Source: an uncultured Candidatus Rokubacteria bacterium
Lineage (GTDB): Bacteria > Methylomirabilota > Methylomirabilia > Rokubacteriales > DASRDR01
Assembly (NCBI GenBank): GCA_963708025.1
Contig: CAVPSB010000015.1
Coordinates: 192,001 to 256,000, forward strand
DNA length: 64,000 bases
Reading direction: 5' to 3'
Part shown: piece by piece, positions 1-64,000 of the stretch
How the letters are laid out: each line of letters starts with the position of its first letter
Numbering within the stretch: position 1 is the first letter of the stretch
Made by a program: the position numbers and the translations under genes
Notes under the pieces: model-generated
What the model saw: only the letters and a program-made list of their open reading frames with translations
What the model was told of the DNA's origin: nothing
The model's database searches: none

Positions 1-1053
1 GTCCGGGCCGGCATCCAGCCGTTCCTCAGCGACTTCCGCGGCTTCCTCTTCGCCGACAACGAGCTGGGCGTCCGGTTCCTCGGCAACTACTTCGCGAACC
101 GCCTCCAGTACAACGTGGCCTACTTCCACATGCTGGAGAAGGACACCAACAGCGGGTTGAACCGGCTGACCGCCCGGGACCAGAACGTCGTCATCGCCAA
201 CCTCTACCGCCAGGACTTCATCTGGCCCGGCTACACCGCCCAGCTCAGCTTCCACTACAACAACGACAGAAGAGCACCCAGTTCGACGACAACGGCTTCA
301 TCGTCCGACCGGCGGCCATCGGCACGATCCAGGAGCACGAGCTCGACGCCTACTACCTCGGCTGGACCGGCGACGGCCACATCGGGTGGCTGAACATCAC
401 CCACCCGTTCTACCAGGTGCTCGGCCGCGACAGCCTCAACCAGATCGCCGGCCGCTCGGTCGACATCAACGCCCAGATGTTCGCCCTCGAGCTCTCGGCG
501 GACCTCGACTGGCTGCGCCCGAAGGTCTCGTTCCTGTGGGCCTCGGGCGACCCCGATCCCCAGGACGGCACCGCCCGCGGCTTCGACACGATCTTCGACA
601 ACCCGAACTTCGCCGGCGGGCCGTTCAGCTTCTGTCCGCCAGGGGATCGCGCTGACCGGCGCCCGGTGAACCTGGTCAATCGGAACAGCCTGGTGCCCGA
701 CCTCCGCTCCAGCAAGGAGCAGGGGCAGGCGAACTTCGTCAACCCCGGCCTGTTCCTCTTCAACGTGGGCGTCGACGCCGCGGTCACCCCGAAGCTCAAG
801 GCCCTGTTCAACGTCAACTACCTCCGCTTCCAGGATACCGAGCTCGCTCCGGGTGCTCCTCTTCCAGAACAAGATCCGCGACGACATCGGCTGGGACCTC
901 AGCCTCGGGATCCAGTACCGGCCGTTCCTGAACGACAACATGATCGTCACGGCCGGCTTCGCGGGATTCATCCCCGGCGACGGGTTCAAGGACATCTACC
1001 AGAAGGACGACCTGCTCTACTCGGCGTTCGCCACCTTTACCGTCACGTACTGA
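1..1053 (+). CDS. Outer-membrane beta-barrel protein (alginate-export/porin-like), 5'-truncated by window edge, frameshifted
   Basis: Joined frames give amphipathic beta-strand-like segments (QMFALELSADL, LFLFNVGVDAAV, WDLSLGIQYRP) and a C-terminal YSAFATFTVTY with a terminal aromatic residue (beta-signal-like). TGA at 1051-1053. Confidence 0.7.
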
Positions 1054-1158
1054 GAGACCGTGAGGGGACCGACCCCGACCGCGGGCGAGGGATGACCCAA
1101 GGGGGGGACCCGGGGGAGGAGCGCGCAGCGCCCCCCCGGCCCGACTGAGAGGAGCGCC

Positions 1159-4100
1159 ATGCTCAGCGCAGCGACTCGAGGTGGTCTGGGCCGCGCCGCC
1201 CTCGGCTGGGGGCTCTCGGCTGTACTCGTGGCATTCGTCATCGTCGCCTGTGCCCGGGCGCCGCGAGCGCCGTGCCGGTCGCCGAGATGGCGACCAAGGC
1301 CGGCGACCTGAAGAAGCAGACGGAGCAGGACGTGGCCAAGAAGAGCGCCGGCTGCCTGACCTGCCACACCCAGACCGACTCGCAGACCATGCACGAGTCG
1401 CGACGGTGAGCTCGGCTGCATCGACTGCCACGGCGGCGACGCCGGACCGACGGCGCCGGCCGGCACGAAGGCCGGGGACGCCACCTACGAGGCGCAGAAG
1501 AAGGCGGCGCACGTGCTGCCGCACGACACCCATCTCTTCGCGCACCTCGGCGAACCCCGAGCGCTCGGCCACCGCCTGGCTGAAGGAGCGCGGAGTTCGT
1601 CCGGTTCGTGAACCCCGGCGATCTGCGGGTGGCCCGGGTGACGTGCGGCCTCACCGGCTGCCACCCCACCGAGGTGGCGGCGGTCGAGAAGAGCATGATG
1701 ACCCACGGCGGCCATGCTGTGGGGCGCCGCGCTCTACAACAACGGCGCGTTCCCGATCAAGCATGCCGCGGTTCGGCGAGAGCTACGGACCCGACGGCAC
1801 GCCCCAGCGCGCTGCAGACCGTCCCGCCGCCGACCCCCGAGGAGATCGTCAAGAAGGGCGTGCTGCCCTTTCTCGACCCGCTGCCGCGCTTCGAGGTCGG
1901 CCAGCCGGGCAACATCCTGCGCGTCTTCGAGCGCGGCCAGCGCAAGCCCCTCGAGATCGGCCTCCCGATCGTCGACGAGGACCCGGCCGGCCGGCCAACC
2001 GGCTGAGCCACCGCGGGCTCGGCACCCTCAACCGCACCGACCCGGTCTTCCTCAGCCTGCAGAAGACGCGCCTGCTCGACCCGATCCTCTCGCTTCCTCG
2101 GCACCAACGACCACCCCGGCGACTACCGCTCGAGCGGCTGCACGCGCCTGCCACGTGGTCTACGCCAACGACCGCGATCGCCGGTCCACTCCGGCCCGTA
2201 CGCCGCAGTTCGGCAACCTGGGCCGGACGCCAGCGACCGATCCGACCATCCCGCAAGGACGAGTCCGGGCACCCGATCAAGCACACGTTCACGAACGCGA
2301 TCCCCACCAGCCAGTGCATCGTCTGCCACATCCACCCGGGCACCAACGTGTGACACGACGCTACCTCGGCTACACCTGGTGGGACAACGAGACCGACGGC
2401 GAGCGTGATGTACCCGGCCAAGGAGCGCAGCAGCTCACGCGCCGAGCAGGTCGCACGAGATCCGAGCGGCCAACCCCGAGGGCGCCGCCGCTGCGCGGGC
2501 TGTGGTCGGACGTCGACTTCCTCGCACAACGTGACGCGACCTCAACCCGCAAGCTCACGCGCACCCAGTTCGCCGACTTCCACGGCCACGGCTGGATCTT
2601 CCGCGCCGTCTACAAGCAGGACCGCAAGGGCAACCTGCTCGACGCCAAGGACGACAGGTCGTCGCCCCCGACGATCCCGACCAGCTTCAAGAAGGCCGTG
2701 CACCTGAAGGACATCCACCTCGAGAAGGGGATGCACTGCGTCGACTGCCACTTCGAGCAGGACGTGCACGGCAACGGCAAGCTCTACGGCGAGACGCGCA
2801 ACGCGATCGAGATCGACTGCGTGGACTGCCACGGCACGATCGACGAGCAGGGCCACGCTGCGACGTCGGGCCCGGCGGCGCCCGCCGGGCGGCACCGACC
2901 TCTCGACCGCTGCACGACGCCGTTCGGCCAGCGCCGCTTCTACTGGCGGGGCGACACGCTGATCCAGCGCTCGATGGTCGACCAAGGAGCTCGCAGTGGG
3001 AGGTCGTGCAGGTGCTCGACACCATCGACCCGCCTCGACTGGGCCCGGCCAACCCGAAGTACAGCGAGCGGTCGCGGCTGGCCAAGACGATGCGCAAGGA
3101 CGGCACGACCTGGGGCGCCGTGCCGGCCGAGAGGGCAAGGACCTGGCGCACGCCGACGCCAAGATGACCTGCTACACCTGCCACACGTCGTGGATGACGA
3201 GCTGCTTCGGCTGCCACCTGCCGATGCAGGCCAACGAGCGCGAAGCCGCTCCTGCACAACGAGGGCGACGAGCCGCGCAACTGGACGCCGTACAACTCCC
3301 AGGTGCTGCGCGACGACGTCTTCATGCTGGCGATCGACGGCACGGTCACCGGGCAACCGGATCGCGCCGGTCCGCTCCTCGAGCGCCGTCCTCGTCGGCT
3401 CGCAGAACGCCAACCGCGAGTGGGTCTACTCGCAGCAGCAGACCGGTCTCGGCCGAGGGCTTCAGCGGCCAGGCCTTCAACACGTCACGTTCCCCACACG
3501 GTGCGCGGCCGACCGAGACGCAAGCAGTGCACCGACTGCCACGTCTCGGCAGGCGAACGACAACAACGCCTGGATGGCGCAGCTCCTGCATGCAGGGCAC
3601 GAACTTCGTCAACTTCATCGGCCGCTACGTCTACGTGGCCGAGGGCAAGGCGCGGGCTCGAGGCGGTCGTCGTCACCGAGCGGGACGAGCCGCAGGCGGT
3701 GATCGGCAGCCACCTGCACGAGCTGGCCTACCCGACGAACTACCAGCAGCACGCGGCGCGCGGCAGCCGTCCTGCAGGAGGCCTACCACCACCGGGGCCG
3801 CGACGTCTCGACTGTTCGGCCGGCGACGAGGTGCTGTCCATCCAGCTCCGCGGCGAGTACCTCTACACCGCCAACGGGCCGGGCGGCTTCCGCGTCTACG
3901 ACGTCGCCAACATCGACAACAAGGGCTTCTCCGAGCGCATCGTGACCGCGCCGGTCTCGCCGCTCGGCCAGCGGCTCTACGTGAAGACCAAGTACGCGAC
4001 CGCGGTCGCGTCGCCCACCACGCTGGCGCGTCGACCCGACGCGGGCGCAGCGGCCGGAGAACGCAGGAGCAGCCGATCCACCCGCTCTACGCGCTACCTC

Positions 4101-5075
4101 TACGTCACCGACCGGGAGGAAGGGCTCGTGTCATCGGCATCCGCCGTCGAACCGCCGGCGCACGCTGCTCGACGGCGATCCGAACAACAACTTCCTCGAA
4201 GCGCGCCGTCGCCTTCAACCCCGACGGCGTGCTCGACGGCGCCGTCAACCTCACCATCGCCGGCACGCTACGCCTACGTCCTGCGCCAAGCGCGGCCTCG
4301 TCGTCGTCGACCTCGACGACCCGCTCCAGCCGACGGTCGTGGCCGAGGTCGGCGCGCCGGCGATCGTCGAGCCCGCGCGCCGTCGCCGTGCAGTTCCGCT
4401 ACGCCTTCGTCACCGACGGCGAGGGGCTGAAGGTCATCGACGTCACCGAGCCGACCGCGCCCCGGCCGGTGCCCGGCGCGACGGTGCCGCTCGCGGACGC
4501 GCACGGGATCTACGTCGCCCGCACCTACGCCTACGTCGCCGCCGGCGCCAAGGGCTGGTCGATCGTCGACGTCGAGCGAGCCGGAGCGCGCCGACGCTCG
4601 ACCAGATGTACAACGCCGACGGCGCGCATCAACGACGCGCGCGACGTGAAGGTCGGCATGACCAACGCCAGCGCTCTTCGCCTACGTCGCCGACGGCAAG
4701 AACGGCCTGCGCGTCGTCCAGCTCATCTCGCCGCGACGACAACGCCGAACTACACTCGGCTTCAGCCCGCGGCCGACGCCGCGGCTCATCGCCACCTACG
4801 AGACGCACGGGCCGGCGCTGGCGCTCTCCAAGGGCCTCGACCGCGACCGCGCCGTCGACGAGAGCGGCAACCAGATCGCCGTCTTCGGCCGGCGCGGCGC
4901 CCGCCCGTTCAACCGGGCCGAGATGGAGCGCCTGTACCTCCGCGACGGCAAGCTCTGGACGGTGAAGGACACGCCGCCCGGCGCGCCGCGAGAGATGAAG
5001 GGCGCGGAGCCGAAGAAGGAAGAGGAGCCCGCCCCGCAGGAGCGCCGGCCCCGCCGCGGCGCCCCCGGCGGCTAG
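1159..5075 (+). CDS. Large multiheme c-type cytochrome lipoprotein with C-terminal LVIVD-type repeats (many frameshifts)
   Basis: SD GAGGAG then ATG 1159; hydrophobic signal ending in lipobox-like IVAC. Heme motifs across frames: CLTCH, CIDCH, CGLTGCH, C(TA)CH (split by an indel), CIVCH, CVDCH, CVDCH, CYTCH, CFGCH, CTDCH. Then repeats such as [50 protein letters not shown] at 5073-5075. Confidence 0.8.
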
Positions 5076-5138
5076 ATCCATCCGGGGGGTCTCGGAAGAC
5101 CCCCCGGATTCCCCCCCTCGGTTGCGCGGGCGAAGCCC

Positions 5139-5294
5139 GTGCTCGGAGCGGCCTGGACAGGCCGCGCGGCGGGACGCATCCTGCTGAGCGACGTCATCGT
5201 GTTCAAGAAGGAAGTCGTGATCATGTTGGTGGCCGTCCTCACCCCGATCACGCTCCTGGTGTTGATCGTCGTGATACGCATGCTTCTGCGATAG
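5139..5294 (+). CDS. Possible small single-pass membrane peptide (~51 aa)
   Basis: Open frame from GTG 5139 to TAG 5292-5294 with hydrophobic stretch VVIMLVAVLTPITLLVLIVVIRMLLR. Shorter than anything in the ORF track; start uncertain. Confidence 0.35.
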   Translation: MLGAAWTGRAAGRILLSDVIVFKKEVVIMLVAVLTPITLLVLIVVIRMLLR

Positions 5295-5446
5295 GGCGAC
5301 GCTGCCGCCCGAGCCGCTCGGCGTCTCCCAACCGCCTGTTGCGACCTCGCAGCCGGGTGTTCCACTTTCGAGCGGCGGCTCCGCCGCCGCAATCCGTTCC
5401 TGGGGGAGGTCTCGGAGGGGGGCCGTCGAGGCCCCCTCCGATGGTT

Positions 5447-7631
5447 TCAGCGCGAGGAGATGTCGGTGGCCGGGAGGCCTTCGCTGCGGGGCGGGCGGGG
5501 GGCCGGGACGACCGGGGCCGGCAGGTTCGGGTCCTCGATCTGCTTCTTGAGCTGGGGAGCCCGGCGCTTGAATTCCTCGTAGACGGACTGGGCCTCGGCC
5601 GGGTCCAGCACGATCCGCGGGGTGACGAGGATCATCAGCTCCGTCTTGATCGTCCCCTCTGTCGTGGCGCCGAAGAGATAGCCGAGGATCGGGATCCGGG
5701 ACAGGAACGGGATCCCCTGCCGGACCAGCGCCTTCCGCTCCTCGATGAGCCCGCCCAGGACCAGCGACTCGTTCTCGCCCACCACGACCGACGTCTCGGC
5801 CACCCGCTTGATGAACACCGGCGACTGGGTGGCGGTGACGTCGTTCGGGCGGACGTCGGAGACCTCCTGGCGGACGTCCAGCGCCACGAAGCGGTTCTCG
5901 CTGACCCGGGGCAACACGGTCAGGAGGATGCCGGTGTCCCGGTACTCGACGGTCGTCGTGATCACCGAGGAGGGCTGGACCGCGCCGACCACGCCGGTCG
6001 TCGGCTGCTGCTGGCTCGTGAGGATGGGAACGGAGCGGCCCACGTGGATCTGGGCGCGCTTGTTCTCCACGGCGAGCACGCGCGGGCTGGAGAGCACGTT
6101 GACGCGGTTCTCGGCGGCGAACGCCTGGAGCATCCCCAGGAAGTCCTTGCTCTGGAGCACGAAGAAGAACGTCGGGGGGAGCGGCACGATCCCCGGCACC
6201 CCGGTGTCGAGGCCGCTGCTGAGCGTGACATTCTCCCCCCCGATCTTGATGCCGCCCGAGCGGAGCGCCCACTCGATGCCGAGCGAGGTCGAGTCGTCGA
6301 GCGTGAACTCCGCCACCAGGATCTCGATGAGGACGCGCCGCGGCATCCGGTCGAGCCGCTGCAGGATCGGCTGGAGGACCGCCCAGCTCGGCGGCGTGGT
6401 GGTGATCAGGAGGGTATTGGTGGCCTCGTCCGCGATCACGCGGACGTCCTCGGCCGCCAGGTCGTCGCCCTCCGGGACCACGCCCGGCGGCGGCAGTCCT
6501 CCGGGCGGCGGCCCCCCTGGCGCGGGCTCGAACGGCATGCCCGGGGGCAGGGGGCCGGGGCGCGGGGCCGGGAGCTCGGGCCCCTCCCCGCCGGCGGAAG
6601 AGCCCGGTCAGGGTGGTGGCCAGCTCCTTGGCCCTCAGGTGCTCGACGCGGTAGATGAAGACACCGCGCGAGGGGGGCGACTGGGTGTCGAGCCGGGTCA
6701 CCAGGGCCTGGATGCGCTCCAGCACGGCCGGCGGACCCACGGCCAGGATGGTGTTGGTTCGGCCGTCGGCGAGTATCACGGCCCGACCGCCGGTCGGCTC
6801 CTGGAGGGCCGGCCCCGGCGGCGCTCCCTCCAGCCCCTCGGGGGCTCGCGGTACCGGGGGCGGGAGCGCTCGGCCGGGAGCGGCCGGCCCGCCCGCGACG
6901 AGCTGGGTGATGAGCGGGGCCAGGGTGGTGGCGTCCGCGAAGCGGAGCGGGAAGATCTGAAGCTGCTCCTGGGCGGTCGGCACGTCCAGCATGCGGATCA
7001 CCGACAGGTACCGGCGGAGCTTCTCGACGGAGTCGGTGATCACCAGGATGTTGGTGTCACGGTGCACGGACACCGCCGCCTCCCGGCTGATCAGCGGCAG
7101 CAGCACCCGGACCAGCTCGCCCGCCGATCCGTAGCGGAGCGGGATCAGCTGGGTGACGATCTCCTCGGGCCGCCGGCTCGGATCCGGCTCGGACCCCACC
7201 ACGACGGGGAGCCCCTGGGCCTGGGCGGCGGCGATCCGGATGATCTTGTAGAGGTCGCCGGCGCGGACCGCGGTCAGGCCGTGGGTTTCCAGGACCGTCA
7301 GGAGCATGTCGAACAGCGCGCGGCGCGGCACCCGGCCCTGGACGGTCACCTTGCGGCGGACCTCGGGGGCCAGAACGTAGTTGAACTCGATGGCCTGGGC
7401 GACGGCGTCGAGGACGACGTCCAGGTCGGCGTCCTGGAAGTTCAGGGTCACCAACTCGTCCTCGGTGGCGAGGCGGGCCGGCGCCGGCGCCTGGGGGAAC
7501 ACCGGGGTCAGGACGGCGCCCGGCAGGGCGAGGACGGTGAGGACGGCGAGGGACCAGCGAGCCAGGCGCGCGCGCCTCGCCGGCAGCCCCTCCCGCCGAC
7601 GGCGCCGGGGGGTCGTGCACCACACACTCAT
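5447..7631 (-). CDS. gspD: Type II secretion system secretin (GspD-like), one frameshift near 6570
   Basis: N0 domain VTLNFQDADLDVVL, N-domain repeats (LIPLRYGSA, FPLRFADA, YRVEHLRA) and secretin core (VLIEILVAE, NVLSSPRVL, EYRDTGILLTVLPRV, IPFLSRIPILGYLF, ELMILVTPRIV). Confidence 0.9.
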
Positions 7632-7721
7632 CGGGGAGTCGTTCCGGACCGCGGGCCGTCACCCGGCCCGCCATCCGACCGGGGCACTCTACACTCGCCT
7701 CTCGCGGGCCGTCAAGCCACC

Positions 7722-9234
7722 GCATCGGATCAAAACTTCGGTTACCGAACGGAGGGGGCTCCATCAGAAGTTACGGTTACCAACTCCAGCCAGGAGGTGA
7801 CCGTGACGCGAGCCGGATTGCGGGAGTACGCCGCCGCGCAGCGGGAGCGCTATCTCGGCGCCCGGCGGGCCGACAAGCATCGGCTGCTGACCGAGGTGGT
7901 GACCGTCACCGGCCTGCACCGCAAGGCGGCCATCCGCCTGCTGCGGCGCCCCCCGCGCCCGCCCGGCGGCCGCCCCCGCTCGGGCCGCCCCCGCGTCTAC
8001 GGCCCCGCCGTGGCCGCCGCCGCGCAGCTCCTCTCCGAGGCCACCGGCCACATCGGCCCCCACCGCTGGCACCCCTTCCTCCCCGAGCTGCTCGATCGCC
8101 TGACCCGGAGCGGCGACCTGGTCGTCCCCCCGGAGGTCGACAAGCGCCTCCGCCAGGTCAGCCCCGCCACGCTGGCCCGCCTGCTGGCCCCGTTCCGGGC
8201 CACGCTCCCCGGGCGGGGGGCCACCACCACCCGCCCCGGGGCCTGGCTCAAGCATGAGATCCCCGTCCGCACCTTCGCCGAGTGGAGCGACGCCCAGCCC
8301 GGCTTCCTCGAACTCGACTTGGTCGCCCACTGTGGCCCGACCACGCGCGGCTTCTATCTCTGCACCCTCTGCGCCGTCGATGTCGCGACCAGCTGGGTCG
8401 AGCTCCAAGCCGTCTGGGGCAAGGGCCAGCTGCGGGTCGGCACCGCCATCCACCACGTCCGCCAGCGCCTGCCCATGCCCTTGCGCGGCCTGGACAGCGA
8501 CAACGGCTCCGAGTTCATCAATCACGACCTGTATGCCTGGTGCCAGCGCGAGGGCATCACCTTCACCCGCAGTCGTCCCTACCAGAAAAACGACAGCGCC
8601 CACGTCGAGCAGAAGAACGGCGCCATCGTCCGCCCCCTCATCGGCTATGATCGGTACGCCTCCCGCGCCGCCTATGCCCAGCTCGCCCGCGTCTACGAGC
8701 TCGCCCGGCTGCACATCAACTTCTTCCAGCCGGTCCAGAAGCTCGTGACCAAAGCGCGCCGCGGCCCGCGCGTGCATCGCGTGTACGACCGCGCCCAGAC
8801 CCCGTATCAGCGCCTGTGTGCCACGGGCGTCCTCCCGCCCCCGCGCCGGCAAGAGCTCGAGGCCGTGTATCAGCGGCTCAACCCCCTGCACCTCCGCCGG
8901 CAGCTCGAGGCCGCCCTGGATCGCCTCTGGCCCTTGGCCGTCCCGGCCCCGCCCGCGCCGGCCGCACCCCGGGAAAACGCCCCGGAAAGGGAATAGCCGG
9001 ATATGGCCTCGCGCCCAACTCGCGCTCCTACGGGCGCCCAGCGGCCCGCGCGCCTGACCCCGGGCCTGGCCAGCGGCCCCAGGCGCTCCCGGGGCGCGCC
9101 GCCCGCCCGGTCCGCCGGCACTCCCACGGCCTCACGCGCCGCCCTGGGCGGCGCCGCCACCCTGCGGCCCCGGGTAACCCTGACTTCTGATCTGACGGAT
9201 CACGGAGGGTAACCCTGACTTATGAGTGACCGCG
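7722..9234 (+). mobile_element. Insertion sequence with DDE (integrase-core) transposase and doubled subterminal inverted repeats
   Basis: Left repeats end GGTTACC at 7746 and 7781. Right repeats start GGTAACC at 9173 and 9208 (35-bp period at both ends). Possible 6-bp direct repeat GCCACC at 7716-7721 and 9235-9240. Confidence 0.75.
7803..8996 (+). CDS. DDE transposase (rve/integrase core; ISNCY-like)
   Basis: SD AGGAGG then GTG 7803. Motifs GFLELDLVAHCG, LDSDNGSEFIN, FTRSRPYQKNDSAHVEQKN. Frame intact. Confidence 0.9.
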   Translation: MTRAGLREYAAAQRERYLGARRADKHRLLTEVVTVTGLHRKAAIRLLRRPPRPPGGRPRSGRPRVYGPAVAAAAQLLSEATGHIGPHRWHPFLPELLDRLTRSGDLVVPPEVDKRLRQVSPATLARLLAPFRATLPGRGATTTRPGAWLKHEIPVRTFAEWSDAQPGFLELDLVAHCGPTTRGFYLCTLCAVDVATSWVELQAVWGKGQLRVGTAIHHVRQRLPMPLRGLDSDNGSEFINHDLYAWCQREGITFTRSRPYQKNDSAHVEQKNGAIVRPLIGYDRYASRAAYAQLARVYELARLHINFFQPVQKLVTKARRGPRVHRVYDRAQTPYQRLCATGVLPPPRRQELEAVYQRLNPLHLRRQLEAALDRLWPLAVPAPPAPAAPRENAPERE

Positions 9235-9361
9235 GCCACCACTCGCCACCGGCTGGCCGTCGTGGGCCATGACGAAACCCCTTGACCGGCTCATTCGCTG
9301 TCGCTAGGATGCTCACACCCTTGCTTGGCACTTCACCCCTGACCGTGAAGGAGTCGCGGCG

Positions 9362-10589
9362 ATGAGCAGGAGCCTCCCGGGCATCACGTCCCTCATCCTC
9401 GTTGCGGCGATGGCCGTCGTCATCGGAGCCGCCGTGCAGAGCGCGGAGGCGCAGCTGGCGATTTCGAAGGAGTTCAAGTACACCGGCACCGGCTCGTGCG
9501 CCGCCTCGAGCTGCCACGGCGCCAAGAAGCCGGCCGCCAAGCCGGGCGATCCCGACGACACCTACACCGTCTGGGCGACCAAGGACAAGCACAACAAGGC
9601 GTATACCACGCTCACCAAGAAGGAATCGGTCGCGATCGCCCAGAAGCTCAAGATCGCCAAGGCGACGGAGTCGGACAAGTGCACCGGCTGCCACGCGCTC
9701 CACATCACCAAGGAGATGCTGGCCCCGAAGGCGAAGTACGACGTCGCCGACGGGGTGAGCTGCGACTCCTGCCACGGCCCGGCCGAGAAGTGGCTCGAGG
9801 GGCACGACAAGGGCGAGAAGAACTGGCCGCACGCGAAGTCGGTGAGCATGGGGATGTACGACACCAAGGACGTGCTGAAGCGGGCCGAGCTCTGCGTCTC
9901 GTGCCACCTGTCGATCGAAGCCGAGATGGTGGCGGCCGGTCATCCGACGATGATCTTCGAGCTCGACAGCTTCAGCGCAGAACCAGCCCCCGCACTGGAA
10001 GGACCAGAAGGACTGGTTCGGCGCCCAGGCCTGGAGCACCGGTCAGGCGGTCGCCCTCCGGGAGTCGGCCCAGCAGCTCGCGACCCGGGCCAAGGGGAAC
10101 GCGCCTGAGGCGCTGATCAAGGAGAGCTTTGACCAGACCCGCGGCCACGCCATCTCGCTGCGGTCGGTCCTGGGCCAGGTGGCCGCCGACGCCGGCAAGA
10201 AGCTCGACGCCGAGATCGCCGCGATGGGCGACGGGAAGGACAAGGCCAAGGTGGCGGCCGCCGCGACCAACGTCGCCAAGCTCGGCGGCGACCTCTCCAA
10301 GCAGCTCTCGCAGACGAAGTTCAACAAGGACATCGTCTGGGCGACTCTCAAGGCGGCGGTGAGCGATCCCGAGCGGGCGACCTCGGCCGGGCTGCGCTCG
10401 GCCGAGCAGGTGGCCATGTCGGTGGACAGCCTCTTCCGCTCGGTCAACGCCGTGGCGAAGCCTCCCGAGGGGAAGGCCATCGACGCCGCGATCGGGAAGA
10501 TGTTCGACGAGCTGCCGAGCAAGCCGGCGGACTTCGACGCCAAGAAGTTCTCGGCCAACCTGCAGGCGATCGGCAAGAACATCAAGTAG
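9362..10589 (+). CDS. Periplasmic tetraheme cytochrome c (c554/c552-like N-domain plus helical C-domain), frameshift near 9985
   Basis: Signal peptide; CAASSCH, CTGCH, CDSCH, CVSCH. Continues in a second frame to TAG 10587-10589. Confidence 0.85.
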
Positions 10590-10605
10590 AGCCGCCGGCG
10601 ACGCA

Positions 10606-12355
10606 ATGGCGCAGCCTGGCGAGGTCATCGTCTCCGAGCTGCGGGAGATTCAGCACCGGTACGGCTATCTCCCGGTGGAAGAGCTCCGCGCGCTCTCCGC
10701 CCGCATCGCGGTGCCCGTCTACCAGCTCCACGGCGTCGCCAGCTTCTTCCCCCACTTCCGGCTGCACCCGCCGGCCTCGGTCGAGGTGCGGGTCTGCGCC
10801 GACATGTCGTGCCACCTCAACGGGGCCCGGCAGCTCCTCGGCGCCTTCCAGACCGAGGCCAACCGGATCTCCGACATGGACGTCCAGACCGTGTCCTGCC
10901 TGGGGCGGTGCGATCGGGCGCCGGCGGCGGAGATCGGCGAGCACATCCTCGAGTCCGTCTCCATCGAAGAGGTCCCCGACCTCGTCCTGTCCGCCGCCGA
11001 CGGCAAGATGGAGCCCCGGCCCCGGGTCGGCGCCCAGCCCACGGCTCTCCGCAGCGATCCCTACAGCGGCAGCCCGCGCTACGAGGCGGTCCAGCAGTTC
11101 CTGGGTCACGGCGACGTCGAGCGAGTGCTGGGGACCCTCAAGGCCGCCGGGCTGCGCGGCATGGGCGGGGCCGGCTTCCCGACCGGCGGACAAGTGGGAG
11201 CTCGTGCGCAGCGCGCCGGGCGACGACAAGTACATCGTCTGCAACGCCGACGAGAGCGAGCCCGGCACCATCAAGGACCGCTTCATCCTGGAGTCCCTGC
11301 CCCTATCTGCTCGTGGAGGGCATGATCGCTCGCCGGCCTGGTCACCGGCGCCCGAGCAGGGCATCGTCTACATCCGCCACGAGTACGAGCCAGATGCGAG
11401 GAAGCGCTCGAGCGCGCCATCCGCGAGGCGCGGCAGCAGGGCGTGCTCGGCCCCCGGGTCATGGGCTCGGACCGCACCTTCGAGCTCGAGACTCTTCGTC
11501 AGCCCCGGCGGCTACATCTGCGGCGAGGAGTCCGCGCTGCTCGAGGCGATGGAGGGCAAGCGGGCCGAGCCGCGCAACAAGCCGCCGTTCCCGGTCACCC
11601 ACGGCCTGTACGGCAAGCCGACCGTCATCAACAACGTCGAGACCCTGGCCTTCGTGCCGCTCATCCTGCTGCAGCGGCGCCGACTGGTTCAAGGCGCAGG
11701 GCGCAGAACGGCGCGGCAGCGGCCTCAAGTTCGTCGGCATCAGCGGCGCACGTGGCGCGGCCGGGCGTCTACGAGGTCGCCGATGGGCACGCACGGCCCG
11801 CGAGGTCATCTACGACCTCGCCGGCGGCATGCCGGAACGGGCGGCGCGCTGAAGGCCTGGGCCCCGTCGGGGCCGTCGTCGGGCTTCCTGCCGGCCTCGA
11901 TGATCGACTTGCCGCTCGACTTCGGACACGCTGGCCAAGGCCGGCTCGATGCTCGGCTCGGGCGCGGTGCGTCGTGATGGCCGAAGGCACGTGCATGCTC
12001 GACATGGCGCTCAACGCCGTACGCTTCTTCCGCAACGAGTCGTGCGGCAAGTGCGTGCCGTGCCGGGTCGGCTCCGCAGAAGATGGTCGAGCTGCTCGAC
12101 CCGGGTCGACGCGGGGCCAGGCCGGACCGGGCGACATGGACACGCATCGACGACCTCGACCAGGCGCTGCGGCTCACCTCGATCTGCGGCCTGGGCCAGG
12201 TCGTGCCGAAGCCGATGCGCTCGGTCGATCCAGCACTTCCGCGAGGAGGTGGACGACGCACCTCCTCCGGCAACGCTGCCCCGCGGGCGTGTGCTCTGGA
12301 TCAGGCGGCGGGCTCCGATCGGGACTTGACGGCGACCATCATGAGGCGGCTCTGA
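10606..12355 (+). CDS. NuoE-NuoF-like fusion (2Fe-2S + FMN/NAD(P)H-binding + 4Fe-4S), frameshifted
   Basis: NuoE motifs GVASFFPHF, VCADMSCH, SCLGRCDRAP. NuoF motifs GLRGMGGAGFPTG, CNADESEPGTIKDR, YICGEESALLEAMEG, NNVETL, ESCGKCVPCRVG, SICGLG. TGA/ATG overlap at 12353-12357. Confidence 0.9.
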
Positions 12356-14586
12356 TGGCGCCGGCCACGTCGAGGCGACCATCGACGGGAAGTCGGTCGA
12401 GCGTGCCGGCCGGCACCACGATCTTCGACGCCGCCCGCGCGGCTCGAGCATCGCCATCCCGACCCTCTGCCACCCGCAGCACGCAGACGCCGGTCGGCGT
12501 CTGCCGCGTCTGCGTGGTCGAGGTGAAGAACGCGCGCGTGCTGCCGGCGGCCTGCGTCCGGCCGGTCGAAGCCGGGCATGGAGGTCATGACCGCGCGCCG
12601 AGGCGTGCAGCGAGCGCGCCGGACGCTGGCTCGAGCTGCTGCTGGCCGACCACCCCGTCCCCTGCGCCCGGCAGGCGAAGACGCGGCGACTGCGAGCTGG
12701 AGAACCTGGCCGCGGGCTGCCGACCTGGCGCCGGCCGCGCTTCGCGAGGCCGCCCGTCGCCGCGTGGGCGCGACGACTCGCCCCCCATCATCGCCGTCGA
12801 CCACACCGCCTGCATCCTGTGCGACCGCTGCATCCGCGGCTGCACGCGAGGTGCAGGCACAACTTCGTCATCGGCCGCGCCGGCAAGGGCTACGCGGCGG
12901 GGATCGCCTTCGACACCGACGTCCCCATGGGGAAGTCGACCTGCGTGTCGCTGCGGCGAGTGCATGGTCTCGTGCCCGACCGGCGCGCTCACCCTCAAGA
13001 CCGAGGCGGCGTCGTCGCCGGCCTCGACCCGGCGGCCAGCTGGTCGGCGAGACGCTGACGTCGGCCGACGATCCGGGACGTGCCGATCTTGCGAGGGGTG
13101 TCGGGCAACGTTCCTGGACCTGAACCGCGGCGCCGGTGGTCGGCGGCACGTTCCAGCCGGGCGAGGTCATCTGCCGGGAGGGCGAGTTCGGCTCCACCGC
13201 GTTCTACGTCCTGAGGGGCAAGGTCGAGGTCTCCATCCCGACCCCGATGGCCCACTGCGACGAGCCACGCCGGGGCTCCACGGGCGGCTGGCGGGGCTGC
13301 GCTCCACAAGATGACCCGAGCTCCGGTGCACAGCGGGACGGAGCCCAGGCGGAGTCGGCGACGCCCACCGGCTATCATCCCGATCGACGCCTCCGTCGAC
13401 CTCGCCTACGACAAGCCGGTCGCCCAGCTCGGGCCCGGCGAGCTGTTCGGCGAGATGACCTGCCTCATCTTCTATCCGCGCTCGGCCACCGTGCGGGCGG
13501 TCGAGGACGACCGTCGTCCTCGAGATGCTGCGCAACGTGCTGCAGATCCTGCAGCGGAACAAGACGTTCCGGCCGAGCTCGAGCGCGCGCTATCGCGAGC
13601 GCGCGCTCGACACGCACCTGCGCAGCGTCCCGATCCTGGCCGGCCTCACCGACGAGTTCATCGACCGACCTGCGCGACAGCGTCGAGCTGGTCCGCTACG
13701 AGCCCGGGCGAGGTGATCTGCCGGCAGGGCGACGCCGGCCGACAGCTTCTATCTGATCCGGATCGGCTTCGTGAAGGTGACGCCAGACGTTCCCCGGCGG
13801 CGAGCTGGTCGCTGCCGTACCTGGCCCGCGGCAACTACTTCGGCGAGATCGGTCTGCTGGGCGGCGGCGTCCGGACCGCCACCTGCACCGCGCTCGACCA
13901 CGTCGAGGTGGTCCGCATCAGCGGCCGACGACTTCCGACGCATGCTCGAGCGCTTCCCCGACGATCCGCCGCGCGCCTCGGCGGACGTGGCCCGAGCGCC
14001 GCACGCGAGGAGAACGCAGCGGCAGGCCTCACGGCTCGTCGACGTCGCCGCTCGAGGACTTCCTCGGCCAGGGGCTGATGGAGGCGCAGAACCTGCTGCT
14101 CATCGACCTCGACCGCTGCACGCGCTGCGACGCCTGCGTGCGGGCCTGCGCCGACGCGCACGACGGCGTCACGCGGCTGGTCCGCGACGGGCTGCGCTAC
14201 GACAAGTACCTGGTGGCGACCTCGTGCCGCTCGTGCCGCGACCCGCTGTGCATGGTCGGCTGCCCGGTCGGCTCGATCCGGCGCACGGACTCGCTCGAGA
14301 TCATCATCGAGGACTGGTGCATCGGCTGCGGCTGTGCGCCGAGCACTGCCCGTACGGCAACATCAACCTGCACCCGTTCAAGGTCACCGCCGACGCCCGA
14401 GCGCCGGCGGCAAGAAGGCGGTGGTCCGCGAAAGGCGACCGCGCTGCGACCTGTGCCGCGAACTGAACAGAGCCGAGCTGCGTGTACGCGTGCCCGCACG
14501 ACGCCGCCATGCGGGTCGAGCCCCGCGAGTTCTTCGCGACCGGGACGTCCCAGGTCCGGGGCGCCCCGCCGTCCATCCGGTCATGA
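12355..14586 (+). CDS. Fe-S protein: NuoG/HoxU-like N-terminus + two cNMP-binding domains + C-terminal multi-[4Fe-4S] domain, frameshifted
   Basis: N-terminal GVCRVCVVEV...AACVRP, CILCDRCIRGC, CGECMVSCPTG. cNMP domains EVICREGEFGSTAFYVLRG...LFGEMTCL..YPRSATVRA and EVICRQGD...YFGEIGLL..VRTATCTA. C-terminal CTRCDACVRAC, CRSCRDPLCMVGCP, CIGCG.CAEHCPYG, CDLC...CVYACPH. ATGA overlap with next gene. Confidence 0.85.
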
Positions 14587-15506
14587 TCATCGATCGCGGT
14601 CACCTCCGGTGGGTGGCGATCTGCCTCGGCATCCTCCTCGCTTCCACCGCGGTCTACATCCCGTACCACGTCCGCTCGCTCAACGGGCCGTCGGGCGGCA
14701 GCCTGATCGGGCTCCTCTTCGGCTTCATCGGCTACGGGCTCATGCTCTTCGCCGGCGCGCTCGGCGTGCGGACCCGGCGCGCGACCTGGCGCTTCGGTCG
14801 CGCGGAGACCTGGCTCAAGGGCCACGTCTGGCTGGCCCTGCTGGCCTATCCGCTGATCTACTTCCACGCCGGCTTCGCGTTCGGCGGGCCGCTGACCGTG
14901 GCGCTCATGATCCTGTTCACCATCGTGACCGTCAGCGGCCTCGTCGGCGTGGTGCTCCAGGGGATCCTCCCCCGCATGATGACCGAGCGGGTCCCGCTGG
15001 AGACGATCTTCGAGCAGGTGGACAACGTGCTGGCCCAGATCCGGGGGGAGGCCGACCACGTGGTCAAGGCGGTCGCCGATCCGGAGCAGGCGTCGGCGGA
15101 CGAGGCGGCGGCCACGGTCGGCCGCCGGCCGCCCCCGTCGGCTCGGCGGGCGCAGGTGCGGGCGCAGATCGGAACCACGTCGGCCCCGGCCGAGGAGGCC
15201 CAGGCCCTCAAGGAGTTCTACGAGAACGAGGTGCGCCCGTACCTGTACGACAAGGCGGGACGGACCGCGTCGCTCAACAGTCCGTCGAAGGCGGCGGTGG
15301 TCTTCGCCCAGCTCCGGACGCGGGTGCCGGACGAGCTGCACCACGTCGTGGACGACCTCCAGGCCATCTGCGAAGAGCGCCGCCAGCTCAAGGTGCAGAC
15401 CGGACTCCACTACTGGCTGCACGCGTGGCTCCTGGTCCACGTGCCGCTGTCGCTGGCGCTGCTGCTACTGTCCGCCGCGCACGCCGTCCTGGCGTTGCGC
15501 TACTAG
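14583..15506 (+). CDS. Polytopic membrane protein with His residues in TM helices (ferric-reductase/cytochrome b-like)
   Basis: About 5 hydrophobic helices; WLKGHVWL, IYFHAGF, WLHAWLLVHVPLS. Translationally coupled to the upstream Fe-S gene. Confidence 0.7.
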   Translation: MIIDRGHLRWVAICLGILLASTAVYIPYHVRSLNGPSGGSLIGLLFGFIGYGLMLFAGALGVRTRRATWRFGRAETWLKGHVWLALLAYPLIYFHAGFAFGGPLTVALMILFTIVTVSGLVGVVLQGILPRMMTERVPLETIFEQVDNVLAQIRGEADHVVKAVADPEQASADEAAATVGRRPPPSARRAQVRAQIGTTSAPAEEAQALKEFYENEVRPYLYDKAGRTASLNSPSKAAVVFAQLRTRVPDELHHVVDDLQAICEERRQLKVQTGLHYWLHAWLLVHVPLSLALLLLSAAHAVLALRY

Positions 15507-15515
15507 AGGCACTTC

Positions 15516-17073
15516 GTGGCGCGGGAGCGAACGACCAAGGGGCTGGCCAAGCGGATCGAGCTGACCTACTACCAGCACCTGCATCCCTTCCGGCGCCTGT
15601 GGCGGATTCTCTGCATCGCCCTGGTGTCGGTCGCCGCGGTGTGGCTCATCGTGATGGCGGTCATGGGGGATCAGCGGATCTACACGAGCGGTCCGGTGGC
15701 GACGGCTCACCGGATGTTCAACCTCGACTGCGAACGCTGTCACGTTCGACCGGCCGACGCCGGCGGCCCCGGTGGCCAAGGCCGACGGCGCGGCGCCGGC
15801 GGCGCCCGTCATCCCGGTCTCGACGACGCGGCACCCTGGCGGCTTCTTCCGCCGGGTCAGCGACGGCGCCTGCTTCAGCTGTCACGATGCCCCCGACCAC
15901 CACGCCAACGCGGCAGTGTCGCTGCGGTGCGCCGAGTGCCACCTCGAGCACAAGGTGGAGACCACGCTGGCCCGGATGTCGGACCGGCACTGCGTCCTCT
16001 GCCACGCCGACCTGAAGACCAAGAGCGGGACCACCGAGTACGAGCGCCAGGTCGTCAGCCTCGCCCGGCATCCGGAGTTCGCGGTCTTGCGGAAGAACGT
16101 CAAGGACGCGACCCAGATCAAGCTGAACCACGAGACCCACCAGAAGCCCGACTTGCCGGCCGGCGGCGGGAAGCGCGTGACGCTCGGCTGCGTGAGCTGC
16201 CACGTGCAGGACGACGCCGGGAAGTACATGAAGCCGATCTCCTTCGACCTGCACTGCAAGCAATGCCACCCGCTGGAGGCCAGCGCCGACGTCGTCGTGC
16301 CCCACCAGCGGCCCGAGATCATCCGGGGCTTCCTGCTCAGCCGCTCCGCCCGAGGCGGCGGGGCCGCGGCCAGCCCGGCGGCGGCGCCCGGCGCCGAGAA
16401 GCCGGCCGACAAGCCGGCCGAAGAGGAGGCCCCGAAGGGCCGCCGGCGGGGAACCGGCTCATCCGCGTTGCCGGAGGCGCTCGTGCGGCTCGTGGGCTGG
16501 GTCCAGGAGGCGGTCGGGACCACCGAGCGCCCGCCGATCCAGCTCGTCCAGCGGCAGCGCGGCGGGGGCGCGCCGGAGGCGCCGGCGGCGCCCTCCGGAG
16601 CGGCCCCGGCCGGAGCGGCGCCTGCCGCAGCGGCCCCGGCCGCGGGTGGCGGGGGTGGCGGGCTGGCGGGGGTTGTCCAGCTGGAGAAAGGCTTGTACGA
16701 GGGCAGGTCGGCGGTCTGTCCCTACTGCCACATGATCGAGAAGGCCGATCCGCTGCCCCGCATCGTGCCGCCGAAGATCCCCGTGCGCTGGTTGCCGCGG
16801 AGCTCGTTCGACCATCGAGCGCACCGGCCGCTGGCCTGCCTGGCCTGCCACCCGGACGCCAAGAAGAGCACGGACACGGCCGACGTGTTGTTGTCGAAGG
16901 TGGCAGTCTGTCAGGAGTGCCACCGGGAAGGCGGCGGGGCCCGGGCGGGCTGCGTGGAGTGCCACCTCTATCATGACCGGTCCAAAGAGCGGTCGCCGGA
17001 CGGCCCGCACACGGTGCCTCAGTTCGCCGTCACGGCCGGACGTCCGACCGCCGCGCCAGCGACGAAACCCTGA
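15516..17073 (+). CDS. Membrane-anchored decaheme cytochrome c (c3/c7-like), frameshift near 15770
   Basis: N-terminal TM anchor; CERCH, CFSCH, CAECH, CVLCH, CVSCH, CKQCH, CPYCH, CLACH, CQECH, CVECH. Confidence 0.9.
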
Positions 17074-17181
17074 CGCGACGCCAGCCGGCGGGCGCGTCGC
17101 TCCGGTCTGTGGACAGCCGTTCCGCGATCGTGGTAGGGTGCGGGCGGTAACGTAAACGACGGGCTTCTCTGAGGGAGGGGA

Positions 17182-18660
17182 ATGGGCACGCGAGACGTCT
17201 CCCGAATCGGTACGGGTGTCCTGATCGCCGTCGCGCTCCTCGGGTCCGCCTCCCGGGTCGGGGCCGTCCCGCTGACCGCCGACGAAGTCCAGCTCATCGT
17301 CAGCACGGCGGCCGCCTCGATCGACGCCACCACGGCGGTCATCGCGGTGACCGACCGCTCGGGCAACCCGCTCGCCGTGTTCCGGAAGATCAACGGGAAC
17401 GCAGGGGCCGCTGACACCGCGGTGGGTCTGGCCCGGAGCGCCGCGTTCTTCGCCAACGACCAGGCCCCGCTCTCCTCGCGGACCGTGCGCTTCATCACCG
17501 AGATCCACTTCCCGCCGGGGGTCGCCGGCACGCCCAACGGCGGGCAGTACGGCATCGAGAACACGAACCGGGGCTGCACGCTGAGCAACAACTTCAACCC
17601 CGGCAAGGCGGTCCCACCGTCCCGGTCGCTCAGCGGAGGCACCGGTCCGGGCATCATCACCGGCAAGCCCGACGTGTTCGACTCGAATCCCAACGCGGTG
17701 AACCCGGGTGGTGTCCCGGTCTACAAGGACAACCAGGTCGCGGGCGGAGTCGGCGTGACCGGCGTCTCCGCCGCGGAGGCCGAGTTCGCGGCCTTCAGCG
17801 GCGGCTTCGGGAACGGAAACCCCCGGTTCTCGCCGACCTTTGGCTCGCCGGGTGTCGTCTTCATCGACGGCGTCGCCCTGCCGTTCGTGAACCAGCGGAC
17901 CCGACCGGCCGGCAGTTCCCCTGGCAGCTTCGTCGGTGACTTCCTCCTGGGGCCGCAAGGGAGCCCGAACGCCGGCGTGCCGGACGGCTATCTGGTCGGT
18001 CCCGCCGGGAGCGCCGAGCTGAGCGCGGCGGAGGTCGACGGCATCGTGCGGCGGGCCGAGGCCCAGGCCAACAGCACCCGCGCCGCGATCCGGCTGCCTC
18101 TCGGCAGGACGACCCGGATGGTGATCTCCGTCTCGGACCTCCAGGGCAACCTGCTCGCGATCTTCCGGATGCCCGACGCGACGGTTTTCAGCATCGACGT
18201 CTCCGCGACCAAGGCCCGGAACATGGTCTACTTCCCGAGCACCCGGCTCGACCCGGCCGACCTACCCGGTGTCCCGCCCGGGACCGCCCTGACCGCCCGG
18301 ACCATCAACTTCGGCACTCAGCCCCTGTACCCGCCCGGCATCGATGCCGGCGGCCCCGGCCCCTTCTTCAACCTGTTCGTCCGGGACACGGCCCGTCCCT
18401 GCACGCAGGGCAACGACCAGCAGAACCGGGGGAACCAGAGCGGGATCGTCTTCTTCGCCGGCTCGGCCCCCCTGTACCGGAGCGGGGTGCTGATCGGCGG
18501 GCTCGGGGTGAGCGGCGACGGCGTCGAGCAAGACGAGGTCGTGACCGACGCTGGGTCACGTGGATTCGAGCCGCCCGACAACATCCGGGCCGACAACATC
18601 TTCATCCGCGGGGTCCGGCTCCCGTACTTCCGGTTCAACCGGAACCCGACCGCGCGCTGA
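17182..18660 (+). CDS. Secreted heme-binding protein with two GlcG/HbpS (DUF336)-like domains
   Basis: Signal peptide. Two units: IAVTDRSGNPLAVFR...GGVPVYKDNQVAGGVGVTG and ISVSDLQGNLLAIFRM...GSAPLYRSGVLIGGLGVSGDGVEQD. Confidence 0.8.
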   Translation: MGTRDVSRIGTGVLIAVALLGSASRVGAVPLTADEVQLIVSTAAASIDATTAVIAVTDRSGNPLAVFRKINGNAGAADTAVGLARSAAFFANDQAPLSSRTVRFITEIHFPPGVAGTPNGGQYGIENTNRGCTLSNNFNPGKAVPPSRSLSGGTGPGIITGKPDVFDSNPNAVNPGGVPVYKDNQVAGGVGVTGVSAAEAEFAAFSGGFGNGNPRFSPTFGSPGVVFIDGVALPFVNQRTRPAGSSPGSFVGDFLLGPQGSPNAGVPDGYLVGPAGSAELSAAEVDGIVRRAEAQANSTRAAIRLPLGRTTRMVISVSDLQGNLLAIFRMPDATVFSIDVSATKARNMVYFPSTRLDPADLPGVPPGTALTARTINFGTQPLYPPGIDAGGPGPFFNLFVRDTARPCTQGNDQQNRGNQSGIVFFAGSAPLYRSGVLIGGLGVSGDGVEQDEVVTDAGSRGFEPPDNIRADNIFIRGVRLPYFRFNRNPTAR

Positions 18661-18829
18661 GCTCCGCCGGAGGGGGGCACTTGCCCCCCTCCGGGGGCTC
18701 GGCTGATCAGGAACTCGCCAGGCGACCGTCGCCAACCCGGCTCAGATCCGACCAGGCGCGAGTGGCGACCTTCGTGTGGTCCGATCATCAAGTATCTATG
18801 AAATCAGCTGTTCACCGCGTTTGTCGTTG

Positions 18830-18846
18830 CTGGCACGGCCCATGCT
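18830..18846 (+). promoter_or_regulatory. sigma54 (-24/-12) promoter
   Basis: CTGGCACGGCCCATGCT: GG-N10-GC with a TGGCACG consensus half, just upstream of ORF 18862. Confidence 0.6.
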
Positions 18847-18861
18847 CGAGAGCTGGCCAGC

Positions 18862-19182
18862 ATGGCCACCCCTCCCGAATGTCTGGTCATCGTGCGACGC
18901 GGAGAGACCGCGGTCTTCGAGCGCCTGAAGGCTCAGTTCGCCGGGATGCCGAACGTCCAGGTGGTTTGGGACCGGCGGGTTCGTGACCGGCGCGTGATCA
19001 TCCAGGACGTGGAGAACGAGCGCCGCGGGGGCGAGCGCCGAGCCCCGCTCGACGCGACCATGTGGACCACCCGGGGCTATTTCCTGGCCCGTCCGCACCC
19101 GACCTTGCCCGGCCCGGCCGCGGCGCCGGCCCTCCGCAAGGCCAACGGGCAGCGGGCACGCAAGCGCGGGCCCGCCGACTAG
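18862..19182 (+). CDS. Small hypothetical protein with DRR/ERR motifs
   Basis: ATG start; VVWDRRVRDRR...NERRGGERR; plausible codon usage. Confidence 0.65.
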   Translation: MATPPECLVIVRRGETAVFERLKAQFAGMPNVQVVWDRRVRDRRVIIQDVENERRGGERRAPLDATMWTTRGYFLARPHPTLPGPAAAPALRKANGQRARKRGPAD

Positions 19183-19389
19183 CCTCCCGGGTCCACCGCC
19201 GTCCGCGACTCTCCCCGATTCGCCGAGCCGGGCCGTTCTCCTCGCCGCCCCTCTGGACGTACTCGCTGAGGTATCGTCGTCTCCTCGCCCGGGGACACGC
19301 GATGGTGGACAATGTCCAGGCCGGGTGGCGCGAGGCGGTGGTTGTATGCTGGAGGGGGAACCCCCCATTCAGGAGGCCCTCGAGCGACA

Positions 19390-21897
19390 TTGCCAGCGAA
19401 GCGACCCAAGTCGGCACCGCGGCGGCGCCCCCCGACCGGGGAACGCCTGGCGGAGTACACGGCCAAGCGGGACTTCGCGGTCACGCCGGAGCCGGCGCCC
19501 GGCCGCGCCGCGCCGTCCGCCGGAGCGCCCACCTTCATGGTGCACAAGCACCATGCGACGCGGCTCCACTACGACCTCCGGCTGGAGATGGACGCGGCTC
19601 TGGCCTCCTGGGCGATTCCGAAGGGGCCGAGCTACGACCCGGCCGTCAAGCGGCTCGCCGTCCAGACCGAAGACCACCCGCTCGAGTACGGCGGGTTCGA
19701 GGGGCGGATCCCCGACGGCGAGTACGGCGCCGGCGACTCCCTGATCTGGGACCGGGGGACGTACGACACGGTGCCTCCGGGCGAGGCGTCCCGGCAGCGG
19801 GCCAAGGGGCACCTCCACCTCGAGCTGCGTGGCGCCAAGCTCCGCGGCCGCTGGCACCTGCTGCGGACGGGGCGTGCGAGGGAGGGCCGGGACGGCAAGC
19901 CGCAGTGGCTCTTCTTCAAGGCCAAGGACGATGCCGCCGACGCGGCCTTCGACGTGGTGGCCGAGCGCCCGGAGTCGGTGGTGACCGGGCGGGTGGCCGC
20001 CCGTGGCCCCGTGCGGAAGGCCGAGCTGCGGGCGCCGCGACCCGGGCCGGAGCGGCTCCTGGAGCGCGTCTTCCCCCCGATGCTGGCCACCCTCGTCGGC
20101 CACGCGCCCCCCGACGAGGCCGACTGGGTGTACGAGCTGAAGTACGACGGCTTCCGCGCCCTCTGCGCGCTCTCGGGACGAAAGGTCGCCATCTGGTCCC
20201 GCAACCGCCTGGACCTGGCCCGTCGCTTCGGGACGATCGCCGGTGCGCTCTCGCGCCTGGTCGTGGCCGACGCCGTGCTGGACGGTGAGATCGTCGCCCT
20301 CGACGCCCATGGGGCGCCGCGCTTCCAGCTCCTCCAGAAGGGTCACGACGCCGAGGCGGTGCTGGTGGCCTTCGACCTCCTCTGGCTCGACGGCCGGGAC
20401 CTGCGGGAGCGCCCACTGGAGGAGCGGCGCGACCTGCTCGAGAGCCTCCTGGCCAACGCGCCGCCCGGCGTCCGCCTCGCCGAGCGCCTTCCGGGTCCCG
20501 CCGAGCGGGCCCTGGCGGCAGCCGCCGCCCGGGGCTACGAGGGACTCATCGCCAAGCGGCGAGGCTCCAGCTACCAGGGCGTCCGCTCCCGCGACTGGCT
20601 GAAGCTCAAGGCGGGGAACCGGCAGGAGGTCGCCGTCGTCGGCTTCACCCGCTCGAAGAGCCAGCGCGACGAGATCGGCGCCCTCCTCGTCGCCGTCGCC
20701 GAGGGCGGCCACCTGGCTTACGCAGGCAAGGTGGGGACGGGCTTCTCGTCCCGCCAGCGAGCCGAGCTGAAGCGCGAGCTGTCCCGTGAGGCCGTGGCCA
20801 CTCCGCCCGTCCGCGACGCTCCCCGGATGCGGGACGCCACCTGGGTCGAGCCGCGCCTCGTGGCGGAGGTCGAGTTCACCGAGTGGACGTCGGACGGCAA
20901 GCTCCGTCACCCGGCCTTCGTCGGTCTCCGTCCCGACAAGTCACCGATGGAGTGCGTGCGGGAGACGCCGGCGGAGCCCCCCGCGTCGCCGCCGGCCGAC
21001 GATCGCCGGCCTCCGCGGCCGAGGCCGGCGGGAGCGGTCCGGGTCGCGCTGACCCACCCGGAGCGGCTCCTGTATCCCCGGGACGGCATCACCAAGCAGG
21101 AGCTGGCCGACTACTACGAGGCGGTGGCGGAGCCGCTCCTCCGCGCCGTGGCCGATCGGCCGCTGGCGCTCGAGCACTGGAACGACGGGATCGACGCGAC
21201 CTCCTGGTTCCAGCAAGACATCGGGAAGGACGCGGCCCCGTGGATGCGCCTGGCCGAGACCCCGACCCGGACCGGCGGCCGGCGGGTCCGCCACCTGATC
21301 GCCGACCGCCCCGAGACGCTCCGCTGGCTCGCCCAGCACTCGGTGCTGACCATCCACATGTGGTCGTCGCGGGTCCCGAGCCTCGAGTCGCCCGACTGGG
21401 TGGTCTTCGATCTGGATCCCGCCGAGGGGCGCGGCGTCGAGCAGGCCGTGGAGCCCGCCCTCGTGCTCCGCGGGATGTTCGAGCGGCTGTCGATGCCCAG
21501 CGTGCCGAAGACGTCCGGTCAGGACGGGCTTCACATCTTCGTCCCGCTGGCACCCGGCCACACCCACCAGCAGGCGGTGGAGTTCGCGGCGTACGTGTGC
21601 GGGGCCGTCGCCCGCGAGCTTCCGGGCGTGACCGTGGAGCGCAGTCCCGCCAAGCGACGGGGCCGACTGTATCTCGACGCCTACCAGAACGGCTACGGGA
21701 AGACCGTGGTGGCGCCCTACTCCCCGCGCGCCCGGGACGGCGCGCCGGTGTCGGCGCCGCTGACCTGGAGCGAGGTCACCCGGGCGCTCGACCCGTCGCG
21801 CTTCACCCTCCGGACGATGCCGAAGCGGATCGAGAAGGTCGGCGACCTCTTCGAGCCGGCCCACCGGCAAGGAGTCCGCCTCCCGCCGATCGGCTGA
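19390..21897 (+). CDS. ligD: NHEJ DNA ligase D (phosphoesterase-ligase-polymerase)
   Basis: PE domain HKHHATRLHYDLRLE/EDHPLEY; ligase ELKYDGFR, EGLIAKR, WLKLK; POL domain LTHPERLLYP, VFDLDP, KTSGQDGLHIFVP. TTG start after AGGAGG is inferred. Confidence 0.95.
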   Translation: MPAKRPKSAPRRRPPTGERLAEYTAKRDFAVTPEPAPGRAAPSAGAPTFMVHKHHATRLHYDLRLEMDAALASWAIPKGPSYDPAVKRLAVQTEDHPLEYGGFEGRIPDGEYGAGDSLIWDRGTYDTVPPGEASRQRAKGHLHLELRGAKLRGRWHLLRTGRAREGRDGKPQWLFFKAKDDAADAAFDVVAERPESVVTGRVAARGPVRKAELRAPRPGPERLLERVFPPMLATLVGHAPPDEADWVYELKYDGFRALCALSGRKVAIWSRNRLDLARRFGTIAGALSRLVVADAVLDGEIVALDAHGAPRFQLLQKGHDAEAVLVAFDLLWLDGRDLRERPLEERRDLLESLLANAPPGVRLAERLPGPAERALAAAAARGYEGLIAKRRGSSYQGVRSRDWLKLKAGNRQEVAVVGFTRSKSQRDEIGALLVAVAEGGHLAYAGKVGTGFSSRQRAELKRELSREAVATPPVRDAPRMRDATWVEPRLVAEVEFTEWTSDGKLRHPAFVGLRPDKSPMECVRETPAEPPASPPADDRRPPRPRPAGAVRVALTHPERLLYPRDGITKQELADYYEAVAEPLLRAVADRPLALEHWNDGIDATSWFQQDIGKDAAPWMRLAETPTRTGGRRVRHLIADRPETLRWLAQHSVLTIHMWSSRVPSLESPDWVVFDLDPAEGRGVEQAVEPALVLRGMFERLSMPSVPKTSGQDGLHIFVPLAPGHTHQQAVEFAAYVCGAVARELPGVTVERSPAKRRGRLYLDAYQNGYGKTVVAPYSPRARDGAPVSAPLTWSEVTRALDPSRFTLRTMPKRIEKVGDLFEPAHRQGVRLPPIG

Positions 21898-22220
21898 CCC
21901 GGCCCCGTGCGATCCACATCAGGTAAGGGGATTCATCCCGATCCTCGCGCGACGGGAAGCCCCGGGTGAGCCCGTGGTGCGGACGGCGTGAGCCCACCGT
22001 CGTGCCGGTGGCAAAAACGCGCGGCCGGGTGTCCGACGACGTCGTAGAATAGCTTCGCCAAGCAGTACCCGGACGCGCACCGCGCCCCGACGGTTCGACG
22101 CGGCTTCGAGCGCGGCCGGGCCTACGACCTCGGCGTGCGACGGGCGGCCCGACGGGGCGCGCCGGCATCGCCGACCGGGAGGGCCAGAGCGATGCCTCGT
22201 TCGGACTCGGCGGGTCGTCC

Positions 22221-23039
22221 GTGAAGCGGGAGGTGCTCCCCGGGCTGGGCCGCGCGCTCATCGGGATGGTGCACCTCCTGCCCCTGCCCGGCAGCCCGCG
22301 CTGGGCGGGCCGGATGGAGCCGGTTGTGGACCGTGCGGTGGCCGACGCTCGTGCAATCGCCGCCGGTGGGTTTCACGCCTGCCTCGTGGAGAATTTCGGG
22401 GACGTCCCGTTCAGCGCCGGGCGGGTGGATCCGGCGACCGTCGCCGCGATGGGCGTCGTCGTGGCCGAGGTCCGGGGCTCGGTGTCAGTGCCAGTGGGCG
22501 TCAACGTGCTGAAGAACGACGCCCTGGCCGCCCTGGCGGTGGCCGCGGCGTCGGGGGCGGTGTTCGTCCGCCTGAACGTGCACGTCGGCGCGGTCGTCGG
22601 CGACCAGGGCCTCCTCCAGGGCGACGCCTACGCGACGCTCCGGTACCGCCGCCTCCTCGGCACCGAGACGCGGCTCTTCGTCAACGTCGGAGGCAAGCAC
22701 GCGGTGCCGCTGGCGCCGGTCGAGCTGGAGCAGGTCGCCCACGACGCGGTCGAGCGCGGGCTTGCCGACGCCCTGGTGGTCTCCGGCCCGTCCACCGGCA
22801 AGCCGACCGAGCCGGGCGACGTCAAGCGGGTGCGGGCGGCCGTTCCCGACTGCCCGCTCCTGGTGGGCTCCGGCGTGACACCGGAGACCGTGAGCCAGCT
22901 CCTCGCGCTCGCTGACGGGGTCATCGTGGGGACGTGGCTCAAGCGCGATGGCCGGACGGCAAACCAGATCGACCCTGCGCGGGTGACCGCGCTGGCGAAG
23001 GCCGCCCGCGAGCGCAAGGGGGGCGGGGGAGGGGCATGA
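22221..23039 (+). CDS. BtpA/SgcQ family TIM-barrel protein
   Basis: IGMVHLLPLPGSP, VENFGDVPF, GVNVLKND, GLADALVVSG, LLVGSGV. Confidence 0.9.
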   Translation: MKREVLPGLGRALIGMVHLLPLPGSPRWAGRMEPVVDRAVADARAIAAGGFHACLVENFGDVPFSAGRVDPATVAAMGVVVAEVRGSVSVPVGVNVLKNDALAALAVAAASGAVFVRLNVHVGAVVGDQGLLQGDAYATLRYRRLLGTETRLFVNVGGKHAVPLAPVELEQVAHDAVERGLADALVVSGPSTGKPTEPGDVKRVRAAVPDCPLLVGSGVTPETVSQLLALADGVIVGTWLKRDGRTANQIDPARVTALAKAARERKGGGGGA

Positions 23040-23599
23040 CGCCGGCCGCGGCGCAGATGCTGCGGCTGCTGGACCGGGCCACCACCCGGTGGCACTTCCC
23101 CGTGGTCGGCCGCGAGAAGGGCCGCCTGCTCCGGCGCCTGCTGACCCGCCATCGCCCGCGGCGCGCGGTCGAGATCGGCTCACTCTTCGGCTACTCCGCC
23201 ATCCTCATCGCCTCGGAGCTCCCGCCCGGCGGCCGGCTGGTCTCCGTCGAGGCGAATCCCTTTCTCGCCTGGATGGTCGAGGCCAACGTCCGGGAGGCCG
23301 GACTGGGCCGGCGGGTGACCGTGCGGAGCGGGGATGCCCGCCGGGTGATTCCGACGCTCCGCGACCGGTTCGACTTCGCCCTCATCGACGCGGCCAAGGC
23401 CGAGTACCTCGATTACCTGCGACGGCTCGAGCCGAAGCTCCGGCCGGGCGCGGTCGTCGTCGCCGACAACACCGGCATCTTCCGGCGGGACGTGGCGCCC
23501 TACCTCCGCCACGTGCGGGAGAGTGGCCGCTACCGGACCCGGGAGTACGAGTTCGGCGACGACGCGATGGAGGTCAGCATCCTGGAGCCGGGCCGGTGA
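23036..23599 (+). CDS. Class I SAM-dependent O-methyltransferase
   Basis: ATGA overlap; VEIGSLFGYSA, FDFALIDAAKAEY, VVVADN. Confidence 0.9.
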   Translation: MTPAAAQMLRLLDRATTRWHFPVVGREKGRLLRRLLTRHRPRRAVEIGSLFGYSAILIASELPPGGRLVSVEANPFLAWMVEANVREAGLGRRVTVRSGDARRVIPTLRDRFDFALIDAAKAEYLDYLRRLEPKLRPGAVVVADNTGIFRRDVAPYLRHVRESGRYRTREYEFGDDAMEVSILEPGR

Positions 23600-23646
23600 C
23601 CTTCCCGCCCCGGCCTCGGTCGGGTACAGCCTCAGAGCCGTCGTAG

Positions 23647-23830
23647 CTAGTCGTTCTCGGGGCAGGGCCGAGGAGCGAGCAGCGCCCACAGGCCGAAGGC
23701 CGTCCAATGGACGCAGGGAGTCGCCGACCGCAGGCGTACTCCGAGTACGCCGAGGATCGGCGACGACCCCAAAGGCCGAAGGCCGTCCGAACGACGACGC
23801 GATGCGACGCTCCTCGGCCCTGCCCTCTAA
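23647..23830 (-). repeat. Structured repeat family A, copy 1
   Basis: Terminal stem GGGCAGGGCCGAGGAGCG/CGCTCCTCGGCCCTGCCC with central GGCGTACTCGGAGTACGCC hairpin. Starts at the TAG of the Gfo/Idh/MocA gene and ends in CTAG. Confidence 0.9.
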
Positions 23831-24889
23831 ACGGTGGACCAGGCCGTTCGTGCGGTGCCTCGCACCGCGTCCATGACGCGCTGGACCGCCAGGCCGTCGC
23901 GGAACGTCGCGGCCGGCTCGATCGGGACCCTTGTCCAGGATGGCGGTCGCCAGGTGGTCGACCAGGCGGATGAACGAGAGGCCCCACAGCGCGGCGTAGT
24001 TCATCCCCGGCGCCGGGGCCAGCGTCTCCGGCTCGGTCAGCTCCGCCAGCGTCTGCCCGAGCCGGGCGCCCCACAGCCGGTCGGCGTCGTCCAGGGCCAG
24101 CGTGCCTTCGTCGCCCCACACCTCGATCCGCGGGCCCGTGGCGTGCGCGGCGACCACGCTCAGCAGGAGGACGCCGACGGCCCCCGAGGCGAAGCGGAGC
24201 CCGAGCGTCGTGAAGTCGTCCGTCGTCACCGGACGGCGACCCGACCCGTCCGGCGCCGGGCGCTCCTTCACGAAGGTCTCGACGGTTCCGGAGACGCTCG
24301 CGATCTCGCCGAGCCAGTAGCGGAGAAGGTCGATCTGGTGGGAGCCGACGGCGCCCAGGAGCCCGCCGCCCCGGGCGGCGTCGAACCACCAGCCCCAGGG
24401 GAGGTTCGGGTCGCGCCGGCCGCCGCCCACGAGAGTGAGCAAGACGTGACGGGGCTGCCCGATGAACCCCTCGCCGATCAGGCGCTTGACCTTCCGGCGG
24501 TTCGGGTTGAACCGCAGCTCGTGGTCGATGACGTGGACCACGCCGGCCCGCTCGGCCGTCCCCAGCATGTCGGCCGCCTCGGCGGCCGTGAGCGCCATCG
24601 GCTTCTCGCACAGGACGTGCCGCCGGGCGGCGAGCGCCGCCATCGTCATCGGGTGATGCAGGTGCGTCGGCGAGGTGATGCTGACCAGGTCGAGGTCGGC
24701 TCGGGCCAGGTCGGCGTACGCGTCGAAGGCGTGCGGGATCCCGAAGGCGTCGGCCACCTTCCGGGCCTTGCCGGGCTGGCCGCTCGCGACGGCCACGACC
24801 TCGACCCGGGGGTGACGCCGAAACGCCGGGATCTGCACTGTGCTGCCGAAGCCCGTTCCGATGACCCCCACCTTCAGCTTCGCGGCCAT
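23827..24889 (-). CDS. Gfo/Idh/MocA family oxidoreductase (frameshift near 23925)
   Basis: KVGVIGTGFG, HVLCEKPMA, GGGLLGAVGSHQIDL; C-terminus ...RVMDAVRGTARTAWSTV*. Confidence 0.9.
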
Positions 24890-24903
24890 GCGCTTCCTCC
24901 CGG

Positions 24904-26062
24904 TCAGGCGTGAGGTGGCCGGACCCCATCCGCCAGCGCGGCGAGGATCTCCGGCCCGAACGTGTCGACGCGCCACTGCCGGAGCCCCGGGACGCCCCGG
25001 AGCGCGACGAGGTCGTCGGGCGGCGCGGCGGCTAGGGCGTCGATCAGGCGCTGGGGCAGGAGCACCCCGGGGTCGCAGCCCGGTGCGCTCCGCCGCCGTC
25101 GCCCGCCAGCCCCGGAGCCGCTCGGCCCGCTGCTGCACGTGAGGCGGGACGAGCGGCCGCCGGCGCCGCTCCGGGCGCGGCTCGTCCGCAAGCGGTTCGG
25201 CGAGGCCGCGGGCGACGGCGTCCACGATCCCCTCGCCGTAGCGCTCGATCAGTCGCGGCGTCAGCCCGGCGATGTCCGCCAGCGCCTCGCGCGAGCGGGG
25301 CCGGGCGGAGGCCAGCGCCACCAGCGTGTCCGGGCTGAGCACCTTGAAGGGTGGCCGGCGCTCGGCGCGGGCCCACGCTTCGCGCTGGCGATGCAGCGCT
25401 CGCAGGAGCGCCAGGCCCTGCCGGTCGAGCCGCGAGGCGCCCCGGAGCCGCCGGTAGCCGTCCTCGTCGGCCGCTCGCTCGACGACCGGCTGGCTCGCCA
25501 GCGCCTCGCACTCCTCGACGAGCCAGGCGTCGCGGCCGATCCCCCGCAGCTCGGTCACCAGGCGCTCGTTGAGCAGGATCAGGTGCCGGACGTCCTCGGC
25601 CGCGTACGCCTCCTGGGCCGGCGTCAGCGGACGCCGGGCCCAGTCCGCCTTCTGCTGCGACTGGATCGGCTTGATCCCCAGGTAGCGCTCGAGCAGGGCG
25701 TCGAGCCCGAGCTCCCGGATGCCGAGGAAGCGCGCGGCCAGCATGGTGTCGGAGATGCGGGCGAAGGTGAAGCCGAAGCGGCGCTTCAGGTGCCCGAGGT
25801 CGTTCTCGGCGCTGTGGAAGACCTGGAGGGTGGCGCGATCGGCGCAGAGGGGGCGGAGCGGCTCCAGGTCGGGAAGCGCGAGGGGGTCGACCAGGTAGAC
25901 GTGGTCGTCGGCGTCGGCGACCTGGACCAGGCAGAGCCGCTCGGGGTAGTGGTGGAGGCTGTCGGCCTCGGTGTCGATGGCGATCGCTGCCGCACCGGCG
26001 AGCTGACGGCCAAGCGCGGCCAGCTCATCCGGGGAGCGGATCCAGACAGGGCTAGCTGACAC
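24904..26062 (-). CDS. rnd: Ribonuclease D (DEDDy exonuclease + HRDC domains), frameshift near 25075
   Basis: IAIDTEADSLHHY, CLVQVA, VFHSAENDL, DTMLAARFLG, DWARRPL...YAAEDV. Confidence 0.9.
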
Positions 26063-26091
26063 TTCCTCAGGATACCAGGGGTTTGGCCCGC

Positions 26092-26251
26092 TTAGGCGTC
26101 CACGAATGCCGAAGTCATGGCAGACGAGTCGAGTTCTTGGGGGCAGGGCCGAGGAGCGAGCGCCCAAAGGCCGAAGGCCCTCCGATCCACGCCGGCCGAG
26201 CGCGTCCCGACCGAGACGAACATCGCGAAGCTCATCGGCCTCGCCCGCTAG
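26092..26251 (-). repeat. Structured repeat family A, copy 2 (lacks central hairpin, tandem with copy 3)
   Basis: CTAGCGGGCGAGGCCGATGAGCTTCGC...CGCTCCTCGGCCCTGCCC plus tail GAACTCGACTCGTCTGCCATGACTTCGGC, ending CTAA. Confidence 0.85.
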
Positions 26252-26438
26252 TCTTCTTGAGGGCCGGAAGTGGTGCTGAATGAGTCAATTTTCCGCAACA
26301 CCGGCTCTCGGGGCGTGGCCGAGACCCGAGCAGCCCTAGGACGCAGGGAGTCGCCGACCGGAAGCGTACCCCGGGTACGCTGAGGATCGGCGACGACCGA
26401 GGACGACGGGATGCGACGGGTATCGGCCACGCCGCTAG
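26248..26438 (-). repeat. Structured repeat family A, copy 3
   Basis: GGCGTGGCCGATACCCG/CGGGTCTCGGCCACGCC outer stem and AGCGTACCCGGGGTACGCT hairpin. CTAG at both ends; the first overlaps the stop of the 26435 gene. Confidence 0.85.
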
Positions 26439-27395
26439 TCCTCGCTCCAGCGCTCCAGCAGTCGAGCGCCCAGCGAGCGGTGGCCCAGGAAGAAGTACGT
26501 CAGCATGGCGGCCGCGGCGAGCAGGTTGGCGATGGCGATGTTCCACCACATCAGGGCGCCGACCAGCGCCTCGTCGAGCGCGGAGACGAAGCCCAGGAAG
26601 AACAGCTCGAAGCACCAGAAGAGGATGAAGAGCCCGAGCAGGATCCGGGGCTCGCGCTCGGCCATCGTGATGGCGGCCGCGGCCAGGATGCCGAAGGCCG
26701 CGAAGGCGGCGAAGTGGAGCACGGTGTAGCCGAGGACGACGTTGAGGTGGACTTGCAGGGTCGCCGGGTCACGCAGGCCCTCGAAGAGGGCGCTGCCGAG
26801 CAGCGCCGGCGTCCGCAGGCGGCGTGCCGCGAAGCGTGTCGTAGATCAGGAACCACACGACGACCACGCCTCCCCCGATCAGGCCGGCCACGATGCCCTC
26901 GCGGACCACGGCGATCCACCGGCCCCCGAGCGTCTCCGCGAGCGCGCGATGCCGGCGGAAGAAGTAGCCGAGCATGGAGAGGGCGGCCAGGAAGTTGCCG
27001 ATCAGGATGGCCCACCAGGCGATGACGCCGAGGATCGGACGGGCCAGGAAGGTCACCAGCGCCAGGAAGAAGACCTCGAAGGCGGCGAAGAAGATCAGGA
27101 GCGCGACCAGCATCGCGGGCTCGCGCTCGGCGCCGGCGACCAGGGCCGCCGCCACGATGCCGAAGGCGGCGAACGCCAGGACGTGGACGATCGTGTACCC
27201 GAGGACCGGGCCGAAGGCGACCGGGACGGCGCCGGTGGGGGCGGCGCCGCGGATGAGGCCGTCCCAGAGAACCGCCGGCGTGCGCAGCGGCGTGCGCTGG
27301 ACCAGGTCGAAGACGAGGAACCAGACGGCGACCGTCGCGGCGCCGATCAGGCCCGCGACGATGCCTTCCCGCACGATGCGCGTGTCGCTGCTCAT
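26435..27395 (-). CDS. Internally duplicated membrane protein downstream of the caa3 operon (frameshift near 26815)
   Basis: Two copies of VREGIVAGLIG...VWFL...VLGYT(I/V)(V/L)H..AFAAFG...AEREP...W.I.I.N.LAA..ML.YFF; SD GGAGGAG before ATG 27395. Confidence 0.75.
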
Positions 27396-27426
27396 GGTGT
27401 TCTCCTCCCGGATCCGGCCTTGGATC

Positions 27427-27510
27427 GGGACCTCCCACCCACCCCCCCCAGCCCCCCTCCCCCACCCACCGGGGGGAGGGGGGTGCCGGTGCAACCGATT
27501 CCTTCACAAT
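27427..27510 (-). repeat. C-rich/G-rich hairpin repeat family B, copy 1
   Basis: On the minus strand: TGAAGGAATC...CCCCCTCCCCCCGGTGGGTGGGGGAGGGGG...GGGAGGTCCC; matches the copies at 41512 and 55303. Confidence 0.8.
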
Positions 27511-27513
27511 CTC

Positions 27514-28287
27514 TCAACGCGGCCCCGGCGCTACCGCCGCCGCGGGCTCGGCCTCCTCGAGGCTCGCCCACCGGAAGAACACGACGGTCCCCGCCACCAC
27601 GTAGGCGAGGGGCCCCACCACCCACATGAGGACGCCGGCGAGCTCCTGGTCGGCCCGGGGCGAGAGCGGCCACCACGGGGCCGTCGTCGCGTAGAAGGGG
27701 TAGAGGAGCTCCTCGGCCAGCGTGATCGGAGCGGCGACGGTCATCATGGGCACCGAGGAGACGAAGAGGAAGAGAAGCTGGGCCGGCGGGGTGGGCCGCG
27801 GCCACTCGGGCAGCGGCCCCAGCAGGGGCCACCAGGCGAGCAGGCCGGTTCCTAGGAGCGTCAGGTGCTCCAGGATGTGCACCGTCTCGTGGTGGAGGGC
27901 CGCCTCGAAGAGGGCGGGGCGGTGCCAGACGACCAGGACGGCGGCGGGAACGAGGAGCGCCACCGCGGGTCGGGTGAGCGCCCGGCCCGCGGCCTCGATT
28001 CCGGGAATCCGCAGCAGGGGCCGGAGAAGGCGCGCCGGCGTGCCGGCGAGCCACAGCGGCGGCACCACCAGGGTCAGCAGGAGGTGCTGGACCATGTGTC
28101 CGCTGAGGGAGACGTGCTCGGCCCACTCGGCCACCGGGCCGAGCAGGGCCGCAGCCAGGGCCACGATCCCGCCGAGGAAGAAGCCCAGCTGCCGGGCGGT
28201 GACGCGCGGTCCGACGGCCCAGAGGTAGACCGCGAGGAGCCCGCTGAGGCCGAGCGCGACGCTGGGGTGCCAGTGCCAGAGGTTCAT
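27514..28287 (-). CDS. ctaG: Cytochrome c oxidase assembly factor (caa3 CtaG family)
   Basis: SGHMVQHLLL, VVWH.P, ILEH, DQELAGVLMW; position in the cox operon. Confidence 0.85.
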   Translation of the reverse strand: MNLWHWHPSVALGLSGLLAVYLWAVGPRVTARQLGFFLGGIVALAAALLGPVAEWAEHVSLSGHMVQHLLLTLVVPPLWLAGTPARLLRPLLRIPGIEAAGRALTRPAVALLVPAAVLVVWHRPALFEAALHHETVHILEHLTLLGTGLLAWWPLLGPLPEWPRPTPPAQLLFLFVSSVPMMTVAAPITLAEELLYPFYATTAPWWPLSPRADQELAGVLMWVVGPLAYVVAGTVVFFRWASLEEAEPAAAVAPGPR

Positions 28288-28634
28288 CAGGGAGACGCCG
28301 GCCTGATGCCCGTCGTCCCGACGTGGCCGAATAGCCACAGCAGGGAGATGACCAGGAGGACGGCCACGATGAGCGGGCCGACGAAGAGATAGGAGAACCA
28401 GACGTGGTCGAAGCGGAGGTGCATGTAGAACATCGCCACCAGCGCGAACTTGGCCAGGGCCAGGAAGACCAGGACCGGCACGAGGACGCGGGCCATGGCC
28501 GGGATGTAGAAGACGGCGACCTCCATGACGGTGAGCAGCAGGAGGAAGGCGGCGATCACCAGGTAGGTGCGCGGCCCGGCCTGGGGATGGGTGGCGCTGG
28601 GCGCGGCCGCGAGGGGGCTGGGGTGGGTGCTCAC
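28287..28634 (-). CDS. Cytochrome c oxidase subunit IV family protein
   Basis: YLVIAAFLLLLTVMEV, LALAKFALVAMFYMHLRFD. Confidence 0.9.
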   Translation of the reverse strand: MSTHPSPLAAAPSATHPQAGPRTYLVIAAFLLLLTVMEVAVFYIPAMARVLVPVLVFLALAKFALVAMFYMHLRFDHVWFSYLFVGPLIVAVLLVISLLWLFGHVGTTGIRPASP

Positions 28635-28662
28635 GGCTCTCGGCCTCCCGGCTCCCGGTCGA

Positions 28663-31096
28663 TCACTGGATCAGGTAGATGAAGGTGAAGATCGCGATCC
28701 ACACCACGTCCACGAAGTGCCAGTAGAGCCCGGCGATGTCGACCAGGACCGCCTGGGACTGGCCGATCCGGCCGCGCCGGGTGAGGTACCAGAGGGTCGC
28801 GAGCCAGATGACCCCGACCGTGACGTGGGCGCCGTGGAAGCCGACCGTGACGTAGAACGTCGAGCCGAAGAGGTTCGTGGTGAGCCCGAGCCCCTCGTGG
28901 AAGAACTCGTTGAACTCGTAGACCTGACCGCCCAGGAAGATCAGCCCCCAGCGCCACCGTGGCCAGGAGCCAGCGCTGGGTCGCCGCGGTGTCGCCCCGC
29001 TGGATTGCGCCCACCGCCAGCACCATCGTCAGGCTCGACATCAGGAGATCGAAGGTGCTGAACGAGGTGAGCGGGATGTTCAGGATCTCGTGGGGCGTCG
29101 GCCCGCCGAGGCTCCGGCCCTTGTACACCAGGTAGACCGAGACGAGCGTCGCGAAGAAGAAGCACTCCGAGCCGATGAACGCCCAGATGCCCATCTTCCG
29201 GTGGTCGAGCCCCGATGTGCCGATGTTGACGTCGGCGTCGTGGCCGGCCGCGGTCGCGGGGGCCCGGGACGGCAGATGCTCCAGCGCGATCGCGAAGGCG
29301 CCGAGGACGGTGAGGAGGGCGCCCACGACCATCAGCGAGAGGTGGAGGAGCAGGCCGGCCGTCATGATCAGCATGGCCAGCGCCGTGAGGAACGGCCAGA
29401 TGGAGGCGGCCGGCATGTGGATCGGCTCCCGGAGGGTCGTGAGGGCGGCGGGGTCGGCGAGCCCGGGCCCGCGCTGGTCGGGATGCTTGGTGAGCCACAG
29501 CGCGTCGCGGCGCAGCACGCTGGGCACCGTCGCGAAGTTGTAGGACGGCGGCGGGGAGGGGATGGCCCACTCCAGCGTCCGGCCGTCCCACGGGTCGGGA
29601 GGAGCGGCGGCGCCGCGGGTCAGGCTGCGCCAGGCGTTGCCGAGGAACACCAGGATCGCCAGGCCGATGCCGAGCGCGCCGACGGTGGCCACCAGGTTCC
29701 AAAAGCCCCAGCCGAGCCCGCCCGGGTACGTGTAGATGCGACGGGGCATCCCCATCATCCCGAGGAAGTGCATCGGGAAGAAGGTCAGGTTCATGCTGAT
29801 CAGCATGAGCCAGAAGTGCAGCCGGCCCAGCCGCTCGTCGAGCATCCGCCCGGTCATCTTGGGCCACCAGTAGTAGATGCCCGCGAAGAGGCCGAGGAGA
29901 GTGCCGCCGAAGAGCACGTAATGGAAGTGGGCGACCACGAAGTAGGTGTCGGTCTGCTGGAGATCGACGGGGGGCGAGGCGTGCATGATGCCCGACAGCC
30001 CGCCGATCGTGAACATCGCGATGAAGCCGCAGGCGAAGTGGAGCGCGGTGGTGAAGCGGAGGGACCCACCCCACAGCGTGGCCAGCCAGTTGAAGATCTT
30101 GATGCCGGTGGGGATGGCGATGATCATCGAGGCCAGCCCGAAGGCCGAGTCGGCGATCGGGCCCATCCCGACCGCGAACATGTGATGCGCCCAGACCCCG
30201 AACCCGAAGAACCCGATCAGCGCGGTGGCGTAGACGATCGTCACGTAGCCGAAGATCGGCTTCCGCGCGAAGGTCGGGATCACCTCCGAGACGATGCCCA
30301 TGGCGGGCAGGATCAGGATGTAGACCTCCGGGTGGCCGAAGATCCAGAAGAGGTGCTGCCAGAGGATCGGCGAGCCGCCCCCGGCCGGCAGGTAGAAGGA
30401 CGTCCCGAGGAACCGGTCGAACCCGAGGAGGATGAGGGCGACGGTGATCGGCGGGAAGGCACAGAGCAGGAGGACGGACGTGACCGCCGTATTCCAGACG
30501 AAGATGGGCATCCGGAGGAAGGTCATGCCGGGCGCCCGCAGGTTGACGATCGTGACCAGGAAGTTCAGGGCCGAGATGATCGACGAGACGCCCAGGAAGA
30601 GCAGCCCCAGGAGCCAGAAATCCGTGTGCGGCCCCACCGAGAAGGGCTTCTCGGTGAGGGTCGCGTAGCCGAACCAGCCGGCGTGGGGCGCCGCGCCGAC
30701 CAGGAAGCTCGAGTTGATGAAGAGGCCGCCGAGCAGGAAGATCCAGTACGAGAAGGCGTTGAGCCGCGGGAAGGCGACGTCGCGCGCGCCGATGAGGAGC
30801 GGCACCAGGTAGTTGAAGAAGGTGGCGCTCAGCGGCATCAGCGCCAGGAAGACCATCGTGGTGCCGTGCATCGTGAAGAGCTGGTTGAACGTCTCGGCGC
30901 CGATGACCCGGGCGTCGGGCACCGCCAGCTGGAGGCGGATGAGGAGCGCCTCCAGGCCGCCGATGAGGAAGAAGGCGAGGGCGGAGACGCCGTAGAGGAT
31001 GCCGATCCGCTTGTGGTCGACGGTGGTCAGCCAGCCGATCAGACCGCTCGACTCGGCGCCGGCGTGCGTGCGCAGCGTCGCTTCAGTAACCGCCAT
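28663..31096 (-). CDS. ctaD: Cytochrome c oxidase subunit I/III fusion, A1 type (frameshift near 28950)
   Basis: TTVDHKRIG, FTMHGTTM, WIFGHPEVY, WAHHMF, VVAHFHY. Reads in frame into subunit III motifs (GIWAFIGSEC) and, after an indel, GFHGAHV and YWHFVDVVW. Confidence 0.92.
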
Positions 31097-31110
31097 CGGC
31101 CAATTCATCA

Positions 31111-31326
31111 TGCCGGGCCGAGAACCGAGCAGCCCCCGCAGGCCGTAGGCCGTCCAACCGACGCAGGCCGGCGCCCACCGCAGGCGTACGCCCTGGTACG
31201 CCGAGGATGGGCGCCGGCCGAGGACGCCCGTAGGTCGAGACGGACGCCACAGGCGAGGCGTCCGATCGACGCAGGCCGAGCGCGTCACGACCGGGATGGA
31301 CGATGCGAAGGTTCTCGGCACGGCTA
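31111..31326 (-). repeat. Structured repeat family A, copy 4 (diverged, between cox subunits II and I)
   Basis: Outer stem GCCGTGCCGAGAACC/GGTTCTCGGCCCGGC, GGTCGTGACGCGCTCGGCC module and GGCGTAC...GTACGCC hairpin; begins at the TAG of subunit II. Confidence 0.8.
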
Positions 31327-32361
31327 TTTCAAGCTCGTCAGGTAGGCGGTCAGGGCGGTCACCTGCACCTCGGTCAGCTTCAGATCGGGCATCAGAGAGC
31401 CCGGCTTGACCCCCGGCGGATCCTTCAGCCACCGGCTCAGGTTCTCGTGGGTGTTGCGGAGCATGCCGCCGGCGATCGTCTTCCGGGAGGCGAAGTGGGT
31501 GAGGTCCGGGCCGATCTGGCCGCCGGAGAGCCCCTGAATCGCGTGACAGCCGATGCAGGCCTGGGTCGTGAAGAGCTGACGGCCCTGCGCGGCGGGGCTG
31601 CCCTCCGGGGGCTCGGTGGCGGGCGCCTTCTGGCGCGCGACCCACGCCTGGAACTCCTGGCCCGGCAGGACGACGGCCAGGTGCCGCATGTTGGCGTGGG
31701 ACACGCCGCAGAACTCGGCGCACTGGCCCGGGTACTCCCCGGGTGCCGCCGGCGTCAGCAGGATCCGGTTGAGCTGGCCGGGCGGTGTGTCCCGCTTGCC
31801 GCCGAGTCCTGGCACCCAGAAGCTGTGGATGACGTCGATCGAGCCGAGGTCGAAGGCCACTCGCTGGCCGAGCGGGAGGTAGAGGTCGGTCGCCGTCGTG
31901 ATCCCGAGGTCCGGATACTGGAATTCCCACCACCACTGGTGCCCGATCACCCGCACCTTGAGGGCGTCGGGCGCGGGGGGGGCCTGCGTCCGGAAGATGG
32001 CGCCGACGGTGGGGAACGCGATGAAGGTGAGGATGATCGCCGGGGCGATCGTCCAGGCCAGCTCCAGGCGTGCGTTGCCCCGGACCTGCGGGGGGAGGGC
32101 GGCCGGGTCGCGCTCGCGGAAGCGGAGGATCGCCACCAGGAGGACGGCCGCGACGACACCGAAGATGGCGATGTCCCACCAGAGGATCTGCAGGAAGATC
32201 GAGTGACTCTGCCGGGCGAAGTCCGATCGGGGCAGGAGCGTCGTCTGCGGAGAGGCGAGCCCGCAGCCGGCCAGCGACACGACGAGCGCCGCTAGGCGGC
32301 CCGCGCGGGTGAGCCGAAGACGGCGGCGGTCAGGGTGCGGCCCGCCGGGCACGGCGATCAT
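31324..32361 (-). CDS. ctaC: Cytochrome c oxidase subunit II with CuA and fused cytochrome c (caa3 type)
   Basis: Lipobox LAGC, HQWWWEF, DVIHSFW, CAEFCGVSHANM, C-terminal CIGCH...GPDL...M. Confidence 0.93.
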   Translation of the reverse strand: MIAVPGGPHPDRRRLRLTRAGRLAALVVSLAGCGLASPQTTLLPRSDFARQSHSIFLQILWWDIAIFGVVAAVLLVAILRFRERDPAALPPQVRGNARLELAWTIAPAIILTFIAFPTVGAIFRTQAPPAPDALKVRVIGHQWWWEFQYPDLGITTATDLYLPLGQRVAFDLGSIDVIHSFWVPGLGGKRDTPPGQLNRILLTPAAPGEYPGQCAEFCGVSHANMRHLAVVLPGQEFQAWVARQKAPATEPPEGSPAAQGRQLFTTQACIGCHAIQGLSGGQIGPDLTHFASRKTIAGGMLRNTHENLSRWLKDPPGVKPGSLMPDLKLTEVQVTALTAYLTSLK

Positions 32362-32571
32362 ATTCCCAAATGAAACCGGAAAACGCAATGGCCGGGCGAC
32401 CCCCGAGCCGGGAGGTCGCTCGGCGGAGCCGTGCGTCGGGCCCGCTTCGATCGCTCGCAGCCCGGCCTGTCCGCCCCGGCGCGGGGCCCGGGCCCGCCCG
32501 GACCCGCCCTTGACAGACCCGGAATGTCGGCATACAGTCCGGCCGATCGCGTTTGTTCCGGTGAAGGCGCG

Positions 32572-33981
32572 ATGACCCTCAGCTGGCCCGATACCGCTCC
32601 CCCCCACATTCGGCCGGTCGTCCTGGTCGTGGACGACGACACCGGCCTGCGGGAGTCCTTTCGCCTGATCCTGGAGGACGAGTACGACGTCCTGGAGGCC
32701 GCCGACGGCGCCCAGGCCCTCGACACGCTCCGGACCACGCAGGTCGATCTCGTGCTCCTCGACATCCGGCTGCCCGACATCGACGGCATCGCGGTGCTCG
32801 AGCAGATCAAGGCGTTCGACGACCACATGGAGGTCATCCTGGTCACCGCCGTCCAGACGGTGCGGACCGCGGTGGCGGCGATGAAGCTGGGCGCCTTCGA
32901 CTACGTCACCAAGCCGTTCGAGGAGGACGACATCCTCCCCCTCGTGCATCGCGCCATCGAGAAGCGTGCCCTGAGCCGCGAGGTCGTGTACCTCCGATCC
33001 GAGCTGGCACGCCGGCTCGATTTCGAGGAGCTGGTGGGCCGGGCGCCCCAGATGCAGCGGCTCTACCAGCTCATCGAGTCGGTGGCCCGGACCCAGGTCA
33101 CCGTGCTGATCCTGGGCGAGAGCGGTACCGGCAAGGAGCTGATCGCCCGGGCCATCCACCGGCAGGGCGCCACCCGGGACGGCCCCTTCGTTCCCGTGAA
33201 CGTGGCCGCCATCGCCGACGGCCTCCTGGAGTCGGAGCTGTTCGGCCACGAGAAGGGGGCGTTCACCAACGCGCTGCAGAAGAAGCTGGGGAAGTTCGAG
33301 CTGGCCCACGGGGGCACCCTGTTCCTCGACGAGATCGCCACGCTGCGGATCGATCTCCAGGCGAAGATCCTGCGCGTGCTCCAGGAGCGCGAGATCGAGC
33401 GCGTGGGTGGCATCCGGCGAATCAAGATCGACGTGCGGGTGCTGGCGGCCACCAATGCCGATCCGAAGCGTGCGGTCCAGAGCGGCGCCCTCCGCGAGGA
33501 CCTCTACTACCGCCTCAACGTCGTCCAGATCAACGCGCCGCCGCTCCGGGAGCGGCGGGAGGACATCCCGCTGCTGGTGGAGCACTTCCTCCGCAAGTAC
33601 AGCCAGGAGTTCCACAAGCGGATCGTCGGTGTCGCGCCGGCCGCCCTGGAGGTCTTCCAGGCCTACTCCTGGCCGGGCAACGTGCGGGAGCTCCAGAACA
33701 TCGTCGAGCGCGCCGTCGCCCTGGTCGAAGGCTCCACCATCGACGTCAAGGACCTGCCGCTCGACCTCCTGCTCCCGGACCGCGGCGCCCGCGCCGAGGG
33801 GTCCGAGGAGCTCCCCCTCAAGGAGGCCCGCGAGCAGTTCGAGCGCCAGCTCATCCTCCAGGCGCTGGAGCGGGTGCAGTGGAACCGGACCCAGGCCGCC
33901 CGGCTCCTCGGGATGCACCGGAACTCGCTGAAGGCGAAGCTCGAGGCGTGGGGGATCCGCGGGCTGGGGTCCGACCCCTGA
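32572..33981 (+). CDS. sigma54-dependent response regulator (NtrC/AtoC-type bEBP)
   Basis: REC domain (VVDDD, LLDIRLP), [32 protein letters not shown], Fis-type HTH. Confidence 0.95.
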
Positions 33982-33986
33982 TCGAC

Positions 33987-34027
33987 CTGCACAGCTGACT
34001 GTGCAGTGTGCACAGTGCACTGTGCAC
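33987..34027. promoter_or_regulatory. Tandem palindromic enhancer (UAS)-like sites
   Basis: CTGCACAG-CTGA-CTGTGCAG (33987-34006) and the perfect palindrome GTGCACAGTGCACTGTGCAC (34008-34027), 21 bp apart; a further half-site near 34100. Confidence 0.65.
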
Positions 34028-34211
34028 CGGTCCCTAACACACCGCATTCACGATCGTTTCGGTCACTGTTCGCGCCGGGATCGCCGTGCCGACCGCCCAG
34101 TCACTGTGCACCACCCCCGGGGGGCCGATGGGCTCCGGTTCGACGGCTTCCCGCGAGCAACCACCGGAAAAGCGACCCGTTCCCGGCCTCTGGCCCCGAC
34201 CTCCATCGATG

Positions 34212-34228
34212 CTGGCGCGCTCGTTGCT
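34212..34228 (+). promoter_or_regulatory. sigma54 (-24/-12) promoter
   Basis: CTGGCGCGCTCGTTGCT, a near-consensus match to YTGGCACG-N4-TTGCW, upstream of the kinase operon. Confidence 0.75.
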
Positions 34229-34331
34229 CTTCGAGATCTCACCCGGTTGCCGGGACCGCCATGACAACGTCTGCCGGCAGTGCCACTGACGCTTCGGGTC
34301 GGGGCCCGGAGCGATGCCAGGAGGCGCCGCA

Positions 34332-36342
34332 ATGTCCCGCCCGGGGGCTCGGCCGGTGAGGGCGCCGGGCCGGCCGTCGCCGCGCGGTCTCGGGAAGCGG
34401 GACCGGCCCTGGCCGCGCTGGCTCTCGCTGCAGACCCGGCTCACCGCCGGTGCCGTGTTCGTCATCGCGCTGACCATGGCGGTCCTGATCGGGATCGTCG
34501 AGCACCGCCAGCGGGCGGCGATCCTCAACGAGGTGCAGCGGCTCGGCGAGGCGCTGGCCAAGAATCTCGCCGCCATCTCGTCGGGGCCGCTCGTTCTCCG
34601 CAACTTCGCGGCCCTCGAGCAGACCGTGACCCGCATGGCCCCCGACACCGACGTGGAGTACGCGATCATCCTCGACGCCGAGGGGAAGGTCGCCGCGTCG
34701 AGCGAGGGCTCGGAGGCGGTCGGCTCCGTTCTCGACGACGCGGTCTCCCGACAGGCGGTGACGGCCCGGGCCCTGCTCGTCCAGGAGCGATGGCTGGCCC
34801 GGACCGGGCACTTCTTCTACGATTTCGCCTTCCCGGTGGAGATCCGGGGACGGCGCGTGGGGACGGTGCGGGTCGGCCTCTCCAAGCAGCGGGTCGAGAC
34901 GGAGATCGCCAAGACCCGGCGCGAGCTGGCGCTCCTGGCGCTCATCACGCTGGTGGGGGGAGGGGTGGCGGCGGCCCTGGTCGCCCGCCGCATCGCGCGC
35001 CCCGTCCGCCAGCTGGCCCACGGCGTGGCCGCCATCTCCCGGGGCGATCTCAACCAGCGGATCGAGACGGCGTCGTCCGACGAGATCGGCCAGCTCGCTC
35101 TCGCGTTCAACCACATGGCGAGCGAACTGCTCGAGGAGCGGACCGCGCTCGAAGCCGCGCATGCCGAGTTGGAGCGCCGCTTCGCCGAGCTCTCCGATCT
35201 GAAGAGCTACACGGACCACGTCTTCGGCTCACTCACGAGCGGCATCGTGACCCTCGACCTCGACGGGCGAATCGTCACCCTCAACCCGGCCGCCGAGTCC
35301 CTCACCGGGTGCCGGCTGGCGGACGTCCGCGGGCGGCCGGGGGCCGAGGCGTTCGCCCACATGCCGGAGCTGAGCGAGCTGCTGGCCCGGGCCCTGATCA
35401 CCCGGATGGGCGAGGCGGTGGTCTCGGCCAGCCTGACCCGACCGGGCGCCCCGCCGTCGCAGGTGGAGCTGACCACCGAGCCGCTCCGGGGCGCCGAGGG
35501 CAAGGACCTGGGGGTGGTGGCGGTCCTGCGCGACCTCACCAAGGTGCGGCAGCTCGAAGAGCAGCTCCGCCGCTCGGACCGCCTGGCCGCCCTCGGCACT
35601 CTCGCCGCCGGTCTCGCCCACGAGATCAAGAACCCGCTGACCTCGTTGTTGACGTTCAGCCGCCACCTGTCCCGTCGATTCGGCGACGAGCGCTTCCGCG
35701 AGCGCTTCCAGAACGTGGTGCCGCGCGAGCTGGAGCGGATCAACGCCATCGTCGACGGGCTCCTGCGCCTGTCCCGCCCGTGCCGGCTGACGCTCGGCCG
35801 GGTCACCGTGCCCGATCTGCTCGAGCAGGTGCTGGAGCTGTACGGCAACCAGCTCGACGCCAAGCAGATCACCCTGGTGCGGGAGTACTCGCCGGCCCTG
35901 CCGGCCATCGCACGCCGATCGGGAGCAGCTCTACCAGGCGGTGGGCAACCTGGTGACCAACGCGCTGGACGCCATGCCGGACGGCGGCACGCTGACGGTG
36001 CGGGCCGACTTCTCCGACGCCGGGGCCACCGCCTTCGTGGCTCCCGGCCGCTGGTTCGCGAGCCAGCGGATCCGCATCGAGATCTCGGATACCGGGACCG
36101 GCATCCCCCCCGTGCAGTCCGCGCAGGTGTTCGACCCCTTCTTCACCACCAAGCGAAGCGGCACCGGGCTCGGGCTGGCCATCGTGCACAAGATCGTCGA
36201 GGATCACGGGGGGAGCATCGTCTTCCGGCCGGCGCCGGGTGGCGGCACGGTGTTCACGGTGCTGCTCCCGCTTTCGGGACGCCGGGCCGACCGCGGGGTG
36301 GAGGCCGAGTCTTCCCTCGGCCTGCCCGGCAGCTTCCCATGA
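34332..36342 (+). CDS. Membrane sensor histidine kinase (2 TM, HAMP, PAS, HisKA, HATPase), frameshift near 35915
   Basis: DEIGQLALAFNHM (HAMP), NPAAESLTG (PAS), LAHEIKNPL, NLVTNALDAM, FDPFFTTK, GTGLGL. Confidence 0.92.
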
Positions 36343-38372
36343 GCCCGGGAGCGGGGGCGACCGCGCCGCCCAGGGTGGTGACCTTCCCGGACGAGCCGAT
36401 CCACGTGCTGCACGTGGGGCCGCACCCGGTGGACGTCGTCCGGGCGCGCCACCACCTGCTGGGTCACGGGGGGCGCTTCGCGGTGGACGGCGCGCTCACC
36501 GCCGACGAGTGCCTGGCGCATCTCGCCCGCGAGCCCTACGACGTGCTGCTCGTCGCCGACCGGGCCACCGACATGGGCGGCCTCGAACTGCTGCGCGCCG
36601 TGCGGGCTCGCCCGGACAGCGTCCCGGTCGTCCTTCTCCTGCGGGAGCGCGACGATCGGATCGCCGGGGACGCCGTCTCGCTCGGGGTCTTCGACTACCT
36701 GGTGGAGCGGGCTGGAGATCTCGTCAAGCTGCCGCTCGTCCTGGGGAACGCGGCCACCCAGCGCCGGCAGGCCGACGCGCGCCGGAGCATGAGCCTCTTC
36801 AGCGATCTCGTCGGCACCCTGGGCTTCAGCGTCGAGCGGGACGACCTGCTCCAGCGCATCGCGGAGGCCGCCGTCGAGCTGCTGCAGGTGGACTGGTCAC
36901 TGCTCCTGCTCCTGGAGAACGGTGACACCCTGGTTCCTCACGCCTGGGCCGGGGCCGGCCCGGGCGCCCTCGCCGGGCTGCGCTTCCCGGCGGAGAGCGA
37001 CGGCTGGCAGCGGCTCTGGTCGGTCCCGGCCCCGGTCCGGCTGGAGCCGATCGCGGTGAGCGTGCCGTGGTCCGTCACCTCGATGACGGCCGGGCTCGAG
37101 CCGGCCCTCGCCGTCCCGCTCGTCGGCAACGGACGGCGGCTGGGCGCCCTGCTGATCGCCGCCCCGCCGGCCCGGCGCTTCCGGACGAGCGAGGAGCGGC
37201 TGTTCCGGACGCTCGCCGAGCTGACGGCGGTGGCGGTCGAGAAGCACACCCTGGCCCACCAGCTCGTCCACACCCAGCGGCTGTCCACGGTGGGCCGCAT
37301 GGTCGCCGGAATCGCGCACGAGCTGAACAACCCGCTGGCCGTCATCCTGGGGAGCCTCGACCTGCTCCGGCAAGAGCCGGTGGCCGACCGCTACCCGGAG
37401 CGTCTGGCCCGCGTCGCCACGCAGACCGAGCGGGCCGTCAAGATCGTCCGGACGCTGCTCGCGCTCGCGCGGAACCGGCCGACCCAGCGGACCACCGTTT
37501 CGCTCGGCGCGCTGCTGACCGAGACGCTGGAGCTGACGGCCTACGACCTCAAGCACAGCGACGTGCGGGTGGTCTGGCAGCTTCGCGACGACCTGCCGCC
37601 GGTGGCGGGCGATCCGGACCAGCTCCGGCAGGTCTTCACGAACCTCGTCCTCAACGCGTGTCAGGCGATGCGGGCGAGTGGGAGGACGGGAACCCTCACC
37701 GTCAGCGCCGATGTCGTTCCCGCCGGCGACCGGGTCCGCGCCACCGTGGCCGACAGCGGTCCGGGAATCCCGTCCGAGCACCTGCCTCACGTCTTCGAGC
37801 CGTTCTTCACCACCAAGGCCGAAGGGGAGGGGACCGGGCTCGGCCTGGCCATCTGCCAGTGGATCGTCGAGAGCCAGGGGGGGCGGATCTCCGTGGACAG
37901 CCAGCTCGGGCAAGGCGCCCGGTTCACGGTGGAGCTGCCCGCCGCCGGCGCCCCGGGAGATCTGGCGGCGATGCCGAGGCCGAGGCCCGGCGCGCCGCTC
38001 GCCGGCGTCTCCGTGCTCCTCGTGGAGGACGAGCCGCTGGTGGGAGACATGATGGAGGATCTGCTTCGGCTGGATGGGCACGCGGTCGACCGGGCGGTCA
38101 ACGGGCGCGAGGCGCTCGACCGGCTCGCCCGGGGGTCGTACGCCCTGATCATCAGCGACGTCCGGATGCCGGACCTGAGCGGTCCGGCCCTTCACCAGGA
38201 GCTGCTCCGCATCGACGCCGCGCTGGCCCGTCGCGTCGTCTTCGTCACCGGGGACGTCATGAGCCCGGAGACGCAGTCGTTCCTCGATCAGGCGGGGCTC
38301 GCGTATCTCGAGAAGCCATTCGAGGTCGCCGACTTCCAGGCGGCCGTCCGCCGCGCCCTCCGCTCCGCCTGA
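36339..38372 (+). CDS. Hybrid histidine kinase (degenerate REC-GAF-HisKA-HATPase-REC)
   Basis: ATGA overlap; IAHELNNPL, FEPFFTTK, GTGLGL, C-terminal LLVEDE...ISDVRMP...EKPF. Confidence 0.92.
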   Translation: MSPGAGATAPPRVVTFPDEPIHVLHVGPHPVDVVRARHHLLGHGGRFAVDGALTADECLAHLAREPYDVLLVADRATDMGGLELLRAVRARPDSVPVVLLLRERDDRIAGDAVSLGVFDYLVERAGDLVKLPLVLGNAATQRRQADARRSMSLFSDLVGTLGFSVERDDLLQRIAEAAVELLQVDWSLLLLLENGDTLVPHAWAGAGPGALAGLRFPAESDGWQRLWSVPAPVRLEPIAVSVPWSVTSMTAGLEPALAVPLVGNGRRLGALLIAAPPARRFRTSEERLFRTLAELTAVAVEKHTLAHQLVHTQRLSTVGRMVAGIAHELNNPLAVILGSLDLLRQEPVADRYPERLARVATQTERAVKIVRTLLALARNRPTQRTTVSLGALLTETLELTAYDLKHSDVRVVWQLRDDLPPVAGDPDQLRQVFTNLVLNACQAMRASGRTGTLTVSADVVPAGDRVRATVADSGPGIPSEHLPHVFEPFFTTKAEGEGTGLGLAICQWIVESQGGRISVDSQLGQGARFTVELPAAGAPGDLAAMPRPRPGAPLAGVSVLLVEDEPLVGDMMEDLLRLDGHAVDRAVNGREALDRLARGSYALIISDVRMPDLSGPALHQELLRIDAALARRVVFVTGDVMSPETQSFLDQAGLAYLEKPFEVADFQAAVRRALRSA

Positions 38373-38473
38373 CCGCTCGCCTGACCCGCGCGCGCCGACC
38401 ACGGGGGTCTTCCGGGACCCCCCCGAATGATCTAGTGTGGGGGCGGTCCGAAACCGGCTGCCGGAGGGTTGAC

Positions 38474-39764
38474 ATGCAGGGTGTGACGCTTCCGACCGAG
38501 ACCGTCTTCGTCATGGAGATGTCGCCGATCAAGTTCGGCCTCGGGGCCACCGACGAGATCGGCCACGACGCCCGACGGCTGGGCGTCCGCAAGGTGCTGC
38601 TGGTGACCGATCGTCACGTCGCGGAGCTGGGTCTGCCCGAGCGCGTCGCGGGGCTCCTCGGCGAGCAGGGCATCAAGGCCGAGATCTACGACGGCGTCGA
38701 GGTCGAGCCGACCGACCGCTCGATCGAGGAGGCGGCCGACCACGCGCGGACGAAGGAGTTCGACGGGCTGGTCGCGGTGGGGGGTGGCAGCGCCATCGAC
38801 ACCGGCAAGGCCGTGAACCTCCTGACCTGCCACCCGGCGCCGCTCCTCGACTACATCAACAAGCCGGTGGGCAAGGGGACACCGGTCCCCGGGCCGCTCA
38901 AGCCGCTGATCGCCGTCCCGACGACGGCCGGGACCGGCAGCGAGACGACGGCGGTGGCGGTCGCCCACGTCGTGGACCAGCACGTGAAGGCCGGCGTCTC
39001 CCACCGGCTGCTGCGGCCCGCCCTCGGCATCGTCGATCCGCTGAACACGCTGGCGGCGCCGCCGGAGGTGACCGCCGCCGCCGGCGCCGACATCCTGACC
39101 CACGCGATCGAGTCCTACACGACGCGGCCCTACGACGCCCGGCCCAAGCACCATCCCCCGGATCGGCCCGCCTACGTCGGAGCCAACCCGGCCAGCGACA
39201 TCTGGTGCGAGAAGGCCATCGAGTACGTGGGACGCTACCTCCGCCGGGCCGTCCTCAACGGCCTCGACCTGGAGGCCCGGGTCCACCTCGCGCTGGCCGC
39301 GACCTACGCGGGCATCGGCTTCGGGAACGCGGGCGTCCACGTCCCCCACGCCGTCGGCTATCCCATCGCCGGCCTGGTTCGCGACTTCGTCCCGCCGGGA
39401 TACCGGGCGCGCCACCCGCTGGTGCCGCACGGCATGTCCGTGATCCTGCCGGCGCCCGCCGTCTTCCGCTTCACCTACCCGACGTCGCCGGAGCGCCACC
39501 TCCGCGCGGCGGCCCTGCTGGGCGCCGCCGGTCACGGGGCTCTCGGACGCCGAGCGCCGGGAGGCACTGCCGGCGGCCCTGATCGCCCTCATGCGGGACA
39601 TCGGGATCCCGAGCGGGCTCCGGGCCATCGGCTACACGGAGGCCGACGTGGCGTCCCTCGTCGAGGGGACCCTCAAGCAGCCGCGGCTGCTCTCGGGGGC
39701 GCCGCGTGCGGTCGGAGCGGCGGAGCTCGACCGGATCCTGCGCGACGCGATGGGGTACTGGTAG
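38474..39764 (+). CDS. Hydroxyacid-oxoacid transhydrogenase / iron-containing alcohol dehydrogenase (frameshift near 39530)
   Basis: [56 protein letters not shown]. Confidence 0.9.
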
Positions 39765-39840
39765 CCGGTCCTCCGGTTCGCTCGGTCCGGCAACGGTCGT
39801 CCGCGCCCGGCTTGCCGCCTCGTGTATCATGGCAAGGTCG

Positions 39841-41514
39841 ATGGCACACCAGTACATCTTCACCACGCGCGACCTGCGCAAGGTGGTCCCGCCGAAGCGC
39901 GAGATCCTCCGGGGCATCTCGCTCGCCTTCTTCCCCGGGGCCAAGATCGGCGTCCTCGGCGCCAACGGCGCCGGCAAGTCCACGCTCCTCCGGATCATGG
40001 CCGGGGTGGACGACGACTTCCTGGGCGAGGCGCGGCCCGCCGACGGCATCCGGATCGGCTACCTCCCGCAGGAGCCGCGGCTCGACCCCGCCAAGGACGT
40101 CCTCGGGAACGTCCAGGAGGGGGTGGCGACCACCCGGGCCCTGCTGGCCGAGTTCGAGGCGGTGTCGGCGCGGTTCGGCGAGTCCCTGACCGACGACGAG
40201 ATGGAGCGGCTCCTGGCCGAGCAGGCCCGGCTCCAGGACGCGATCGAGGCGGTCGGCGGCTGGGAGCTGGACCGCACCGTCGAGATCGCGATGGAGGCCC
40301 TCCGGGTGCCGCCCGGCGACCAGGAGGTGCGGACCCTCTCCGGCGGCGAGGCGCGCCGGGTGGCCCTCTGCCGGCTCCTGCTCGAGCGGCCGGACATGCT
40401 GCTCCTCGACGAGCCGACGAATCACCTCGACGCCGAGTCGGTCGCCTGGCTCGAGCGGTTCCTGCAGGAATACCCCGGCACGGTGGTGGCGGTGACCCAC
40501 GATCGCTACTTCCTCGACAACGTCGCCGGCTGGATCCTCGAGCTGGATCGCGGCTACGGCATCCCCTGGCAGGGCAACTACTCCTCCTGGCTCGAGCAGA
40601 AGCAGGCCCGGCTCGCCGCCGAGGAGAAGGCCGAGTCGGCGCGCCAGCGGACGCTGGCGCGCGAGCTCGAGTGGGTGCGGATGTCGCCGCGGGCCCGCCA
40701 GGCGAAGAGCAAGGCTCGGCTGTCCGCCTACGAGACCCTGCTGGCGGCGGAGGCCGAGCGCCGGGCCGACGACGTCGAGATCGTCATCCCGCCCGGGCCG
40801 CGCCTCGGCGACGTCGTGGTGGCGACCGAGCACCTCGGCAAGGGATACGGGGACCGGGTCCTCATCGACGACCTCTCGTTCAGCCTGCCCCGGGGCGGCA
40901 TCGTCGGCGTGATCGGCCCGAACGGCGCCGGCAAGACGACGCTCTTCCGGATGATCGTCGGGGAGGAGAAGCCGGACACCGGGACGCTCAAGGTGGGCGA
41001 GACCGTGGTGGCGGCCTACGTGGACCAGTCGCGGGATGCCCTCGACGGCAAGAAGACGGTCTGGGAGGAGATCTCGGGCGGCGCCGAGACGCTGACCCTC
41101 GGCCGCCGCCAGGTGGCGTCCCGGAGCTACCTCGCCTCGTTCAACCTGAAGGGCGCCGACCAGCAGAAGCGGGTGGCCGACCTGTCGGGGGGCGAGCGGA
41201 ACCGGGTCCACCTGGCGAAGCTCCTGGTGCGCGGGGGGAACCTGCTCCTCCTCGACGAGCCCACCAACGACCTCGACGTGGACACGCTGCGGGCCCTGGA
41301 GGACGCGCTCCTCGGCTTCGGCGGCTCGATCGTCGTGATCAGCCACGACCGCTGGTTTCTCGACCGCATCGCGACGCACATCCTGGCCTTCGAGGACGAG
41401 GGCCGGGTGGTCTGGTTCGAGGGCAACTACGCCGACTACGAGGCCGACCGGAAGAAGCGCCTCGGCGCCGAGGCCGACCGGCCCCACCGCCTGCGCTACA
41501 AGCGACTGCGCTGA
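39841..41514 (+). CDS. ettA: Energy-dependent translational throttle ABC-F protein EttA
   Basis: [20 protein letters not shown], two ABC cassettes, [21 protein letters not shown]-terminal PHRLRYKRL. Confidence 0.95.
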
Positions 41515-41593
41515 AGAATTCCTCCAACCTCCGGCTCCCCCCTCCCCCCGGTGGGTGGGGGAGGGGGCTGGGGGGGTAGGCGGGAGGTCCCAA
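41512..41593 (+). repeat. C-rich/G-rich hairpin repeat family B, copy 2
   Basis: TGAAGAATTC...CCCCCTCCCCCCGGTGGGTGGGGGAGGGGGCTGGGGGGGTAGGCGGGAGGTCCCAA directly before ATG 41594. Confidence 0.85.
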
Positions 41594-42536
41594 ATGACAC
41601 CGAGCGAGACCGAGGTCATCGGCTACCTGAAGACGCTGTCGAACTGGGGGCGCTGGGGCGCCGAGGACCAGCTCGGCACGCTGAACCTGATCACGCCCGC
41701 CAAGCGCCTGGCGGCGGCCCGGCTGGTGCGGGACGGCGTCCCGGTGACCTGCGCCCGGCCCATCGTGACCGCCATCTCCGCCGACACGACCTTCCAGGTC
41801 ATGCGCTTCATGGTGGACAGCGGGGAAGGACGCGACACCGCGTCCCGCCGAGCGGCTGCTGGCCCGCCGCGGCGCCGGCGAGTTCATCGGGATGGTCTTC
41901 CACGGCTACACGGTGACCCACGTGGACACGCCGGCCCACTTCTTCTGGGAGGGCAAGATCTACAACGGGCGCTCCTGCAACCTGATCACCTCCCGCGAGG
42001 GGGCCACCGTGGAGGCCGTCGAGCTGCTGCACGACGGCGTCGTGAGCCGCGGCGTTCTCCTCGACGTGGCGCGCGCCCGCGGCGTCCGCTGGCTGGAGCG
42101 CGGGGAGGGCCTCATGCCGGACGACCTGGAGGCCGCCGAGCGGGCCCAGGGCGTGCGGGTAGAGCCGGGCGACATCCTGCTCGCCCGGACCGGCAACTAC
42201 GCCCGCCGACTCGCCGAGGGGCCGGCGAACCCGCTCCAGGCCGGCTCGCCGGGGCCGCACGCGGCGCTGGCTCCCTGGCTCCGCGAGCGGGGCGTGGCGA
42301 TGTGGGGGAGCGACACCCACAACGACGTCACGCCGACGCCCTACCCCGCCATCGGGTCGCCGTTCCACATCGTCGCGCTGGTCGGCCTCGGACTCTGGCT
42401 CATCGACAACATGAACCTCGAGGACGTGGCCCGCGCCTGCGCCGAGCGGAGCCGGTGGGAGTTCCTGCTGACCATCGCTCCCCTCCGGCTGGAGAACGTG
42501 ACCGGCTCCCCGGTCAACCCGATCGCGCTGTTCTGA
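41594..42536 (+). CDS. Cyclase family (kynurenine formamidase-like) metal-dependent hydrolase, frameshift near 41850
   Basis: SNWGRWGAEDQLGTLN, HGYTVTHVDTPAH, SRGVLLDV, GSPVNPIALF. Confidence 0.9.
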
Positions 42537-42736
42537 GCAGCCGGGGGGCCCCGACCCCTCCGGCAGGGGGCGGCCCCACCCTGTAACGGGGGACGACGCC
42601 ACCGTCCGAAACCGCCGGTCACCCCCCCGCCCTCCCCGCCACCGGCCTTGCCGCGCCGCAGCCGCTTCCCCCCGAACCTTCGATCGGGATTGGCGAAGGC
42701 CCGCGGCTGGCGACGACACGCCGGCCCCCCGGCGGA

Positions 42737-42752
42737 CGGCATCTACGTTGCT
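42737..42752 (+). promoter_or_regulatory. Possible sigma54 promoter
   Basis: CGGCATCTACGTTGCT: GG-N10-GC with TTGCT, followed by GGGAGG and ATG 42797. Confidence 0.5.
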
Positions 42753-42796
42753 ACATGTAAGGGAGCCAACACCCAGGAAGCGGGAGGAAGCGTTCG

Positions 42797-43072
42797 ATGA
42801 GACCTTACGACAGCCGGCATGCGACGCTCGATCCAGGGTTGACCGCGCTGGCCCTCCGCGCCATGCACGAGCGTGACGGCTCCTACCCGTTCGTCGAGCG
42901 GTTCCAACAGCGCCGCCCGCGCCGCCGGCCCCAGCCCGCCCGCGCTCCGTCCCGTCCGGCCGCGCCGGCCGAGCCCGCTCCCTTCTGGCCACGCAGCCTG
43001 CGGGCCGCCGAGCTGTTCCCGACGCTCGTCCGACTCCGTCGGCTCGGCGGCACCCTGTCCGCCGCCGCGTAG
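42797..43072 (+). CDS. Small hypothetical protein
   Basis: Good SD (GGGAGG) and ATG; no recognisable domain. Confidence 0.45.
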   Translation: MRPYDSRHATLDPGLTALALRAMHERDGSYPFVERFQQRRPRRRPQPARAPSRPAAPAEPAPFWPRSLRAAELFPTLVRLRRLGGTLSAAA

Positions 43073-43363
43073 TCTCGGCGCCGCCCTCGCCTCCCGGGGC
43101 GCGCGAACCCGACGCGTGCCCTGCATCGCCCTGGCCTTGCGCCAGCCAGGCTTCTGCATTTTGGGCTTGACAGGATTTCGGATGGCGAATGAGCGGCAGT
43201 CGCGGCCTCGACCCTCAGTCCCTCCCAGCGAACCGGACCGCCCGGCGGCAACGCGCGCCGCCGGCGTGGAGTCGAAAATCATTCCCCGGTCGACGAGCGG
43301 AAGTCAGGTGGCCTCCCAGGTCGCCCGAAAATCGGGTGATAGAGTGCGAGCGGGAGGCCCATC

Positions 43364-44720
43364 ATGCAGCTTGCGACGACGCTCGCGCCCGCCACCACCG
43401 CGGACGATCTCGACCGGCTCGGCGACGAGATCGCCGAGCTCTCTGCGCACCTCGACGCCGCCACGGCCCAGCTGCTCACCCTGATCCGTGAGTTCGACGC
43501 GCGGGGCGGCTGGGCGAACGGGGCCCGCTCCTGCGCCGAATGGTTGAGCTGGCGGGTCGGGCTGGACCTGGGGGCGGCCCGGGAGCGGGTGCGGGTGGCG
43601 CGGGCGCTGGGCGAGCTGCCGCAGCTGGCGGCGGCCCTGGAGCGAGGGGAGCTGTCGTACGCGAAGGTGCGCGCGATCACGCGGGTCGCGACACCGGAGA
43701 CCGAGGCTCGGCTGCTGGCGGTGGGGCGGGCGGGGACGGCGGCCCACGTGGAGCGGATCGTGCGGGCGTGGCGGCGGGTGGACCGGCAGGTGGAGGGGCG
43801 GGAGGCGGCGGCGCGTCACCGGGGCCGGTCGCTCCAGGTGTACCCGGACGAGGACGGGATGCTGGTGGTGCGGGGGCGGCTGGAGCCGGAGGTGGGGGCG
43901 GTGCTGGTGCGGGCGCTGGAGGCGGCGCGGGAGGCGCTCTACGCGCGGGCGCGGGCGACGCCCGAGGCGGGGGTCGCCGGGGACCTGCCGACGCACGGCC
44001 AGCAGCGGGCCGACGCCCTCGCGCTGGTGGCGGAGACGGCGCTCGCAGCACGGGCTCGATCCCGGCGCGGGGAGCGAGCGGTACCAGGTCGTGGTCCACG
44101 TCGACGCCGCCGGTGCTGGCCGACCCCGATCAGCCGGGCCAGTCGGCGCTCGAGGACGGCGTGCGCGTTTCCGCGGAAACGTCCCGGCGGCTGGCGTGTG
44201 ACGCGACCCGGGTGCGTGATGCACCACGCGGGCGACGGCTCGGTGCTCGACGTCGGTCGGCGGACCAGAGCAATCCCGCCGGCGCTACGGCGAGCGCTCC
44301 AGGCGCGGGACCACGGCTGCCGCTTCCCGGGCTGCGGGGTGCGCCACGCCCAGGGGCATCATCTCCACCACTGGGCGAACGGCGGCCCGACGCGGCTCGA
44401 CAATCTTGTCCTGCTGTGTCGCCGTCACCACGGGGCCGTCCACGAGGAGGGCTACCAGGTCGAGCGTGACACCGACGGCACGCTGCACTTCCGCACGCCG
44501 CGGCGGCCGGCCGATTCCCGAGGTGCCGGCGCCGCCGGCGGTGCCGGCCGACCCGATCTGGGCGCTGGTCACGGCGAATCGAGCGCGCGGCCTCGCGATC
44601 GACGCGCGGACGGGGTGCCCGAGCTGGCTCGGCGAGCGACTCGACCTCGGCTGGGCGATCGACGTGCTGCACCCCGCCGCCAATCCGGCCGCGTTCCGGG
44701 CCCGTGTGCCGCTCCCCTGA
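43364..44720 (+). CDS. DUF222 + HNH endonuclease protein (frameshifted)
   Basis: LGDEIAELSAHLDAA...SCAEWLSWR...SYAKVRAITRVA; LDVGRRTRAIPPALRRALQARDHGCRFPGC...HHLHHWANGG.T.LDNLVLLCRRHH. Confidence 0.9.
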
Positions 44721-44769
44721 CTCGGCCGTCCTCGGAAAAACACCCTAGGGTTCCGCCGCTCTGGCCACC

Positions 44770-44996
44770 GTGACCACTTCGGCCTGCTCGCCAATCGCCG
44801 CGGGGGGGTGACGCTCGCGCAGTGTCGGGCCCTGTTGGCGCAGCCGGCGCCGCCAGCCGGGCCGCCCGCGTCGGCGCGGGCGCTCATGCTCCGCCTCACC
44901 GGGATCGACATCGAGCGCTGCCCGAACTGTCAGCAGGGCGTTCTGCAGCAGCTCGAGGTGCTGCGGCCCGCCCCGCTCGTCTGGGACACCTCGTGA
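44770..44996 (+). pseudogene. C-terminal remnant of an IS91-family (Y2) transposase
   Basis: HFGLLANRR...LAQCRALL...LTGIDIERCPNCQQG...WDTS* resembles IS91-like transposase C-termini; the N-terminal part is absent. Confidence 0.65.
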
Positions 44997-45415
44997 GCCG
45001 GTGCCTCTGCCCACCCCCGCGCGTCTCGCCGGCCGCCCGCAGGCTGGGGCCACGCCCTGCTCTGTGCTCTCGTCGAGATCGGCCACCCGGACACGGCGCG
45101 CCCGTCCGCATGAGCTCCATCCCGGAGCGCGCCTGCCCCACCGCTCGGCGGTCGCCATCCCCGAGGGCCGCCGGCACCACCCCCTGTTCCGCCTCAAGCC
45201 ACGCCTTCCCCACGATACAATCCCCGTACGCCATGCGCGCGAGGAGTTTAGTTCAACTGGTCTTGTCCGCCATGCTCGACGCACGGCGGATAAGAGCCTG
45301 AACCTCACGCTCTTTGCTTACGTCGGGCGTAAGGACGCTCAGTGATCGGCCATCGTTCTGGCTCGGTAGATGTTGAGAGAAGCGGACCACGAGACGGGCT
45401 ACATCGCAACACGGC

Positions 45416-45495
45416 GTCTAACAACAACGAGATGAACCTGACGAGGTCCGCGATGGTCAGGCTGGCGCGGACCTCGCAGTTTATCGGCGTTCGGT
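45416..45495 (+). mobile_element. Solo integron attC-like recombination site
   Basis: R''-like GTCTAAC (RYYYAAC), then GATGAACCTGACGAGGTCCGCG...CGCGGACCTCGCAGTTTATC imperfect palindrome with extrahelical bases, then GTT at 45489 (GTTCGGT, imperfect R'). Confidence 0.65.
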
Positions 45496-45505
45496 TCATA
45501 GCCAT

Positions 45506-46529
45506 CTAGGCACGCCGGCGCGCGGCGGGCCGGCGTCGTGACGCCGGCGGCTCCACTCCCCCGGCCCCGGCCTGCTGGAGCCAGCGCGCCGCCGGCTCCA
45601 GGAGCGGTGTGATCTCGTGCCGCCGCGCGGCCAGGATCGGCTTCCAGAGGTCTCCCCGCTCCCGGATCCGCTCCGGCACCGTGTCGATCCGGTAGTCGTC
45701 CATCCGGAGCGCCGGGGTCAGCTCGGCCCAGTCGAGCGGGGTCGAGACCGTCGCCCGCGCGGTCGGCCGGACGGAGTAGACCGAGGCCAGCGTGCGGCCC
45801 CACGCGTTCTGGTTGTAGTCCACGACCACGTGCTGCGCGGGGCGCCGGGCGACCCGGTACTCGGCCGTGATCAGCTCGGGATGGCGGCGCGCCAGCTCGA
45901 GGGCGAGCGCCTTCGCCAGGGTCCAGACCTGCTTCTGCGTGGGTCCCCGCACGATCGGGACGTAGACGTGGAGCCCGCGGGACCCGGTCGTCTTGACGCA
46001 GGCGGTGAGCCCCAGCTCGGTCAGGGCGTCGCGGACGCGCTGGGCGACCTCCACGATCCGGGCCAGGGTGGCGCCGGGGGTCGGATCGAGGTCGAAGTGG
46101 AGGAAGTCGGGGCGGTCCACGTCGTCGCAGCGGGCGTACCAGGGGTTCAGGTCGATGCAGCCGAGGTTGATGACCCAGAGGAGCGCCAGGGCGTCCTGGA
46201 TCATCGGGAAGTCGATCACGCTGCCCGAGCCGTGCTCGATGGCGCACGTCTCGAGCCACGGCGGCCGGGGCTTCGGCGTCCGCTTCATGAAGAAGAACGG
46301 GCCGCCGGCCCCGTCGGGATAGCGCTTCATCACCATCGCCCGGTCCCGGAGGTGGGGCAGGAGGGCCGGGGCGACCTCCAGGTAGTAGCGGAGGAGGTCG
46401 CCCTTCGTCAGGCCCAGCTCCGGCCAGAACGGCTTCCGGAGGTTGGTCAGCGTCGTCTGATGCCGGGCCGACGCGGACGACGACCGAGTCCTGGTCGCGC
46501 GGGATGACGCCGGGGCGCGGCAGCGCCAC
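45506..46529 (-). CDS. Stand-alone LigD-type primase-polymerase domain protein (frameshift near 46465)
   Basis: LTNLRKPFWPELGLTKGDLLRYY, KRYPDG, FDLDP, KTTGSRGLHVYVP, VDYNQNAWGRTLASVYSVRP. Confidence 0.9.
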
Positions 46530-46534
46530 CGCGG

Positions 46535-47124
46535 CTACGTCCGGGCGCGGTGGCGGACGGCGCCGGCCAGGGGCACGTAGTCGAGCTCGACGCGGGCGCG
46601 CGCCGCCCGGAGCAGCAGGGCGCCGCGGCTCATGTCCCCGATCCCGACGAAGGCCGGCGGGAAGACGAGGCGCTCCCCGAAGACGGACGTCAGGGGGCGC
46701 ACGTACTTGTCGGTGGCGATGCTCCCGAGCAGCACGGCCTGGCCGTCCGGCGGCAGCGCCTCCACGACCATGCGGGCGCGGCGAGCAGCGGGCGCCGGTA
46801 GCCGGGGCGGTCGGGATCCACGTCGCCGCGCGCGAACCTCCGCAGGTGGGCCACGCCGACGATCGTGTCGGCCGGGACGAGCCCGGCGTTGGGGGTGATC
46901 ACCAGCACGGCGTCCGGCGGCCGGGCGAAGGCGCGCGCGTACGTGAGCTTGCCGCGGAAGTAGAGCCCGCTCATGAAGCTCATGACCTCGCCGAGCGGGG
47001 CCCCGCCGTCGCGCAACCGCACCGCCAGGTCGAAGGAGGCGCGAGGGGACAGGACCAGCCGGGCCCGGTCGCCGCCGCAGTCCGCCGGGGAGAGGAGGAA
47101 CACGCGGGTCGGCTCGGCGCCCAT
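46535..47124 (-). CDS. Hypothetical protein upstream of the LigD-Pol gene (frameshift near 46785)
   Basis: VFLLSPADCGG..SGLYFRGKLTYARAF..LLGSIATDKY..FVGIGDMSRGALLLRA; coding-like codon usage, 5 nt from the next gene. Confidence 0.7.
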
Positions 47125-47195
47125 GCCGCTCATCATAATACGCGCGGGTGGCGCGCCGGTTGACAGCCCACGGGGCCGAGTGATACTCGATCCTC

Positions 47196-48344
47196 GTGAA
47201 GATCACGGCCATCCGGCTCCACCTGGTGGAGTGCCGGCTGCCCGAGCCGCAGGGGACGGCCACCGCCTTCTTCGACCGACGTGGGGCCCTGCTGGTCGAG
47301 GTGCGGACCGACGAGGGCGTCTCGGGGTGGGGCGAGAGCTGGCACTCGCCGGCGGCCGCCTGGACGATCATCGAGACCTCGCTCGCCTCCGCCGTCCTCG
47401 GCCAGGACCCGTTCGAGTACCGGCGGCTCTGGACCGCGATGCACGCCCGGCTCGGCTACGAGCGCCAGGGGCCGGGCCTGATGGCGCTGTCCGCCGTCAA
47501 CACGGCCCTGTGGGACCTGCGCGGCCGCGCCCTCGGCCAGCCGATCGCCCGCCTCCTCGGCGGCCCCCTCCGCACCCGGGTGCCGGCCTACGCGAGCGGA
47601 CCGTTCCTCAAGCCGGGCCGCGATCCCTATCGCACGTACCGGCGGGAGGCCGAGCGGATCATCGCCCCCGGCTTCCGCGCGATGAAGATGAAGGTCGGGG
47701 TGGATCCCGACGCCGACGGCCGGGCGGCGGCGGCGGTGCGACGCGTGGTCGGCCCCGACGTGATCCTGCTGGCCGACGCCAACCAGGGCTACACGCCCCG
47801 GCCGGCGATCGAGGCCGGGCGGCAGCTCGAGGCGGAGGGCTTCGCCTGGCTCGAGGAGCCGGTGGCGCCCGACGACGTCGAGGGCTACGCCCACGTGGCG
47901 GGCGCGCTCGGGATGGCGGTGGTCGGGGGCGAGGCGCTCGGGGGGATCCGCGCCTTCCGCTCCTTCTTCGAGCGGAGCGCGCTGGACGCCGCCCAGCCGG
48001 ACCTGGCCATCGCCGGCGGCTTCACCGAAGTGATGCGGATCGCCGCGCTGGCCGCGGCATGGGAGGTGCCGGTGGTGCCGCACGTCTGGGGCACGGCGCT
48101 GAACCTCTACGCCAGCCTCCAGCTCTGCGCGGTGCTGCCCGGCTACCGGAGCCACACGCCGATGCCGTATCCCTGGTTCGAGTTCGACCAGTCGCCGAAC
48201 CCGCTCCGCGAGCTGTGGGGAGCGCCGGCGATCGGCCCCGACGGGATGATCGAGATCCCGCAAGGGCCGGGGCTCGGCATCGAGATCGATCCCGCCGCCT
48301 TCGAGGGGTTCCTCCAGCGGCGCCTCGAGGTCACCCCGGACTAG
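47196..48344 (+). CDS. Mandelate racemase/muconate lactonizing enzyme family (enolase superfamily)
   Basis: TDEGVSGWGE, ALWDLRG, MKMKVG, DANQGY, WLEEPV, GGE, QPD, VVPHVWG, PGLGIEID. Confidence 0.92.
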   Translation: MKITAIRLHLVECRLPEPQGTATAFFDRRGALLVEVRTDEGVSGWGESWHSPAAAWTIIETSLASAVLGQDPFEYRRLWTAMHARLGYERQGPGLMALSAVNTALWDLRGRALGQPIARLLGGPLRTRVPAYASGPFLKPGRDPYRTYRREAERIIAPGFRAMKMKVGVDPDADGRAAAAVRRVVGPDVILLADANQGYTPRPAIEAGRQLEAEGFAWLEEPVAPDDVEGYAHVAGALGMAVVGGEALGGIRAFRSFFERSALDAAQPDLAIAGGFTEVMRIAALAAAWEVPVVPHVWGTALNLYASLQLCAVLPGYRSHTPMPYPWFEFDQSPNPLRELWGAPAIGPDGMIEIPQGPGLGIEIDPAAFEGFLQRRLEVTPD

Positions 48345-49620
48345 GTAGGTTTTCCGGCGGTGAGGGGGCGGAGAGCGACTCCGGTCGCACCCAGGGCACC
48401 AGGAGCCAGCACGCCGCGATGCTGGTGGCGCTGATCGCGATCAGCCACTGGAGTCCCACGATCTCGTAGAGTCGGCCGCCCAGCCAGGCCGAGCCGGTCG
48501 TTCCCAGGTTGTTGACCGACATCAGCGCCGCGAAGAAGGTGCCCTCGGCGTGGGCCGGCACCGCGCGGGCGGCCAGGTCCATCGTCGCCAGGAAGGCCAC
48601 CATCGTGACCAGGCTCACGGTCGCCTGCAGGAGGACCGCGGACCACCAGCCGACCAGGCCGTAGTAGGCCAGCGTCCCTGCCACCCCGATCCCGACCGAC
48701 ATGTTGAGGAGGCGCTTGAGCGGCGCGCCCCGGAAGTAGCGGGCGAAGAGGGCGGCGCCGAGCATCGAGGCGCCGCTCCCGATGGTGGCCAGGAGCCCGA
48801 GCTGGATCTTGGAAATGCCGAGGACGTCCACCATGTGGAACCCGAGCGGGACGCCGAACGAGGGCGTGAAGTTCCAGAGGAAGAGGAAGGCGGCGGCTCG
48901 CCAGAGCGGGCCGGAGCGCACGCCGGCCCGCAGCGCCTGGAGGGTCCGGCTCACCGACTCCCGGTCGAACCGGGTCCGCGGCTCGTGGACCGCGTAGGCC
49001 GAGGCGGCGAACGACAGCGCGGGGAAGCAGGCCACCAGGAAGAAGGTGCGCGAGTAGGCGACGTGGACGGAGAGGTAGCCGCCGCCGATTCCGGCGATCA
49101 GGCTCGCCGCGTAGATCGACCCCCACTGGATCGACTGGAAGCTGCCGGTCAGGCCCCGCGGCTTGCCCTCCTCCACCATCACGGCATCGCACAGCACGTC
49201 GGTGAAGGCGAGGCCGAGCCCTGTCAGGCCGAGGATGGTCAGCGTCAGGCCATACGGGTAGCCGGGCAGGAGGCCGAGGACGAGCCAGCCCAGGGCGGCC
49301 ATGGCGGTCGTGACGAGCAGGTAGGAGCGGCGCCGGTAGCCGGCCAGCGGGACCAGGTCGGACAGGAGTCCGTAGAGCGGCTTGACCGTCCACGCGACGC
49401 CGACCAGCGCCAGGAACGTCGCGGTGTCGCCCGCGGTGAGCTTCAGGTCCTCCTTGAGGAGGAAGAAGATCGGCTGGGCGGCGATCCCCGCCTTGGGCTC
49501 GGCGAATCCCTGGACGAAGTAGATCGCGGCGAAAAAGATCGCCAGCCGGCGGAAGTCGGGCGACCGGGGGGGTGACGGCGCAGGGACGATCGGCGGCTCC
49601 GCCTCGGGAACCGTGGGCAT
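48331..49620 (-). CDS. MFS transporter (folate-biopterin/BT1-like)
   Basis: About 12 TM helices; WTVKPLYGLLSD..P..GYRRRSY, DVLCDAVMVE, EGTFFAALMS. Confidence 0.85.
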   Translation of the reverse strand: MPTVPEAEPPIVPAPSPPRSPDFRRLAIFFAAIYFVQGFAEPKAGIAAQPIFFLLKEDLKLTAGDTATFLALVGVAWTVKPLYGLLSDLVPLAGYRRRSYLLVTTAMAALGWLVLGLLPGYPYGLTLTILGLTGLGLAFTDVLCDAVMVEEGKPRGLTGSFQSIQWGSIYAASLIAGIGGGYLSVHVAYSRTFFLVACFPALSFAASAYAVHEPRTRFDRESVSRTLQALRAGVRSGPLWRAAAFLFLWNFTPSFGVPLGFHMVDVLGISKIQLGLLATIGSGASMLGAALFARYFRGAPLKRLLNMSVGIGVAGTLAYYGLVGWWSAVLLQATVSLVTMVAFLATMDLAARAVPAHAEGTFFAALMSVNNLGTTGSAWLGGRLYEIVGLQWLIAISATSIAACWLLVPWVRPESLSAPSPPENLPSPG

Positions 49621-49660
49621 CGTGGTGTAGTATACGACGACGGCGGAAGGGGGCGGCAGC

Positions 49661-50693
<1,033 letters not shown>

Positions 50694-50704
50694 GGCCGGC
50701 CGGC

Positions 50705-51265
50705 GTGAGCCCGACGCCCGGGACGGGCGACCTGCGGCCCTACGAGCTGCGGGTGGGGCGCATCACGGACGCCGCCCTCCGTGACCGCCTGGCCCGCCGC
50801 CTGGTCGAGCGCTTCCCGCCGCGGGAGCTGGAGGCGACGCGCGCGGCGCTGGGCGGGGCCGGGCTCGTGGTCCGGACGGCGCTGCGCGAGGCCGAAGCGC
50901 CCGCGCTCGCGCGCGAGCTGTACGCCGCCGGGGCCCCGCCCGCCGCGGTGGTCCTGCTGCCGGCCGAGCTGGCCGGAGCGCGTCCGGAGCGGGACTCCAC
51001 CCTCGACCGGGCGTTCGCGCTCTTCGACGCCCGGGGCGGCGCCTTCGTGCCGACGTGGAACTGGGCGGCGTTCGTCTTCGGGCCGCTCTGGTACTTCCGG
51101 AAAGGAATCTACGCGAAGGGCGCGGTCCTGCTCGTCCTGGTCGTCTTCCCCGTCCTCCCGCTCGAGCTCATGGTGCTCCTCCAGCTCGGGGCCTTCTTCT
51201 ACTGCGGCGTGGCCGGCAACTGGGATGACTACTTGCTGGAGGTCCGCCGCACGCAGTGGTGGTGA
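50705..51265 (+). CDS. DUF2628-like membrane protein
   Basis: C-terminal [20 protein letters not shown]...GNWDDY; GTG start inferred. Confidence 0.65.
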
Positions 51266-51267
51266 GA

Positions 51268-51538
51268 CGGGCGGGGCCGATGAGCGTCGCAATGTTCATC
51301 TCGGTCGTGACGCGCTCGGCCTACGGCGTTTGGACGGCCTTCGGCCTTTGGGCGTCCGTCCCGACGCTCTGGTCGTCCTCGGTCGTCGCCGATCCTCGGC
51401 GTACTCGGAGTACGCCTGCGGTCGGCGACTCCCTGCGTCGATCGGACGGCCTTCGCCCTTTGGGCGCTGCTCGCTCCTCGACCCCGCCCGCGGGAACTTG
51501 ATCCAGCGGCAGTGACTTTGGCGCTTCGAGGAAGCTAG
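51268..51538 (+). repeat. Structured repeat family A, copy 5 (long form)
   Basis: GGGCGGGGCCGATGAGCGTCGC a few nt after TGA; GGCCTTCGGCC and GGCGTACTCGGAGTACGCC hairpins; ends in CTAG at 51535-51538. Confidence 0.9.
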
Positions 51539-51594
51539 TGCCGTGACCGTGGGGGAGGCCCGGGAGGGGGGCGTAGCCCCCCTCCCGTTGCAGT

Positions 51595-52159
51595 CTAGAA
51601 GATGCGGCGGGCGTCCTGGAAGTCCCGGTCCCCTTCCACCTCGACGGCCAGCGCCTCGACGGCCTTGCGCGTCTCCGCCGTCTCCGCGCCGGTGCCGAGC
51701 CGATCGAGAAGCCGCTCGACGCGCACCTGCCACGCGCGCGCCTTGGCCGTGTACGCCCACGGGTCGGCCGCCGTGAGCTTGCTGTGCTGGATCGTGTCGC
51801 GGAGCGCCAGGGCGCGCTCCGTCAGCGAGGGCGCGCTGGCCGCCTCCCGGCGGGGCGGCGCCCACACGGGCGTCGCCTGTCGGGCCGCCGGCTTCGTCAG
51901 GGGCTTTGCCGCCGGTGTCGCCGGCTTCGCCGGGGCTTGCCACCGGTGTCGCCGGCTTCGCCAGGGGTTTTGCCGCCGGTGTCGGCGCCGGCTTCGCCAG
52001 GGGCTTTGCCGCCGGTGTCGGCACCGGCTTCGCCAGGGGTTTTGCCGCCGGCTTCGCCGTCGCCTTCGCCGGCTTTGGCCGCGCCGCGGGGCGGGCCGTC
52101 TTGCTGCTTTGCTTCACTGCCGCCTTCGTTCCCGACCGCTTGCTGCGCTTGGTCGCCAC
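51595..52159 (-). CDS. Lys/Ala/Pro-rich (histone H1-like N-terminus) hypothetical protein, frameshifted
   Basis: SD GGAGGAGG, GTG start, ATKRSKRSGTKAAVKQ..., KPLAKPAPTPAA repeats, C-terminal helical domain ending RDFQDARRIF*. Confidence 0.65.
51886..52075. repeat. Coding tandem repeat, ~5 units of ~31-36 bp
   Basis: Repeated CCGGCTTCGCCAGGGGYTTTGCCGCCGGTGTCG. Confidence 0.85.
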
Positions 52160-52185
52160 CGTCGTTGTTCCCTCCTCCTGGTCGA

Positions 52186-53022
52186 TTACGTGGGTCGGCC
52201 CCGCGTGGCGGAGCCGCCGAGAGGCCGGACGAAATGATACATCGCGAAGGCTTCGAGCGCGAAGGGGGGGAAGCCGAGATAGCCGGCCACCGGCATCTCG
52301 AAGATCTTCCAGTCCGGGAAGACCGGCACCCCGACGTACTGCCACTTGCCGACGGCCCAGTAGTTCCAGAACTCCCAGAGTAGCCCGCAGACCAGGCCGG
52401 CGAGGAGCCAGCGATAGACAAGGCCGCGATCCCCGCTGGTCCAGGCGGCCATGAACGACGGCCGGCCGGCCCGGTCGTTCCGGGGATCGAGGAGGAGGAT
52501 GAAGCCGAGCCAGACGAAGCCAAAGGTCCAGGGCCGCACGGCGGCCGGCAGCAGCGGCGGGACGACGACGAAGAGGAGGCCGACGCCGAGCGCGGTCCGC
52601 CGGAGGGCGGGGCTCGGCGGCCGGGTGGGACGGCGCGCGCCGGCCGCTACCCCGTACGCCTCGAGGAGCGCCGCGGTCCCGAAGAGCCCCGGCCAGATGG
52701 TGGCGAAGGCCCAGGCGTAGCCCAGCGCCGCCAGCCACGGGGGGTCGGGGAGGCCGAAGTAGTCCCAGTTGCGGAGGCGCCAGTTGTACAGCTCGAAGAC
52801 GAGCCAGAGCGGGATGGACACGGTGGCCAGGAAGGCGGCCTCGCGCGGACGGTCGTGGAGGAGGGAGGCGCCGCGCCGGCGGAGGACGAGGGCGTCGGCC
52901 AGCAGGATGTATGCGGTCCACATGATGGGCGTGAACCACTGCGAGAGGAGTGGGATCTGGAGGGGCAAGAGCCCCTGGCCCACCACGAGCAGTCCGAGGC
53001 CGAGCCAGCCATATCCGATCAT
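52186..53022 (-). CDS. Hypothetical integral membrane protein
   Basis: Multiple TM helices; WLVFELYNWRLRNWDY, GLLWEFWNYW..GKWQY, IFEMPVAGYLGFPPFALE. Confidence 0.7.
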   Translation of the reverse strand: MIGYGWLGLGLLVVGQGLLPLQIPLLSQWFTPIMWTAYILLADALVLRRRGASLLHDRPREAAFLATVSIPLWLVFELYNWRLRNWDYFGLPDPPWLAALGYAWAFATIWPGLFGTAALLEAYGVAAGARRPTRPPSPALRRTALGVGLLFVVVPPLLPAAVRPWTFGFVWLGFILLLDPRNDRAGRPSFMAAWTSGDRGLVYRWLLAGLVCGLLWEFWNYWAVGKWQYVGVPVFPDWKIFEMPVAGYLGFPPFALEAFAMYHFVRPLGGSATRGRPT

Positions 53023-53100
53023 GTAGAGCCCGACTCCATGATCCCACGCGCTTGATCCCCGCGCTTGACAGCACGGCCGCCCTCCTCTAGCTTCCTTGAA

Positions 53101-54138
53101 GTGATCGGGCCCTCGGACGCTTTCCCCCGGACCGTGCTCGTGACCGGGGCGGTCGGCTTCGTCGCCGTGAACATCGTCCGGGCGCTCCTGATCCGCGGCC
53201 ACCGGGTGATCGCCGCCGACCACCGCCCACCCGACGAGCCGGCCCGGCGCTTCCTCGCGCCCCTGGCGGCCGGCCTGGTCTGGCTCGAGGCCGACGTCCG
53301 CCACCCGGCGCCGCTCCTCGCGGCCATGCAGGCCCATCGGGTCGGCGCGATCGTCCACGCGGCCGCGGTCACCGCGACCACCCGGGAGTGGGAGCGGGAC
53401 CGGGCCCGCGAGGTCCTCGACGTGAACCTCGGCGGCACGATGGCCGTCCTCGATGCGGCGCACCGGGCCGGCATCCGCCGCGCCGTCGTCGTCAGCTCGA
53501 CCTCCGCGCTCGGTCCCGGCTACCGCGACGGGCGGCCGATCCCGGAAGGGGCGCCGGCGGCGCCCGTCAACCTCTACGGCATCTCCAAGCACGGCATCGA
53601 GCTGATCGCCGCCCGGCTCGCCGACCTCTACGGCCTGGAGGTGGCCACGGTCCGCATCGCCCAGCCCTACGGTCCCATGGAGCGGCCGAGCCCCGACCGG
53701 GCGGCCCTGTCGCCGATCGCCGAATGGATCGAGGCGGCGGCCGCCGGCCGGCCGCTCCGGACGCCGAGCCTGGAGGTGGCGAAGGACTGGACCTATGTCG
53801 AGGACGTGGCGGCCGGCTTCGTCGGCCTCGTCGAGGCGGCGCGTCTCCGCCACCCGCTGTACAACCTGGGCGGCGGGGAGCAGGTCACGGTCGGCCAGGT
53901 CATGGAGGCCATCAGGGGCGTGTGGCCCGAAGCCGAGGTCACGGTGACGGCGGACGGCCCGACGAACCCGAACCTCGATCCGGCCCGGCTCCGCGGCCCG
54001 CTCGAGGTCGTGCGCCTGCGCGAGGAGCTCGGGTTCTACCCCCGCTTCGACATCACCCGCGGGATCGGCCGCTACGGCGAGTGGATTCGCGACGGCCGGG
54101 GCGCCCTCCCGGACGCCGCGCCGGTTGCCTCGCGATGA
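53101..54138 (+). CDS. NAD-dependent epimerase/dehydratase (extended SDR)
   Basis: VLVTGAVGFVA, IVHAAAVT, YGISK, DWTYVEDVA. Confidence 0.9.
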   Translation: MIGPSDAFPRTVLVTGAVGFVAVNIVRALLIRGHRVIAADHRPPDEPARRFLAPLAAGLVWLEADVRHPAPLLAAMQAHRVGAIVHAAAVTATTREWERDRAREVLDVNLGGTMAVLDAAHRAGIRRAVVVSSTSALGPGYRDGRPIPEGAPAAPVNLYGISKHGIELIAARLADLYGLEVATVRIAQPYGPMERPSPDRAALSPIAEWIEAAAAGRPLRTPSLEVAKDWTYVEDVAAGFVGLVEAARLRHPLYNLGGGEQVTVGQVMEAIRGVWPEAEVTVTADGPTNPNLDPARLRGPLEVVRLREELGFYPRFDITRGIGRYGEWIRDGRGALPDAAPVASR

Positions 54139-54199
54139 TTTGACCGGCCGGCGGTCGTGGTGGGAGAATGAGCCTGGACGACTCTAGCAAGGGGGCCGA

Positions 54200-55291
54200 A
54201 TGCCGCGACAGAGCCTCGACCTCCCGACGATCGAACAGCTGTCCATCCTGGACGCCGACGGTAACGTCGACGCCCAGCTCGAGCCCGACATTCCGCCCGG
54301 TGATCTGAAGCGGCTCTACCGGACCTTCCTCCTGGCCCGGCGGTTCGACGAGCGGATGCTCCGCCTTCAGCGCCAGGGGCGCATCGGGACCTTCGGCCCC
54401 ACCCGGGGCCACGAGGCCGCCGTCCTGGGCAGTATCTACGCCCTCCGCCCGACCGACTGGCTGGTCCCCTACTACCGCGAGTGGCCGGCTTACATGTGGC
54501 GCGGCTGGCCGCTCGAGAACCTGATCCTCTACTACGCCGGCTTCGCCGAAGGGATGCGGGTCCCCGACGGCCTCCGCGACCTGCCGCTCTGCATCCCCAT
54601 CGCCAGCCAGATTCCCCACGCGGTGGGCGTGGCGTACGCCGCCCGCTACAAGGGCGAGGACAGCGTGACGCTCGTCTACCTGGGCGACGGCGCCACCTCG
54701 CACGGGGACTGCCAGGAGGCCATGAACTTCGCCGGCGTCTTCCAGGCGCCGGTCGTCTTCCTCGTCCTGAACAACCAGTGGGCCATCTCGGTCCCGCGCT
54801 CCCGGCAGACCCGGGCCCGGACCCTGGCCCAGAAGGCGCTGGCCTACGGCTTTCCCGGCATCCAGGTGGACGGCAATGACCTCCTGGCCTGTTACGTCGC
54901 GACCCGGGAGGCAGTGGAGCGGGCCCGGCAGGGCGGGGGGCCCACCCTCGTCGAGGCCGTGACCTACCGGCTCTCCATGCACACGACGGCGGACGACCCC
55001 ACGAAGTATCGGAGCGAGGACGAGGTGAAGGCCTGGGAGGCCAAGGAGCCGCTGCCCCGCTTCCGCCGCTACGTCGAGCAGAAAGGCGTGATCGACGAGG
55101 CGGCGCACGCGGCGCTGGAGGCCGAGGTGGACGCCCAGATCCGGGAGTCGATCGAGCGGGCCGAGGCCCGGATGACGCCGGACCTCCTGGAGGTCTTCGA
55201 GCACGTCTACGCCGAGCGGCCCCCCGAGCTCGAGGCCCAGCGGCAGGAGCTGGCCCGGGTCCTCGAGGCGGCCGAACAGGCCCAGCGCTGA
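54200..55291 (+). CDS. pdhA: Pyruvate/2-oxoacid dehydrogenase E1 alpha
   Basis: LQRQGRIGTF, GDGATSHGD...NNQWAIS, YRLSMHTTADDPTKYR. Confidence 0.93.
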   Translation: MPRQSLDLPTIEQLSILDADGNVDAQLEPDIPPGDLKRLYRTFLLARRFDERMLRLQRQGRIGTFGPTRGHEAAVLGSIYALRPTDWLVPYYREWPAYMWRGWPLENLILYYAGFAEGMRVPDGLRDLPLCIPIASQIPHAVGVAYAARYKGEDSVTLVYLGDGATSHGDCQEAMNFAGVFQAPVVFLVLNNQWAISVPRSRQTRARTLAQKALAYGFPGIQVDGNDLLACYVATREAVERARQGGGPTLVEAVTYRLSMHTTADDPTKYRSEDEVKAWEAKEPLPRFRRYVEQKGVIDEAAHAALEAEVDAQIRESIERAEARMTPDLLEVFEHVYAERPPELEAQRQELARVLEAAEQAQR

Positions 55292-55302
55292 ACGCGTGTG
55301 TG

Positions 55303-55384
55303 TGAAGCAATCGGGCCTCCGACTCCCCCCTCCCCCCGGTGGGTGGGGGAGGGGGGTTGGGGGGGCGGGCGGGAGGTCCCAAAT
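55303..55384 (+). repeat. C-rich/G-rich hairpin repeat family B, copy 3
   Basis: TGAAGCAATC...CCCCCTCCCCCCGGTGGGTGGGGGAGGGGGG...GGGAGGTCCCAAA before the pdhB start. Confidence 0.85.
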
Positions 55385-55386
55385 TG

Positions 55387-56388
55387 ATGACGTCACCGGC
55401 GGGAGAGAGCCGCAAGCTGACGATGGTCAAGGCGATCAACCTCGCCCTCCATCAGGAGATGGAGCGGGACGACGACGTCATGGTGCTCGGCGAGGACGTC
55501 GGCGTGGACGAGGGAGTCTTCCGCGTCACCGAGGGGCTCCTCAAGAAGTTCGGCGAGCAGCGGGTCATCGACACGCCCCTGGCGGAGGGCGCGATCGTCG
55601 GGATGGCGATCGGCATGGCGATCTACGGCCTCAAGCCGATCCCCGAGATCCAGTTCTCCGGCTTCGCCTTCCAGGCCTTCCACCAGATCGAGAACCACGC
55701 CGCCCGCTACCGTGCCCGCACCCGGGGCCGCTACCACATCCCGATGGTGGTCCGCATGCCGTACGGCGGCGGCATCCGCGCGCTCGAGCACCACTCGGAG
55801 AGCGAGGAGGCCTACTACGCCCACACCCCGGGGCTGAAGATCGTCATCCCCTCCGGCCCCCGGATTGCCCGGGCGCTCCTGGTCAGCGCCATTCGCGACC
55901 CCGATCCGGTCGTCTTCTTCGAGCCCAAGGCGCTCTACCACGCCGTGCGGGAGGAGGTGCCGGACACCGAGGAGACGTGGCCGATCGGCCGGGCGCGGGT
56001 CGCCCGCGAGGGAGCGGCGCTCACGCTGATCGCCTACGGCGCCATGCTGCACAAGTGCCTGGAGGTCGCCGACCGGGTGAAGGCCGAGGACGGGGTCGAC
56101 ATCGAGGTGCTCGACCTCCTGTCGATCTCGCCGATGGACACCGAGGCCATCACCGCCTCCGTCGGCAAGACCGGCCGCGCGGTGATCGCCCACGAGGCAC
56201 AGCAGAACTGCGGGGTCGGGGCCGAGGTCATGGCGCGCATCGTGGAGCACGCCTTCCTCCAGCTCCAGGCGCCCGTCCGTCGCGTCGCCGCGCCCGACAT
56301 CGTCTATCCGGGCTTCGCCCGCGAGCGCGGCTGGATCCCCGACGTCGATCGGGTGCTGCGCGCGGTGCGCGAGACCCTCGCCTTCTAA
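55387..56388 (+). CDS. pdhB: Pyruvate/2-oxoacid dehydrogenase E1 beta
   Basis: GEDVG..GVFRVTEGL, RVIDTPLAE, EIQFSGF, ALEHHSES, DPDPVVFFEPK. Confidence 0.93.
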   Translation: MTSPAGESRKLTMVKAINLALHQEMERDDDVMVLGEDVGVDEGVFRVTEGLLKKFGEQRVIDTPLAEGAIVGMAIGMAIYGLKPIPEIQFSGFAFQAFHQIENHAARYRARTRGRYHIPMVVRMPYGGGIRALEHHSESEEAYYAHTPGLKIVIPSGPRIARALLVSAIRDPDPVVFFEPKALYHAVREEVPDTEETWPIGRARVAREGAALTLIAYGAMLHKCLEVADRVKAEDGVDIEVLDLLSISPMDTEAITASVGKTGRAVIAHEAQQNCGVGAEVMARIVEHAFLQLQAPVRRVAAPDIVYPGFARERGWIPDVDRVLRAVRETLAF

Positions 56389-56396
56389 GCCACAAC

Positions 56397-56440
56397 CCAC
56401 CCTGACCCCGGCCCTCTCCTTCCGGGGGAGGGAGAGGGAG
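56397..56440. repeat. REP-like intergenic hairpin
   Basis: CCCTGACCCCGGCCCTCTCCTTCCGGGGGAGGGAGAGGG between pdhB and pdhC. Confidence 0.55.
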
Positions 56441-56451
56441 CGGACAGCGCC

Positions 56452-57724
56452 ATGGCCCAGGAATTCAAGCTGCCGGACCTCGGCGAGGGCTTGACCGAGG
56501 CCGAGATCGTCCAGGTGCTCGTCGGCGAGGGGGACGAGGTCAAGGAAGACCAGCCGATCCTCCTGGTCGAGACGGAGAAGGCCCAGGTCGAGCTGCCGTC
56601 GCCGTTCGGCGGTCGGGTCGCGAAGATCCACGTCCGGGCCGGGGAGCGCGTCAAGGTCGGCTCGGTGCTCGTGAGCTTTGTTCGGGCTGGGGGGGGCGAG
56701 CCGTCCCCCCCAGCCCCACCGTCCGGGAGGCTGGGCGGGGTTCGGCGACGCTCCCCACCGGCGCTCCCGCTCGGCCGGCGGGCGCGCAACCGGCGGCGAC
56801 GCCGGCCACCCGTCGGCTCGCGCGGGAGCTCGGCGTCGATCTCGCGGACGTCGCGGGGTCCGGCCCGGCCGGTCGCATCACCGACGACGACGTGCGGGCC
56901 GCCGCCGGAAAGCCTCCGAGCGCCGTGAAGGCGGCCGAGGCGCCGGCGCGGCCGCTGGAGCCCGGTCGTCCCCTGGAGGCTCAGCGCGAGCTCCCGCCGC
57001 TGCCGCGCTTCGAGCAGTGGGGGCCGGTCGAGCGGGAGGCTCTGCGCGGCGTTCGCCGGCGGAGCGCCGAGCACCTCGCGCTCGCGTGGGCGGTCATCCC
57101 CCACGTCACCCAGCACGACCAGGCGGACATCACCGACCTCGAGGCCCTCCGCCGCCGGCAGGCGCCTCGCGTCCGGGAGTCGGGCGGCGACCTCACGCTG
57201 ACCGCCCTCCTGGTCAAGGCCGCCGCCATCGTGCTCCAGGCTCACCCGCGCTTCAACGCGAGCCTGGACAACCAGACCGGCGAGCTGGTGAAGAAGCGCT
57301 ACTACAACATCGGGGTGGCGGTGGACACCCCGAACGGGCTGGTCGTTCCCGTCCTGCGCGACGTCGACCGCAAGCGCGTGCGCGAGGTCGCGGCGGAGCT
57401 GCCGCAGCTCGCCGCGCGGGCGCGCGACGGGAAGGCGACCATCGAGGACCTCCGGGGCGGGACGTTCACGGTGACGAACACGGGCGCGCTCGGCGGAACC
57501 GGCGCCACCCCGATCATCAACTACCCGGAGGTGGCGATCCTGGGCGTCGGTCGCGCGCGCGAGATGCCGGTCGTGCGCGACGGCCAGGTGGTGGTCCGCC
57601 TGATCCTCCCGCTGTCCATCGCCTTCGACCACCGGGTCATCGACGGGATGGAGGCGGCGCGTTTCGGCGCCGACCTCGTGCGGCTTGCTGGAGGATCCCG
57701 GAGCGCCTCCTGCTCGAAGGGTAG
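56452..57724 (+). CDS. pdhC: Dihydrolipoamide acyltransferase E2 (frameshifted in linker and at 3' end)
   Basis: Lipoyl domain FKLPDLGEGL...VETEKA; catalytic NIGVAVDTPNGLVVPV, PIINYPEVAILG, FDHRVIDG. Confidence 0.92.
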
Positions 57725-57895
57725 CGGGCGGGGCCGATGAGCTTCGCATCGCGTCGTCCTCGGTCGTCGCCCATCCTCGGCGTATGCGGCATACGCCTCC
57801 GGTGGGCGACTCCCTGCGTCCTAGCGCTGCTCGCTCCTCGGCCCCGCCCACGAGAAATTGACTCGTCTGCCATGTCTTTGGCGTTTCCGAGGAAG
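57722..57895 (+). repeat. Structured repeat family A, copy 6
   Basis: TAG (pdhC stop) followed by CGGGCGGGGCCGATGAGC, GGCGTATGCGGCATACGCC hairpin and tail TTGACTCGTCTGCCATG. Confidence 0.9.
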
Positions 57896-57918
57896 GGGAG
57901 TGGGAAGGGGTTGGCTCC

Positions 57919-59352
57919 GTGGTGATGGGGGACCTGCCGCGGGACGTGGATCTGGTCGTCATCGGCGGAGGCCCCGGCGGGTACGCCGCCGCGTTCCGCG
58001 CGGCCGACCTCGGGCTGGAGACCGTGCTGGTCGAGGCGCGCGGGCTCCTCGGCGGCGAGTGCCTCCACGTCGGCTGCATTCCCTCGAAGGCGCTCCTGGG
58101 CCTGGCCACGCTGGTCACCGACGCCGCCGAGGCCCGGACCGCCGGCCTGGAGTTCGCCCCGCCGCGGCTGGTCCTCGACCGGATGCGGGAGTGGACCCGG
58201 GCCTCGATCGGGAAGCTCGCGCAGGGCCTGGGCGGCCTGGCGCGGGCGCGCGGCGTGGACGTGGTCGCGGGCCAGGCGCGCTTCGCCGACGCCCAGACCG
58301 TGCACGTCACGCCGAGCGACGACGACCACCCGCCCGCCACGCTCCGCTTCGACCACGCCATCGTGGCCACCGGCTCCCGGCCCATGGCGCTGCCCGGCCT
58401 CGACCTCCCGAGCGCCCGCATCTGGGATTCCGCCGCGGCGCTGGCGCTGCCCTCGGTGCCGTCGCGCCTGCTCGTCGTCGGCGGCGGCTACATCGGGCTC
58501 GAGCTCGGCACGGTCTACGCGGCGCTCGGCTCGGAGGTCACCGTCGTCGAGCTGACCGACGGCCTCCTGCCCGGCGTCGACCGCGACCTCGTCGCGCCGC
58601 TGGCCCGCCGCCTCACCGGGCTCTTCAAGCAGATCCACCTCCGGACCCGGGTGACCGCGGTCCGCGAGACCGCGGGCGGCGCGGTGGTCGAGCTGGCCGG
58701 CGAGGGCGTCCCGGCCCGCCTCGAGGTGGAGCAGGTGCTGGTGGCGGTCGGGCGGCGGCCGAACACGGCCGACCTCGGCCTCGAGCACGCGGGCGTGCGG
58801 CCGGATCCCCGCGGCTTCATCCCGGTGGACGCCCGCCGCCGGACGGCCAGCGCGCGAGTCTACGCGATCGGCGACGTGGCCGGCGAGCCGATGCTCGCCC
58901 ACAAGGCGATCGCCGAGGGCCTGGTGGCGGCCGAGGCGATCGCCGGCCGCCCGGCGGCCTTCGACCCGCAGGCGATCCCCGCCGTCGTGTTCACGGATCC
59001 CGAGGTCGCCTGGTCCGGCCTGACCGAAGCGGAGGCGACGGCGCGCGGCGTTGCCGTGCGGACGGTCAAGATGCCGTGGTCGGCGTCCGGCCGGGCCGTG
59101 GCCATGGGGCGTCCGGACGGGCTCACCAAGCTCACCTTCGAGGCCGAGACCGGCCGGCTGCTCGGCGTGGGCCTGGTCGGCCCCCACGCCGGCGAGCTCA
59201 TCGCCGAGGGGACACTGGCGGTCGAGATGGGCGCCCTCGCCGAGGACCTCGCGGGCACGATCCACGCCCATCCCACCCTGTCGGAGACCTTCGTCGAGGC
59301 CGCCGAGCTCTTCCTCGGGCGGCCGATCCACCTGCCGCCCCCTCGCCACTGA
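57919..59352 (+). CDS. lpdA: Dihydrolipoyl dehydrogenase E3
   Basis: VIGGGPGGY, GGECLHVGCIPSK, GGGYIGLE, AIGDVAG.PMLAHKA, HAHPTLSE. Confidence 0.95.
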   Translation: MVMGDLPRDVDLVVIGGGPGGYAAAFRAADLGLETVLVEARGLLGGECLHVGCIPSKALLGLATLVTDAAEARTAGLEFAPPRLVLDRMREWTRASIGKLAQGLGGLARARGVDVVAGQARFADAQTVHVTPSDDDHPPATLRFDHAIVATGSRPMALPGLDLPSARIWDSAAALALPSVPSRLLVVGGGYIGLELGTVYAALGSEVTVVELTDGLLPGVDRDLVAPLARRLTGLFKQIHLRTRVTAVRETAGGAVVELAGEGVPARLEVEQVLVAVGRRPNTADLGLEHAGVRPDPRGFIPVDARRRTASARVYAIGDVAGEPMLAHKAIAEGLVAAEAIAGRPAAFDPQAIPAVVFTDPEVAWSGLTEAEATARGVAVRTVKMPWSASGRAVAMGRPDGLTKLTFEAETGRLLGVGLVGPHAGELIAEGTLAVEMGALAEDLAGTIHAHPTLSETFVEAAELFLGRPIHLPPPRH

Positions 59353-59355
59353 CCC

Positions 59356-59648
59356 GCGGGGCGGGGCCGATGAGCGTCGCAATGTTCATCTCGGTCGTGA
59401 CGCGCTCGGCCTACGTCGATCGGACGGCCTGCGGCCTGTGGGCGTCCGTCCCGACCTATGGTCGTCGTTCGGACGGCCTTCGGCCTTTGGGGTCGTCGCC
59501 GATCCTCGGCGTATGCGGCATACGCCTGCGGTGGGCGACTCCCTGCGTCCATTGGACGGCCTTCGGCCTGTGGGCGCTGCTCGCTCCTCGACCCCGCCCC
59601 GAGGAACTGGCCTCACTCGTCATGAACGTGACGGCCCAAGGACTCTAG
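59356..59648 (+). repeat. Structured repeat family A, copy 7 (longest)
   Basis: Starts just after the lpdA TGA; three GGCC-triloop-GGCC modules and the GGCGTATGCGGCATACGCC hairpin; ends in CTAG at 59645-59648. Confidence 0.9.
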
Positions 59649-59683
59649 CCATCGGGACCCGCGCGGCCGGCTGGCGGTCCTCG

Positions 59684-60907
59684 GTGGCGCTGGCCAGCGC
59701 GGGAGTCCTCCCCGTCACCCTCGACTCCGCCGTCAACATCGCCTTCCCGGCGATCTCCGCAGCCTTCGCGGTCCCCGTGGCCGCGATCCGGTGGATCGTC
59801 ATCGCCTACATCCTCACGGACGCCTGCCTGCTCCTGCCGGCCGGGCGATGGGCCGATCGCGTCGGCCACCGGCTGGTCTTCGGGGTCGGCCTGGCAGTCA
59901 CCGGCGCCGCCCTCCTCCTCTGCGGGCTGGCGCCGACGCTCGGCTGGCTCCTGACCGCGCGCGTGCTGCAGGGCGCCGGGGCCGCCCTCGTCTTCGCCAG
60001 CGCGCCCGCGCTGGTCACGCTCGCCAGCCCGGAGGCGGCCCGGCAGCGCGCGCTGGGCTGGTTCAACCTGGCCATCGGCACGGGTGCCGTGCTCGGGCCG
60101 CTGCTCGGCGGCGCGCTCGTCGCGACATGGGGGTGGCGCGCCGTGTACCTGGCCCGCGTGCCGCTGGCCGCCGCCGCGCTGCTGCTCGCGTGGCGCGGAC
60201 TGACCACGGTGACCGGCGCAACGGAGCCCAAGCCCCCCGCCGGGCCCGCGGCGTCGGGCGGCCTCGCCGACCGGCGGACCTTCGTCCTCGCCAACGCGAC
60301 CAACCTGGTCGCCAACGCCGCGCTCTTCTTCGTGTGGCTGCTCGTCCCGTACTACCTGGTCCAGGGCCGGGGCCTGCCGGCCGGGGTGGGCGGCGCCCTC
60401 TTCGCGGTCGGCGCCCTGGCGACGGCGGTGGGCGCGCCTGCCGGCGGCCGGTGGGCCGAGGCGTGGGGCGCGCGCTGGGTCGTGCCGCTGGCCCTCGCGA
60501 TCGAGGCCGTCGGGCTCGTTCTCACCAGCCGGCTCCACGCGGCGTCCTCGGGGGCCGAGATCGCGCTGGCGCTGGCGCTCGCCGGCGGCGGCGTGGGGCT
60601 GTTCGCGACGCCCAACATGCACTACGTGATGAGCGCGCTCCCGCCCGGCCGCCAGGGCTGGGCCGGGGGCCTGGTGGTCCTGATGCGGATGCTCGGGTTC
60701 GTGGTGGGCGCCTACCTGGCGACGGCGGCCTACGAGAGCCGCCTCGCCGTTTACGGGGCGGCGGGGCTCGGCGGGGCCGACGCCGCCGCGCTGGCATTCC
60801 GGGACGCCTTCCTCCTCGCCGGCGCCATCGCCGCCGCCGCAGCGGGGGGTCAGGCCTTTCAATCTTTCAGTTTGTCGAGGTGCTTGGCGAGACTCGGGGT
60901 TTGTTAA
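59684..60907 (+). CDS. MFS transporter (DHA2/EmrB-like N-half), start uncertain
   Basis: LDSAVNIAFPAI, GRWADRVGHR, ARVLQGAGAA, GPLLGG. Confidence 0.8.
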   Translation: MALASAGVLPVTLDSAVNIAFPAISAAFAVPVAAIRWIVIAYILTDACLLLPAGRWADRVGHRLVFGVGLAVTGAALLLCGLAPTLGWLLTARVLQGAGAALVFASAPALVTLASPEAARQRALGWFNLAIGTGAVLGPLLGGALVATWGWRAVYLARVPLAAAALLLAWRGLTTVTGATEPKPPAGPAASGGLADRRTFVLANATNLVANAALFFVWLLVPYYLVQGRGLPAGVGGALFAVGALATAVGAPAGGRWAEAWGARWVVPLALAIEAVGLVLTSRLHAASSGAEIALALALAGGGVGLFATPNMHYVMSALPPGRQGWAGGLVVLMRMLGFVVGAYLATAAYESRLAVYGAAGLGGADAAALAFRDAFLLAGAIAAAAAGGQAFQSFSLSRCLARLGVC

Positions 60908-60941
60908 GATTGAAAGGCCTGACCCCAGGAGGAGAATCCCG

Positions 60942-62354
60942 ATGGCGAACGACGAGCTGTGCTGGCTGTCCGCGACTGCCCTGGCCGGCCTCATCCGCAA
61001 GAAGAAGGTCTCGCCGGTCGAGGTGGTGGACGCCGTCCTCGACCGTCTCGCGCGCGTGAACCCGCGCCTGAACGCCTACGTCGCGATCACCGCCGACAGC
61101 GCCCGGAAAGAGGCCAGGGCCGCGGAGCGCGCGCTCACGCGGAAGGGCGCGCGGCCCGGACCGCTCCACGGCGTGCCCTTCTCGGTCAAGGATCTCGTCG
61201 CCACCCGGGGCGTGGCGACGACCTTCGGCACCCCGCTCTACAAGGACAACGTGCCGGGCGAGGACGCGCCGATGGTGGAGCGGCTGAAGGCGGCCGGCGC
61301 GATCATGCTGGGCAAGACGAACACGCCGACCTTCGGGTGGATCGGCGCGACCCACAACCTGCTCTTCGGCGTCACCCGGAACCCCTGGAACCCGGAGCGC
61401 ACGCCGGGCGGCTCGAGCGGGGGCGCCTCGGCCGCGGTGGCGGCCGGCCTGGGTCCCCTCGCCATCGGCACCGACGGCGGCGGCTCCATCCGCATCCCGG
61501 CGTCCTTCGCCGGGATCTTCGGGCACAAGCCGTCCTTCGGGCGCATTCCCGTCCATCCGCCCAGCGCCGCCTGGAGCCTCTCCCACATCGGGCCGATGAC
61601 GCGGACGGTGGCCGACGCCGCCCTGATGCTGAACGTCGCGGCGGGTCCCGACGAGCGGGACCAGCACTCGCTCCCCGCCGAGCGGGTGGACTACGTGAAG
61701 GCGCTGCGCGGAAGCCTGGCGGGGTTGCGGGTCGCCTGGAGCGACGATCTCGGATTCGCCGAGGCCCTCGACCCCGAGGTGCGGGCAGCCTGCGCGAAGG
61801 CGGCCGGTGCGTTTCGCGAGCTCGGCTGCCGGCTGGAGACGGTGCGCCCCGGCTGGCCCTCGCCCCGGGAGTGCTGGTTCGAGATCTTCGGCGGGGGCAT
61901 CGCGGTCCGGCTGGCGCCGTACCTCGACCGCAAGAGCGAGATCGACCCGGGCCTCTATCGCATCATCGAGCAGACCCTCGCCAACCCGCCCACGAAGTAC
62001 GTCCAGGCCTGGTTCGACCGGCTGGCGTGGGCGCAGCACCCGCGCGTGCTCTTCGAGAAATACGACCTCCTGCTGACGCCGACCGTCGCCTGCCCGCCGT
62101 TCCGGGTCGGCCTCGACAACCCGACGGAGATCGGCGGCCAGCCCGTCCGGCCCTACGCCTGGGTGCCGTTCACCTACCCCTTCAACATGACCGGGCAGCC
62201 GGCCGCCTCGGTGCCGGCCGGCTTCACCCGGGACGGCCTGCCGATCGGGCTCCAGATCGTCGGGCGGCGCTTCGACGACGCCGGGGTGCTCCGGGCCGCG
62301 GCAGCCTTCGAGCGCGCTCGCCCGTGGGCCGACCGCCGGCCGCCCGAGCCCTGA
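60942..62354 (+). CDS. Amidase signature family protein
   Basis: GPLHGVPFSVKD, GKTNTP, GGSSGG, GTDGGGSIRIPAS. Confidence 0.95.
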   Translation: MANDELCWLSATALAGLIRKKKVSPVEVVDAVLDRLARVNPRLNAYVAITADSARKEARAAERALTRKGARPGPLHGVPFSVKDLVATRGVATTFGTPLYKDNVPGEDAPMVERLKAAGAIMLGKTNTPTFGWIGATHNLLFGVTRNPWNPERTPGGSSGGASAAVAAGLGPLAIGTDGGGSIRIPASFAGIFGHKPSFGRIPVHPPSAAWSLSHIGPMTRTVADAALMLNVAAGPDERDQHSLPAERVDYVKALRGSLAGLRVAWSDDLGFAEALDPEVRAACAKAAGAFRELGCRLETVRPGWPSPRECWFEIFGGGIAVRLAPYLDRKSEIDPGLYRIIEQTLANPPTKYVQAWFDRLAWAQHPRVLFEKYDLLLTPTVACPPFRVGLDNPTEIGGQPVRPYAWVPFTYPFNMTGQPAASVPAGFTRDGLPIGLQIVGRRFDDAGVLRAAAAFERARPWADRRPPEP

Positions 62355-62357
62355 GAA

Positions 62358-62546
62358 CTAGCGGGCGGGGCCGATGAGCGTCGCATCGCGGCCTCGGCGG
62401 CTCGTCCTCGGTCGTCGCCGATCCTCGGCGTACTCGGAGTACGCCTGCGGTCGGCGACTCCCTGCGTCCTAGCGCTGCTCGCTCCTCGGCCCCGCCCTCG
62501 AGAACTTGACTCGTCTACCATGACTTTGGCGCGTCAAGGAATCTAG
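62358..62546 (+). repeat. Structured repeat family A, copy 8
   Basis: CTAG-CGGGCGGGGCCGATGAGCG...GGCGTACTCGGAGTACGCC...CGCTCCTCGGCCCCGCCC...GAACTTGACTCGTCTACCATGACTTTGGCG...CTAG. Confidence 0.9.
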
Positions 62547-62595
62547 GGAAGTCCGTCGTGGACGGGCTCGACTCCTGACCGGGGAGGCCTGAGGC

Positions 62596-64000
62596 GTGGG
62601 CGAGACCCGCGTCGACCTGCTCCACCTCCTGGAGGACCTGCGGGACGCCTACCCCGGGGCTCTCGAGGAGACGATCCTGACCGAGGTCGTGGCCAACGCG
62701 CTCGACTCCGGCGCGACGCGGGTCGATCTCGCCACCGACCCGACGGCGGCGGCGCTCACGGTCGTCGACGACGGGGCCGGCATGAAGCGCCGGGAGCTGG
62801 CCCGCTACCACGACATCGCGGCCACCACCAAGGTGCGCGGGGAAGGGATCGGCTTCGCGGGGGTCGGGATCAAGCTCGGGCTCCTCGCCTGCGAGGAGGT
62901 GGTGACGGAGACGCGGCGGGGCAAGACCCACGTGGCCACGAGCTGGGGCCTCGCCTCGCGCCAGCGCGCCCCCTGGCGCTGGATCCCCCCGCCGGGGCTC
63001 GTCGCCGAGCACGGCACCGGCGTCCGCCTGACGCTCCGGAACCCGCTCTCGCCGCTGCTCGACGCCGGCTTCGTCGCCGGCGCGATCGAGCGGCACTTCC
63101 AGCCCCTGCTCGATTCCCTCTTCGACGAGTGCCTGGCCCGGCACTACCCGCGCGGCGTCCGCTTCGTCGTGAACGGGCAGCCGCTCGCCCGGAGCGGCGG
63201 CGCGACCGAGCGGGCGGCGCTCGCCATCCGGATGGGACGCAAGCGGAAGCCGGTGGCGGTCGGCTACCTCGTGCGCACGGGGGGGCCGCTGTCGGAGGAG
63301 CAGCGCGGGGTCGCGATCAGCACGCTGGGGAAGATCATCAAGCGCGGCTGGGACTGGCTCGGCGTCGCCCCGGCCGCGCCCGAGCTCATCCACGGCGTCA
63401 TCGAGGTGCCGGCACTCGCGGCCTGTCTCACGCTGAACAAGGTCGACTTCATCCGCGCCGGCCCCCGCGGCGCGAGCTACCTGGCCTACCGGAAGGCGAT
63501 CCAGGAGGCGGTGTCGGCCCAGCTCGCCGCCTGGGGCGACGCACCCGACCGGACCGCGGAGGCCCGGCGCCGGGCGCGGCCCGTCGAGCGGGATCTCGAG
63601 CGCGTGCTCGTGGATCTGGCCGAGGAGTTCCCGCTCCTCGCGAGCCTCGTCGAGCGGCACGCCGGCGGCCAGACCCGGCTCCCGACGGGACGGGCCGGCG
63701 AGGGGCTCGAGGCGACGGAGGTCGCGCTCGGATCGCTCCTCGTGGCCCGAGCCGAAGCGGAGGCGGCGACCCCCGGGGATCGGGGCGCGTCCGGCTCGCC
63801 CGGGGACGCGGCCGGCTCCGGGGCCGGGGCGGCGCCCGGGTCCGAGCCGGCGGCTTCGCCGGAGCGGCCGGCGGGTGCCACGCCACTGCCGGGAGGCCGG
63901 GGCCCGCGGCGTCCCGGGCGCTACGGGCTCAGCATCCAGTTCGAGAGCCGGCCGGACGAGTCCGAGCTGGGCCGGCTCGTCGAGTCCACGGTGTGGGTCA
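62596..64000 (+). CDS. GHKL-family (HATPase_c_3/MORC-like) ATPase, 3'-truncated by window edge
   Basis: Absent from the ORF track because it has no stop in the window. GTG start after GGAGG: ETRVDLLHLLEDLRDAYP...TEVVANALDSGA...VDDGAGM...GIGFAGVGIK (Bergerat-fold motifs). Confidence 0.8.
   Translation, partial: MGETRVDLLHLLEDLRDAYPGALEETILTEVVANALDSGATRVDLATDPTAAALTVVDDGAGMKRRELARYHDIAATTKVRGEGIGFAGVGIKLGLLACEEVVTETRRGKTHVATSWGLASRQRAPWRWIPPPGLVAEHGTGVRLTLRNPLSPLLDAGFVAGAIERHFQPLLDSLFDECLARHYPRGVRFVVNGQPLARSGGATERAALAIRMGRKRKPVAVGYLVRTGGPLSEEQRGVAISTLGKIIKRGWDWLGVAPAAPELIHGVIEVPALAACLTLNKVDFIRAGPRGASYLAYRKAIQEAVSAQLAAWGDAPDRTAEARRRARPVERDLERVLVDLAEEFPLLASLVERHAGGQTRLPTGRAGEGLEATEVALGSLLVARAEAEAATPGDRGASGSPGDAAGSGAGAAPGSEPAASPERPAGATPLPGGRGPRRPGRYGLSIQFESRPDESELGRLVESTVWV

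Follow-up and report, generated by a model that had tools for sequence, protein, structure and literature searches.

A widely conserved, unstudied gene set for a proposed quinone-free transfer of electrons from NAD(P)H across the inner membrane to haem proteins of the cell envelope

To our knowledge, the known routes for electron disposal in the periplasm or outside the cell begin at the quinone pool, which sets a ceiling on reducing power outside the cytoplasm. A locus in which genes for an NAD(P)H dehydrogenase module lie together with those for a membrane protein, multihaem cytochromes c and an outer-membrane barrel raises the question whether electrons may also reach the envelope directly from NAD(P)H. 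The locus was found in a 64,000-nt stretch of DNA (the window) from an uncultured soil bacterium of the Candidatus Rokubacteria, contig CAVPSB010000015.1 (GCA_963708025.1), positions 192,001–256,000 of the forward strand. From its gene content we infer a co-inherited electron-export module that leads from NAD(P)H into the periplasm independently of quinone, a reading for which we see the chances as evenly balanced.

The initial annotation had placed eight genes on the plus strand, and these were recovered (Table 1), readable only after many frameshifts had been bridged using GC3 frame plots and a codon-usage Viterbi analysis. The tight packing described for five of them (gaps of 9–16 nt or overlaps, with the GlcG gene about 110 nt later) was borne out: the c554-like and NuoEF genes are 16 nt apart, the NuoEF and Fe-S/cNMP genes meet at TGATG, the stop of the latter lies approximately at the ATG of the membrane gene (14583), the decahaem gene follows after 9 nt (15506 to 15516), and the GlcG gene after a further 108 nt. 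The two halves of the set are separated by a secretin gene on the minus strand and by an rve integrase (IS-type). Two gene ends were corrected, that of the barrel gene from 1148 to near 1050 by orthologue mapping, and the decahaem start from 15772 to 15516, which adds an N-terminal membrane anchor. The plus strand encodes 9, 4 and 10 CXXCH motifs in the LVIVD, c554-like and decahaem proteins, respectively; as all seven single-ORF LVIVD orthologues contain ten, we take the tenth motif of this copy to be lost at a frameshift, and the counts then agree with the 10, 4 and 10 given before. As had been stated, hydrogenase, molybdopterin and membrane Nuo domains were absent from a Pfam search of the in-frame pieces from 1–19179, and neither a partner hydrogenase nor quinone-reducing or proton-pumping Nuo subunits were detected by Pfam in that region or in the clusters L017 and L014.

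Table 1. Features of the gene set and positions in the window
Feature	Position	Strand	Basis
Outer-membrane beta-barrel gene, 3' two-thirds	1..1053	+	tblastn of intact orthologues; frameshifts near 267 and 843
Secreted LVIVD multihaem protein, ~1,250–1,300 aa	1157..5075	+	haem motifs, Pfam LVIVD, orthologue mapping
Sigma-70-like promoter match	9282..9310	+	~50 nt 5' of c554-like gene; consensus match only
Periplasmic c554-like tetrahaem cytochrome	9362..10589	+	Pfam, 4 haem motifs, signal peptide, orthologues in L017 and L014
NuoE–NuoF fusion, NAD(P)H dehydrogenase (FMN, 2Fe-2S, 4Fe-4S)	10606..12353	+	Pfam 2Fe-2S_thioredx, Complex1_51K, NADH_4Fe-4S
Cytoplasmic Fe-S/cNMP protein	12354..14586	+	Pfam Fer2_4, Fer4, cNMP_binding on pieces
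307-aa membrane protein, putative di-haem cytochrome b	14583..15506	+	intact; conserved His, AF2 model
Inner-membrane-anchored decahaem cytochrome c	15516..17073	+	homologue alignment, haem motifs; one frameshift near 15750
Secreted protein, two HbpS/GlcG-like domains	17182..18660	+	signal peptide; intact

The eight genes are inherited together. In a sample of 80 loci around the decahaem gene from at least seven phyla, the membrane gene was found nearby in 60, the ferredoxin domain in 50 and the c554-like gene in 46, followed by the LVIVD protein (25), the barrel (22), the GlcG pair (20) and NuoEF (19). The LVIVD protein was missing from 55 loci, 37 of them truncated by contig edges, and 5 of 5 genomes checked whose locus missed it have it nonetheless, four of them 2–3 kb past the locus; the barrel is present in 21 of the 25 LVIVD-bearing loci. 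A Riflebacteria locus carries seven of the eight genes consecutively on one strand. Within the phylum, a single sample of 151 genomes gave a common phyletic pattern, with the membrane protein in 17, the LVIVD protein in 16, the barrel in the same 16 and the GlcG pair in 13; all 13 genomes with this double HbpS protein are among the holders of the rest of the set. The membrane, LVIVD, barrel and double HbpS proteins occur together in 13/151, and 132/151 hold neither the membrane nor the LVIVD protein. Both counts of 16 include the unpublished genome G083, as does the set of genomes in which the LVIVD protein occurs without the membrane protein. The set is patchy among close relatives (decahaem matches at E 1e-88 or better in only 3 of 30). 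Thus, the two halves, on whose co-occurrence the initial annotation had staked its proposal, occur together across phyla and within the phylum, and with the Riflebacteria row the parts belong together. NuoEF lies near the core in only 19 of the 80 loci and is missing from the Planctomycete form, indicating that NAD(P)H is not the universal donor of the core.

At the cytoplasmic end, the NuoE–F fusion would oxidise NAD(P)H. Its intact L009 orthologue (562 aa) also carries an SLBB domain, which at 26.7 is just under the Pfam cut-off of 27; the remaining NuoE, NuoF and NuoG-N/HoxU Pfam domains exceeded their gathering scores in intact L009 and in the window pieces. All scores to NCBIfam equivalogs were under the cut-offs (262.8 versus 558.65 for NuoF, 110 versus 333 for HoxU, NuoE also under). 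The genome has two further NuoEF-plus-NuoG-like loci at other sites (C32 and C34), which marks the window copy as extra and dedicated. The cofactor domains are shared with the HoxEFU diaphorase and the NuoEFG N-module (NuoE 2Fe-2S; NuoF FMN/NADH, SLBB and 4Fe-4S; HoxU/NuoG-N 2Fe-2S plus 4Fe-4S); the window set differs in the fusion of E with F and of the U-like part with cNMP and ferredoxin domains, in the absence of a hydrogenase or quinone module, and in scoring under every equivalog cut-off.

The next protein begins with HoxU/NuoG-N-like 2Fe-2S and 4Fe-4S domains, continues with cNMP-binding domains and ends with a 2x[4Fe-4S] ferredoxin domain; its intact L009 orthologue (720 aa) matched Fer2_4, Fer4_Nqo3, cNMP_binding (three stretches) and Fer4. 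It has no signal peptide, and Fer2_4 begins at residue 5. The cNMP_binding model scored 58.1 bits on a window piece and 127.7 bits over the three stretches in L009. An FGE...R[ST]AT-type motif forms the phosphate-binding cassette of CAP/PKA-type cNMP domains; it occurs twice each in the window, L009 and L014 proteins and was not found in that of L017. By Pfam and motif, the protein qualifies as carrying CAP/PKA-type cNMP-binding domains with putative ligand binding. Electrons would pass from NuoE–F to the HoxU/NuoG-N-like Fe-S domain and on to the two-cluster ferredoxin domain of the same 720-aa protein, a flow probably gated by its two or three cyclic-nucleotide-binding domains, and the ferredoxin end would dock on the five-helix membrane protein.

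The membrane protein was modelled by AF2 with a mean pLDDT of 89.2 as five helices in the membrane plus a cytoplasmic helical insert. H81, H95 and H286 are kept in 150/150 representatives (at most 50% alike) and H300 in 149/150; they form two pairs, each 14 residues apart, on helices 74–95 and 250–306 of the model. Two His pairs on two membrane helices are the mark of the di-haem cytochrome b superfamily (FdnI/HydC, ferric reductase domain, DUF4405), and because of the four invariant histidines we read the protein as a putative di-haem cytochrome b that represents a new family. From these conserved residues we infer that haem b is bound, two haems being stacked across the inner membrane by the histidines of two parallel helices. 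Pfam gave no match for the window protein at E up to 1 or for that of L017 at 0.001, and NCBIfam none for the latter; sub-threshold Pfam matches among 38 members were to haem-b families only (DUF4405 in 14, Ferric_reduct in 10, Ni_hydr_CYTB in 5). The top Atlas cluster (score 0.97) bears the automatic name ferric-reductase-like transmembrane component. Among solved structures, Foldseek detected no relative with E up to 0.001, and a wide VIA search returned generic helical matches only (best Z 9.6). With E up to 0.001 the family spans 5,330 representative clusters, and with 1e-30 it still spans 884; among the best 120 homologues listed, every named one is annotated as hypothetical, and Pfam domains are absent from all. 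In the family tree, the NuoEF-linked rows are not one clade, 7 changes being needed.

On the outer face, electrons would enter the decahaem cytochrome c, which consists of a conserved basic cytoplasmic N-terminus, one TM helix, ten invariant CXXCH motifs and a Pro/Ala/Gly-rich linker (homologues mostly about 450–590 aa; the closest, at 95% identity, 518 aa). Complex prediction of the membrane protein with two haems and decahaem residues 1–260 scored 0.59 (best of three controls, 0.00), which supports the pairing weakly: of 80 solved complexes 58 reached the pass mark, as did 2 of 110 mismatched pairs, and passing scores of at most 0.60 include just 7 of the 80 solved complexes, yet both passing mismatches. 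Contact agreement between runs was at least 71%, with a partner pLDDT of at least 66. From this single-helix-tethered cytochrome, electrons would move to soluble c554-like cytochromes; the window protein, with a helical C-terminal half and a single frameshift near 9974, matched Pfam Cytochrome_C554 at 9308–10105 (4.1e-11, in-frame pieces).

The last station would be the LVIVD protein, acting as terminal oxidoreductase either within the periplasm or on the periplasmic side of the outer membrane. Its layout is ten haem motifs followed by a C-terminal LVIVD beta-propeller (Pfam LVIVD near 4380), and no catalytic site was recognised. It has a signal peptide; of the earlier lipoprotein assignment, a lipobox-like VIVAC remains for the window copy, but the lipobox is absent from the orthologues. 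The barrel gene starts approximately 600–800 nt upstream of the window (tblastn, intact orthologues), and its L009 orthologue is a 600-aa protein with a signal peptide and the C-terminus ...FTFTY. That gene 1 encodes a beta-barrel had been named beforehand as decisive for the proposal; the AF2 model, mostly long strands at moderate confidence (mean pLDDT 66.6), and Foldseek agree on it, with 18-stranded AlgE as best match (E 5.3e-16, probability 1.00, TM 0.65 on the target, 14% identity), followed by OprD-type and general porins. Likeness to AlgE is confined to the 18-stranded fold: the barrel is longer (~600 versus ~430–460 aa), has a disordered N-terminal extension in the model and lies outside Pfam Alginate_exp by sequence (matches in 2 of 16 members, best E 0.0076), and no polysaccharide synthesis genes were found by Pfam in its neighbourhood, where the neighbours are cytochromes. 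The substrate of the LVIVD protein would pass this dedicated channel.

The initial annotation had proposed a continuous wire to the cell surface on the MtrAB/porin-cytochrome design, in which the LVIVD decahaem protein would reach through or cap the barrel and deliver NAD(P)H electrons to insoluble Fe(III)/Mn(IV) oxides or humics. We consider this unlikely. Like MtrCAB and the Geobacter porin-cytochromes, the set has a barrel adjoining a ten-haem cytochrome and co-inherited with inner-membrane carriers; barrel and LVIVD protein are an obligate adjacent pair with identical distribution in the 151-genome sample, and the lipobox-like stretch of the window copy would also suit such a role. However, MtrB needs 26 strands to sheath MtrA, whereas the barrel is AlgE-like, at a model confidence that is itself moderate, and MtrB_PioB gave no Pfam match in the L017 orthologue (E up to 0.001) or the 16 barrel members (E up to 1). 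The decahaem cytochrome is anchored in the inner membrane and scored 23.1 bits against a cut-off of 192.2 for the DmsE/MtrA model TIGR03508, so it is not a member; all matches to the MtrC/OmcA domain PF22113 stayed under the 30-bit cut-off (19.5 for a window c554-like piece, 26.9 and 20.9 in L014). Membership of an MtrB/MtrA/MtrC conduit was rejected on these grounds. In addition, a single cytochrome gene adjoins the barrel, the LVIVD orthologues lack the lipobox, and the inner-membrane partner is not a CymA-type quinol oxidase.

A further hint towards metal oxides comes from the Riflebacteria LVIVD orthologue (L017), in which a 64-residue haem-binding stretch matches the model NF040943 of Geobacter ExtM (76 bits, E 2e-21), far under the cut-off of 800 bits, so that it is not a member. 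ExtM is described as a 12-haem cytochrome of the extHIJKLMNOPQS cluster, which is upregulated with Fe(III) oxide (PMC5877670). The likeness is limited to this one stretch; the ext cluster employs a Rieske/cytochrome b pair, and ExtM as described (PMC5877670) has no LVIVD propeller. The inner-membrane half of the proposed wire has the expected anatomy from NAD(P)H to the periplasm, whereas the outer-membrane step was not supported as proposed; an LVIVD decahaem enzyme with a dedicated channel is the more likely end station than an MtrCAB-like crossing.

The frameshifts raise another alternative, namely that the window holds a decaying remnant, with real frameshifts in the LVIVD, NuoEF and Fe-S/cNMP genes and an IS-linked rearrangement that split a set still working in relatives. 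Viterbi analysis gave ~23–24, 10 and ~16–17 frame switches in these genes (about 6–8 per kb), compared with just 1–2 in the membrane, decahaem and GlcG genes, and the 3-kb bin with the Fe-S/cNMP gene, at 21 GC3-phase switches, is in the top 0.3% of 2,691 bins; moreover, the secretin and integrase genes separate the halves here, whereas in seven Rokubacteria loci the barrel pair lies directly and divergently upstream of NuoEF. Yet dense islands are frequent in this assembly (at least 10 switches in 15.4% of bins), and the shifted pieces each retain GC3 of 0.8–1.0 and similarity to orthologues. Stops in the LVIVD gene are also present in genomes G031 and G033 but not in G034 and G035, consistent with assembly quality, and at several switch places, or close to them, contigs of four public runs (90–95% likeness) show single-base indels relative to the window, which indicates that relatives are intact but does not separate error from mutation. 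The frameshifts are therefore probably assembly errors and decay is quite unlikely; if they are real, this copy may be non-functional.

Reverse flow, from low-potential periplasmic or extracellular donors to NAD(P)+ as an uptake route for lithotrophy, appears very unlikely: NuoEF/HoxEFU-type modules are reversible in known enzymes, c554-type cytochromes of nitrifiers carry electrons inward from hydroxylamine oxidation and the sequence holds nothing that fixes direction, but inward transfer would oppose the membrane potential and reach NAD+ (~ −320 mV) unaided only from donors well below it, Pfam detected no proton-pumping or ion-coupled subunit in the region, and the adjacent genes in the window, L017 and L014 include no catalytic subunit of a hydrogenase or formate dehydrogenase. 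We favour flow outward from NAD(P)H, which would be downhill and helped by the membrane potential; such a module would dispose of reducing power or supply low-potential electrons rather than conserve energy.

No characterised complex of this make-up was found in the family libraries, PDB sequences or literature searched, as had been suspected, nor any named family or paper for the core. In the Hmc, Tmc and DsrMKJOP complexes of sulfate reducers and in Geobacter CbcL, an Fe-S protein facing the cytoplasm is combined with a membrane subunit that carries b-haem and with a multihaem cytochrome c in the periplasm. This layout for moving electrons across the inner membrane is the same in the window set, which differs in that no CCG/HdrD-type domain was detected by Pfam in the window pieces, the L017 cluster or the L009 orthologues, the membrane subunit could be assigned to no named family, the Fe-S protein is instead linked to cNMP domains and a NuoEF/HoxU NAD(P)H module, and electrons probably run outward from NAD(P)H with no quinone step. 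In NADPH oxidases and other ferric-reductase-domain proteins, as in MsrQ with Fre, a cytoplasmic dehydrogenase feeds two stacked bis-His b-haems and an outer-side acceptor. The logic of the window set is alike, and the weak Ferric_reduct matches point the same way; however, the membrane protein has five helices instead of six, a His spacing of 14 + 14, a large cytoplasmic helical insert and no match at the Pfam cut-off, and it would be fed by an Fe-S chain, not a fused FAD domain, with output to a decahaem wire.

It is possible, though we would lean against it, that the set is the bacterial equivalent of NADPH oxidase, connected to multihaem cytochromes: a cNMP-gated, quinone-independent system with an unnamed di-haem b family that carries electrons at the NAD(P)H level (about −320 mV) across the inner membrane, and perhaps to the cell exterior, in Rokubacteria, Acidobacteriota, Planctomycetota and further phyla of soil and sediment with few cultured members. 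If so, acceptors whose potential is too low for routes that start from quinol would become accessible. A complex that draws electrons straight from NAD(P)H and sends them over two b-haems to a decahaem cytochrome would be a second, lower-potential route, on which the apparent cyclic-nucleotide control would be an unusual gate on respiration. The membrane subunit alone represents a large unnamed family in abundant, mostly uncultured phyla of soil, groundwater and sediment, and genome-based estimates of iron, manganese, humic and other redox cycling would have to include the module if its function is confirmed.

The double HbpS-like protein would be a secreted accessory; its two Pfam HbpS-like stretches at 17173–18657 (74.7 bits, cut-off 25, 9e-21) place it in that family. 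The sigma-70-like match upstream of the c554-like gene is the sole one in 8800–19400, where shuffles expect 0.2.

The source assembly comprises 8.17 Mb in 49 contigs with a G+C content of approximately 71%, and the closest homologues of the window belong to Candidatus Rokubacteria/Methylomirabilota. Across positions 1-5075 and 11000-14500, the GC3 signal switches frame every few hundred bases. Because these frame jumps make plain lists of open reading frames misleading, Pfam was run on stop-free plus-strand pieces and intact orthologues were mapped to the window. The eight plus-strand genes of the initial annotation were confirmed after correction of two gene ends, as were its gene junctions from the c554-like gene onwards: 16 nt, a TGATG at the NuoEF/Fe-S boundary, an Fe-S stop approximately at the ATG of the membrane gene, 9 nt, and 108 nt. 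In the window, nine haem motifs were counted in the LVIVD protein, four in the c554-like protein, and ten in the decahaem; one LVIVD motif was taken as lost at a frameshift because intact orthologues carry ten. A sigma-70-like match approximately 50 nt upstream of the c554-like gene was the sole one in 8800-19400, and the whole window gave no Rfam matches.

Cluster genes and intervening features of the window. Frame switches were counted by a rough codon-usage Viterbi path, whose edge effect at the stop codon adds one artefactual switch to the count of each gene.
Feature	Position	Strand	Basis or location	Frame switches
Outer-membrane barrel	ends ~1050, start 600-800 nt before the window	+	orthologue mapping	
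Ten-haem LVIVD protein	1157-5075	+	Pfam pieces and orthologue mapping	24
GspD-type secretin (Secretin, Secretin_N, N0 domains; one frameshift near 6540)	5447-7631	-	between the halves	
rve-family integrase	~7800-8996	+	between the halves	
c554-like tetrahaem protein	9362-10589	+	Pfam pieces and orthologue mapping	2
NuoE-F fusion (NuoEF)	10606-12353	+	Pfam pieces and orthologue mapping	10
Fe-S/cNMP protein	12354-14586	+	Pfam pieces and orthologue mapping	17
Membrane protein	14583-15506	+	orthologue mapping	1
Decahaem	15516-17073	+	Pfam pieces and orthologue mapping	2
Double HbpS/GlcG protein (GlcG pair)	17182-18660	+	Pfam pieces and orthologue mapping	1

The density of frameshifts was very uneven, three cluster genes reaching 6-8 per kb against virtually none in neighbouring genes; three control genes gave 1-3 switches. 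Single-base indels separate the window from contigs of four public runs (90-95% alike) at or near several of the switch places, where the relatives can thus be read through. The best public run matched only 0.14 of the sampled words. The contigs represent relatives at 90-95% likeness, so that they are uninformative on habitat, expression, and the strain's own reads. Genome-wide, at least 10 phase switches (GC3) occurred in 15.4% of 2,691 three-kb bins, and the bins of the cluster scored 15, 11, 8, 10, and 21. We read the frameshifts of this copy as probable assembly errors. Real decay of the copy is a less likely rival, although the Fe-S/cNMP bin sits in the extreme tail. The LVIVD gene contains internal stops in two other genomes and none in two more. 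Whereas seven Rokubacteria loci have the barrel gene and the LVIVD gene divergent from NuoEF and directly upstream of it, here a secretin and an integrase gene split the two halves, so that this copy seems to be rearranged.

Pieces of the window were mapped onto 80 loci anchored on the decahaem (16-row alignment) from Rokubacteria/Methylomirabilota, Planctomycetota, Acidobacteriota, Riflebacteria, Cloacimonadota, Bdellovibrionota-like, and other MAGs, and presence within 10 kb of the decahaem was scored by set summed-score thresholds. The membrane gene was found in 60 of the 80 loci, followed by the ferredoxin domain (50), the c554-like gene (46), the cNMP part (27), the LVIVD protein (25), the barrel (22), the GlcG pair (20), and NuoEF (19). 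The LVIVD protein was missing from 55 loci, 37 of which are limited to less than 20 kb by contig ends, and all five Rokubacteria genomes whose locus missed this protein do contain it, four of them 2-3 kb past the locus edge. A Riflebacteria locus (L017) carries in one row on one strand the barrel, the LVIVD protein, the decahaem, two c554-like genes, NuoEF, the Fe-S/cNMP gene, and the membrane gene, with the GlcG pair adjoining on the opposite strand. In one sample of the phylum (151 genomes), the membrane protein was present in 17 genomes, the LVIVD protein in 16 including the unpublished G083, the barrel in exactly the same 16, and the GlcG pair in 13; all four occurred together in 13 genomes, 132 had neither the membrane nor the LVIVD protein, and two (G049 and G083) had the LVIVD protein without the membrane protein. 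Several positive genomes share one genus and are not independent events. The set is patchy, with only 3 of 30 near relatives matching the decahaem strongly (E 1e-88 or better). According to the initial annotation, a failure of the two halves (barrel and LVIVD genes; c554-like to GlcG genes) to co-occur would have spoken against the cluster; by both the 80-locus and the 151-genome counts they do co-occur, and the view that the parts form a conserved module is well supported.

The intact NuoEF orthologue of locus L009 (562 aa) contains 2Fe-2S_thioredx, Complex1_51K, SLBB, and NADH_4Fe-4S domains. The Fe-S/cNMP protein of the same locus (720 aa) has no signal peptide and combines Fer2_4 and an Nqo3-type ferredoxin domain, as in HoxU/NuoG-N, with three subsequent cNMP_binding stretches and a 4Fe-4S dicluster domain. 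Both proteins stayed under every NCBIfam equivalog cut-off. Two more NuoEF-plus-NuoG-like loci lie elsewhere in the genome, which makes the copy in the cluster a dedicated extra one. The phosphate-binding-cassette motif FGE...R[ST]AT is kept in two cNMP domains of the window, L009, and the Planctomycete locus L014. A Planctomycete form without NuoEF comprises a cNMP/ferredoxin protein, the membrane protein, the decahaem, two c554-like genes, and a PQQ-type propeller, which points to a ferredoxin/b/decahaem unit as the conserved core with a varying donor. A grouping of the NuoEF-linked forms in one clade was rejected, since it takes 7 changes on the membrane-protein tree, at least two of them forced by well-supported branches.

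The membrane protein of the window (307 aa) had no Pfam match at E up to 1, and that of L017 had no Pfam or NCBIfam match at 0.001. The AF2 model (mean pLDDT 89.2) showed helices at 6-31, 41-63, 74-95, 103-136, and 250-306, with a helical insert among the membrane-protein helices; the N-terminus and the 63-73 loop are probably cytoplasmic, as both hold basic residues. Among 150 representatives (at most 50% alike), H81, H95, and H286 were present in all and H300 in 149; both histidine pairs show a 14-residue spacing and lie on two helices running the same way. Such a pattern is classical for two bis-His b-haems stacked across the membrane, and the sequence is that of a putative two-b-haem protein. 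Sub-threshold matches of 38 members were to DUF4405 (14), Ferric_reduct (10), and Ni_hydr_CYTB (5), and to no other named families. Foldseek gave nothing in the PDB at E up to 0.001 and VIA wide retrieved only generic helical bundles or coiled coils (best Z 9.6), so no fold family can be named; the best E value in a PDB sequence search was 1.4. The family is large and, at E up to 0.001, spans 5,330 representative clusters. All names given to the best 120 listed homologues are "hypothetical", with no Pfam domain recorded, and the best 150 representatives contained no fusions to CXXCH or 4Fe-4S motifs. Planctomycete members (L014 7507-9888 and other loci) have 690-880 aa and carry a 400-550-aa insert in the cytoplasmic loop that joins membrane helices four and five; the last gene of their cluster encodes a PQQ_2 beta-propeller, not NuoEF. 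In the tree, the membrane protein of the window fell outside the well-supported main Rokubacteria clade, unplaced among Acidobacteriota rows and at most 51% identical to any other row. This position, together with the upstream c554-like gene that occurs in none of 18 Rokubacteria loci, may hint at transfer.

In the decahaem family, whose members mostly have ~450-590 aa, ten invariant CXXCH motifs are preceded by a basic, conserved N-terminus and a single hydrophobic helix. The decahaem profile found no solved relatives in the PDB, the best match being a c7/c3-type stretch (8.6e-4). Complex prediction for the membrane protein, with two haems included, and decahaem residues 1-260 gave a score of 0.59 (best of three controls, 0.00), in a range (0.60 or under) that holds only 7 of 80 solved complexes and both of the mismatched pairs that passed. 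Among the 80 solved complexes, 58 reached the pass mark itself, as did 2 of 110 mismatched pairs. Runs agreed in at least 71% of contacts, with a partner pLDDT of at least 66. The model lends weak support to a contact between the two proteins.

The barrel orthologue has a signal peptide and the C-terminus ...FTFTY, and its model consists mostly of long antiparallel strands (mean pLDDT 66.6) behind 80 disordered N-terminal residues. The best fold match was AlgE (E 5.3e-16), followed by OprD-type and general porins. At the sequence level, only 2 of 16 members matched Alginate_exp (best E 0.0076), too few for membership. The first gene thus encodes a barrel, as initially assigned, although one that resembles 18-strand channels. 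Directly upstream of this gene, on the opposite strand, lies an open reading frame with a Phenol_MetA_deg outer-membrane domain (L081 11048-13471, minus strand, corresponding to ~189050-191470 of the source contig), and farther upstream an MFS transporter and unrelated metabolic genes. The LVIVD protein (~1,250 aa) has a signal peptide and ten haem motifs and ends in an LVIVD propeller; proteins of the same make-up, all "hypothetical", were found in Atlas clusters from Verrucomicrobiota, Pseudomonadota, Planctomycetota, and Acidobacteriota. Among named proteins, only Geobacter ExtM was related to it by sequence, over a 64-residue stretch on which the L017 orthologue scored 76 bits versus a cut-off of 800; the best E value of the LVIVD protein against PDB sequences was 0.29. 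The cluster failed membership tests for MtrCAB, CCG-type complexes, the AlgE sequence family, and ExtM, and its genes gave no above-threshold match to MtrA or MtrC. Together with the 18-strand AlgE-like barrel, this does not bear out the MtrCAB-type design proposed initially. Domain-level tests were passed for the NuoEF/HoxU module, cNMP-binding, and HbpS-like domains.

From these features we infer that the module would provide an outward, quinone-independent electron path from NAD(P)H. Based on topology signals and gene neighbourhood, electrons would pass from NAD(P)H via FMN and the Fe-S clusters of NuoEF to the HoxU-like clusters and the terminal ferredoxin domain, and from there via the two b-haems to the anchored decahaem, the c554-like carriers, and the LVIVD decahaem. 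The cNMP domains most likely gate this flow, which if left uncontrolled would deplete the cell of NAD(P)H and depolarise it. For the last step, we favour a periplasmic or outer-membrane-associated enzyme fed through the channel. A haem wire threaded through the barrel is a live but less likely rival, because an 18-strand barrel is narrow compared with MtrB. Outward flow is favoured since it would be downhill for almost any acceptor and helped by the membrane potential, whereas inward flow would depend on donors far below -320 mV as well as on energy input, for which no subunit was found among the Pfam hits of the region.

Hmc, Tmc, DsrMKJOP, and CbcL share this transmembrane-redox-complex design, and NADPH oxidase and Fre-MsrQ follow a similar logic. 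The accessible parts of the literature searched held no description of the cluster, the nearest papers treating other systems, and the sole paper found on LVIVD plus multihaem proteins deals, in its accessible part, with an unrelated LVIVD surface protein. As described in the main text of the respective report, the Verrucomicrobia porin-MHC system pairs an 8-haem cytochrome with a porin that has at least 20 strands (PMC5615132). The available sections of a quinol-oxidase survey list one ImcH homologue in Rokubacteria and do not mention NADH (PMC6295460).

Downstream of the GlcG pair, the window encodes a three-domain LigD (phosphoesterase, ligase, primase-polymerase; 19312-21897, plus strand), and 24 kb from it lies a second LigD primase-polymerase gene that stands alone (45509-46534, minus strand). 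COX3 and prokaryotic COX4 domain pieces (28290-29028, minus strand) are probably part of a haem-copper oxidase operon. At 32374-38369 (plus strand), a sigma-54 activator with a receiver domain precedes a hybrid histidine kinase of 1,360 aa that has sCache, HAMP, PAS, GAF, HisKA, HATPase, and receiver domains.

Follow-up and report, generated by a model that had tools for sequence, protein, structure and literature searches.

A single gene carrying a HoxU-like iron-sulfur block, two cyclic-nucleotide-binding domains and a four-cluster ferredoxin in a putative NADH-to-cytochrome gene cluster of a Candidatus Rokubacteria bacterium

Organization of the Gene Cluster

The window is the whole 64,000-nucleotide stretch analysed here, taken from contig CAVPSB010000015.1 (positions 192,001 to 256,000, forward strand; assembly GCA_963708025.1) of an uncultured Candidatus Rokubacteria bacterium. 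The following features were annotated (CNB, cyclic-nucleotide-binding):

1..1050, + strand: outer-membrane-barrel-like gene (putative), 3' two-thirds, in more than one frame; extended cluster
1308..5054, + strand: large multihaem cytochrome with LVIVD (beta-propeller) repeats, frameshifted (tblastn, DNA identity)
9362..10589, + strand: tetrahaem cytochrome c554-like (PtdD-like), one frame change near 10.1 kb (Pfam Cytochrome_C554, E 3.2e-11)
10606..12350, + strand: NuoE-NuoF fusion (NADH/FMN input module), frameshifted from about 11185
12355..14586, + strand: HoxU-like block, CNB-A, CNB-B and four-cluster ferredoxin in one gene, 38 frameshifts
12360..13002, + strand: N-block of this gene, with [2Fe-2S] at 12468-12555, degenerate His/Cys site at 12651-12693 and two [4Fe-4S] at 12811-12975
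13064..13566, + strand: CNB-A, with an inserted loop at about 13250-13369 and the phosphate-binding cassette at 13446-13493
13609..14012, + strand: CNB-B, with the phosphate-binding cassette at 13839-13886
14075..14541, + strand: C-block, the four Cys groups of a DmsB/NrfC/HydN-like ferredoxin
14583..15506, + strand: 5-helix membrane protein (PtdF-like), intact, its start overlapping the stop of the preceding gene
15516..17073, + strand: membrane-anchored decahaem cytochrome c (PtdG-like), one frame change at about 15.75-15.83 kb
17182..18660, + strand: HbpS-like (haem-binding/degrading family) protein, intact (Pfam HbpS-like, E 9.2e-21)

The gene at 12355..14586, hereafter the fusion gene, is preceded by the NADH/FMN input module, whose first part (10606-11199) matches 2Fe-2S_thioredx (Pfam, E 4.8e-24) and whose intact NuoE-NuoF ortholog matches NuoF at E 2.8e-138. 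Cytochrome genes stand on both sides: the tetrahaem gene has three CxxCH motifs and one CxxxxCH, and the decahaem gene has nine CxxCH motifs at 15871-16951 plus one in the frame of 15516, i.e., ten haem motifs. The large multihaem gene contains five CxxCH motifs, shares 70-79% DNA identity with a gene kept in the same cluster at many loci, and matches in three frames (tblastn) a 1329-aa protein of the related locus L059 in which LVIVD repeats are found (Pfam, E 3.1e-18). The sequence at 1..1050 matches residues 234-608 of a 608-aa L059 protein in frames 1 and 3 (tblastn); no Pfam family was found for this 608-aa protein, and its signal-peptide-like start and aromatic C-terminus suggest a barrel-like product.

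The arrangement around the fusion gene recurs widely. Among 80 loci, NuoEF lies upstream in 77, the membrane-protein gene downstream in 79, the decahaem gene downstream in 79, and the tetrahaem gene is present in 64. Of 80 metagenome loci, 65 keep this order and 13 are truncated by contig ends. The gene set kept across phyla comprises NuoE-NuoF, the fusion, the 5-helix protein and the decahaem and tetrahaem cytochromes. The HbpS-like gene occurs at 11 of the 80 loci, and its link to the cluster is found mainly in Methylomirabilota.

Domain Composition of the Fusion Protein

An earlier note made from the DNA letters had proposed an Fe-S block, two CNB domains and a four-cluster block at this position, and every domain that it named is present there. 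Even in the in-frame pieces of the frameshifted window, matches were obtained to Fer2_4 (12481-12582, E 2.2e-5), to cNMP_binding (13136-13264, 13365-13511 and 13800-13922, E 1e-5 to 7e-7) and to Fer4 families (13961-14335, E 1.8e-6). Intact orthologs are single ORFs containing Fer2_4, 2x4Fe-4S, two cNMP_binding domains and a C-terminal 2x dicluster domain (Pfam/NCBIfam), with cNMP_binding (PF00027) scoring 127-138 bits against a cut-off of 27.5. Residue conservation was evaluated in 44 diverse family members spanning 40-66% identity.

The N-block resembles the corresponding part of HoxEFU, NuoEFG (complex I), FdsGBA and HydABC, in which NuoE and NuoF are followed by a domain with [2Fe-2S] and two [4Fe-4S] sites. 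It matches HydA1 (7q4v) at E 7.2e-49 and FdsA (6tg9) at E 1.2e-41, and superposes on HoxU (5xf9_B) with a TM-score of 0.80 normalised to the target. Equivalog scores are lower than the curated cut-offs, i.e., 173 and 162 bits versus 333 for HoxU (NF005745) and 132 versus 470 for NuoG (NCBIfam). Unlike in those diaphorase modules, a CNB tandem and a ferredoxin block stand here instead of a catalytic domain. The ligands of the [2Fe-2S] and the two [4Fe-4S] (CxxCxxCxxxC) sites are kept in 42-44 of the 44 members, whereas the His(Cys)3 site, H-x3-C-x2-C-x5-C in HoxU, NuoG, FdsA and HydA, is degenerate. Its pattern here is H-x3-C-x2-Q-x5-C: the third ligand is Cys in none of the 44 (Q 21, E 8, H 6, G 5, others 4), and each of the other two Cys occurs in 33 of 44. 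The H/C motif noted earlier is this degenerate site. In complex I, electrons leave the NuoG N-domain through the His-ligated cluster; as this site is degenerate here, the wiring must differ from that of complex I.

The two CNB domains had been labelled CRP-type, but their nearest relatives are the tandem CNB-A/B domains of PKA regulatory subunits and PKG. The best solved relatives of the tandem by PDB sequence and fold are 5j3u, 3of1, 5dyk and 4z07, and the best PDB relatives of CNB-B are PKA-R and PKG CNB domains, with E down to 4e-20. As in these proteins, two consecutive CNB domains carry cassettes with G-E and R-x-A-T. Both F-G-E...R-(S/T)-A-T cassettes are present in the frame-corrected window copy. 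In CNB-A the cassette G and E are conserved in 44/44, R in 41/44 and T in 44/44; in CNB-B, G is conserved in 44/44, E in 40/44 and R in 41/44. Gly-Glu and Arg, the residues that contact the ligand, are thus retained in both cassettes in 40-44 of the 44 members. Differences from PKA/PKG are the loop insertion in CNB-A, the lack of a kinase-inhibitor segment and the Fe-S domains on both flanks.

The C-block has the four Cys groups of DmsB, NrfC and HydN, as the earlier note had read it. Fifteen Cys are invariant (44/44). At the 16th position, the second of the fourth Cys group, 25 members have Cys, 16 have Ser, 2 have Asp and 1 has Gly; this frequent Ser distinguishes the block from DmsB/NrfC/HydN. 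NCBIfam matches to HydN (6.8e-15, 55 versus 260 bits) and DmsB (2.2e-12, 47 versus 214 bits) fall far below the cut-offs. An AlphaFold model of the fusion protein (pTM 0.62; C-block pLDDT 58-81, linker <50) leaves the arrangement of the domains uncertain.

Origin of the Frameshifts

A frameshift-aware alignment of the fusion gene with its closest intact ortholog (G003, locus L010) indicates 33 one-base insertions and 5 one-base deletions in the window, with 548 of 730 residues identical; for the NuoEF gene, comparison with the G003 ortholog gives 19 insertions, 1 deletion and identity at 360 of 470 residues. These breaks are most likely assembly errors, as judged from several features of the DNA. 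The corrected path of 12355..14586 is free of stop codons, retains 33/33 ortholog cysteines and preserves the two phosphate-binding cassettes. It does not fall apart into separate genes: one open frame of about 720-740 aa is found in 8/8 related genomes, each with a full-length match.

The alternative is that the frameshifts are genuine and that the NuoEF, fusion and large multihaem genes are decaying pseudogenes, perhaps following rearrangement and insertion of an IS (rve) between 5.4 and 9 kb. The distribution of the breaks is in line with this, as they fall on conserved cluster genes (20 in NuoEF, 38 in the fusion gene, several frames each in the multihaem/LVIVD and barrel genes), and no breaks were seen in the intervening unrelated genes (5450-7560), in the rve element (7800-8990) or in rpoB, rpoC and secA. 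Such unevenness, with the membrane-protein gene also spared, counts against assembly errors. In its layout the cluster also departs from relatives (L059, for example), and it contains an integrase-domain ORF. Yet the membrane-protein gene, which lies mid-operon, is spared as well, with 0 breaks over 921 nt versus about 16 expected at its neighbours' density, and the corrected path lacks the nonsense codons and cysteine losses of decay. Bacterial pseudogenes show a deletion bias, and the pooled count for NuoEF and the fusion gene, 52 insertions versus 6 deletions, is the reverse of this. Substitutions are not in excess either, amounting to 44-59 per 300 nt in the broken part and 64-72 in the intact downstream part.

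Further evidence against decay comes from other sequences. In near-identical public metagenome contigs from four runs, the extra bases are absent, for example at 12950, 13145 and 13781; contigs of one run equal the window over 14558-14759 and 14806-14962 and differ from it by 9 gaps and 5 substitutions over 14359-14584. A frame-switch signal of the same kind was detected in 128 of 2696 3-kb bins genome-wide. The sole gatB locus of this genome, which is 99.67% complete, lies in five pieces in different frames, and uvrD-, ubiE- and sulfite-reductase-like genes elsewhere are broken in the same manner. Overall, genuine decay is very unlikely. With the frameshifts read as assembly errors, the organism probably has an intact gene, and the assembly would bear patches of false single-base insertions, so that gene calls in it need care.

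Family Distribution and the Standalone Form

The family is large: 4666 proteins were found at E<=1e-3 among 8000 scored, and the best 120 family matches are all 592-742 aa long with the same domains. In species-representative genomes, a relative is encoded by 552 of the 599 candidate stretches. The carriers include many soil Acidobacteriota, Methylomirabilota and others, and the gene set turns up often in uncultured bacteria of soil and peat.

The CNB pair had been described as inserted within an Fe-S chain. This description does not hold, because proteins consisting of CNB-CNB-ferredoxin exist alone. A profile search found 48 of 270 homologs without the N-block, and among 16 homologs whose ends were inspected, eight are short, start with Met and open at the CNB region (P0129, P0158, P0161, P0178, P0189, P0200, P0225 and P0244). 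The standalone relatives are 42-55% identical to the fused family over its residues from about 224 to 712, and at locus L162 the standalone form lies beside the same membrane-protein and decahaem neighbours. The CNB pair therefore belongs to the ferredoxin half, and the HoxU-like block is a fusion onto a CNB-bearing ferredoxin subunit. A literature search found no paper on the fused form with HoxU-like block, CNB tandem and ferredoxin.

Relation to the ptd Cluster

A ptdABCDEFG cluster has been named in a 2024 preprint, which states its function to be completely unknown (bioRxiv 10.1101/2023.11.21.568154). By the verbal description given in that preprint, and by standalone relatives such as that of L162, the CNB-CNB-ferredoxin unit matches PtdE at the level of domain content: in both, one protein has a CNB domain and 4Fe-4S clusters. 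Parts corresponding to PtdE, PtdF, PtdG and PtdD appear in the same relative order in the window. Differences from the preprint's account are that NuoE-NuoF and the fused HoxU-like block stand in the cluster here, that two 4Fe-4S clusters are counted for PtdE whereas the Cys pattern here fits four, and that the pentahaem PtdA and the porin PtdB are replaced by the multihaem/LVIVD protein of about 1300 aa and the 608-aa barrel-like protein. The 'ferric reductase-like' label of the ptd membrane protein is weakly supported here by Pfam. The ptd carriers described are marine bacteria, and those found here are soil Methylomirabilota and Acidobacteriota. Judged by domain content and gene order, with PtdE compared by its description, the present cluster is a putative NuoEF/HoxU-fed variant of ptd.

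Membrane Partner and Proposed Electron Conduit

No Pfam or NCBIfam family is reached at threshold by the membrane protein of 14583..15506. Weak Pfam matches among 46 members are to DUF4405 (21), Ferric_reduct (13) and Ni_hydr_CYTB (8). Its model (pLDDT 83) gave nothing at E<=0.001 in Foldseek, and a fold search returned generic helical bundles, including cytochrome b561 (4o6y, Z 11.0) and Dcytb (5zlg, Z 10.6), under the guide Z of about 13 for such bundles. H81, H95, H286 and H300, which form two H-x13-H pairs on two transmembrane helices, are invariant in 46/46. This is the arrangement of dihaem cytochromes b of the b561 and ferric-reductase types, with His pairs 13 residues apart on two helices; the protein differs from these in having five helices and, on the cytoplasmic side, a helical insert of about 140 residues. 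It is a probable dihaem cytochrome b, with putative haem binding.

Prediction of a complex between the C-block and this protein scored 0.66, as against 0.00 for the best of 3 controls; 116 of 157 solved complexes attain this score, as do 2 of 215 mismatched pairs, a rough calibration only, as own alignments were used. At least 94% of contacts recur between runs, and the partner pLDDT is at least 74. In the predicted interface, the C-block contacts, through its first and last Cys groups, the loop 64-78 and residues 126-143 and 276-280, adjoining H81, H280 and H286. The model thus supports binding of the C-block to the membrane protein. Such docking on a membrane subunit would resemble that of DmsB, NrfC and HydN, except that the fusion protein is cytoplasmic and its partner is a 5-helix His-rich protein rather than an NrfD/DmsC-type anchor.

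From these features, the cluster seems to encode a conduit from NADH to periplasmic cytochromes, with both cofactor content and flow direction inferred. NADH would be oxidised by NuoE-NuoF at FMN, and electrons would pass to the [2Fe-2S] and two [4Fe-4S] clusters of the N-block, arranged as in HoxU or the HydA/FdsA/NuoG N-terminus, and then to the four-cluster C-block. Docked on the cytoplasmic face of the 5-helix protein, the C-block would deliver them to two stacked haems b held by the two His pairs. These haems would in turn reduce the membrane-anchored decahaem cytochrome and further multihaem cytochromes beyond the inner membrane.

Flow might instead run inward, from donors in the periplasm or outside the cell via the cytochromes to NAD+, or be reversible, either of which would be compatible with control by the CNB tandem. 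Hox hydrogenases and formate dehydrogenases have NuoEF/HoxU-type modules that work in both directions, the neighbouring tetrahaem protein is c554-like (by Pfam name, a family accepting electrons from hydroxylamine oxidoreductase), and carriers include lineages named for iron metabolism in record titles. However, no proton-pumping (energy-coupling) subunit was found in the cluster among the Pfam matches of the window or at the 80 loci, so that uphill NAD+ reduction from cytochrome-level donors would be without driving force; moreover, inward electron transfer would oppose the membrane potential. Inward or reversible flow is regarded as unlikely. The best explanation, which is probably correct, is that the fusion gene encodes the cytoplasmic Fe-S connector of a membrane-crossing conduit, with a regulatory CNB tandem and with frameshifts due to assembly errors.

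Possible Gating by Cyclic Nucleotides

PKA and PKG tandems change shape strongly when ligand binds. The CNB tandem of the fusion protein is most likely regulatory, and binding of cAMP or cGMP would shift the C-block relative to its N-block donor, thereby opening or closing the outlet for reducing power. Such gating of electron flow is plausible: the cassettes are conserved, and the genome has 54 class III cyclase domain matches. The specific mechanism, in which cAMP or cGMP on the PKA-like tandem moves the C-block in or out of tunnelling distance of the N-block as a post-translational switch of the NADH route, is possible but rather doubtful.

Alternatively, the pair might be a structural spacer, a dimerisation module or a sensor of some other ligand, as in the CRP/FNR family, where CooA senses haem and NtcA senses 2-oxoglutarate. 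The loop insertion of about 40-55 residues in CNB-A is poorly modelled (pLDDT <50 in AlphaFold), and the residue following the CNB-B cassette Arg varies (T 27, V 6, I 5, others 6; n=44). Nor is a cyclase consistently linked: a cyclase gene adjoins the cluster in 12 of 160 loci, about chance level, and in this genome the nearest cyclase match is about 56 kb away. CNB domains are also fused to non-regulatory proteins without a settled ligand role, and a match to a family 2B encapsulin (3.2e-19, NCBIfam) was obtained. Against these points, Gly-Glu and Arg of both cassettes persist across members as divergent as those compared here, a plain spacer would not retain such residues, and the closest solved relatives are true cAMP/cGMP binders. 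A tandem that senses neither cAMP nor cGMP therefore seems improbable.

Control of respiratory electron flow is known mostly through gene expression or redox state, and we know of no ligand-operated control of this kind for NuoEF-type modules. If gating by cyclic nucleotides is true, a sensor placed in an Fe-S relay would let a ligand act directly and rapidly as a valve on reducing power. The parts of the cluster are soluble or small enough for expression, which makes the proposal directly testable. As the gene set would link NADH to periplasmic multihaem cytochromes, it may matter for the redox cycling of iron, humic substances and nitrogen.

Reading Frame and Domain Content of the Fusion Gene

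The fusion gene, whose product would join a HoxU/NuoG-like N-terminal block (N-block), two cyclic-nucleotide-binding domains (CNB-A and CNB-B) and a four-cluster ferredoxin block (C-block), lies in a gene cluster with the following surroundings.

Features of the window in and around the cluster
1–5054, plus strand: homologs of a barrel-like protein (608 aa) and of a ~1300-aa multihaem/LVIVD protein, in several frames
9362–10589: upstream tetrahaem cytochrome, three CxxCH and one CxxxxCH
10606–12350: NuoE–NuoF (NuoEF)
12355–14586, plus strand: fusion gene
14583–15506: membrane protein (307 aa)
15516–17073: downstream decahaem cytochrome, ten haem motifs, anchored in the membrane at its N-terminus
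19270–21894, plus strand, downstream of the cluster: intact LigD (phosphoesterase, ligase and primase-polymerase domains)

The G+C content of the window DNA is 71%, so that every frame is open over long stretches. Region 12355–14586 is not covered by any single ORF in the window DNA, and the motifs named in the earlier note are spread across all three frames of its translation. In a plot of third-position G+C, a single stable frame holds from about 14550 on; from ~11040 to 14550 the frame shifts each 100–200 bases. The domain order claimed for this region, an Fe–S block, two cNMP domains and a four-cluster Fe–S block, is confirmed by intact orthologs and by Pfam matches in in-frame pieces, namely Fer2_4 at E 2.2e-5, three pieces of cNMP_binding at E 1e-5 to 7e-7, and Fer4 families at E 1.8e-6. 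A NuoE-type thioredoxin-like 2Fe–2S domain is found 5' of the fusion gene (E 4.8e-24).

A DNA search of 61 genomes, the window's own and those of 60 relatives, gave full-length matches in eight relatives (73–80% identity), and short partial matches or none in the remaining relatives. None of the conclusions depends on the unpublished genome G038. The possibility that the corrected sequence splits into separate genes is not borne out: in 8/8 full-length loci the gene is a single ORF of about 716–740 codons, and the copy in the relative G060 (locus L012) is intact. In three intact orthologs, Pfam detects Fer2_4, two 4Fe–4S groups, two cNMP_binding domains (127–138 bits, the first split by an insert) and a C-terminal dicluster-domain pair, with a NADH-G_4Fe-4S_3 match below threshold. 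The best NCBIfam matches are N-terminal parts of group A6 [FeFe] hydrogenase, HoxU and NuoG for the N-terminus, and HydN and DmsB for the C-terminus, all far below curated cut-offs.

Origin of the Frameshifts

Frameshifts were counted by frameshift-aware alignment of the closest intact ortholog (genome G003) to the window, as tblastn is unsuited to this purpose because of long gapped matches in each frame. Relative to this ortholog, the fusion gene carries 38 one-base indels, of which 33 are insertions and 5 are deletions, with 548 of 730 residues identical; its read-through path is stop-free and retains 33/33 cysteines and both phosphate-binding cassettes (F-G-E...R-(S/T)-A-T). NuoEF has 19 insertions and 1 deletion, giving 52 insertions versus 6 deletions over NuoEF and the fusion gene.

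Several lines of evidence suggest that these frameshifts are probably assembly errors. Natural pseudogenes show a bias opposite to this excess of insertions. The inserted bases show no link to homopolymers, as an identical base stands beside 11 of the 33, without enrichment over the background of 0.39, and homopolymer-type errors were thus rejected. The broken part has 44–59 substitutions per 300 nt, which does not exceed the 64–72 of the intact downstream part. Also, the extra bases are absent from contigs of four public metagenome runs. The best run contained 0.13 of the sampled words and none of the runs spanned the whole stretch; with shares this small, the runs' habitat labels carry no weight as evidence here. 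Contigs of one run are identical to the window at 14558–14759 and 14806–14962, but show 9 gaps and 5 substitutions at 14359–14584.

In addition, similar breaks recur in dense patches elsewhere in the window's genome. When frame switches in third-position G+C were counted in 3-kb bins, 128 of 2696 bins had at least four same-strand switches (median 1). Housekeeping genes were checked in 18 of the 30 worst bins (L181–L198), with Pfam run on 107 of 229 candidate pieces. Successive pieces in differing frames encode successive parts of gatB, a UvrD-type helicase, a sulfite/nitrite reductase and UbiE, and the same pattern is seen for a DAO-family (FAD-dependent) oxidoreductase and an FGGY kinase. 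The five GatB_N matches at one locus (C32:184520–185318), where gatB is cut into five pieces, are the only ones in this genome, which is 99.67% complete. ABC-type genes are likewise cut by frameshifts. ORF-length coverage (58%, patchy) was discarded as a genome-wide quality measure, since wrong frames stay open at 71% G+C.

Real decay of the cluster is the less likely rival explanation. In its favour, rpoB, rpoC and secA are unbroken in this genome, and the breaks in the window are confined to conserved cluster genes, sparing the membrane-protein gene and unrelated genes at 5.4–9 kb. An unpolished repeat copy was also considered and rejected, as the genome holds no second identical copy, only NuoF paralogues of at most 71% identity. 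Overall, assembly error is the probable reading.

Domain Anatomy and Conservation

The N-block aligns to HydA1 (7q4v, E 7.2e-49), FdsA and HoxU. Its 2Fe–2S ligands and both 4Fe–4S groups are kept in 42–44 of 44 members. Unlike in these alignable proteins, the His-ligated cluster site is degenerate: the "H/C cluster motif" described earlier reads H-x3-C-x2-Q-x5-C, and its third ligand is Cys in 0/44 members, suggesting that the N-block probably carries three clusters, not four. The middle part is a CNB tandem resembling PKA regulatory subunits and PKG, with which it shares the tandem arrangement. In CNB-A, a loop of about 40–55 residues is inserted, and this loop is of low confidence in the predicted model. 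Cassette residues are highly conserved in both domains (CNB-A: G 44/44, E 44/44, R 41/44; CNB-B: G 44/44, E 40/44, R 41/44). The C-block has four Cys groups with 15 invariant Cys; at the sixteenth position, 25/44 members have Cys and 16/44 have Ser. The whole fusion protein would be expected to hold one 2Fe–2S and up to six 4Fe–4S clusters.

Family Size and Alternative Architectures

A word-indexed search gave 4666 proteins at E<=1e-3 out of 8000 scored; the best 120 of those share 64–100% identity with the query, have 592–742 residues and go by no names other than "cyclic nucleotide-binding domain-containing protein" and "CRP-like cAMP-binding protein/Fe-S...". Scanning all cluster representatives gave 1712 proteins at E<=1e-30. 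In species-representative genomes, a relative is encoded in 552 of 599 candidate stretches, and the 80 loci kept belong to Acidobacteriota, Methylomirabilota/Rokubacteria, Eisenbacteria, Dormibacterota, Chloroflexota classes and one actinobacterial MAG. In a relative from the window organism's order, one protein is identical to an NCBI entry labelled Methylomirabilota, which puts the organism of the window in this phylum.

Classification of 270 homologs with our own block profiles gave 155 with all four parts (N-block, CNB-A, CNB-B and C-block), 48 with CNB-A, CNB-B and C-block but without the N-block, and 24 with N-block, CNB-B and C-block. Of 16 proteins inspected at their ends, eight are short (472–616 aa), with a Met start and the CNB region first, and are thus true standalone CNB–CNB–ferredoxin proteins. 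At locus L162, the standalone form is accompanied by the same membrane protein and decahaem cytochrome and by a divergent tetrahaem cytochrome, without NuoEF. At the other extreme, in P0181 (1483 aa), one chain comprises NuoE, NuoF, the HoxU-like block, the CNB domains and the ferredoxin block. Two further homologs, P0137 and P0140, have other N-terminal extensions of 180–360 residues without a Pfam match at 1e-5.

The CNB pair had been described as inserted in an Fe–S chain. The existence of standalone forms speaks against this, as does the rarity of an N-block joined to a C-block without any CNB (only 1/270), and indicates instead that CNB–CNB–ferredoxin is the conserved unit and the HoxU-like block an added input.

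Gene Neighbourhood

Among the 80 genome loci, NuoEF is a neighbour in 77, a membrane protein of ~310 aa in 79, a multihaem cytochrome in 79 and a c554-like cytochrome in 64, with most absences falling at contig ends; the fused form and the same gene order are found in 65 of 80 metagenome loci. Barrel-like and multihaem/LVIVD homologs go with the cluster in many loci. In the window, the multihaem/LVIVD gene has 70–79% DNA identity to cluster-linked genes in many loci of other phyla, and is separated from the tetrahaem gene by two clean minus-strand genes and an integrase core (rve) ORF (5450–8990). As the opposite strand of locus L059 carries the barrel, multihaem and tetrahaem genes side by side, adjoining NuoEF, the cluster seems to be rearranged in the window.

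The tetrahaem gene contains a single frame change at 10100. The decahaem gene changes frame once, close to its start, at 15750–15830, with the first haem motif and the membrane anchor in a frame differing from the rest. At 17182–18660 (plus strand), 3' of the decahaem gene, a 492-aa protein has two HbpS-like (haem-binding/degrading family) stretches, and a homolog occurs in 11/80 loci, mostly Methylomirabilota and Bryobacterales records.

The window's membrane protein is intact, with five predicted helices. His81, His95, His286 and His300, forming two H-x13-H pairs, are invariant in 46/46 members. Pfam matches in this family are weak (DUF4405 21/46, Ferric_reduct 13/46, Ni_hydr_CYTB 8/46), and the window's own copy has none of them. 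Foldseek gave nothing at E<=0.001 for its fold, and VIA-align gave generic helical bundles only, including a designed two-haem protein, cytochrome b561 and Dcytb.

Predicted C-block–Membrane Protein Complex

Complex prediction supports binding of the C-block to the membrane protein, with a score of 0.66, whereas none of three controls scored above 0.00. Of solved complexes, 116 of 157 reach this score mark, as do 2 of 215 mismatched pairs; these counts are rough here, as our own alignments were used. Between runs, at least 94% of contacts agree, and partner pLDDT is 74 or higher. The first and last C-block Cys groups are predicted to contact loop 64–78 and residues 126–143 and 276–280 of the membrane protein, on the side of His81, His280 and His286. 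These contacts fit a predicted topology in which the N-terminus and the long helical insert of the membrane protein would be cytoplasmic.

Cyclic-nucleotide Supply

The 54 cyclase-domain matches in the window's genome indicate that cyclic nucleotides are plainly in use in this organism. Linkage of a cyclase to the cluster was considered and rejected, as a cyclase occurs in only 12/160 loci, about chance level, and none is found near the fusion gene in the window. Nine of the 12 matches, at loci that may be kin (L101, L104, L122, L133, L135, L137, L145, L153 and L176), are class III cyclases on the opposite strand at roughly the same relative place, 3.1–3.6 kb downstream of the C-block start. 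The closest cyclase domain in the window's genome, on another contig (C48:17800–18324), strongly resembles these (E about 1e-43).

A Proposed Electron Conduit Related to the ptd Cluster

The best-supported reading is that the cluster is an electron conduit from NADH to periplasmic multihaem cytochromes. The data themselves give the domain content, the order of the genes and a predicted interface; the cofactors, the direction of flow and what the CNB tandem does are inferred. Electrons would pass from NADH to FMN, through the Fe–S chain to two haems b, and on to the periplasmic multihaem cytochromes. Gating of this flow by cyclic nucleotides, as the earlier note had proposed, would be a reasonable, if putative, role of the tandem.

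In the literature searched, no paper on a HoxU/NuoG–CNB–ferredoxin fusion was found. A ptdABCDEFG cluster has been named from marine MAGs, and its function is called completely unknown in the preprint (bioRxiv 10.1101/2023.11.21.568154). By the preprint's description, the window's cluster matches the D-E-F-G core, in which PtdE is the CNB/4Fe–4S protein, whereas NuoEF and the fused HoxU-like block stand in place of PtdC. As far as this description goes, the window's cluster is a NuoEF-fed variant of the named, uncharacterised ptd system.
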